Of a stretch of DNA of 36,437 bases, positions 1 to 36,437 are shown in pieces (position 1 is the first letter of the stretch; each line of letters starts with the position of its first letter). The notes under the pieces are model-generated. The model worked only from the letters and a program-made list of their open reading frames with translations. It did not search any database and was not told where the DNA came from. The position numbers and the translations under genes are program-made. Origin of the DNA: Actinomycetota bacterium (GTDB lineage Bacteria > Actinomycetota > Acidimicrobiia > Spongiisociales > UBA5794); contig JAYEIJ010000011.1 in NCBI GenBank assembly GCA_034660035.1, forward strand, positions 3,425-39,861. Reading direction: 5' to 3'.

Positions 1-52
1 CCGGCGATGGGTCCGACCGGGACACCGGCCATCGGTCCGACGGGGACGCCGG
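1..52 (+). repeat. Degenerate 24-bp in-frame tandem repeat (PA[M/I]GPTGT x2) in the E2 linker
   Basis: ccggcgatgggtccgaccgggaca / ccggccatcggtccgacggggacg / ccgg. Confidence 0.75.
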
Positions 53-1071
53 ACGAGGCACCGCCTGCTGCGGTGACGCCCGCTCCAACTCCGGCACCGG
101 CTCCTTCCGGTGATCCGTCACGGCGAGCCATCCTTTCGCCCGTGGTGCGCCGCCTCGCGACAGAGCACGATGTCGATCTCGATCTGGTTCCCGGCAGCGG
201 GGATGGAGGACGCATCACCCGGAAGGACGTCGAGCGCTACATCGCAGCGGGATCGGCCATCGCCGCTCCGGCGGCGGCTTCCACTGCAGAGGTAGTCACG
301 ATGGAGCCTGCACCGGTGGCGATCACGAGGGATGTGATCCCCGCCGCGGGTAGCGACGAGACGGTTGAGATTCCGCGCCTGCGACGCACGATCGCCGACC
401 ACATGATCCACGCCAAACGCACCGCAGCCCACGTGTGGACATCGATCGAGGTCGACTACGAGCACATTGAGCACGTCCGTGCCGCGCATCGTGATCGGTT
501 CAAGGCCGATGAGGGGTTCTCTCTGACGTATCTTCCGTTCATCGCTCGGGCGATGATGGATGCGCTCTCAGCGTTCCCGGTCGTGAACAGTTCTCTGGAT
601 CTCGCTGCCGGCACGCGCGTCTTCCACAATGGCGTGAACCTCGGCATCGCGATCGATCTCGACACGCAGGGCCTCCTCGTCGCGACCGTGCGCGGTGCAG
701 ACGGGCTGACGTTGAGAGGCCTTGCCCGCAGCATTCGGCAGATGGCGGAGAAGGCTCAAGACGGCGCTCTCGAACCGGATGACATCGCCGGCAGCACGTT
801 CACGATCACCAATCCCGGACCGTTCGGCTCGTACCTGAGCGCTCCGATCATCAACCTGCCGAACGTGGCGATCCTGTCGACCGACACGATCAAGAAGCGT
901 CCGGCCGTGGTGACCCTGCCGGATGGCACCGATGCCATCGCGGTCCGTCACATCGGCTACCTGGGTCTCACCTGGGATCATCGGGCGTTCGATGGCTCGA
1001 CAGCAACGAAGTTCCTCGCGCGGATCCAGACGAACCTCGAGACCTGGGATTGGGATCAGGAGCTTCGATGA
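1..1071 (+). CDS. 2-oxo-acid dehydrogenase E2, dihydrolipoamide acyltransferase (5'-truncated by window edge)
   Basis: E3-binding motif LSPVVRRLA..GSGDGGRITRKDV, catalytic TWDHRAFDG and GSTFTITNPG; frame open from position 1; lipoyl domain not in window. Confidence 0.93.
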   Translation, partial: PAMGPTGTPAIGPTGTPDEAPPAAVTPAPTPAPAPSGDPSRRAILSPVVRRLATEHDVDLDLVPGSGDGGRITRKDVERYIAAGSAIAAPAAASTAEVVTMEPAPVAITRDVIPAAGSDETVEIPRLRRTIADHMIHAKRTAAHVWTSIEVDYEHIEHVRAAHRDRFKADEGFSLTYLPFIARAMMDALSAFPVVNSSLDLAAGTRVFHNGVNLGIAIDLDTQGLLVATVRGADGLTLRGLARSIRQMAEKAQDGALEPDDIAGSTFTITNPGPFGSYLSAPIINLPNVAILSTDTIKKRPAVVTLPDGTDAIAVRHIGYLGLTWDHRAFDGSTATKFLARIQTNLETWDWDQELR

Positions 1072-2720
1072 TCGGAAGCGGGGAGCGTCTTCGGATCCGG
1101 TGGCTTGGACGCGTATCGTATGACGAGGGACTCGACCTCCAGCGGGCGATTCGTGATGGACGATCGACCGGTCGCACCAGCGACGACTACCTCCTGCTCC
1201 TGGAACACCCGCACACGTACACGGTGGGTCGCAGCGGCGACGGCTCGAACCTGAGGATCGCGGTCGGTCAACTCGGCACCATCGGTTCCGAACTCGTGTT
1301 CACCGATCGCGGCGGGGACATCACGTATCACGGACCCGGCCAACTCGTTGGTTATCCCATCGTCGCTGTGCCATCGCTGCCCGACGGATGGGACGCGGTC
1401 GGGCACCTCCGTCGCATCGAGGCGATGCTGGTCGCGTCCCTCGCCGATCTGGGGATCACAGCGTGGGCGGAGGATGGCTTCACGGGCGTGTGGACCGAGC
1501 ACGGGAAGATCGCTGCGATCGGTGTGAAGGTCTCGGGCGGGGTCTCGACGCACGGGTTCTCGATAAACGTGGCACCCGACTTGACCTACTTCGAACACAT
1601 CGTCCCGTGCGGGATCTCGAATCGCCCCGTGACCTCGCTCTCGGAGATCATCGGCCGGACGGTGCCGATGGAGTCGGTTGTCGAAGCGCTGATCCCGCGA
1701 GCAGTCGAAGTGTTCGGAGGGACCGCTGAGGTGCAGCTCGGTGCCTTCCCCAATCGCGATCGGTCTCACCTGTATGACGTAGACGCCATGGTCGCGGCGG
1801 GCGTGTTCTCCCCGAACCGCAATGGGGGCACGCCGATCACCGTTCGCGGTCTCCTCCCCGGTGAGCCCGGCAAGCCCGAGTGGATGCGGATCCGCGCCGA
1901 TCTCTCGACCGACGGTTTCCGAGGTCTCAAGAAACTGATGAGGGGGATGGAACTGCACACGGTCTGCGAAGAGGCCGGATGTCCCAACATCTTCGAGTGC
2001 TGGGAGTCGGGGACGTCGACCCTGATGCTGCTCGGCGAGACGTGCACGAGGGCCTGTGCGTTCTGCGACGTCAACACCGGCAAGCCCGGCCCCGTGGATC
2101 TTGACGAACCGGGTCGTGCCGCGGCAGCCGTCGAGCAGATGGGGTTGCGGCACGCCGTGTTGACCTCGGTGAACCGTGACGACCTCGCCGACGGTGGCGC
2201 CGGAGTCTTCGCCGCCACGATCGCGGCCATTCGGGAGAGGACGCCCGATTGCGAAGTCGAAGTGCTGATCCCGGACTTCAAGGGTTCTGTCGAAGATCTC
2301 GAGACGGTGATGGCATCCAAACCGGCCGTTCTCAATCACAACACAGAGACCGTTCTCCGCCTGCAACGGGATATCAGAACGGCAGCGACCTACGCGCGAT
2401 CGCTCACGCTCCTCGCTCGGGCGAAATGGACGAACCCCGCCGGTGTCGTGAAGTCGGGTCTGATCGTCGGGATGGGCGAGACCGAAGATGAGGTTCTCGG
2501 AGCGCTCGCCGACATGCGGGCCGTTGGCGTCGATATCGTCACCATCGGCCAGTACCTGCGACCCACCGCGAGGCACCGGCCCATCGACCGGTACGTCGAA
2601 CCCGATGAATTCACCCGGTATGCCGAAGAGGGCGAGCGTCTCGGGATTCCTCACGTCGAGGCTGGACCACTCGTTCGGTCCTCGTATCATGCCCGGGAAG
2701 CCCTGGAGGCCGCGCGATGA
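1068..2720 (+). CDS. lipA: Fused octanoyltransferase (LipB) - lipoyl synthase (LipA)
   Basis: N-half RGGDITYHGPGQLVGYP, KIAAIG, HGFSIN, IVPCG (LipB); C-half CEEAGCPNIFEC, CTRACAFC, RSSYHA (LipA); ATGA overlap with E2 stop sets start at 1068. Confidence 0.93.
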   Translation: MIGSGERLRIRWLGRVSYDEGLDLQRAIRDGRSTGRTSDDYLLLLEHPHTYTVGRSGDGSNLRIAVGQLGTIGSELVFTDRGGDITYHGPGQLVGYPIVAVPSLPDGWDAVGHLRRIEAMLVASLADLGITAWAEDGFTGVWTEHGKIAAIGVKVSGGVSTHGFSINVAPDLTYFEHIVPCGISNRPVTSLSEIIGRTVPMESVVEALIPRAVEVFGGTAEVQLGAFPNRDRSHLYDVDAMVAAGVFSPNRNGGTPITVRGLLPGEPGKPEWMRIRADLSTDGFRGLKKLMRGMELHTVCEEAGCPNIFECWESGTSTLMLLGETCTRACAFCDVNTGKPGPVDLDEPGRAAAAVEQMGLRHAVLTSVNRDDLADGGAGVFAATIAAIRERTPDCEVEVLIPDFKGSVEDLETVMASKPAVLNHNTETVLRLQRDIRTAATYARSLTLLARAKWTNPAGVVKSGLIVGMGETEDEVLGALADMRAVGVDIVTIGQYLRPTARHRPIDRYVEPDEFTRYAEEGERLGIPHVEAGPLVRSSYHAREALEAAR

Positions 2721-3790
2721 CTGGAGCAAGGATCGCCGCCGCCCGGGCCGCCCTTCGGGATCGCGGGATCGACGCTCTCCTCGTTTCGGTGGGCTCAGAT
2801 CTCCCGTACCTGACGGGTTACCGTGCGATGCCGCTCGAACGGATCACTGCACTCGTGGTTCCCGCCACGGGTGATCCCGCCCTGTTCGTTCCTGAACTCG
2901 AGGCGTCGAGGGTCGACACGTCCGTCGAGATCCGGCCGTGGGGAGAGACCGAAGACCCGATCGACCGAATCGCCACAGCACTGCCGAATCGGGGTGTCAT
3001 CGCAGTGGGGGATCAGATGTGGGCCTCGTTCCTCATCGCCTTCCAGGAGCGTCTGCCGGAGGCTCGCTTCGTCGACGCGGAACCGCTGATGGCGCCGTTG
3101 CGCATGATCAAGGACGAAGACGAGATCGCAGCACTGCGCGAGGCAGCGCACGGTGTCGACGGCGTCGCCGATCAACTCTCGGCCGTGCGCTTCTCCGGTC
3201 GCACCGAGCGTGAGATATCGCGGATCGTGTCCGATCTCGTTCTTGCTGCCGGTCATGATTCGGTCTCGTTCGCGATCGTTGCAGCCGGAAGGAATGGCGC
3301 ATCGCCCCATCACGAGGCCTCCGACCAGATCATCCAACCCGGTGACGCAGTGGTCGTCGACTTCGGTGGCCGGGTGCGCGGATACGGCTCCGACACCACC
3401 CGTATGTACTGCGTTGGGGAGTCACCGGGGGGCTTCGATGAGGCGTACGCGGTGCTCGAACGCGCTCAGGCCGCTGCCGTCGCGTCGGTACGTCCTGGAA
3501 CGACCGCTGAGGCGATCGATACCGCCGCTCGCTCGATCATATCGGCTGCCGGCTACGGGGAGTTCTTCATCCACAGAACCGGGCACGGCATCGGCCTCGA
3601 CGCTCACGAGCAGCCGTACATCGTTCAGGGGAACACCGGGCCGATTCGAGAGGGAATGGCATTCTCGATCGAGCCGGGAATCTACCTGCCGGATCGGTGG
3701 GGAATGCGGATCGAGGACATCGTCGTCGTCACCGACGACGGCGTCGAGCGGCTCAATCGCTCCTCGCGGAAACTGCGGTTCGTCGAGTAG
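2717..3790 (+). CDS. Xaa-Pro peptidase family (M24)
   Basis: [45 protein letters not shown]; ATGA overlap. Confidence 0.93.
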
Positions 3791-3834
3791 CACCGTGCCG
3801 TTGGACGGTACGCTGCAGTCACATAGGAGGTCTG

Positions 3835-5793
3835 ATGAAGAACATGGTCGAGCAACGAGCCACCGACGCCCTCCGCATCCTGTCCATCGACGCGATCCAG
3901 CGGGCGAACTCCGGGCATCCCGGGATGCCGATGGGAATGGCCGACATCGCCTCGGTGCTCTGGTCCCGCTTTCTCGTTGTGGATCCGGACGATCCCACGT
4001 GGAGCGATCGAGACCGGTTCGTGCTGTCGAACGGGCACGGTTCGATGCTGCTCTACTCCCTGCTCCACCTCTCCGGCTTCCCCTTGACCATGGACGATCT
4101 CAAGGCGTTCCGGCAATTCGGTTCGGTGACGGCCGGGCATCCGGAATACGATCCCGAACTCGGTATCGAGATGACCACCGGCCCGCTCGGACAGGGTTTC
4201 GCCACAGGGGTCGGGATGGCGATCGGAGAGGCGCACCTACGAGGGGTTCTCGGTGCCGATCTGGTCGATCACAGGATCTACGGATTCGTCTCCGACGGCG
4301 ACCTCATGGAGGGCGTATCGGCTGAGGCCGCTTCGCTGGCCGGGCATCTCGGACTTGGCAAGATCACCTACCTCTATGACGACAACCACATAACGATCGA
4401 CGGCACGACGGATCTGGCGTTCACGGAGGACGTGGCCGCGCGATTCGATTCGTACGGATGGCACACGATCGCCGTCGACGGACACGATCGGGACGCGATC
4501 GCCGACGCCATAGCAGCGGCCAACGAGGATGGGCGGCCATCACTCGTGCTCTGTCGCACCCACATCGGTTTCGGATCACCCAACAAGCAGGACACGTCGG
4601 CCTCTCACGGATCACCGCTTGGAGATGACGAGATCGCACTGACCCGGGCCGCCTACGGCTGGGACCTCCCACCGTTCGAGATGTCCGACGACGTATACGG
4701 GTTCTATCACGGCGCGATGGAACGCGGCAGGCGATCCCGGGCAGCGTGGATGGAACGTCGCGATACCGCCGTCGCCGCCGATGCGAGCGTGGCGAAGATC
4801 CTGGCTTCGTATTTCGACGCACCGGCTCTTCATCTCGGCATCCCACACCACGAGGCGGGTTCGTCGGTTGCGACGAGGACGCTCTCCGGTGAGGTGCTCC
4901 AGGAAGCCGCCGGGTCGCTCCCGGGACTCATTGGAGGTTCCGCCGATCTGACCCCCTCGAACAACAGCCGGATCGAGACGTCCGGCGACTTCACATCATC
5001 GGATCGGACCGGTCGAAACGTTCGATTCGGGATCCGCGAACACGCCATGGGATCGATCGTCAATGGGATCACGCTCCACGGTGGGCTTCGGGGATACGGT
5101 GCAACGTTCCTCACGTTCTCGGACTACATGCGCCCTGCCGTCCGTCTCGGCGCCCTGATGGGCACCCCCTCTATCTGGGTATGGACACACGATTCGGTGT
5201 TCCTCGGCGAAGACGGACCGACACATCAGCCGGTCGAGCACCTCGCCGCTCTCCGATCGATCCCGGGCCTTCGTGTGATCCGTCCGGCCGACCCCACCGA
5301 GGTCACCGTCGCGTGGGAGATGGCGATCGGTCACGTTTCCGGCCCGACGGCACTCATCCTCACCCGCCAGGGTCTGCCCGTTCCTCGAGAGCCCATCGAC
5401 CGGGACCTGGTTGCCAGGGGTGGCTACGTCCGCCGGCAAGGGAGCGACGCCGTGCTGATCGCCACCGGGTCGGAAGTGCCGCTTGCGGAACAAGCAGCAG
5501 AACTCATCGGCGATAGTGGACACTCGATCAGGGTCGTCTCGATGCCGAGCGTCGAGGTCTTCCTCTCCCAGGACACTGAGTACCGGGCCGCGGTCCTGGG
5601 TGACGATCTCCCGATCGCGACGATCGAGGCAGGCGTGACATTCGGATGGGAACGCTTCTCCGGGCCGACCGGGCTCCGCATCGGGATCGACCACTTCGGT
5701 GCGTCCGCGGCGGCGTCGGTCATCGCCGAGGAGTGGGGCTTCACGCCCCAGGCCGTGTCGGACCGTCTTGCCGCCTGGCTCGGCGAATCCTGA
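3835..5793 (+). CDS. tkt: Transketolase
   Basis: [56 protein letters not shown]; GGAGG RBS before ATG 3835. Confidence 0.96.
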
Positions 5794-5795
5794 AG

Positions 5796-6338
5796 ATGCG
5801 GATCTACACCCGACGCGGCGATGACGGGACGACGGGGCTGTTCCATGGAGGCCGGGTTGGGAAGGACTCCAGCGGTCCCGAGGCGTACGGGACGGTGGAT
5901 GAGGCCGTCTCGGCTCTCGGCATCGTCAGGGCTCAGGCCGAGTCCGAACTCGCAGAAGCCGTGCTCGACGTGCAGCGGGATCTCTTCGTGGTAGCGGCGG
6001 AACTTGCCACCGATCCCGGCCGCCGGGACCTGCTCGAAGCGGGTGTCAGCCGGGTTGATCCCTCCATGATCGACCGCCTCGAGAACCGGATCGACCGAAT
6101 CGAGTCCGAGGTGGGGATGCCGACTGAGTTCATTGTTCCCGGCGGCGAACCGATCGCGGCGACGATCGACGTCGCCCGCACCATCGTGCGAAGAGCCGAA
6201 CGCAGGGCCGTGACCCATCTCGCCGAAGAGTCGGACTCGCTCGTCGTGCCCTACCTCAACCGTCTTGCCGACTATCTGTACATGCTCGCTCGCGCCGTAG
6301 AGCGCGAGTGGACCCCGACACGAGGAGAAACCACATGA
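5796..6338 (+). CDS. ATP:cob(I)alamin adenosyltransferase, PduO type
   Basis: IYTRRGDDGTTGL, EAYGTVDE, ARTIVRRAER, YLNRLADYLY..AR. Confidence 0.92.
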   Translation: MRIYTRRGDDGTTGLFHGGRVGKDSSGPEAYGTVDEAVSALGIVRAQAESELAEAVLDVQRDLFVVAAELATDPGRRDLLEAGVSRVDPSMIDRLENRIDRIESEVGMPTEFIVPGGEPIAATIDVARTIVRRAERRAVTHLAEESDSLVVPYLNRLADYLYMLARAVEREWTPTRGETT

Positions 6339-7789
6339 CCGAGATCGTTCCGAGCGGTGCCCTATCCGCCTCAACAGCAGATCTGTTGATCGTTCCAGTG
6401 TTCGCGGACCTGACCTGGGGCCCCGGCGCCGAGTCGACGGCCGATCAGTTGGGACCCTGGCTGGCCGACTACCTGGAGACACGCGAATTCACCGGAGCCG
6501 CCGGCCAACTCGTTGTTGTTCCCGGAGGTGCTCTCTCCTTCGGATCTGTGGCATTCGTCGGTCTCGGCGACGAAGTCGATGCGGAATCGCTTCGTCGAGC
6601 GGCCGGTACCGTCGGCCGGATGTCGGCCCCGTACCCGTCGACGGCAACGACCCTGCACCTGGTCGACGTCGAGGGAGCGATCGGGGCCGTGGCACTCGGC
6701 TATCTCCTCGGGGCCTACCGATTCGACGCGTATCGAAGTGAGCCGAAACCACGTTCCAACGAGCGTCTCGAGCTCCTCGAGGCAGGAGAGGGCGCAGGGG
6801 CGGAGATTCGGGATGCGGCGGCGATCGCCCGCGGCGTCGCCCTCGCTCGCGACCTGATCAACCAGCCGGCCGTAGACAAGTCACCCGAGGTTCTCGCCGG
6901 CCGAGCACGATCGCTCAGCGACAGCATCTCCGTCGAGATCGTAGATGAAGTTGAAGCAGCGGAGCGGGGGTACGGGGGGCTGCTCGCCGTCGGCGCCGGA
7001 GCCACGAATCCACCGCGGATGGTCATCATGAGCTACGGGCCTGCCGATGCCGGCGCGTTCGTTGCGTTCGTCGGCAAGGGGATCGTGTTCGACTCCGGGG
7101 GTCTCTCGCTGAAGACGGCGAAGGGTATGGAGGACATGAAGACCGACATGGCAGGAGCGGCCGCCGTCTACGGAGCCATGCAGGCGATCGCGGAACTCGA
7201 GCTTCCGGTCCGCGTGCTCGGAGTGACGCCCCTATCCGAGAACATGACGGGCGGGTCGGCGCAGCGCCCCGGTGACGTGTTCACCGCGTACAACGGGAAG
7301 ACGGTCGAAGTTCTCAACACCGACGCCGAGGGGCGCCTTGTGCTCGCCGACGGGCTGGGAATCGCTGCCGAGGCCGGACCCGACATGATCGTCGACATCG
7401 CCACCCTGACCGGGGCAGCGAAGGTCGCTCTCGGACCGACGGTGGGGGCGATCTTCGGCAACGATGACGGTGCCATCGCTGCGGTGGAGGCCGCAGCCAG
7501 GTTCGCCGGCGAGTCGATGTGGACGATGCCGTTCGAACGCTCATACCGATCTCTGCTCGATTCGCCGATCGCTGATCTGAAGAACATCGGTGACCAGTGG
7601 GGAGGAGCGATCACAGCAGCCCTCTTCCTCTCCGAGTTCGTGGATGATCGACCCTGGGTTCATCTCGACATCGCCGGCCCCGGCCGTGCCGACAAGACCG
7701 AGCACTACCTCCTGAAGGGTGCAACCGGGTTCACGGTCCGGACCCTGGTGGAACTAGCGAGGAAGATGGCGGGTGCAGTAGAGCAGTAG
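6335..7789 (+). CDS. pepA: Leucyl aminopeptidase (M17)
   Basis: VGKGIVFDSGG, MKTDMAGAA, NTDAEGRLVLAD, DIATLTGA, HLDIAG; GAGGAG RBS and ATGA overlap. Confidence 0.95.
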   Translation: MTEIVPSGALSASTADLLIVPVFADLTWGPGAESTADQLGPWLADYLETREFTGAAGQLVVVPGGALSFGSVAFVGLGDEVDAESLRRAAGTVGRMSAPYPSTATTLHLVDVEGAIGAVALGYLLGAYRFDAYRSEPKPRSNERLELLEAGEGAGAEIRDAAAIARGVALARDLINQPAVDKSPEVLAGRARSLSDSISVEIVDEVEAAERGYGGLLAVGAGATNPPRMVIMSYGPADAGAFVAFVGKGIVFDSGGLSLKTAKGMEDMKTDMAGAAAVYGAMQAIAELELPVRVLGVTPLSENMTGGSAQRPGDVFTAYNGKTVEVLNTDAEGRLVLADGLGIAAEAGPDMIVDIATLTGAAKVALGPTVGAIFGNDDGAIAAVEAAARFAGESMWTMPFERSYRSLLDSPIADLKNIGDQWGGAITAALFLSEFVDDRPWVHLDIAGPGRADKTEHYLLKGATGFTVRTLVELARKMAGAVEQ

Positions 7790-7857
7790 AGCAGTAGAGC
7801 AGGCAGAGTCTTCACTGACTACTGACTACTGACTACTGACTACTGACTACTGACTAC
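7775..7857. repeat. Two-armed short tandem repeat array A: (GCAGTAGA)x3 then (ACTGACT)x6
   Basis: Left arm 7775-7802, right arm 7814-7855; contains the stop codons of both convergent genes. Confidence 0.92.
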
Positions 7858-8898
7858 GTGCTCGATCGGGCAGGTCATCGATCGCTTGATCTTCAACGAG
7901 TTGAAACGGGCCGAACGGGCATCGTAGGTGATGAGGCGATCGATCAGGCGGTCCGGTGAACCGATCACGTGCTTGAGGGCCTCGACGGCCATCAGCGACC
8001 CGATCACGCCCGTCACCGCTCCGAGGACACCGACGTCGCTGCACGTGGTTTCGCTCTCCGGCAGATCCGGGAACAGGCATCGGTAGCACGGACCGACGCG
8101 AGGATCGAAGCCCGCCACGAGACCCTCCCACCGGATCGCGGCGCCGTGGATGAAGGGGATCCCTGCTCCGGCGGCGGCATCATTGACGGCGAGGCGACCG
8201 GCATAGTTGTCGGATGCATCGATCACCAGGTCATACCCGTCGACCAGGTTCCTTGCGTTCCTTTCGTCGAGCCAGGTCGCGATCGGGACGACGGTCACAT
8301 CGGAGTTGAGAGAGCGTGCGCTCGCCATCGCCGCGTCGGTCTTTCGCATGCCGACGGCGGCCTCACCGAAGAGCACCTGGCGCTGCAGGTTCGTCGAGTC
8401 CACGCGATCTCCGTCGACGATGGCGATGGTGCCGATTCCCGCTGCGGCGAGGTACTGGATCACCGGAGAACCGAGTCCGCCTGCACCGACAACCATCACG
8501 CGGGCGGCCCGGATCCTGCGTTGGCCGGCCGGTCCGAGATCGGCGAGTCGAAGATGCCGGTCGTATCGATTCGGTGGATCGTCGCCCGCGGTGACGATGG
8601 GTCGCTGTTCGGATCGCCAGCGGCGAAAGCCCCCGAGGAGTGACACGATGCCGGTGTAGCCGCGCTCTGAGAGAGACCTTGCGGCAACACGCGAGGCCTC
8701 CCCGATGCCGCAGTAGAGGAGGATCGGGGAGTCGGGGGAGGGGGCCAGTTCCGCGATCCGGTCCAGATCCATGCGATCGACCCGGATCGAGCCGACGAGT
8801 TCGTGGCTGGGACGATCGCCTTCGCGAAGGTCGATGATGGCGACGAACGAGTCGAGGACGACGTCGTCGGGTGCGATCTCGGTGGCCTTGGACTGCAT
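7840..8898 (-). CDS. moeB: MoeB/ThiF adenylyltransferase with N-terminal rhodanese domain
   Basis: Rhodanese LLYCGIG, SLLGGFRRW; ThiF GAGGLGS, DRVDSTNLQRQ, CYRC, CSDVGVLG; start at ATG 8898 (TAGCCT 7 nt upstream). Confidence 0.85.
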   Translation of the reverse strand: MQSKATEIAPDDVVLDSFVAIIDLREGDRPSHELVGSIRVDRMDLDRIAELAPSPDSPILLYCGIGEASRVAARSLSERGYTGIVSLLGGFRRWRSEQRPIVTAGDDPPNRYDRHLRLADLGPAGQRRIRAARVMVVGAGGLGSPVIQYLAAAGIGTIAIVDGDRVDSTNLQRQVLFGEAAVGMRKTDAAMASARSLNSDVTVVPIATWLDERNARNLVDGYDLVIDASDNYAGRLAVNDAAAGAGIPFIHGAAIRWEGLVAGFDPRVGPCYRCLFPDLPESETTCSDVGVLGAVTGVIGSLMAVEALKHVIGSPDRLIDRLITYDARSARFNSLKIKRSMTCPIEHVVSSQ

Positions 8899-8908
8899 GG
8901 CCGTGAGG

Positions 8909-9661
8909 CTACTCGGAGCCGGTGAGGCGGTCGACGAGCGTGGGCACGATCTCGCCGGCAGTGCCGTCGACGAGAACGGCTGCACGGAAGTCGTGATCGG
9001 TCTTGCCGCGGTTGATGATCACCATCGGGTGGCCGCGGTCGACCACGTCGAGCGGAACGAACGCTGCCGGGTAGACGGAGAGGGATGAGCCGATGACGAG
9101 TACGGCATCGGCTTGCTCCGCCATGTCCCACGCCCGCCTTGTAGCGTCCATCGGCAGGTCTTCGCCGAAGTAGACGATCGTGGTCTTCAGGATCCCATTG
9201 CATCGGTGGCACGGAGGATCCTCTTCGCCGGATTCCCATCGCTGCTCGATCTCATCGAACTCGGGTTCGTCACCGCAGGAGATGCAGTGGATCCGATTCG
9301 CGGATCCGTGCAGTTCGACGAGCGCTTCGGGTGCGAGGCCGGAAGCGATATGAAGACCATCGACGTTCTGCGTCACGCATCCGACCAGGTGGCCGGATTC
9401 CCACAGTCGGGTTACGGCGTGGTGTGCATAGTTCGGGGAGGCGTCGAGGTACGGGGAACGGAATCGCTTCCCCCACGACTCCCTTCGAAATCCCGGATCA
9501 GTGATGTAGCGATCGTATGTGTAGTCGGCCGGATCGAATCGCTTCCAGATCCCCTGGGGCCCGCGAAAATCCGGAATGCCTGACTCGGTCGATATGCCGG
9601 CGCCGGTGAATACGAGAATCCGTTTCCGTCCTGAGAGAACCTCTACGGCCCGTTCGATCAT
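8909..9661 (-). CDS. cobB: NAD-dependent protein deacylase (Sir2/CobB family)
   Basis: TGAGISTESGIPDFRG, TQNVDGLH, ELHG, CISC/CHRC Zn pairs, GSSLSVYPAA; alternative TTG start at 9676 overlapping the upstream stop. Confidence 0.92.
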   Translation of the reverse strand: MIERAVEVLSGRKRILVFTGAGISTESGIPDFRGPQGIWKRFDPADYTYDRYITDPGFRRESWGKRFRSPYLDASPNYAHHAVTRLWESGHLVGCVTQNVDGLHIASGLAPEALVELHGSANRIHCISCGDEPEFDEIEQRWESGEEDPPCHRCNGILKTTIVYFGEDLPMDATRRAWDMAEQADAVLVIGSSLSVYPAAFVPLDVVDRGHPMVIINRGKTDHDFRAAVLVDGTAGEIVPTLVDRLTGSE

Positions 9662-9672
9662 GGGTCCAGTGT

Positions 9673-10149
9673 TCAACCTCGGCGAGCGATTGGCAAGTCG
9701 ACCACTGCTCGACGGTGCTCCCGGCGCAGCGAAGGCGTCATCAGGCGGACATACCGGCTGGGGAGCGGGGGAATCAACACCCCGGTGAGGAGTTGCCCGC
9801 GACTCCATGAGACGAGACCCTCTCTCGAGAGGAGAGAGGTATTCGTTGGAAGGGGGAGGGAGCGGCCGCGTTGTGCGGCGACGGCAAGACGCATCAGGTC
9901 TGCGACCGCTCCCGGACCGATCGCTGCTGTCCAGAACTTGCGGACGTAGGGGTGATGAGACGGAAATCCCCACGACGTCCCTTCCCACACGGCCGGGTGT
10001 ATCTCAACGCGTGGAACAACCGTTGGGCGGACGCAGTCGGAGGGTTGACCGGCGACGCCCGGAGGTGGCGCGAGGTTCCTGGAACCGGTGGGAGGACGGG
10101 CACTGTTTCGAGGAACATCTCCGGACGTCGCCGTGACTGAAAGGGTCAT
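9673..10149 (-). CDS. Hypothetical protein (YVRKFWTAAIGP motif)
   Basis: Fills the gap between ABC and sirtuin genes co-directionally; folded-looking core GFPSHHPYVRKFWTAAIGPGAVADLMRL..PPLP..LRREH; start uncertain. Confidence 0.6.
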   Translation of the reverse strand: MTLSVTATSGDVPRNSARPPTGSRNLAPPPGVAGQPSDCVRPTVVPRVEIHPAVWEGTSWGFPSHHPYVRKFWTAAIGPGAVADLMRLAVAAQRGRSLPLPTNTSLLSREGLVSWSRGQLLTGVLIPPLPSRYVRLMTPSLRREHRRAVVDLPIARRG

Positions 10150-10216
10150 AGCTAATAGATATCAAATAACATCAGGTAACGTCAAGAGGTACGAACAAGG
10201 TCGCGAAACGTTCGCG

Positions 10217-11983
10217 TCAGCCGTCGACGGCGGAGCCGGTCTGGACTTCCCACAACGAGCGGTAGATCCCCGGGTGGTCGATCAGTTCGTCGTGCGTTCC
10301 CGATTCCACGATGGTCCCGGCGCCGACCACGTAGATCCGGTCCGCGTGACGGATGGTCGAGAGGCGATGCGCGATCACGACGACCGTCCGGTCATGCGCG
10401 ACCCTAGCCAGCGATCGTTGAATGGAGGCTTCCGTCTCGTTGTCGACTGCCGACGTTGCCTCATCCAGGAGGAGGATCGGGGACCCGGTGACAAGCGCCC
10501 GTGCGATCGAGAGGCGCTGCCGTTGACCGCCCGACAACTTCTGTCCCCGCTCTCCGACGATCGTGTCGTACCCGTGGGGGAGGGCTCCGATGAAGTCATG
10601 AGCTTCTGCCGTTCGGGCGGCGTCGCGGATCTCGAGGGGCGTCGCTTCGGGCCTCCCGTATGCGATGTTCTCTGCAACCGTTCCGTGGAACAGGAACACA
10701 TCCTGGGAAACGAGGGCCATGGCCCGGCGAACGTCGAACCGGCGAAGGGTTCGAAGATCGACGCCATCGAGCGTGACCGAACCGGTACTGGGGTCGTAGA
10801 ACCGGAGCAACAGCTTGATGAGCGTGGTCTTGCCCGAACCGGTCGGGCCGACGAACGCGGTTGTGCGACCGGCAGGGATATCGATCGTGACATCGTTGAG
10901 CACCGGGTAGCCGACGTCGTACGAGAACACCACCGAGGACAGTGCAAGCGATCCGTTGACCACTGCCAGGTCGCTGGGGCCGTCGACGAGGCGGGGCTCG
11001 GTGTCGAGCACCCCGAAGATCCGCTTCGAAGACGCCATCGCACGCTGGTACAGATCGAATGTCTGTCCCAGACGTGTGAGCGGCCAGAGGAGGCGCTGGG
11101 TGAGGAACACCATCACCGAGTACAACCCCACGCTCAGAGCGCCGTCGAGGACGAGGAAGCCACCCCAGACCAGGGTCGCGGTGAACCCGACGAGAATCGC
11201 CACCCTGATGAGCGGCGAGAACGCGGACGAAAGCCTGATAGCTGAGGCGTTGGCCACGCGGTATCGGTCGCTCTCAAGGGTGATCCGCTCTACCTCGCGG
11301 CGTTCAGCGGTGAACGCTTTGATCGTCGCGATGCCTCCCAGATTGTTGGCAAGCTGCGAGTTGATCGCTGCTGCCTGTTCCCTCACGACTTCGTACCGGG
11401 GTTCGATCCGGCGCTGGAACCGGAACGAGCCCCAGATGATGACCGGAATCGGCAGGAACGCGAGCCACGCAACCGTTGGGGCGATGATGAAGAACGCCGT
11501 TCCGATCAGGACGACCGTGGTGAACATCTGGATGACCTCGTTGGCGCCGATGTCGAGGAACCGCTCGAGTTGGTTCACGTCGTCGTTGAGCACTGCCATG
11601 AGGTCACCGGACCGACGATCTTCAAAGAAGCCAAGCTCGAGGTCTTGCATGTGCGCATACGAGTCGACCCGCAGGTCGTGCTGCATCGTCTGTGCGAGGT
11701 TGCGCCACGCCACGCCGAGGAGGTACTCGAAGAGCGATTCGAGGGCCCACACCACAAACGTGATGCCGGCGAGCACGACCAACTGCGTGCGCGGATCCGC
11801 GATCCCCAGCGAAGCCAGGAACGAGTCCTCACGGCGCACGACGACATCGACGGCCATTCCGATGAGGAACGGTGGGGCGATGTCCATCGCCTTGTTGAGG
11901 AACGACCACAGCGTGGCGGTCAGGATCCGACCGCGATACGGCCGCGCGTAGTTCCAGAGTCTGCTCAGAGGCGTTTCACTCAT
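10217..11983 (-). CDS. ABC exporter, fused permease + ATPase
   Basis: Hydrophobic N-half; Walker A GPTGSGKT, signature LSGGQRQR, Walker [16 protein letters not shown]. Confidence 0.95.
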
Positions 11984-12028
11984 GTCCAGCGAGGCTACCC
12001 GGCCGGACGAATCTAGGACTGCGAAGTC

Positions 12029-14548
12029 CTATCCACTCGGCGGGCTGACGGCTGCGGTCGGCTGAGTGCCGACGATCACCTTGATCGAATCCCCTTCAGT
12101 GACGACGGAACCGGGAGGAGGCTCGGTTCTTACCACGATGCCCCAGAGCTCGGCGTTCTCGACGGCGAGATACTCGACGGACCAGTCGAGCCGGATGCCG
12201 GTCTTGCTTTCGAAGTCCTGGAGTGCCGCGGTGACATCGTCCAGCGGTAGGCCGAGGAGATCGGGGGCGAGGATCACCGGCGGGACACCGGTTGACACGA
12301 GGACGGTCACTGACGCGCCTTGCTGGAGGGAGGTCCCGGCTCGTGGGGAGATGCTCAAGATCCGCCCTTTGGGTTCGGCGGAAGCCTTATCGACCACGTT
12401 GAGGCGGAGGCCTACGCCGTAGACCGCGTCGGCCATCTCCTTGAGGCTCATCCCGCTGAGGTCGGGTACTTCGGTTCTGGGCACGATCCGGTACACGTCG
12501 GCGCCGACCGGTTCTTCGGCGAAGTCAAGCGCGGGCAGATCACGGGTCGCGTATTCCATGAACTGTTTCCAGACCGGGGCGGCGACCGTGCCGCCGAACG
12601 CACGCTTCACGGACTGCTCCTCACCTTCCGCGTCGTTCCAGATCGTGAATCGCTCCATCGGGAGTGGGCGATCCGCGTATCCAACCCACACCGTTGTCGT
12701 GAGTTGAGGGACGAAACCTGCGAACCACACGTCAGTGTGATCGGTAGCAGTTCCGGTCTTTCCTGCTTGTGGCCGACCGATGTCGGCGCGCCTACCGGTA
12801 CCTTGCGACACGACCTTTTCGAGTGTGCTCACAACGACGGAGCCGATCGCACGCGAGAGGACGCGTTCTGACTCGATCTGATGATCGTAGATCACGTTGC
12901 CGGCGCTATCGGTGATTCGCTCCACGAGGTACGGCTCTACTCGATACCCGTAGTTGGCGATCGTCGAGTATGCCGATGCCATCTCAAGCGGACTGACGGA
13001 CGCGGCCCCGAGGGTGATCGAGTGGAACGGCTTGAGATACTGGGACGTGATCCCGAGCCGTCTGGCCGTGTCGACCACGGCGGCGGGTCCGATCGCATCG
13101 ATGAGCCGTGCGTAGACCGTGTTCGTCGAGTTGTAGGTCGCCGATTCGAGCGACTGGAGATCGTGTCCTGCATTGCCGCCGGCGTTCTCGACGGTCCACG
13201 TGTTCCCATCGGCAGAACACGGATACCCGCAATCGATGACAACGGGACTCGACCGGTCCCACATCGATGCGAGCGTCACAGGGCGGCCATCGAGATACCC
13301 GCTTTCGAGGGCGGCTGTGAGCGTGAACGGTTTGAACGCTGACCCGGCGTTCCGGGCGCTCCCGGTAGCAAGATCGTACGGGCGTTCCCCGGCTTCGAGG
13401 TTGTCCCCGTAGTCGATTCCGGACGCCACAACACGTATCGCTCCCGTCGTGTTGTCAACGGTGGCGATCGCACCGGTTGGTCCGTCGTACTCGGGACGGA
13501 ACCAGGATCGAAGGATCCGATTCGCCTCCGTCTGGAGGTCGTAGTCGACGGTGATGTCGATCTGGAGACCGCCACCGCCCGAACATGTCGTATCGGCGGC
13601 CGGGCAGCCGAAGAGCGCCCGCTTCCGCTCCTCATACGAATCTCCGAGTCCGTATTCATCGGAGTCGAGCAGTTGCTGGCGCACAGCGAGTATCACCAGG
13701 GGGTCCAGTTCTTCACGCACCGAGTGCGGGACGACGCCCAGTGGCGTGTTCTTCGCCGCTTCGCCTTCCTGCGCGGTCGTGAGCCCGTTGGACACCATTC
13801 GGTCGATGGTCTGGTTCCGAACGGCGATCGAGTTCTGGGGATTGTGCCGTGGGTGATAGAAGGTGGGGTTCCTGATCGGCGTCACGAGCGTCGCGGCCTC
13901 GGCAAGCGTCAGTTCGTCAAGGTCCTTGGCGAAGTACTCCTGAGCGGCCGCTTGGACGCCGTAGGCGTTCGAACCAAAGAACACCGAGTTCGCATAGAAC
14001 TCCAGGACCTGATCTTTCGTGTAACGGCGCTCGAGTTCGGCGGCAACCTGGGCCTCGCAGATCTTGCGCTCGAGGGTTCGATCGGCGGTGAGGAAGTTCT
14101 GTTTCACGACCTGCTGCGTGATCGTCGAGGCTCCGGTCTCGCCGCCACCGATCGCCGCTCTCACGATCGCCTTGAAGTCAACGCCCTCGTGTTCGTAGAA
14201 GGCCTTGTCTTCAGCCGAGAGTAAGGCACCGATTACCAGGTCCGGAATCTCGTCGAGTGGGATCGGCTGGCTGTTGCGTTCCGACAACTTGCCGAGTTCG
14301 ACACCGTCCGCTGTGGTCACACTCGACAGGCGTGATATGTCGGGGAAGGAGAGATCCATGGTCGAAGCATCACAGAAGTACTGATCCTCGAGGTCCTCAA
14401 CAGTTCCGAGCGCGGAGTTGGAACCCAGAAAGGCGAACAGCCCCAACCAGCCCGCTCCAACGACTGTGATAACCGCGAGGAGGATCAGACCGGGCAGACG
14501 CCGGCGCCGCCGGTCGTGCCGGTGAGCTTCATGGATGTTCGAATCCAT
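12029..14548 (-). CDS. Class A penicillin-binding protein with C-terminal PASTA-like domains
   Basis: TM after RRRRR; TG motifs EDKAFYEHEGVD, GASTITQQ, RKICE; TP motifs SAFK, STN, KTGT; VPDLSG / APDLLG repeats. Confidence 0.93.
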   Translation of the reverse strand: MDSNIHEAHRHDRRRRRLPGLILLAVITVVGAGWLGLFAFLGSNSALGTVEDLEDQYFCDASTMDLSFPDISRLSSVTTADGVELGKLSERNSQPIPLDEIPDLVIGALLSAEDKAFYEHEGVDFKAIVRAAIGGGETGASTITQQVVKQNFLTADRTLERKICEAQVAAELERRYTKDQVLEFYANSVFFGSNAYGVQAAAQEYFAKDLDELTLAEAATLVTPIRNPTFYHPRHNPQNSIAVRNQTIDRMVSNGLTTAQEGEAAKNTPLGVVPHSVREELDPLVILAVRQQLLDSDEYGLGDSYEERKRALFGCPAADTTCSGGGGLQIDITVDYDLQTEANRILRSWFRPEYDGPTGAIATVDNTTGAIRVVASGIDYGDNLEAGERPYDLATGSARNAGSAFKPFTLTAALESGYLDGRPVTLASMWDRSSPVVIDCGYPCSADGNTWTVENAGGNAGHDLQSLESATYNSTNTVYARLIDAIGPAAVVDTARRLGITSQYLKPFHSITLGAASVSPLEMASAYSTIANYGYRVEPYLVERITDSAGNVIYDHQIESERVLSRAIGSVVVSTLEKVVSQGTGRRADIGRPQAGKTGTATDHTDVWFAGFVPQLTTTVWVGYADRPLPMERFTIWNDAEGEEQSVKRAFGGTVAAPVWKQFMEYATRDLPALDFAEEPVGADVYRIVPRTEVPDLSGMSLKEMADAVYGVGLRLNVVDKASAEPKGRILSISPRAGTSLQQGASVTVLVSTGVPPVILAPDLLGLPLDDVTAALQDFESKTGIRLDWSVEYLAVENAELWGIVVRTEPPPGSVVTEGDSIKVIVGTQPTAAVSPPSG

Positions 14549-14649
14549 CGTGTAACACACGCTTCCGCTTGCGGACGAGTTCCCGCAGGTAGCATCGAAC
14601 TCGCGAAAAGCATAGGAACAGACTCCCGATAGACCCTGGATCCCCACAT

Positions 14650-16206
14650 ATGAACGAATCAACCCCGGCGGAGTACGGCCCTGATGATCTACCCGACTGG
14701 GACCCGGGTGAGGAACTCGGGTCATCCGGGTCCTATCCGTACACTCGCGGCCCTTATCGATCGATGTACACGGAGCGCCTCTGGACCATGCGCCAGTACG
14801 CGGGATTCGGTGACGCGAAGTCGACGAACGAACGGTTCAGAAGGCTCCTCGCGGCAGGGCAGACCGGACTCTCGGTAGCTTTCGATCTCCCGACGCAGAT
14901 GGGGCTCGACTCTGATGACGAGATGGCCGCCGGCGAGGTCGGCAAGGTCGGCGTCGCAGTTGATTCCATCGAAGACATGCGAGCGCTGTTCGATCGGATC
15001 CCCCTCGACGACGTCACCACTTCGATGACGATCAACTCGACGGCACCGATCCTCCTGCTGCTCTATCAACTGGTCGCCGAAGAGCAGGGGGTGGCGGCTG
15101 ATCGCGTGCGCGGAACGATCCAGAACGACATCCTGAAGGAGTACATCGCTCGCGGCACCTACATCTATCCGACGGCCCCTTCGATGCGACTGGTCACCGA
15201 CGTGTTCTCATACTGTGTCGATGAACTGCCGAACTGGAACACGATCTCGATCAGCGGCTACCACATCCGCGAAGCCGGATCAACCGCCGCCCAGGAGATA
15301 GCGTTCACCATCGCCAACGGACTCGCGTACATCGACGCTGCGAAGCGGGCCGGTCTCGACGTCGATGTCTTCGCTCCGCGGTTGTCGTTCTTCTGGAATT
15401 CACACAACGATGTCTTCGAAGAAGCCGCGAAGTTCCGGGCCGCTCGTCGCATGTGGGCTCGGCTCATGAGGAGCCGCGTCGGTGCGACTTCGCCATCTTC
15501 GTGGAGGATGCGCTTCCACACGCAGACCGCAGGGTCGACGTTGACCGCGCAGCAACCCCTCAACAACGTGGTTCGGACGGCGTATCAGGCACTTGCTGCG
15601 GTCCTCGGAGGCACCCAGTCGCTCCACACGAATTCGTATGACGAGGCGCTGGGTCTCCCGACCGAAGAGGCCGTGATGATCGCGCTCAGGACACAGCAGA
15701 TCCTCGCCCACGAATCCGGCGTCGCCTCGGTGATCGACCCGCTCGCAGGGTCGTACTTCGTCGAGTCATTGACCGATCGACTCGAAGCCGAGGCCATGGA
15801 TCTCATCGGAAGGATCGACAGCCTCGGCGGCGCCGTGGCAGCGATCGAATCGGGCTTCCAGCAGCGCGAGATCGAGAACGCGGCATATGAGCATGCACGG
15901 ACTGTGGAATCCGACGATGCCGTGATCGTGGGCGTCAATCGCTTCCAGATCGATGAGGCCGGCGGTCACGAGGTGCTTCGCGTTGATCCCCGGATCGAGT
16001 CCGAACAGGTCGAGCGTTTGCGGCGACTGCGAGCGAATCGTGACCCGGGCGCCGTCGATGTCGCTCTTGAGACCGTCCGGCTGATCGCCGCCGGCGACGA
16101 GAACCTCCTGCCGCCTATGAGAGAAGCCCTGAGAATCGGAGCGACAGTGGGCGAAGTCTCGAACGCCCTGGCAGAGGTCTTCGGCCGATACCGCCCAAGA
16201 GCCTGA
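14650..16206 (+). CDS. Methylmalonyl-CoA mutase, substrate-binding (large) subunit
   Basis: [57 protein letters not shown]; no DxHxxG B12 domain. Confidence 0.93.
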
Positions 16207-16210
16207 ACCC

Positions 16211-16376
16211 AGCTTCGAGCTACCAGCGACCAGCTTCGAGCTACCAGCGACCAGCTTCGAGCTACCAGCTTCGAGCTACCAGCTTCGAGCTACCAGCACG
16301 GACATCCATGAGTGCGAAGGTATCAAGAACATGTCCCGTTTTCGGCTGGTAGCTGGCGGCTGGTAGCGGGTGGCTA
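16211..16376. repeat. Two-armed heptamer array B: 12 AGCnnCn units on +, about 4.5 related units on -
   Basis: AGCTTCG/AGCTACC/AGCGACC at 16211-16297; 16344-16376 reads AGCCACC CGCTACC AGCCGCC AGCTACC AGCC on the - strand. Confidence 0.93.
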
Positions 16377-18119
16377 TCTAATCACCATCAGCACGGCGCC
16401 CGCTGTGACGGTGTCGCCCGGTTGAACGCGAAGGTCCACGATGTCACCACTGGAAGGCGCCTTGATCTCGTTCTCCATCTTCATCGCTTCGAGCACACAC
16501 ACCGGGTCGCCGACACGTACCGAGTCACCGGCCGAGTGGTGGACCTTCACGATGGTGCCCTGCATCGGTGAGGTCACGAGTCCCTCGCCGGAGCCGGCGG
16601 ACTGTTCCTTGTTGAGCTTCGGGGCCCTGCGCCGCGGTGACGGGCGCTGCCCCGATCCCGTCGAAGCGATGACCTGTGACCAGTACTTCACCTCGAAGCG
16701 TCGACCACCCACTTCGACGGTGATGTCGCGCTCTTGGAGTTCCTCATCTTCCGGTATCGCCGGTGAGGTTTCCGTGGCGAGATCGCTGAAGTCCATCGAA
16801 TCTTCGACGAGACGCGTGTGGATACTGCCGGCGGGGAAATCGGGACCCTGGAGAATCCGGAGGTGGGCGGGGATCGTCGTCTCGACCCCTTCGATCTTGA
16901 ACTCGGTCAGCGCCCGGATCGATCTGCGGATCGCTTCGTCGCGATCCCGTCCACGGACGACGAGCTTGGCGATGAGGTTGTCGTAGTACTGGGAGATGTG
17001 CGAACCCTGCCGGACGCCGCTGTCGACACGGATCCCGGGTCCGGCCGGCTCACGGTAGGTCGAGAGCTTGCCGGGAGCAGGAAGGAAGCCACGGGAAGGA
17101 TCCTCCGCGTTGATCCGGAACTCGATAGCGTGACCCGTCCGTTGGACCGAGTCGAACGAGAGGGTTTCACCGGCGGCGACGCGCAGTTGTTCCACGACGA
17201 GATCGACGCCGGTCGTTTCTTCGGTGATCGTGTGTTCGACCTGGATTCTCGTGTTCATCTCGAGGAAGAACAGGTTTCCGTTCGTGTCGAGCAGGAACTC
17301 GACCGTTCCGGCATTCACATATCCGGCAGCGCGCCCGACGGCAAGAGCGGCTCGCCCGAGTTCGGCTCGTTGCTCGTCGGTGAACGCCGGCGCCGGGGTC
17401 TCTTCGATGAGCTTCTGGTGGCGTCGTTGGAGAGAACAGTCGCGTTCACCGAGAAACACCCCGTTGCCGTGGGCATCGAAGATGACCTGAGCTTCGATGT
17501 GACGCGGTGTGTCGAGGTATCGCTCGACGTAGACTTCGGGGTTGGCGAACCAGGCCTCGGCCTCGCGTCTGGCTCCTTCGAACGCCGAGTCGAGGTCACC
17601 GTCTTCGCGTACGACCTTGAGTCCCTTGCCTCCACCTCCGTGGGCTGCCTTGATGGCGATCGGCCAACCGTGCTCGTCGGCGAATGCCTTGACCTGCGAG
17701 ACATCTGTGAGCGGTTCGGTTGTTCCGGGAACCGCCGCCACACCGGCCCGCGCGGCAGCGATCCGAGAGGCGATCTTGTCTCCCATCGTGGCGATCGCCT
17801 CGGGGCTGGGGCCCACCCATATGAAGCCCGCATCCGTGACCGATCCGGCGAAGGCGGCGTTCTCTGCGAGGAACCCATACCCGGGATGGATGGCATCGGC
17901 CTTCGATTCGCTGGCGATCTCCAGAATGCGACCGACGTTGAGATAGGACTCGGACGATGGCGCCGGACCGACGTTCCACGCCTCATCGGCAAGGTCGACG
18001 TGGACGGCATCGCGGTCCAGTTCGGAGTAGATGGCGATCGTGCGAAGTCCGAGATCGTGAGCAGCACGAATCACGCGGACGGCGATCTCGCCTCGATTCG
18101 CGATGAGAACAGACTTCAC
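16374..18119 (-). CDS. Acyl-CoA carboxylase alpha subunit (biotin carboxylase + BCCP)
   Basis: LIANRGEIA, HPGYGFLAEN, GGGGKG, ERDCSLQRRHQK, EMNTRIQVEH, biotinyl EAMKM; GTG 18119 preferred over ATG 18128, which overlaps a TAGGAT -10-like box. Confidence 0.94.
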   Translation of the reverse strand: MKSVLIANRGEIAVRVIRAAHDLGLRTIAIYSELDRDAVHVDLADEAWNVGPAPSSESYLNVGRILEIASESKADAIHPGYGFLAENAAFAGSVTDAGFIWVGPSPEAIATMGDKIASRIAAARAGVAAVPGTTEPLTDVSQVKAFADEHGWPIAIKAAHGGGGKGLKVVREDGDLDSAFEGARREAEAWFANPEVYVERYLDTPRHIEAQVIFDAHGNGVFLGERDCSLQRRHQKLIEETPAPAFTDEQRAELGRAALAVGRAAGYVNAGTVEFLLDTNGNLFFLEMNTRIQVEHTITEETTGVDLVVEQLRVAAGETLSFDSVQRTGHAIEFRINAEDPSRGFLPAPGKLSTYREPAGPGIRVDSGVRQGSHISQYYDNLIAKLVVRGRDRDEAIRRSIRALTEFKIEGVETTIPAHLRILQGPDFPAGSIHTRLVEDSMDFSDLATETSPAIPEDEELQERDITVEVGGRRFEVKYWSQVIASTGSGQRPSPRRRAPKLNKEQSAGSGEGLVTSPMQGTIVKVHHSAGDSVRVGDPVCVLEAMKMENEIKAPSSGDIVDLRVQPGDTVTAGAVLMVIR

Positions 18120-18316
18120 AGCGAGCATCCTAGGAGTGTGCCGAGCGATGCCGGGCAGTTGAGATGGGCAACATGCATTGCTCGACAGGCTCCTGAGAAG
18201 GCTGGAAGGGAACTGTCCGGTCGTTGTCAGTCCGACCCCGGCGATCGGGACAGGGTTACCAATGGCACCGGTATCTGAGGTGGGTTCATAGGCTGATGCA
18301 TCTCATGGGTCTCTCC

Positions 18317-18967
18317 ATGCGGTATCCCCGCCTCTTCATCGTGTTGTTCGTCGCGCTTGGTCTCACCGCGCTGCCGGCGGCCGACGCCTACGCCGTGGAC
18401 GCTGATCTCTACCCTGACGTGTCGTGGCAGATCGAGACGGCGCCCGACATCTTCTCGCACGCTTCGCTCATCACAAACCCCGCTGGCCGAGAGCGAGTCG
18501 TTGAGATGCTCGTCCGGCGCACCGATCTCGACCACGACGAGGCAGGCTGGTTCCTCGATGCCGTTGCAGGCCTCGTCGCGGCGGGCTTCCTCACAGAGTT
18601 CCTGCTCGAGGCCGAACACACAGCGATGATTGCGTTGGGTCCAGCGGAGGATTCCCTTTCCACCGGCCCCGTCGAGCAGTGGCGCCCTCTCGTCGAACGC
18701 TACTTCCCTCCGGAGTTGGTCGACGAGGCGCTGTCGATCATCGACTGCGAGTCGAACGGTGATCCCGATGCCCGCAACCCGAGGAGCAACGCCTCCGGGC
18801 TCTTCCAGTTCGTTGATCGCACATGGGGCCATTCGTCGGAACAGGCGGGCTTTCGGGGAGCGTCGGCGTTCTCGCCCGAAGCCAATATCGCCGCGGCCGC
18901 ATGGCTCGTCGACTACTCGCTCGGCGTTGGAGACTCAGCGTGGGCACATTGGACGTGCCGACCGTGA
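18317..18967 (+). CDS. Secreted lytic transglycosylase (SLT domain)
   Basis: Signal-peptide-like MRYPRLFIVLFVALGL..AYA; CESNG, ASGLFQF, PEANIAAAAWL. Confidence 0.82.
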   Translation: MRYPRLFIVLFVALGLTALPAADAYAVDADLYPDVSWQIETAPDIFSHASLITNPAGRERVVEMLVRRTDLDHDEAGWFLDAVAGLVAAGFLTEFLLEAEHTAMIALGPAEDSLSTGPVEQWRPLVERYFPPELVDEALSIIDCESNGDPDARNPRSNASGLFQFVDRTWGHSSEQAGFRGASAFSPEANIAAAAWLVDYSLGVGDSAWAHWTCRP

Positions 18968-19022
18968 CGCACGTACGAAGATACGCGACCATCGTCGTGG
19001 TCAATCTCTCTGGATGGTGTAT

Positions 19023-20573
19023 CTACAACGGGATGTTGCCGTGCTTCCTCGGCGGTGTTGCTTCCCTCTTGTTGCGCAGCATATCCAGGGCACGGATCAG
19101 ACGGGGCCTCGTCTCGCGTGCCTCGATGACGTCGTCGATGTAGCCCCTTTCGGCGGCGACATAGGGGTTGTTGAACCGGTCCTCATAGTCATCGACCAGT
19201 CGTCGGCCTTCGGCTTCAGCGTCATCAGCCTCACGCAACTCCTTGCGATGGATGATGTTCACGGCCCCTTTCGCTCCCATCACGGCGATCTCCGCGGTAG
19301 GCCACGCGAATGCGATATCGGCCCGTACCGCGCGAGCGTTCATGACGAGGAACGCTCCACCGTAAGCCTTGCGAGTGATCACGGTCACCCGCGGCACGGT
19401 TGCCTCTGAGAACGCGTAGAGGAGCTTGGCTCCGTGACGGATGATGCCCGCGTGTTCCTGCCCGACGCCGGGCAGGAAGCCTGGTACGTCGACGAGCGTC
19501 ACCAACGGGATGTTGAAAGCGTCGCAGAAGCGTACGAATCTTGCTCCCTTGGATGATGCGTCGATGTCCAGTGTCCCTGCGAGAGCCGCGGGTTGGTTCC
19601 CGACGACGCCGATGGTGTATCCATCGAGACGGGCGAACCCGACGATCAGGTTCGGAGCGAAGTGCTCGTGCACCTGGTAGAAATCTCCGTCGTCGACGAT
19701 CGATTGAACGACGTCGACCATGTCGTATGGCTGATTCGGCGAATCCGGGATGATCGTCGTGAGCGTCTCGTCCATGCGGTCGGGGCGATCGATCGGGGTG
19801 AAGAATGGAGCGACTTCCATGTTGTTCTGCGGCAGGAACGAGAGCAGGTAGCGGACCTCCTCCATCGCCGACCGATCGTCCGGAACCACGAAGTGAGTGA
19901 CGCCGGATCGGGTCGCGTGAGCGCGGGCGCCTCCGAGTTCTTCCATGGTGACTTGCTCGCCCGTCACGGTCTTGATGACCTCGGGGCCGGTGATGAAGAG
20001 GTGGGCCGTCTCTTCGACCTGGAAGACGAAATCGGTGATCGCTGGTGAGTAGACGGCGCCACCGGCACACGGCCCCATGACGATCGAGATCTGGGGGATC
20101 ACCCCCGAGGCTCGAACGTTCCGCTCGAAGATCCGTCCGTACCCGTGCAGCGACGCCACACCCTCTTGGATCCTGGCGCCGCCCGAGTCCTTGATACCGA
20201 TGATCGGGGCGCCGTTGTCCATCGCGAGGTCCATCACCTTGCAGATCTTGTCGGCGACAGCCGCACCGAGGCTCCCGCCATAGGTGGTGAAGTCCTCCGC
20301 GTAGACGAATACGTTCCGTCCGTCGACCTTGCCATAGCCGGTTATGACGGCATCGCCGAAAGGGCGGTTGTTTTCGATGCCGAAGCCCAAGGCGTGGTGT
20401 CTCACGAACATGTCGAGTTCCTGAAACGAGTCCTTGTCGAGGAGCAGGTCGATCCGCTCCCGCGCACAGAGTTTCCCGAGATCGTGTTGGCGGTCGACAG
20501 CGCGTTGATTGACCGGGGCAACGGCGTCCTCGCGGAGGACTCGTAGCTTCTTGATGTGATCTTCGGTGCTCAC
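19023..20573 (-). CDS. pccB: Acyl-CoA (propionyl-CoA type) carboxylase beta subunit
   Basis: ARERIDLLLD, DSGGARIQEG, GPCAGGAVYSPA, DVPGFLPG, RKAYGGA, RKHGNIPL; GTG start with GGAG. Confidence 0.94.
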   Translation of the reverse strand: MSTEDHIKKLRVLREDAVAPVNQRAVDRQHDLGKLCARERIDLLLDKDSFQELDMFVRHHALGFGIENNRPFGDAVITGYGKVDGRNVFVYAEDFTTYGGSLGAAVADKICKVMDLAMDNGAPIIGIKDSGGARIQEGVASLHGYGRIFERNVRASGVIPQISIVMGPCAGGAVYSPAITDFVFQVEETAHLFITGPEVIKTVTGEQVTMEELGGARAHATRSGVTHFVVPDDRSAMEEVRYLLSFLPQNNMEVAPFFTPIDRPDRMDETLTTIIPDSPNQPYDMVDVVQSIVDDGDFYQVHEHFAPNLIVGFARLDGYTIGVVGNQPAALAGTLDIDASSKGARFVRFCDAFNIPLVTLVDVPGFLPGVGQEHAGIIRHGAKLLYAFSEATVPRVTVITRKAYGGAFLVMNARAVRADIAFAWPTAEIAVMGAKGAVNIIHRKELREADDAEAEGRRLVDDYEDRFNNPYVAAERGYIDDVIEARETRPRLIRALDMLRNKREATPPRKHGNIPL

Positions 20574-20616
20574 GGTTCTCCCGGTAGTCTCATCTTCTGA
20601 CCATCGAGGTGGATGA

Positions 20617-21327
20617 TTGGCTACACGATACGCAGTTGTCGAACTCGAGTCGGTGGAGTCTACCCAGAACGAGGCTCGCGACCGCTATGACCGGCTCGGT
20701 CCTGTGCTGGTGATGGCCGATCATCAGACGTCGGGGCGGGGCCGCCTGGGACGCGAGTGGATCGAACCTGATCGCGCCATGTTCGCGTCGCTAGCTTTCG
20801 AGCCGGTCTGGCCAATCGAATCCTGGAGCCTGATTCCCCTGACCGCCGGTCTCGCAGCGCGATCGGCCATCGGTGATGTCAGCGGCATCACCACGGACCT
20901 GCGCTGGCCCAACGACTTGATGATCGGTGGAGGGAAGATCGGTGGTTTGCTCGTCGAGTCGGGTGACGGAGTCGTCGTCGTCGGCTGCGGTATCAATCTG
21001 GCGTGGGCGGCACCGGTCGTGGGCGGCGATGCCCTGTATGGATCCGATCCCGGGCCGGAGGTCGTCACAGAACTCGCTGCGGAGTGGGCCGACCGATTCC
21101 TGGCTCGTATGGCACTCGACCCCGGTGATTGGGGCCTCGAGGAATACAGGGAAGCGTGCATCACGATCGGTCGATCGGTCTCATACGCCGCCGGCACGGG
21201 GATCGCTGCTGCCGTTCTGGATGACGGGTCGCTTCTGGTGGAAACGGAGGACGGCGTGATCTCCGTGAACAGCGGAGAAGTACGACTCCACGACCGGTCT
21301 ACGCTCTCCCCTGATCGGAGGAACTGA
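20617..21327 (+). CDS. birA: Biotin-protein ligase (no HTH domain)
   Basis: STQ, QTSGRGRLGREW, LRWPND, KIGGLLVE, GCGIN, SGEV. Confidence 0.9.
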   Translation: MATRYAVVELESVESTQNEARDRYDRLGPVLVMADHQTSGRGRLGREWIEPDRAMFASLAFEPVWPIESWSLIPLTAGLAARSAIGDVSGITTDLRWPNDLMIGGGKIGGLLVESGDGVVVVGCGINLAWAAPVVGGDALYGSDPGPEVVTELAAEWADRFLARMALDPGDWGLEEYREACITIGRSVSYAAGTGIAAAVLDDGSLLVETEDGVISVNSGEVRLHDRSTLSPDRRN

Positions 21328-22268
21328 TGGGCATCTCGAAAGCAGTCGTCACCGGCGGAGCCGGCTTCATCGGATCGAACCTGGTGAACCGCCTCATCGA
21401 CGAGGGAACCGAAGTGCTCGTCGTCGACGACCTTTCGACCGGGATGCTCTCGCGTCTTGCGGATGCTCGTGCTCGGGGGCACGTCCATTTCCATCAGATC
21501 GATGTCCGGGCGCCGGAGGTGCGTGACGCCTTGATCGGCTTTGCCCCGGAGATCGTCTTCCATCTGGCCGCCCAGATCGACGTGCGAGCGTCGGTAGCCG
21601 ATCCGATCACGGACGCATCGATCAACGTGCTTGGCACCGTCAACGTGCTGCTCGCCGCCCGAGATGCCGGCGTCGATCGAGTCGTGTTCTCGTCGTCCGG
21701 TGGGGCGACGTTCGGCGACACAACTTCGATCCCGACTCGTGAGACCGTCACCAGGAGACCCGACTCGCCCTACGGTGTGTCGAAGAAGATCGTGGACGAA
21801 TATCTGGGCTATTTCCAGAGAACTGCCGCCCTCGACTACGTGTCTCTCGGGTTCGCCAATGTCTATGGGCCGGGTCAAGATCCGGCGGGGGAGGCCGGCG
21901 TTGTTGCCATCTTCTCCGGCGATCTCCTGGCAGGACGAACTCCGACCATCTACGGCGATGGGCTCCAGACCCGTGACTACGTCTTCGTTGAGGATGTGAC
22001 CGATGCGTGCTGGCGCGCGGCGCTACAGGGAGGGGGCCGCTACCTCAACATCGGGACGGGAGTCGAAACCAGCGTTGTCGACCTCTACGACAAGATGGCC
22101 AGAATCGTCGGGTCTTCGGTGCGGCCGACTCACGCCGCGCCGCGAGCCGGCGAGCAGCGCCGATCGGCCCTCGATCCTACGGCGGCCCAGGAGGTCCTCG
22201 GATGGGAACCGTGGACGAGCCTCGACGACGGTCTAGCCCAGACGATCGACTGGTTCAGAAAGCAGTAG
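21327..22268 (+). CDS. NAD-dependent epimerase, UDP-glucose 4-epimerase-like
   Basis: TGGAGFIGS, HLAAQ, YGVSK, NVYGP, GDGLQTRDYVFVED. Confidence 0.92.
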   Translation: MGISKAVVTGGAGFIGSNLVNRLIDEGTEVLVVDDLSTGMLSRLADARARGHVHFHQIDVRAPEVRDALIGFAPEIVFHLAAQIDVRASVADPITDASINVLGTVNVLLAARDAGVDRVVFSSSGGATFGDTTSIPTRETVTRRPDSPYGVSKKIVDEYLGYFQRTAALDYVSLGFANVYGPGQDPAGEAGVVAIFSGDLLAGRTPTIYGDGLQTRDYVFVEDVTDACWRAALQGGGRYLNIGTGVETSVVDLYDKMARIVGSSVRPTHAAPRAGEQRRSALDPTAAQEVLGWEPWTSLDDGLAQTIDWFRKQ

Positions 22269-22274
22269 TGGGTC

Positions 22275-22341
22275 TGAGCGTTGAGCGTTGAGCAGGAAGT
22301 GGCCGGTTGCGGTTTCCGTCTGGCTCATGGTTCATATCTCA
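22275..22341. repeat. Short two-armed heptamer array C
   Basis: TGAGCGT TGAGCGT TGAGC at 22275-22293 on +; TGAGATA TGAACCA TGAGCCA at 22341-22321 on -. Confidence 0.65.
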
Positions 22342-23034
22342 TCGGAACATATCTTCCTCTGGGGGTCGCACCAGGTCGGTTGCTCGTCCGTCCCCTGTCA
22401 GGTCGAGACCCCGCACGACGGCAGCCGGGATCTCGCCGGCTTTGCCCATGACGAGATCGGCGGCCGCAGCGATCTCATCGATGATGGCGATCTCTGTGAC
22501 GTTCATCGTGCGTCCCTGTGCGTCGGATTCGCCACGTAGGTCCAGGATCGACGGCAGTCCGGAGACTCCGATGGCGACGTCGACAAGTCCGCGTCGCCAT
22601 GGGCGACCGAACGTGTCCGTAACGACGACTGCGATCGAGACGCCCATCACCCGCTCGAGGTAGCGTCGGATGCGGTGCGCCGATCGGTCCGGATCGACGG
22701 GGAGGAGGACCGCCCATCCCTCTGCCACGTTGGAGCGATCGACCCCGGCGTTCGCACAGATGAATCCGTGATCTGTCTGAGTGATGAGGAGATCACTGCG
22801 CCGTCGCAAGATCGACCGGGCCTCCCGTTCGGCCAGTTCCCGGTAGGCGCGGTCATCGGAGATCTGCTCGATCCGGCCTTCGGCCTTCGAGACGACCTTA
22901 TGGGTTATCACGACGATGTCACGGTCCGAGAGCGCGATCTGCGATGCTTCGAGTCCATTGACGATGAGCGCCCCCAGGTCGTCGCCGGGTGCGATCTCGG
23001 GGATTCCGCGGATCGGGTGGATCTCGATGCTCAT
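22339..23034 (-). CDS. cofE: Coenzyme F420-0:L-glutamate ligase
   Basis: PEIAPGDDL, KVVSKAEG, ANAGVDRSN, LLPVDPD, TDTFGRPWRRG, DEIAAAADLV; ATGA overlap with cofD. Confidence 0.93.
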   Translation of the reverse strand: MSIEIHPIRGIPEIAPGDDLGALIVNGLEASQIALSDRDIVVITHKVVSKAEGRIEQISDDRAYRELAEREARSILRRRSDLLITQTDHGFICANAGVDRSNVAEGWAVLLPVDPDRSAHRIRRYLERVMGVSIAVVVTDTFGRPWRRGLVDVAIGVSGLPSILDLRGESDAQGRTMNVTEIAIIDEIAAAADLVMGKAGEIPAAVVRGLDLTGDGRATDLVRPPEEDMFR

Positions 23035-23993
23035 GTGAACGCCTCCTGGAACCATGTGGCGAAGCCGAGGGCCTCACTCTCAGAAACGAGGTGGGTGTCG
23101 GTGGCATGGACCATGACCGTCTCGAACAGATCGCGCACGTCCGATGCGTCTCCGCTGTCGATGACGAGGTCGGAGATGAGTCCCTCGTACGCCGCCAGGA
23201 CTCCGGCGTTCCCGGGGGGAAATCCGAGAGATGCCATCACTCGCTCGGCCGGCCCCTTGAGCGCCTTGCCTCCGAACAGGGGACTGATGGCGACGACACG
23301 CTCTTTCTCAGCGATGGCCTGTCGGATCTTCGGAACGGCGATGATCGGTCCGATCGACAGGGGCGGATTCGATGGGGCTATCACGACGATGTCCGCAGCA
23401 GCGATGGCCTCGACCACCCCCGGAGCGGGCAGTGCATGCTCGGCACCGGTGTACTCAACTTCTACGACGTGGTCACGGTGCCCCCGTACGACGAAGTACT
23501 CCTGGAACGCCAGCCACCTTCCGTCGTCGATCCGAAGCCTGGTTCGAACCGGATCGTTGGTGGCGGGCAGGACCCTTGTCTCGACGCCGAGTGCCGATCG
23601 AATCCGTTCGACGGCCTCGGTGAGGGTGCGGCCCGATGCGAGCATGTCGGTTCGAACCAGACATGCCGCCAGATCGCGATCACCCAGGCGGAAGGTGGTA
23701 TCGACGCCGAGCGCATCTAGGTGGTCCATCACAGTGGACGAGTCTCCTCCGATCCCCCAACCGTGGGGGCCCTCGATGCCGGCGAGCGTGTAGAGGACGG
23801 TATCGAGATCAGCCGACACGTGAACGCCGTGGATCAATTCGTCATCGCCCACGTTCCCGATCACCGTGAGTCGCGGGCCCGCGAAGACCCGCCTGAGAGA
23901 CCGCGCAGCGCGCGCCCCACCGACACCACCGGTCAGGAGAACGGCGAAAGGGTTGGAATATGTCGAGTTCGGTCCTTGAATGGCGTCGTTCAT
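23031..23993 (-). CDS. cofD: 2-phospho-L-lactate transferase
   Basis: LTGGVGGA, GNVGDD, DLDTVLYTLAG, FRLGDRD, FQEYFV, APSNPPLSIGPI, KGPA; GGAG before ATG 23993. Confidence 0.93.
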   Translation of the reverse strand: MNDAIQGPNSTYSNPFAVLLTGGVGGARAARSLRRVFAGPRLTVIGNVGDDELIHGVHVSADLDTVLYTLAGIEGPHGWGIGGDSSTVMDHLDALGVDTTFRLGDRDLAACLVRTDMLASGRTLTEAVERIRSALGVETRVLPATNDPVRTRLRIDDGRWLAFQEYFVVRGHRDHVVEVEYTGAEHALPAPGVVEAIAAADIVVIAPSNPPLSIGPIIAVPKIRQAIAEKERVVAISPLFGGKALKGPAERVMASLGFPPGNAGVLAAYEGLISDLVIDSGDASDVRDLFETVMVHATDTHLVSESEALGFATWFQEAFT

Positions 23994-26784
23994 GTCATCT
24001 CCAGAGGGCACACGCCCACTACCTGTCGCGGCCGCGATCTTCGCTCGACGCGGCGCCGATCTTCCAGCGACCATCGAATCGATCCAGCACCAAGTGTACG
24101 AAACACGGCGGATCATCGTGGTCGGTGGTGATGCGGACGCGCGCCGTCTTGCGGGCGCACACGGCATCGAGTGGTTCTCAGGCCTCGGCGGCGTCATCGA
24201 TGCCTGTAGCAACGTCACCCATCTGTGGCTCGTTCTCGACGGTGTGCTCCCTCGGCCCGACGCCCTCGGGGCGCTGGTGCGCGGACAGACGCGGCTCGAC
24301 GCTTCGGTCTCCGGATCGAAGATCCTCGATGAAGGAAACCCGGACCGATTGCTCTCCGCCGGATTTGCGACCGACGTGTTCGAGACCCCGTACACGGGAT
24401 TCGACGAGGATGAACTCGACCAGGGCCAGTACGACGTCGTTCGCGACGTCGCGGCCGTCGGGGGGCAGTCGATGCTCGTCCGGATGGATCTCGTTCGCGG
24501 TCTTGGTGGTCCGGATATCGCGATGGCGCCGTTCGCCGCGGCGGTCGACTTCTGTCAGCGAGCGCGCCTGCGCGGCGCCCGTGTGATCGTCGTCCCTTCG
24601 TCGGAGGTGCTCGGCGTCGACGACCATCAGGAACTTGATCGATGGCGAGAGCGCGCCGGGCGCATCCGAGCGATGATCAAGGTCTACGGACCGATGACGC
24701 TGCTCTGGGCGCTTCCGATGGCGTTCCTCTCCGGTTTCGCTCAATGCTTCCTGTCGCTCTTCCTCGGACGGTGGAGATTCTTCCACTGGCTCCGGGCGTG
24801 GCTGTGGAACCTGGTGAAACTGCCGGATACGCTCCGGAAGCGCCGGGCAGCGCGCAAAGGTCGCGTCGTCGGCGATCCCGAGCTCTTCAGGTATCAGATC
24901 AGCGGTTCAGTCGCACTCAGATCGGTCGTGGCGGAGTTGTCTGATCGGATCCGGCGAAGACTCCCGGGAGAAGATCGGCTCTCGATCGAGGCGGTCGGCG
25001 AGGAACTCAGGCGACCGTCGTTCATCGTGGGAGCGGTGGCCTTGCTCTTCGTCCTCCTCGCAACCAGGAGCATCTGGTTGGGGGGGTTGCCCGCCGTCGG
25101 GTACAGCCTCCCGTTCGGCGAATCGGGATCGAGCGCTGTCTCGGCATATGCCGGAGGGTGGAACCCGGCAGGACTTGGATCCGTGGAGCCGCTTCGTCCG
25201 TTCATCGCGCTTGCAGGTCTCATCCAGACCATCCTCTTTGATAACCGGCGTCTGGCCGAGTATGTACTGACAGCGGGATCGTGGCTTCTCGGAATCTGGG
25301 GAGTCGTTCGTCTCCTGCGAACATGGGGTGTTCGTGCGGTCGCGGGGACCCTTGCCGGTATCGTCTACGTGGCCGGCCCGGCCGCTCAGGCCGTAGCTCA
25401 GGAAACGGCGGTAGGGGCCGCGGTCGCCATAGGACTCATCCCTTGGTCGATACGTTTCGCTCTTGCCCCGTTCCCCGCCTCGTGGATAGCGAGAGCCGGT
25501 CGAGTGGCCGCCGTGGCCGTCCTCGCCGGCATAGCCGCCGTTCTGGCACCGCTTACCCTGCTTGTGCCGATCTTCGCGCTGCTCGTATGGGCACTCGTCA
25601 ACGTCACCGATGGCGCCGCGTGGAGGGCCGTCGGCATCTCGCTGGTCGGAGCGGTTCTCGCCGTTCCGTTGCTTTTCCCCTGGCTCGGCACCGCCGACCT
25701 CGGTCGCTTCGTCACCGACGGCGACGCCTACTGGGCAGTATCGGCCGTGACGGCCGTCATCGTCGGGATCGCCGCCGTAGCCGTACTCGTGGCAGCACCA
25801 CAACGGCTCGGCCTGGTAGCGAGTTGGGGTGCGATAGCGGTCGCTTTCGGCGTCCTCGTCGCTCGATCTGCGGGATTCGGGTCGGGTCGAGAAGTGGAGA
25901 GCGTGAGTCTTGTCGTCGTTTCTCTCGGGATCGCTCTCATCGTCGGCCCTTCGTTCGAAGCGATCACGCGGGTGCGTGAGGTGGGCGGCTGGCGCCGTAT
26001 CGTCGCAGGAGTTGCGGTAGCCGCTTCAGTCTTCCTCGTGGCGGCGTCGACCGCCACGGTCCTTGGGGGCCGCGCGGGATATCCCAGCGACGAGTACCGG
26101 GAGGCGTTCACGTTCTCGGCCGCTCGGCCCGGCGATCCAACCGCATCGAGGATCCTCGTGCTCGGGGCGCCGGGGAACCTCCCGGGCGACGATCGAATCG
26201 TCGAGGGTGCTGCGTACCGGCTCGTGTCTGCGCCGATGCCGGAGTCGTGGGAGGCGCACCTGCACACGGCGAGGCTTGGTGACGATGCTCTCGCGGAGAC
26301 GCTGAGAGTGATCATCGGCGGTGAGACGAAGCGAGCCGGTGAGATCCTTGCGCCGTTCGGGGTTCGATGGATCGTCATTCTCGAAGAAGCCGATGGGGAC
26401 ACATTCGCCGGTGCGTGGGAGACGATCTTCATCGGCCAGCTCGATCTGGTGCCGCTCGGCGGCGGGCTGTCCAACACGACGTTCGAGAACGAGGCGGAGA
26501 ACGCGGTTCGTGCCATCAGCGCCGACGGCTCGCCGTGGACGCGTGCCGGGACCGGCTACGAAGGCAAGCCGGAGTTCGGGGTTGGCCTCGAAGTGCGGGA
26601 GAACGCCAATGCTCGCTGGGGACCGGGCGAATGGGAGCAGATCGACTGGGCCAACGGAACAACGGCCGCCGTCGGTGCGGCCGGATTTGAGCCGATCGAT
26701 GCTCGTCGATTGCAGGCCATCGGCGCCGCGGTGTGGCTCGTAGCCCTGGTCGGTGTCGCATGGGGTGGAAGGAGATTCGGATGA
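23992..26784 (+). CDS. Large membrane protein with degenerate GT2-like N-terminal domain
   Basis: GT2-like remnants (ELDQGQYD..RDV, VDFCQRAR..GARVIVVP) followed by many hydrophobic helices; start 23980 or 23992; syntenic with DUF5719. Confidence 0.8.
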   Translation: MSSPEGTRPLPVAAAIFARRGADLPATIESIQHQVYETRRIIVVGGDADARRLAGAHGIEWFSGLGGVIDACSNVTHLWLVLDGVLPRPDALGALVRGQTRLDASVSGSKILDEGNPDRLLSAGFATDVFETPYTGFDEDELDQGQYDVVRDVAAVGGQSMLVRMDLVRGLGGPDIAMAPFAAAVDFCQRARLRGARVIVVPSSEVLGVDDHQELDRWRERAGRIRAMIKVYGPMTLLWALPMAFLSGFAQCFLSLFLGRWRFFHWLRAWLWNLVKLPDTLRKRRAARKGRVVGDPELFRYQISGSVALRSVVAELSDRIRRRLPGEDRLSIEAVGEELRRPSFIVGAVALLFVLLATRSIWLGGLPAVGYSLPFGESGSSAVSAYAGGWNPAGLGSVEPLRPFIALAGLIQTILFDNRRLAEYVLTAGSWLLGIWGVVRLLRTWGVRAVAGTLAGIVYVAGPAAQAVAQETAVGAAVAIGLIPWSIRFALAPFPASWIARAGRVAAVAVLAGIAAVLAPLTLLVPIFALLVWALVNVTDGAAWRAVGISLVGAVLAVPLLFPWLGTADLGRFVTDGDAYWAVSAVTAVIVGIAAVAVLVAAPQRLGLVASWGAIAVAFGVLVARSAGFGSGREVESVSLVVVSLGIALIVGPSFEAITRVREVGGWRRIVAGVAVAASVFLVAASTATVLGGRAGYPSDEYREAFTFSAARPGDPTASRILVLGAPGNLPGDDRIVEGAAYRLVSAPMPESWEAHLHTARLGDDALAETLRVIIGGETKRAGEILAPFGVRWIVILEEADGDTFAGAWETIFIGQLDLVPLGGGLSNTTFENEAENAVRAISADGSPWTRAGTGYEGKPEFGVGLEVRENANARWGPGEWEQIDWANGTTAAVGAAGFEPIDARRLQAIGAAVWLVALVGVAWGGRRFG

Positions 26785-28262
26785 GACGGGTGATCGCTGT
26801 CGTCATCGTGGCCGTTGCCGGAGTGCTCGCTCTGACCCAATCCGCCCCGATCGAGGTACGTCCTCCAGACTTCGGTGCACCGTCACCGGATGTGGGCGGG
26901 GCAACCGGTGATGCCACCGCCTGGTACTGCCCATGGGTCGCCTCAGGCGCACTCCGAGACTCGACGTTCAACCTGGTTTCGGTGATCGATATCAACGCCA
27001 CCATCACACTCCCGAATCTGAATCCGACGGAAGAGGCGGACGTTGCCGAGTTGCGCCTTCGCGGTCCAGGAGCTCGAAGCGTCTACTCCGGCGATATCGT
27101 CCGTCGCGGCGCATCGCCCGGCGTCGTGGAATTCGACGACGGACCGGCAGTCGCGACGACGGCCATGTGGTCGGAGGAGATCCTTACCGGGGATCGGTGC
27201 GTCGTATCCGTTCCGAAAGAATGGCATCTGATCGGTGGCATCACCGCGGAAGGATTCACCCTCGAGCTTCAGCTGTTCAATCCGTTCGCCGAGAGCGCCA
27301 AAGTGACCGTCGAGGCGATCACCGAATTCGGCAGGTCGCCGCTCGCGGGTTTCGAGAGTATCGATGTCCCCGGACGATCATGGCTGACGGAAGATCTCTC
27401 CCGCGTCATCCCATTCCTCGACATGGTCACGTTCACCGTGACATCCGAAAGCGGGATCGTCATCCCCACCCTTGTGCTCAATAGCGAAACCGATGAGGCG
27501 TCCTGGCCCGGCACAGGTCAGTCGACGACCTGGGATTTCCCGGTGACGAGCCTCCCGGGGTTGGAACCAACGTTGGTGATCTCGAACGCCGGCAGCGTTG
27601 GGGCAACGGTCGCGATCGACATCTTCACACCGGACGGCGCGATACCCGACGCCGATGGAAGGATCGTGTCACCGCTCGAACCGCTGCGTATCCACCTGGC
27701 GGATCTGGCCACGCCACCTTTCGCTGTACGCGTGCGATCGAACGCTCCCATCGGAGCGGTCATCCAGGCGGCTCCGGAGGGGACGTTCCCGAGGACCGAC
27801 GCTATGCCGCCTGAGGTCACGGACGATGAGGTCACGGACGATGAGGTCACGGATGATGAAGACGCCTCAGCAGACGAGGAGACGACCGACACGACCGAGG
27901 GCGAAGAAGTCGAAGAACCCGTCGTCTACGACGGTCTGGCAGCGATGTCTGGCAACGCCGACGTCCATGAGCGGTGGCTGGTTCCCGGTCTCGGAGTGGT
28001 GCCCGGAGCCGACACCTCGATCTGGATACTCAATCCTTCCGGCGATCCCGCGACGGTGACGGTGAGTCCGCTTGGCGTCTCCACAACGCGATCAGAGAAG
28101 ATCGTGATCCCCGCCGGTCGGTTCCTGGAGATCCCCGTCCCGGCACTCTCCGAGACCGGCAATTCGGGGATGCTTGTTGACGCGAGCCTGCCGGTGTCGG
28201 TCGCGGTGTCGATCGCCGGACCCCAGGGGGTGGCGTTCATCGGCGGTGTGGGAGTCGGATGA
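26781..28262 (+). CDS. Secreted/membrane-anchored DUF5719-like protein
   Basis: N-terminal hydrophobic helix, WYCP, repeated L.LFNP / I.ILNP beta-rich modules; ATGA overlap; synteny. Confidence 0.7.
   Translation: MRRVIAVVIVAVAGVLALTQSAPIEVRPPDFGAPSPDVGGATGDATAWYCPWVASGALRDSTFNLVSVIDINATITLPNLNPTEEADVAELRLRGPGARSVYSGDIVRRGASPGVVEFDDGPAVATTAMWSEEILTGDRCVVSVPKEWHLIGGITAEGFTLELQLFNPFAESAKVTVEAITEFGRSPLAGFESIDVPGRSWLTEDLSRVIPFLDMVTFTVTSESGIVIPTLVLNSETDEASWPGTGQSTTWDFPVTSLPGLEPTLVISNAGSVGATVAIDIFTPDGAIPDADGRIVSPLEPLRIHLADLATPPFAVRVRSNAPIGAVIQAAPEGTFPRTDAMPPEVTDDEVTDDEVTDDEDASADEETTDTTEGEEVEEPVVYDGLAAMSGNADVHERWLVPGLGVVPGADTSIWILNPSGDPATVTVSPLGVSTTRSEKIVIPAGRFLEIPVPALSETGNSGMLVDASLPVSVAVSIAGPQGVAFIGGVGVG
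27813..27857 (+). repeat. 15-bp in-frame tandem repeat (EVTDD)x3
   Basis: gaggtcacggacgat x2 + gaggtcacggatgat. Confidence 0.85.
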
Positions 28263-28308
28263 GAACCCCGAAATGCTTGGTCTGCACCGCTCCGGCCCCT
28301 AACTTCGC

Positions 28309-28530
28309 GTGGCTATGACCTGCGTCCGCTGCTCATCGATCTCCACCTCGTGTCTCTCGTATGCGTACGAGCGCCGCGAAGCATGGCTCGTCGACACCGA
28401 ACCTTCTCCGACTCCGGGCACTCGCTACCCGCTGTGCACCACTCACGCCGATCGCGTGACGCCACCGGTTGGATGGGTACTCCATGACCGCAGATCGCAG
28501 CCGACGTTGTTCGCTCCGGGTCTGGCATAG
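28309..28530 (+). CDS. DUF3499 family protein
   Basis: C..C..LSYAY..LC..HADRVTPPVGW matches the family pattern; usual position upstream of manB; start GTG 28309 or ATG 28315. Confidence 0.75.
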   Translation: MAMTCVRCSSISTSCLSYAYERREAWLVDTEPSPTPGTRYPLCTTHADRVTPPVGWVLHDRRSQPTLFAPGLA

Positions 28531-28539
28531 GGGGGCGGG

Positions 28540-28824
28540 ATGTCGATCGACCGGGACGTCCTCGAGGCCGTACGGGAGATGGATGAACACGAATTGCGGA
28601 GGCTCTACATCCTCGCGAAGGCTCGTCTCGAGGGACGCGGTGTGGATCTTCCAGGGTCGGGACCCGAGGTCAAGCTGCGGAAGCAGATGGTCCGGTGCGG
28701 GAAAGACGCCTGCAACCGGTGCCCCCACGGTCCCTACTGGTACGCCTACTGGAATGAGAATGGGAAGCGTCGATCGCGCTACTTGGGGAAACTGGAAGAT
28801 GTACCGGAACGGTTGAGTAGCTGA
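28540..28824 (+). CDS. Small Cys/His protein, DUF6788-like
   Basis: RCGKDACNRCPHGPYWYAYW..GKRRSRYLGK; G-rich RBS-like tract upstream. Confidence 0.75.
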   Translation: MSIDRDVLEAVREMDEHELRRLYILAKARLEGRGVDLPGSGPEVKLRKQMVRCGKDACNRCPHGPYWYAYWNENGKRRSRYLGKLEDVPERLSS

Positions 28825-28829
28825 GGATG

Positions 28830-28988
28830 AGCTACCAGCTACCAGCTACCAGCTACCAGCTGCCAGCTGCCAGCTGCCAGCTGCCAGCTGCCAGCCATGA
28901 GCTGTGGGCTGTGAGCTATGAGCCATGAGCAGGACGGGATGCGGACTACGGACTACGGACTACCTGCCGACCACCGACTACCGACTAC
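28830..28988. repeat. Two-armed heptamer array D
   Basis: AGCTACC x4, AGCTGCC x5, then AGCCATG AGCTGTG GGCTGTG AGCTATG AGCCATG (28830-28930); CGGACTA x3, CCGACCA, CCGACTA x2 (28942-28987). Confidence 0.94.
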
Positions 28989-28998
28989 TCTTTCTCCC

Positions 28999-29199
28999 AT
29001 GGCACGACAGAGCACCAACGACGGACTCCGCTGCAGCACGTGCGGGCAGGACTCCGTGATCGAGATCGAACTCAAGCTTCCAGACGGATCGGAAGTGGTG
29101 TTCTGCTCGTGTCATCGGTGTGAGTCGAAGTGGTGGGATCGCGACGGGGAACACCTCGATCTGGACGCACTCGTCGACGTTGCTCGCCGCGAGGCGTAG
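28999..29199 (+). CDS. Small zinc-ribbon-like hypothetical protein
   Basis: CSTC ... CSCHRCE..W; TACTCT 7 nt before ATG 28999; the ORF-track extension to 28918 is only repeat sequence. Confidence 0.72.
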   Translation: MARQSTNDGLRCSTCGQDSVIEIELKLPDGSEVVFCSCHRCESKWWDRDGEHLDLDALVDVARREA

Positions 29200-29233
29200 A
29201 TTCCGGCCGACGGCCCTAATGGTCGGCCATCGC

Positions 29234-29239
29234 TAGCCT
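29234..29239 (+). promoter_or_regulatory. Putative -10 box (TAGCCT), leaderless type
   Basis: TAnnnT 7 nt before GTG 29247; no SD. Confidence 0.55.
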
Positions 29240-29246
29240 CTCGACC

Positions 29247-31445
29247 GTGACCTCTCCACCTCCGTCTGCCGTCATGGAGTCTGCTTCCGAGCCTTCGGAG
29301 GCCGTGGGCACGGGTGCCGTGCCGACCTGGTTGATCATCGTGCTCATCGGAGCGCCGACGGTGCTCATCTTGCTCATCATGTCGGGAGTTCTCGGTGTCA
29401 TCGGGTCCGGATCGTTGATCCGGTTCCCGCAGATCCTCGTCGCCAACACACCGACCGGCGGGGATATGGGCGCACACGTGCTCTTGCCACAGGTCCTGAA
29501 GGATGTGCTGCTGCCATCCGGCCGGCTATTCGGCTGGTCGAGCACCTGGTACGCGGGATTTCCCGCCCTCTACTTCTACTTCCCGATTCCGGCGCTCATC
29601 ACCGTGTTGCTCGACGTGTTCCTGCCCTACGGTGTCGCCTTCAAGCTTGTGACGATCGTTGGACTGGTGGCGCTCCCCGTCGCCACGTATGCGTTCCTGC
29701 GCCTCCTCGCCTTCTCCCGCCCGGTCGCTGCGCTCGCTGCGCTCACGGGATCGATGTTCGTCTTCATGGAGAGCTTCTCGATCTTCGGCGCCAACATCAA
29801 GTCGACATTGGCCGGCGAGTTCTCGTTCTCATGGTCCTTCGCGTTGTCGATCATCTATCTCGGAATCGTCGCTCGCGACACGCGCCTCGGGAGGAGGTTC
29901 ACACCGTGGGCCGGGATCGTCCTGGCTCTGACGGCGATGACTCACATCGTGACCACGATGATCGTCGTCGTTGTCGCAGCGTCGCTTCTGTTCAGAAGGA
30001 ACGGGCCGCGAACGGTGATCTCGTCGTGGATCGTTGGTTTCGCGATCAGCGCGTTCTGGGCTCTGCCGCTCGGTATCCGGGTGCTCCAGGGCATGACCAC
30101 CGACATGGGATGGGCGCCGGTGGGCAATATCGTCGGCGATACGACCCCGGGGTCGCCGCTGCCGGGAGAGTTCATCCCGGTGCTTGTGCTTGGGCTCGTC
30201 GGGATGGTGTGGACGATGCTGCGACGGGACGACGTAACGGTGCTCGTATGGCTGACGCTGTTGCCGCTTGCCGGCTACTTCATCCTCCCGAAGATCGGCA
30301 TCACCGCCCTCTACAACGCTCGTCTTCTTCCGTACTGGTACTTCGGCATGTACGTGTTCGCCGGAATCGCACTCGGTCTGGCGGTTCTCGAGATCTCGCG
30401 ACGCGTCCCCCTGCGAAGATCCGTGCTCGTGGGCGCTTCGATCGGTGCCGGATTTGTCGTGCTTGCCGCGAGCATTCTCTCGATTCACGACGTGCCCGGC
30501 TGGGTGAAGTGGAACTTCGAGGGATACGAGGGCAAGACGGACTACCACGAGTACCGGACACTGATGGAGACGGTCGACACGCTGCCACCCGGTCGCATCA
30601 TGTGGGAAGCGAACTCCGACATGAACAAGTACGGGACGCCGATGGCGCTGATGCTGTTCCCGTATTGGAGCGAGGGACATCCATCGATGGAGGGACTGTT
30701 CTTCGAATCGTCGCTTACCACACCGTTCCACTTCCTGAACGCGTCCGAAGTCAGCGAACGGCCTTCGAATCCTGTGCGCGGCCTCGACTACCGCGGATTC
30801 GACATGGAACGAGGGATCGCCCATCTGGCCGTGTACGACGTCGCCTACTACGTGAGTTTCACGGAGAAAGGCGAATCGGAAGCCCGCCTCGCCGGTCTCA
30901 TCGAGGTCGGATCGGCCTCGCCCTGGACGATCTTCGCCCTCCCCGATTCCGATCTCGTGGACATCGCGACCCTGCGACCGGCCGTGTGGGACGGCGGCGG
31001 TGACTTCCTCGATCCGTCACTCGAGTGGTACGACGACGCTGATCACCTGAACAACTGGCTCGTCGAAACCGGACCGGAGGAGTGGCTTCGAGTCGAATCC
31101 GTCGATGATCGCCTGGTCTCCGTGAAGACGTATGCCGGCACGGGCGTTGTGACCGACATCGTGGAAGAAGATGGTCGCATTTCGTTCACCACGACGGCGG
31201 TTGGCGTGCCGCACCTTGTCAAGGTGTCCTACTTCCCGAACTGGACTGTGGAAGGCGCCGATGGGCCGTACCGTGCCGCTCCATCGCTGATGGTCGTCGT
31301 TCCGACGAGCGAAGACGTCGTGCTCGAGTTCCGGAACACGTCTGCCGAGAACCTGGGCATGGTTCTCACGCTGACGGCTCTCGCGGGGTTGGCGGCATAT
31401 GCATACCGTCGGCACAAGCTTCAGCCGCGCAAGGTCGACGCATGA
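29247..31445 (+). CDS. Polytopic membrane protein, GT-C-like (PTPS-related/YfhO-like) glycosyltransferase
   Basis: TGGDMGAH and WYAGFP.LYFY in the first loop, many TM helices, soluble C-domain ending SYFPNW + TM; coupled to gtrA. Confidence 0.7.
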   Translation: MTSPPPSAVMESASEPSEAVGTGAVPTWLIIVLIGAPTVLILLIMSGVLGVIGSGSLIRFPQILVANTPTGGDMGAHVLLPQVLKDVLLPSGRLFGWSSTWYAGFPALYFYFPIPALITVLLDVFLPYGVAFKLVTIVGLVALPVATYAFLRLLAFSRPVAALAALTGSMFVFMESFSIFGANIKSTLAGEFSFSWSFALSIIYLGIVARDTRLGRRFTPWAGIVLALTAMTHIVTTMIVVVVAASLLFRRNGPRTVISSWIVGFAISAFWALPLGIRVLQGMTTDMGWAPVGNIVGDTTPGSPLPGEFIPVLVLGLVGMVWTMLRRDDVTVLVWLTLLPLAGYFILPKIGITALYNARLLPYWYFGMYVFAGIALGLAVLEISRRVPLRRSVLVGASIGAGFVVLAASILSIHDVPGWVKWNFEGYEGKTDYHEYRTLMETVDTLPPGRIMWEANSDMNKYGTPMALMLFPYWSEGHPSMEGLFFESSLTTPFHFLNASEVSERPSNPVRGLDYRGFDMERGIAHLAVYDVAYYVSFTEKGESEARLAGLIEVGSASPWTIFALPDSDLVDIATLRPAVWDGGGDFLDPSLEWYDDADHLNNWLVETGPEEWLRVESVDDRLVSVKTYAGTGVVTDIVEEDGRISFTTTAVGVPHLVKVSYFPNWTVEGADGPYRAAPSLMVVVPTSEDVVLEFRNTSAENLGMVLTLTALAGLAAYAYRRHKLQPRKVDA

Positions 31446-31903
31446 GGCGCTATCTCCGCAGCTTCATGACGAAGGAGGCGTTCGAACAGTTCGTCAAGGT
31501 CGGACTCGTCGGTGTCGCGAACACGATCGTGTCCTTCGCTCTGTTCAACCTCTTCCTCTGGATGGGGTGGTGGTCGGTGGCAGCGGTGAGCGTTGCATTC
31601 GCGCTCACGACTTTCATGTCGTATCTCCTGAACCGAATCTGGACGTTCGAACTCAAGGACGGAAAGGTCTCCGGCACGGAGACGATGCGCTTCTACCTGG
31701 TCAACGTCGCAGCCTGGGCCGGCACTGCCGGGACGATGTGGCTCGCGGAAACGATGTTCGGGCCGTTGTCCACAGTCTCGGCGAATGCCGTGTACCTAAC
31801 GACCTCGATCGTGATCCTCCTCCCGAAGTTCGCGTCCTATCGCGACATCGTGTTCGGGGGGGCGATCAAGGCGCAGGAGAACAGCTCCTCCGACGCAAGA
31901 TAG
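31442..31903 (+). CDS. GtrA family flippase-like protein
   Basis: QFVKVGLVGVANTIV, SYLLNRIWTF, RFYLVN; four hydrophobic helices; ATGA overlap. Confidence 0.85.
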   Translation: MRRYLRSFMTKEAFEQFVKVGLVGVANTIVSFALFNLFLWMGWWSVAAVSVAFALTTFMSYLLNRIWTFELKDGKVSGTETMRFYLVNVAAWAGTAGTMWLAETMFGPLSTVSANAVYLTTSIVILLPKFASYRDIVFGGAIKAQENSSSDAR

Positions 31904-31909
31904 GGAGGA

Positions 31910-32617
31910 TCAGGGTCGCAGGCTCTTGCGGATCCGCCACACGCCTCTGAGCGTGCGCGGTACTCGTTTGGCAAGACTGCTCTTCGTCTCGCGCTTCTCC
32001 TCGACGACGGCCGGCACTTCGGTGATGCGGTACCCGGCGCGCTCCGCACGGACGACGAGCTCTGTATCGAACAGATCCTGGGTGGAGATCACCTCCGGCG
32101 CGATCCGGTCGATGACGTCGCGACGGATCGCCTTCATGCCGTGCGTGTCTGACACGCCGGATGACAGCACGAACCGCAGGACCTGATTGAACGTCCACGT
32201 AGCGAACCGGCGGACGTGGCCGCGCCGGTCGTCTGCACCCTCGGCTCGTTTCGAGGCCAGAACAAGATCTGCATCGTCGCCGACAGCGAGAACCGATCGG
32301 AGGAACTCACCGGAGAAGTAGTCGATGTCGAAGTTGACGGCCCACTCGCCGTCGGTGGAGAGGAACCCTTCCCTCATGGCTGCTCCATAGTCCGGTGTGG
32401 GGAGCTCGAGCAGGGCAAGCCCGGGATACCGACCGATCAACTCGCGGACCGCCTCGGCAGTGCCATCGGTCGAACCGTTCTCAGCCACCAGAACCGTGAC
32501 CGACGCCTGGATGCCGGCGATCTCCTCGAAGAGCTCTGCAAGAGCGCCGGGGAGGTAGTCCGCTTCGTTGTGAACTGGGATCACGACCGAGATGGTCGTC
32601 GGTGGGTCAGAGGTCAT
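31910..32617 (-). CDS. GT2 polyprenol-phosphate glycosyltransferase-like
   Basis: SVVIPVHNE, ENGSTDGT, DID (DxD), LVLASK, SDTHGMKA, FDTELVVRA. Confidence 0.88.
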   Translation of the reverse strand: MTSDPPTTISVVIPVHNEADYLPGALAELFEEIAGIQASVTVLVAENGSTDGTAEAVRELIGRYPGLALLELPTPDYGAAMREGFLSTDGEWAVNFDIDYFSGEFLRSVLAVGDDADLVLASKRAEGADDRRGHVRRFATWTFNQVLRFVLSSGVSDTHGMKAIRRDVIDRIAPEVISTQDLFDTELVVRAERAGYRITEVPAVVEEKRETKSSLAKRVPRTLRGVWRIRKSLRP

Positions 32618-32677
32618 CTGGGCGGTGAGTGTAGGAACGGATCGGAAACAGGGACTCGGCCCGCCCGAGAGCGACCG

Positions 32678-32683
32678 TACAAT
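32678..32683 (+). promoter_or_regulatory. Putative -10 box (TACAAT) of leaderless manB transcript
   Basis: TACAAT 6 nt before ATG 32690; no SD. Confidence 0.6.
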
Positions 32684-32689
32684 CCCACC

Positions 32690-34027
32690 ATGGATCTTGA
32701 CACCATCTTCAAGGCGTACGACATCCGGGGTCTCTACCCGTCTGAGATCGATGAGGAGGCGGCTCGACGAATCGGGCGCGGTTTCGCCGCGTTCGCCGAT
32801 GTCGATCGGATCGCCGTTGGACGGGATTGTCGGACCTCGTCGCCTGCGATCACCGCAGCGCTCATCGACGGGATCACCGGCACGGGAACCGATGTCATCG
32901 ATATCGGCGAGATCACAACCGACGGCCTCTACTTCGTATCCGGATCGATGGACCTTCCCGGCGTGGTCGTGACCGCATCACACAATCCACCCGAGTACAA
33001 CGGGCTGAAGTTCTGCCTGGCCGGCGCTGCGCCGGTCGGTGAGGACACGGGGTTGAACGACATCAAGAGAATCGCTGCCTCGGAATACGAGGCACAGGAT
33101 GATCGCGGTTCTGTCGAAGCCATCGACATTCTCGATGGATATGTTGACCATCTCTTCGGAGTTGTCGACGCCGGTGTGTTCTCGGACTTGACCGTCGTGG
33201 CGGATGGAGGAAACGGGATGGCCGGTATCGCACTGCCGACGGTGTTCGAGCGGTTGCCTGCCCAACTCATCGGCCTCTACCTCGAGCCGGATGGCTCCTT
33301 CCCGAACCACCCGGCCGATCCGCTCAGACCGGAGAATCTGGTCGATCTCCTCGCCCTCATGGATGAGAGGAAGCCGGACCTCGGTGTGGCGTTCGACGGT
33401 GATGCCGACAGGGCGTTCTTCATCGATGACCGGGGCGTCCCGCTGCCCGGAAGTACAACGACGGCGATCATCGGTGATTGGTTTCTCAGACGAGAGCCCG
33501 GTGCGTCGATCGTGCACAACCTCATCTGTTCCAAGGCGGTTCCCGAAAGGGTTCGCATCGCTGGAGGCACTCCGGTTCGGACGAGAGTTGGGCACTCGTT
33601 CATCAAGCAAGTCATGAAGGAGACCGGCGCTGTATTCGGTGGCGAACACTCCGGTCACTACTACTTCCGCGACAACTACCGCGCCGACTCGGGGATCCTC
33701 GCGATGCTCGTGCTGATGCAGGTGATGTCAGAGGATGGGCGCCCTCTCTCCGAGCTCCGTCTCGAATACGAACCGTACGTAGGCTCGGGCGAGATCAACT
33801 ACGATGTTGCAGACCAATCCGTGGCGACCGCTGCTGTGGCTGCCGCATACGGCGACGCCCAGATCGATCATCTCGACGGACTGACCGTCGACCTCGGCGA
33901 TCGGTGGTTCAACCTTCGACCGTCGAATACCGAGCCGAAGCTCAGGCTCAACGCAGAAGCCCCAGACGCCGCCGGAGTCGATGAACTCGTCGCTGCGGTG
34001 GCATCGATCATCGAGGAGGGACCGTGA
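32690..34027 (+). CDS. manB: Phosphomannomutase/phosphoglucomutase
   Basis: FKAYDIRG, TASHNP, FDGDADR, GEHSGH, RPSNTEP. Confidence 0.94.
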   Translation: MDLDTIFKAYDIRGLYPSEIDEEAARRIGRGFAAFADVDRIAVGRDCRTSSPAITAALIDGITGTGTDVIDIGEITTDGLYFVSGSMDLPGVVVTASHNPPEYNGLKFCLAGAAPVGEDTGLNDIKRIAASEYEAQDDRGSVEAIDILDGYVDHLFGVVDAGVFSDLTVVADGGNGMAGIALPTVFERLPAQLIGLYLEPDGSFPNHPADPLRPENLVDLLALMDERKPDLGVAFDGDADRAFFIDDRGVPLPGSTTTAIIGDWFLRREPGASIVHNLICSKAVPERVRIAGGTPVRTRVGHSFIKQVMKETGAVFGGEHSGHYYFRDNYRADSGILAMLVLMQVMSEDGRPLSELRLEYEPYVGSGEINYDVADQSVATAAVAAAYGDAQIDHLDGLTVDLGDRWFNLRPSNTEPKLRLNAEAPDAAGVDELVAAVASIIEEGP

Positions 34028-34206
34028 CCGACCATCTGATCGACCCGGCATTGCTGGAGATCATGCAATGTCCGTCCTGCACGGGAACGCTCACCGTGCG
34101 TCCCGAGCCGCCGGCACTTGTCTGCTCGGATTGCGGACTTCAGTACCCGATTCGAGATGGCATTCCCGTCATGCTGATCGACGAAGCTACCCCCTCAGAT
34201 CGATGA
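34024..34206 (+). CDS. Trm112 family protein
   Basis: LLEIMQCPSC..CSDC..YPIRDGIPVML.DEA; GTGA overlap. Confidence 0.88.
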   Translation: MTDHLIDPALLEIMQCPSCTGTLTVRPEPPALVCSDCGLQYPIRDGIPVMLIDEATPSDR

Positions 34207-35195
34207 CGATGTTCGATGACATCCTGAGCCTGCCGGAACAACTCCGGTGGGGGGTCGGCCACGACATCGCTCCGTTGCGGTCCGACGGGCCGATCGTGTT
34301 GCTCGGCATGGGAGGATCGGCGATGGCGGCCACGATCGGGACGCTCGCATCAACGCCGCGCTCACCGATGATCGTCCATCGTGGCTACGGACTCCCTCAG
34401 TGGGCGGCAGAGGGAGGGGTTTCTGTGCTCGCCGTCTCCTACAGCGGGAACACTGAAGAAGTGCTCTCAGGGGTCGAGCAGGCGATCTCAGCAGATCTCG
34501 ATCTGACCGTGATCGCCTCGGGAGGCAGACTCGGAGAGATCGCCGTAGAGCGCAGCCTGCCATACATAGAGGTTCCGGGAGGCCTCCAGCCCCGTGCCGG
34601 AGTCGGATACCAGGTCGCGGCCGTGATGGCCATGCTCGGCGCCGGCGGCCACGTCCCGGACCCCGATGCTTCCCTTGATGAAGCTGCCGACATCGTCGAC
34701 CGACTGCTCGACGGCGGAAGGGGTGGCGCCGTGCAACTCGGCCGCGATCTCGCGTCCGGTCTTGAAGACAGGATCGCTGTGATCTACGGCGGTCTCGGAG
34801 TCGGTTCAACGGCGGCGTACCGATGGAAGACACAGATCAACGAGAACGCCAAGCTTCCCGCCTTCTCCGGGACCGTTCCGGAGATGAACCACAACGAACT
34901 CGAAGGATGGCAACCGGGGTCGAGCGGCGCATTCGGATTGATCTACCTCAGGGACTCCGCTGATCACCCCGGGGTGGCTCGTCGATTGGATCTCTCAGGA
35001 ACGGTGCTATCCGGGAAGGTCCGTCGGGTCGGTGACGTCCATTCGACCGGAGACGGCCCTCTCGCTCGATTCTTCAGCCTTGCCGTCGTCGGGGACATCG
35101 CATCCGTTGCGATGGCGGAGGCGACCGGGGTCGACCCGACACCGGTCGAGACTCTCGAAGCTTTCAAGACCATGCTCACGAAAGGAGCGCCATGA
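34203..35195 (+). CDS. SIS-domain bifunctional phosphoglucose/phosphomannose isomerase
   Basis: GMGGS, SYSGNTEE, SGG.L, QPR, RWKTQINENAK, PEMNHNE; ATGA overlap. Confidence 0.88.
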   Translation: MTMFDDILSLPEQLRWGVGHDIAPLRSDGPIVLLGMGGSAMAATIGTLASTPRSPMIVHRGYGLPQWAAEGGVSVLAVSYSGNTEEVLSGVEQAISADLDLTVIASGGRLGEIAVERSLPYIEVPGGLQPRAGVGYQVAAVMAMLGAGGHVPDPDASLDEAADIVDRLLDGGRGGAVQLGRDLASGLEDRIAVIYGGLGVGSTAAYRWKTQINENAKLPAFSGTVPEMNHNELEGWQPGSSGAFGLIYLRDSADHPGVARRLDLSGTVLSGKVRRVGDVHSTGDGPLARFFSLAVVGDIASVAMAEATGVDPTPVETLEAFKTMLTKGAP

Positions 35196-36437
35196 ACTAC
35201 GACATCGCCGATTCATCACTGGCACCCGAAGGACATCGACGGATCGCGTGGGCCGACCGCAGAATGCCGGTCCTCGCTGCGATCCGGGAACGGTTCGAGG
35301 CCGAGCGGCCGCTGGAGGGCATCCGGGTCGCCGCTTGCATGCACGTGACGAGCGAGACGGCGACGCTCATGCAAACGCTGCGTGTCGGCGGGGCGTCGGT
35401 GGTCCTGTGTGCTTCGAACCCCCTGTCGACCCAGGATGACGTGGCCGCGGCTCTCGTCGATGATGGCATCCCCGTGTACGCCGTGCGTGGTGAGGATTCC
35501 GATACGTTCTACGAACACATCAACGCGATCCTCGACACCGACCCACACATCGTGTTCGACGATGGGGCGGATACGACAACCGTGCTCCACCGTCAACGGA
35601 AGGAGCAGCCGATCCTCGGAGGCCTCGAGGAGACGACGACCGGCGTGCTCCGTCTTCGAGCGATGGCTGCCGAAGGAGTTCTTCGATACCCGGTCGTCGC
35701 CGTGAACGACTCCGCAACGAAGCATCTGTTCGACAACCGCCACGGAACCGGACAATCGTCGATCGACGGGATCCTCCGGGCTTCGAACATCCTCTTCGCC
35801 GGACGCACGGTGGTCGTCGCCGGCTTCGGTGATTGCGGATGGGGTGTCGCTCGACGCGCAGCGGGGCTTGGGGCCAGTGTCGTCGTCATCGAAGTCGATC
35901 CGATTCGGGCGCTCTCGGCGGCCATGGAGGGCTATCGGGTGATGACGGCAGCCGAGGCGGCGCCGATCGGGGATGTCTTCCTCACGGTGACGGGCGACAT
36001 CCACATCTTCCGACCCGAGCACTTCCTCGTGATGAAGGACAGCGCGATTCTCGCGAACGCGGGGCACTTCGATGTGGAACTTGATCTGATCGGACTTCGC
36101 GAGATGGCGGTCGATAGGCGCGAGATCCGGGAGAATCTCGAGGAGTTCGAACTGGAAGACGGACGCCGGATCATCGTCGTAGCTGAGGGAAGGCTCGTGA
36201 ATCTCAGTGCAGCCGAGGGTCACCCGGCCGACGTGATGGACATGTCGTTCGCCGATCAGGCACTCGCTGCAGAATGGCTCGTCCAGGGTGGCGGCGATCT
36301 CCCGCCCGATGTGTACACGTTGCCCCGTGAACTCGACGAATCCGTCGCGCGGCTCAAGCTGGAAGCGATGGGAGCATCGCTGGAGACCCTGACAGAAGAA
36401 CAAGCCCGATACCTGGAGTCCTGGGAAGAAGGAACGT
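35192..36437 (+). CDS. ahcY: Adenosylhomocysteinase (stop just beyond window)
   Basis: Absent from the ORF track; translates MNYDIAD..MPVL..MHVTSET..SNPLSTQD..EETTTG..KHLFDN..GHFDVE..GRLVNL..GHP..YLESWEEGT; AAGGAG RBS, ATGA overlap. Confidence 0.95.
   Translation, partial: MNYDIADSSLAPEGHRRIAWADRRMPVLAAIRERFEAERPLEGIRVAACMHVTSETATLMQTLRVGGASVVLCASNPLSTQDDVAAALVDDGIPVYAVRGEDSDTFYEHINAILDTDPHIVFDDGADTTTVLHRQRKEQPILGGLEETTTGVLRLRAMAAEGVLRYPVVAVNDSATKHLFDNRHGTGQSSIDGILRASNILFAGRTVVVAGFGDCGWGVARRAAGLGASVVVIEVDPIRALSAAMEGYRVMTAAEAAPIGDVFLTVTGDIHIFRPEHFLVMKDSAILANAGHFDVELDLIGLREMAVDRREIRENLEEFELEDGRRIIVVAEGRLVNLSAAEGHPADVMDMSFADQALAAEWLVQGGGDLPPDVYTLPRELDESVARLKLEAMGASLETLTEEQARYLESWEEGT

Follow-up and report, generated by a model that had tools for sequence, protein, structure and literature searches.

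The four repeat loci in the window, a 36,437-nt stretch of an Actinomycetota genome (GCA_034660035.1, contig JAYEIJ010000011.1, positions 3,425 to 39,861), are probably gene-less members of a cassette system, in which units of about 0.5 kb carry a gene for a four-helix-bundle protein of the PF05635 family (23S-rRNA-IVS/Avd-type) between inward-facing arrays of 7- or 8-base repeats. The gene-less members are usually hairpin-forming. Period, unit families and polarity of the gene-less elements are those of the cassette arms, and such arms flank both intact PF05635 genes of this genome. A previous sequence-only reading had mentioned similar arms around four-helix-bundle genes, and this was borne out here, across the genus and also in other phyla.

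All four window loci sit between protein-coding genes (Table 1). Their spacers of 11–45 nt contain no PF05635 gene, and the PF05635 matches of the genome are located on other contigs. The shared two-armed architecture that the sequence-only reading ascribed to all four is clear at loci 1, 2 and 4, but marginal at locus 3 (fold z of about -1.4). Likewise, the proposed period of about 7 bp holds for the heptamer arms but not for the left arm of locus 1, and the AG of the proposed AG[C/T] core is real, whereas A occurs besides C and T as the third base. Three convergent junctions of the window indeed carry an element, out of a total of four and not five according to our gene calls, which come from a home-made codon model. 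At locus 1 the last five codons and the stop (7787-7789) of an M17 aminopeptidase gene lie within the left arm, the C-terminus of the enzyme is unlike that of its relatives, and the right arm overlaps the stop of a ThiF/rhodanese gene (7840-8898, minus strand). At locus 2 the left arm begins 3 nt past the stop of the methylmalonyl-CoA mutase gene, and the right arm is directly adjoined by the stop of the biotin carboxylase/BCCP gene. Locus 4 belongs to a tandem junction, where a small zinc-ribbon ORF (28999-29199) follows shortly downstream, and its right arm stops 10 nt short of the ATG at 28999. Its left arms consist of blocks of different heptamers (28830-28895 and 28893-28930) behind an outermost degenerate 8-mer block, and this block order recurs in other composite elements. 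Two of the window loci sit at sites of gene loss: relatives have a CAP-domain gene at locus 1 and an Fpg/Nei gene flanked by two elements at the position of locus 3, and both genes are missing here, with no tblastn match in the assembly.

Table 1. Arms, spacers and outer block of the four repeat loci, in window positions.
Feature	Position	Strand	Description	Basis
Locus 1 left arm	7775..7802	+	3.5 copies of 8-mer, inward-reading	direct reading + TRF
Locus 1 spacer	7803..7813	.	11 nt; apical loop of predicted hairpin	
Locus 1 right arm	7814..7857	-	6.3 copies of 7-mer, inward sense on minus strand	TRF
Locus 2 left arm	16209..16297	+	12.7 heptamers, 14- and 21-nt higher order	TRF
Locus 2 spacer	16298..16342	.	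45 nt, with small inverted repeat of its own	
Locus 2 right arm	16343..16375	-	~4.5 heptamers, inward sense on minus strand	TRF
Locus 3 left arm	22275..22293	+	2.7 heptamers, marginal, TRF score 38	
Locus 3 right arm	22321..22341	-	degenerate; TRF makes no call	
Locus 4 outermost block	28815..28829	+	degenerate 8-mer; includes stop of upstream small ORF	
Locus 4 left arms	28830..28930	+	9.4 heptamers (two variant blocks), then 5.4 of third type	TRF
Locus 4 spacer	28931..28941	.	11 nt	
Locus 4 right arm	28942..28988	-	~6.9 heptamers belonging to the most common family of the genome; inward sense on minus strand	

The window loci belong to a family that is spread over the whole genome. At a TRF score of at least 40 we found 334 arrays of period 7 and 85 of period 8, compared with 0 and 1, respectively, in the triplet-shuffled genome, and period 7 is over-represented relative to other periods as well as to chance. 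The arrays form 411 clusters and are mostly intergenic, with 52 of 462 being genic by our gene calls. Head-to-tail tandem units of 7 nt, as in STRR-like heptanucleotide SSRs, are the rule in the TRF output, and 8-nt exceptions exist. Adjacent arms are inverted copies of each other (distance of at most 2) in 98 of 237 pairs, whereas random pairing yields 14%. Across 94 inverted pairs nearly all unit types occur in a single orientation (e.g., 11:0, 10:0, 10:0, and 8:0), the exception being an AGCT-palindromic unit with 12:5, and A exceeds T in the left arm of 75 pairs versus 15. Among the classified adjacent arm pairs 132 of 189 face inward, and among pairs outside the training set of the classifier inward and outward orientation stand at 58 to 5, so the inward polarity is real. 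With 82 heptamer unit types sharing one period and occurring in inverted arm pairs of fixed polarity, the view of the sequence-only reading is upheld: these are dedicated elements, polar and two-armed, and do not stem from slippage of a single microsatellite. Cognate arms are present in 51 of 77 simple elements, which fold strongly (median z -5.3), whereas the folding of the 26 with unlike arms does not surpass that of shuffled sequences (median z -1.4).

Within the genus, 20 of 21 genomes have one to four PF05635 matches, and 19 of 28 PF05635 loci have 7- or 8-mer arrays on both sides (TRF), with five of the other nine being cut by a contig end. In other phyla, inverted arrays of the same period accompany 46 of 73 PF05635 loci, 45 of them with period 7. 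The sequence-only reading had suggested comparing filled and empty orthologous junctions, and both states were found at another junction of this genome, after a membrane-protein gene: among 14 informative genomes six have the PF05635 gene there (three forward, three reverse), seven have a gene-less two-armed element and one has a single arm. In the closest relative (G002) the gene is reversed and the arms differ from those of this genome by one base per unit. At the junction upstream of secA, where relatives harbor cassettes, four genes are forward and five reverse, mixed inside protein clades. The cassette centre thus flips between close relatives. Moreover, gene and arms are inherited together: a tree of 26 proteins resolves into separate clades for the individual arm types, and one site is occupied by two protein clades, each with its own arms. 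In five array-poor genomes just one arm type was detected, and all seven of their elements seen at the junctions upstream of Fpg/Nei and at the membrane-protein gene are of this type, although this count of kept sites with changed units is a hand tally and covers two independent lineages only. Furthermore, one cassette type is present in this genome in about 13 truncated copies, which form a decay series.

Unit families expand in single lineages, one unit having 69–157 matches in four genomes and 0–10 in the remaining 17 of the genus, while for another unit two genomes yield 92 and 124 matches and 14 yield 0–1. Arrays vary by whole units and turn over fast. A mechanism consistent with these observations would be slippage in register, which may lengthen and shorten the arrays, combined with template switching or recombination between the arms, which may keep them complementary and also invert the centre. 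Arrays at standing sites would be overwritten by the current unit of the genome, with cassettes or other arrays as donors for ectopic conversion, and gene-less forms could arise from loss of the centre together with this ectopic spread; the arrays would also mark sites of gene deletion. On the RNA level, two thirds of the simple elements are predicted to form long hairpins beside stop codons, which, by analogy to ORF-less rRNA intervening sequences, probably act incidentally as 3′-end or RNase III-type hairpins. As each protein clade keeps its own unit, the arms may also be a putative site of action of the four-helix-bundle protein. A further step would be that the PF05635 protein is a repeat-specific factor, each clade recognizing its own 7- or 8-base unit as ssDNA or RNA and driving the writing, spread or maintenance of arrays at hairpin-prone junctions; we regard this as a speculative and rather unlikely proposal.

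Several observations count against the cassette reading. The 82 unit types face only two intact PF05635 genes, and 26 of the 77 simple elements have unlike arms. The agreement between protein clades and units may be mere common descent. Genome G006 has two-armed elements despite lacking a PF05635 match at 92% completeness, and G011 and G001 contain 124 and 35 matches, respectively, of a unit for which no gene of the cognate type was detected there. In no relative examined is any of the four window loci in the gene-filled state. Finally, the route from cassette to gene-less element was not directly seen, and inverted arms predict inversion and not deletion.

Some of these points are what one would expect if the arrays were an autonomous satellite that arises and spreads alone by slippage and ectopic recombination at hairpin-prone intergenic sites, with the gene landing or surviving preferentially in the loops, so that the window loci would not be derived from cassettes. 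The ratio of arrays to genes is about 200 to 1 here, arrays occur without a detected gene in G006 and array families without a detected cognate gene in G011 and G001, length variants differ by whole units, and at locus 4 the first units merge gradually with the native coding sequence, as if the array had been seeded on the spot. However, gene and arm type are co-inherited over protein divergences of 0.2–0.4 changes per site, the cassette interior is constant in size (408–456 nt), the association recurs in other phyla, and one would not expect a passenger gene to arrive with an arm type of its own at places where sister genomes hold another. An autonomous satellite is therefore unlikely in our view, yet it keeps a real share of the probability. 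The same cannot be said of an assembly artefact caused by short-read metagenome binning, the chance of which is practically negligible: 80 of 462 arrays are located at contig edges and the listed Logan contigs do not bridge loci 2 and 4, but locus 3 is spanned without a gap by Logan contigs from two runs, one contig of run X2 contains the left arm of locus 2 in a form 21 nt (three units) shorter, and the same architecture is present in relatives assembled into 7–10 contigs as well as in named isolate genomes of other phyla.

It could also be assumed that the elements are bidirectional terminators or RNA-stabilizing hairpins, which the host selects at transcript ends. The sequence-only reading had placed them at gene 3′ ends, and this is correct as a tendency, since 98 of 278 convergent junctions (35%) are occupied, but so are 158 of 1323 tandem (12%) and 38 of 274 divergent ones (14%). 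Within tandem junctions 117 elements are nearer to the stop and 41 nearer to the next start; homotypic elements fold strongly, and an A-rich 5′ arm with a T-rich 3′ arm reads alike from both sides. However, intergenic spacers are tiny in this genome, and closeness to stops is partly forced because native spacers have only 6–30 nt. A simple pattern test for intrinsic terminators (GC-rich stem-loop plus T tract) yielded 12 sites compared with 8.8 expected, which is no clear overall excess, and no site at the four loci. Moreover, the orthologous junction is without any element in 8 of 16 relatives for locus 2 and in 9 of 20 for locus 4, and the elements are wholly unlike between genomes with 95% identical flanks. 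As part of the orthologous junctions lack the element and a third of the simple elements do not fold, the dedicated termination structure considered in the sequence-only reading is unlikely, and host selection for transcript ends in general appears improbable as the explanation. Since the elements are partly absent at orthologous junctions, turn over fast, lack target-site duplications and occupy two sites of gene loss, they are neither conserved terminators nor classical MITEs. Non-autonomous miniature transposons, moved by a transposase and with the arms as terminal inverted repeats, would find an argument in one cassette type that lies within an element with terminal inverted repeats of ~30 bp, flank duplications of 9–10 bp and about 10 or more copies. 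The ordinary two-armed elements have no flanking direct repeats (longest shared word on average 4.15, compared with 4.17 for random pairing, n=99), arm length and unit vary freely, and no ISL3 transposase domain was found in the assembly, which makes this explanation very improbable.

Among related systems, PF05635 heptamer-armed cassettes are found at the same junctions as gene-less elements in sister genomes. In 23S rRNA intervening sequences inverted flanks form a long stem that encloses a PF05635 gene in some cases and a short loop in others, and forms with and without ORF coexist. Those sequences are part of rRNA helices, whereas the elements described here lie between protein-coding genes, have arms of tandem heptamers and occur in an assembly without any 23S gene. 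The assembly likewise contains no RVT_1 match that would point to a diversity-generating retroelement (Avd) context. The likeness to cyanobacterial STRR noted in the sequence-only reading is apt, as the STRR of heterocystous cyanobacteria also have period 7, several unit types and intergenic positions; in the available descriptions, however, they are dispersed direct arrays and not polar two-armed units or cassette arms. REP/BIME elements and MITEs are similarly abundant intergenic inverted repeats with hairpin potential and single-lineage expansion, but, unlike them, the elements described here have no fixed consensus, are microsatellite-like inside and lack target-site duplications. According to passages on Xanthomonas campestris and X. 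axonopodis, convergent pairs of GGGAATC heptamers on opposite strands are present there as well, with 70 in Xcc and 75 in Xac (Rehm et al., 2015; PMC4692102). These repeats are described as mostly intergenic, nearer to the upstream ORF (28 nt on average), overlapping stop codons, variable between close species, transcribed and without link to IS elements (PMC4692102). They have one G-rich unit, read as G-quadruplex-forming, whereas units with G3-4 are absent from the lists of common unit types among the 82 found here, and the passages of that paper connect no gene with the space between the arms. More generally, heptamers are described as the most abundant SSR class in many genomes, including some Actinobacteria, and a 7-nt polymerase slippage has been proposed (PMC4679880; PMC4692102). 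While heptamer arrays and convergent pairs are thus already published, we found no link between a PF05635 gene and heptamer arms in the literature. The nearest solved structure to this protein family is XCC0516 from X. campestris.

To our knowledge, heptanucleotide repeats have no accepted origin or role in prokaryotes, and we know of no function outside diversity-generating retroelements for the widespread PF05635 proteins (rRNA intervening-sequence protein, Avd relatives). The genus is a compact natural experiment that ties both together, with about 400 arrays in a 2.5-Mb genome and one to four cassettes per genome. Since it offers orthologous sites in both the filled and the empty state, inversions among close relatives and unit families that track protein clades, experiments on binding, processing and repeat dynamics can be designed directly. 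In practice, short-read assemblies break at the arrays, which also rewrite the 3′ ends and start regions of genes and coincide with gene loss. If the PF05635 protein were indeed a repeat-specific factor, the heptamer “satellites” of many bacterial genomes would be the footprint of the cassette types that a lineage has hosted, which would explain the long-noted excess of heptanucleotides in prokaryotes and provide a function for the rRNA-IVS/Avd family of proteins.

The inward-facing repeat arrays belong to a family that extends over the whole assembly (2.47 Mb in 211 contigs, 63% G+C, 93% complete). At a TRF score of at least 40 the assembly contains 334 period-7 and 85 period-8 arrays, whereas a control shuffled by triplets within 300-nt blocks contains none of period 7 and one of period 8. 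At a score of at least 36, the 427 period-7 arrays comprise 82 different units, and the arrays form 411 clusters, 144 of which span at least 80 bp. Out of 462 period-7 arrays 80 touch a contig edge, so that the arrays break the assembly and rank among the main reasons for which this and the sister assemblies are fragmented. Among 237 adjacent arm pairs, inverted copies are closer than direct ones in 122, direct copies in 62, with a tie in 53, and in 98 pairs the two arms match as inverted copies with no more than two mismatches per unit, compared with 14% in random pairing. The 94 clearest pairs use a single orientation for nearly every unit type, with the inward reading starting with AG followed by C, T or A; the exception is a unit containing AGCT, with orientations of 12:5. 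In the same pairs A outnumbers T in the left arm in 75 cases versus 15. A 3-mer classifier trained on these 94 pairs and applied to the remaining adjacent pairs assigned 58 as inward, 18 + 15 as tandem and 5 as outward. Therefore the inward-facing AG core, which the sequence-only reading had described for four loci, characterises the whole family, and orientation is non-random in the period-7 scan that it had proposed. The observation is real and general. Among 77 simple inward pairs, the 51 with cognate arms have a median fold z of -5.3 (46 below -2), and the 26 with unlike arms fold no better than shuffles (median z -1.4).

The loci in the window were inspected directly and with TRF (see the table). 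The proposed architecture of two heptamer arms is clear at loci 1, 2 and 4, with 8-mers in the left arm of locus 1; at locus 3 it is marginal (2.7 copies in the left arm, right arm degenerate). Locus 4 is a composite element. The RNA folds of loci 1 and 2 beat dinucleotide shuffles (z -2.4 to -4.3), the two strands of locus 4 reach z -3.0 and -1.8, and locus 3 is no better than its shuffles (z about -1.4). By eye, unit variants are not mirror-symmetric between the arms of locus 2 and of example elements. An Rfam search of the whole window returned no family at gathering score, and a terminator and promoter consensus scan of 7000-26999 placed no site at the loci, with counts close to those of shuffles. 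In a contig from a different public run the left arm of locus 2 is exactly three units shorter than in the window, consistent with in-register slippage. In a comparison over 15500-29500, loci 2 and 4 were bridged by none of the listed public-run contigs, and depth at locus 4 is inflated through look-alike arrays elsewhere. The public runs listed as containing this DNA include brine metagenomes, and no RNA run is among them. A 15-bp tandem repeat at 27812-27859 (3.2 copies, 96% match), within the ORF 26760-28262, does not belong to the heptamer family.

Repeat arms and spacers of the window loci, and places of the MITE-like family on other contigs (C numbers) of this genome
Feature	Position	Description
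Locus 1, left arm	7775-7802	3.5 copies of an 8-mer (TRF)
Locus 1, spacer	between the arms 7775-7802 and 7814-7857	11 nt
Locus 1, right arm	7814-7857	6.3 copies of a 7-mer; minus-strand reading resembles the left unit
Locus 2, left arm	16209-16297	12.7 heptamers, with 14- and 21-nt higher order
Locus 2, spacer		45 nt
Locus 2, right arm	16343-16375	about 4.5 inverted heptamers
Locus 4, left, one heptamer in two variant blocks	28830-28895	preceded by a degenerate 8-mer block
Locus 4, left, third heptamer type	28893-28930	followed by an 11-nt spacer
Locus 4, right arm	28942-28988	other strand; commonest heptamer family in the genome
MITE-like family, outside the window	C7:~700-1050; C45:~36450-36850; C105:~6650-7000; C156:~4500-4850; C74; C75; C72; C169	

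The genes bordering the loci are ordinary housekeeping genes: an M17 aminopeptidase and a ThiF/rhodanese protein at locus 1, methylmalonyl-CoA mutase and biotin carboxylase/BCCP at locus 2, an NAD-epimerase and an F420 gamma-glutamyl ligase at locus 3, and at locus 4 a small ORF and a conserved zinc-ribbon ORF of 66 residues (28999-29199), which begins 10 nt past the right arm. It had been claimed that three of five convergent junctions in the window carry an element; three do, but according to our own codon-usage gene calls the window has four such junctions, and the junction of locus 4 is a tandem one. Genome-wide, an element is present at 98 of the 278 convergent junctions, at 158 of the 1323 tandem ones and at 38 of the 274 divergent ones. 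The elements in tandem junctions lie nearer to the upstream stop in 117 cases versus 41 nearer to the next start, and 80 of the 158 overlap the stop or lie within 10 nt of it. This proximity is partly forced, since the corresponding native spacers of relatives measure only 6-30 nt.

The sequence-only reading had also pointed to similar arms around four-helix-bundle genes, and this proved correct. The genome contains two intact PF05635 genes (23S-rRNA-IVS/Avd type; E 3e-36 and 6e-32) and one fragment, and both intact genes are flanked by inverted heptamer arrays with the inward polarity seen elsewhere in the family. PF05635 matches occur in 20 of 21 genomes of the genus (1-4 per genome), and according to TRF 7/8-mer arrays stand on both sides in 19 of 28 genus loci, five of the other nine being cut by a contig end. 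The distance between the arms of these cassettes is 408-456 nt in 19/19. A profile built from 12 genus proteins found at least 595 relatives in named genomes. Among the best 80 of these, 73 had at least 250 nt on each side; tandem repeats were present on both sides in 54, on one side only in 17 and on neither in 2, and same-period inverted units were found at 46 of the 73 loci, 45 times with period 7. In eight cassettes (L001, L002, L020, L022, L025, L027, L029, L038) a TG-N-TA word is conserved about 10-15 nt 5' of the GTG/ATG start, and no Shine-Dalgarno sequence was found in the 30 nt upstream of these genes. The word before the start suggests that the genes have their own promoter and a leaderless mRNA start. 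Among solved structures the closest are 2gsc (E 7e-34; XCC0516 from Xanthomonas campestris) and 2rld, which are of uncharacterised proteins and have five chains. No match to a reverse transcriptase was found in the 93%-complete assembly, which argues that the PF05635 genes are not Avd genes of a DGR; 23S rRNA likewise had no match there. A telomerase-like internal template was rejected: matches to a cassette's own unit (1.5 copies) numbered 1 in 19 cassette interiors versus 2.0 for units of other cassettes.

A comparison of orthologous junctions, as had been proposed, revealed filled and gene-less sites at the junction after a membrane-protein gene outside the window (the membrane-gene junction). 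Among 14 informative genomes of the genus (G numbers), six have the gene, forward in G000, G003 and G001 and reverse in G002, G007 and G032; seven have gene-less two-armed elements (G016, G017, G013, G015, G004, G010, G006), and only G012 has a single arm. In the closest relative, G002, whose flanks are 89-96% identical at this site, the gene is inverted and the arms differ by one base per unit from those of this genome. A PF05635 gene also lies between secA and a LuxR-type regulator gene in nine genomes, four times forward and five times reverse, with orientations mixed within protein clades. Together, the orientations at both junctions imply at least four flips, as would be expected if inverted arms recombine. 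In this genome the site upstream of secA is a 100-N scaffold gap (C11:41458-41557), about 1.6 kb past the end of the window, which may hide a third cassette. A maximum-likelihood tree of 26 proteins, with strong support on 10 of 23 inner branches, groups the proteins by arm-unit type, one clade for each. Two protein clades with correspondingly different arms occur at the membrane-gene junction, and one clade retains its arm type across different sites. The protein of this genome clusters with that of G003, where flank identity is 76%, rather than with the proteins of G007 and G032 (85-89%), which shows that the history of the cassette is discordant with that of its flanks. Gene and arms are thus linked; because relatives share labels, the agreement of clade and arm type is to be read as linkage, co-evolution not being demonstrated by it.

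At the locus 2 site a two-armed element like that of this genome occurs in G005 only, G002, at 95% flank identity, has just one array, made of related 8-mers, other arrays occur in G018, G007, G032 and G008 and a degenerate one in G011, and no element was found in 8 of 16 genomes. The locus 4 site bears an element with various units in 11 of 20 genomes; the other nine have none, with a native spacer of 25-30 nt that includes a ribosome-binding site. Where the element is present, the C-terminus of the upstream gene and the leader of the downstream gene are rewritten, and repeat sequence replaces, in the 11 element-bearing genomes, the GGGAGG ribosome-binding site that precedes the zinc-ribbon ORF in element-less relatives. 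Unit families are lineage-specific as well: one unit has 69-157 matches in G009, G015, G017 and G013 and 0-10 in the remaining 17 genomes, and another has 92 in this genome, 124 in G011, 35 in G001, 20 in G003 and 0-1 in 14 genomes. A 200-kb sample of G018 contains 13 arrays of period 7 and 17 of period 8, most of them of the 8-mer type found in its own cassette, and one of G016 contains seven and two, several of its own cassette's type, compared with means of 37.5 and 9.8 per 200 kb in this genome. In the five array-poor genomes in which just one arm type was detected, that type is found in 7/7 elements at two genus-wide junctions, a hand tally that represents at most two independent lineages. 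From turnover and arm types it follows that the units change at sites that are retained. The idea that every array family strictly requires a resident cognate gene was rejected, as it is contradicted by G011 and G001, in which the cognate gene of the abundant unit family was not detected, and by G006, which has elements but no detected PF05635 gene. The conclusions drawn here do not depend on G021, an unpublished genome.

Ordinary elements are not classical transposon insertions, since flanking direct repeats are absent (longest shared word 4.15 on average versus 4.17 in random pairing, n=99). About 13 truncated copies of one cassette type were found in this genome by tblastn, with 21-75 C-terminal codons kept. 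Several lie within a MITE-like element of about 10 or more copies, which has terminal inverted repeats of about 30 bp and flank duplications of 9-10 bp. Its interior combines irregular heptamer words with the promoter of a PF05635 gene and roughly the last 23 of that gene's codons; G031 has an intact relative of this gene. No ISL3 transposase match was found in the 93%-complete assembly.

Heptamer arrays of this kind have a precedent in Xanthomonas, for which Rehm et al. (2015; PMC4692102) report GGGAATC arrays with 70 convergent pairs in Xcc and 75 in Xac. In their account the arrays are transcribed, lie near the upstream ORF, overlap stop codons and differ from one species to another, and they are interpreted as G-quadruplex motifs. 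A general excess of heptanucleotide repeats and the idea of polymerase slippage are cited there and by MacGregor (2015; PMC4679880). The source species of XCC0516 is the same one for which convergent GGGAATC pairs have been published. In the literature found on heptanucleotide repeats, STRR, the PF05635/TIGR02436/IVS protein and intergenic hairpins, with PMC4692102 considered apart from its supplementary gene lists, nothing ties PF05635 genes to heptamer arms.

Genes have been lost at two of the window arrays. A CAP-domain, Thr/Pro-rich secreted-protein gene separates the aminopeptidase gene from its neighbour in all nine relatives examined (L006-L015); at locus 1 (7775-7857) it is missing, and the aminopeptidase gene runs into the left arm, with its last residues altered. 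Similarly, in 12 of 15 relatives (L206-L224) a Fpg/Nei glycosylase gene bracketed by two elements occupies the locus 3 site, and this gene is missing from this genome (22268-22339), G032 and G008. For both genes tblastn gave no hit elsewhere in the 93%-complete assembly. In our best reading, the elements of the window belong to the PF05635 cassette system as members without a gene. Slippage would maintain and reshape such elements, as would recombination, either between arms or between one element and another; any effects of their hairpins on nearby transcripts would be incidental, and the elements would tend to promote deletions.
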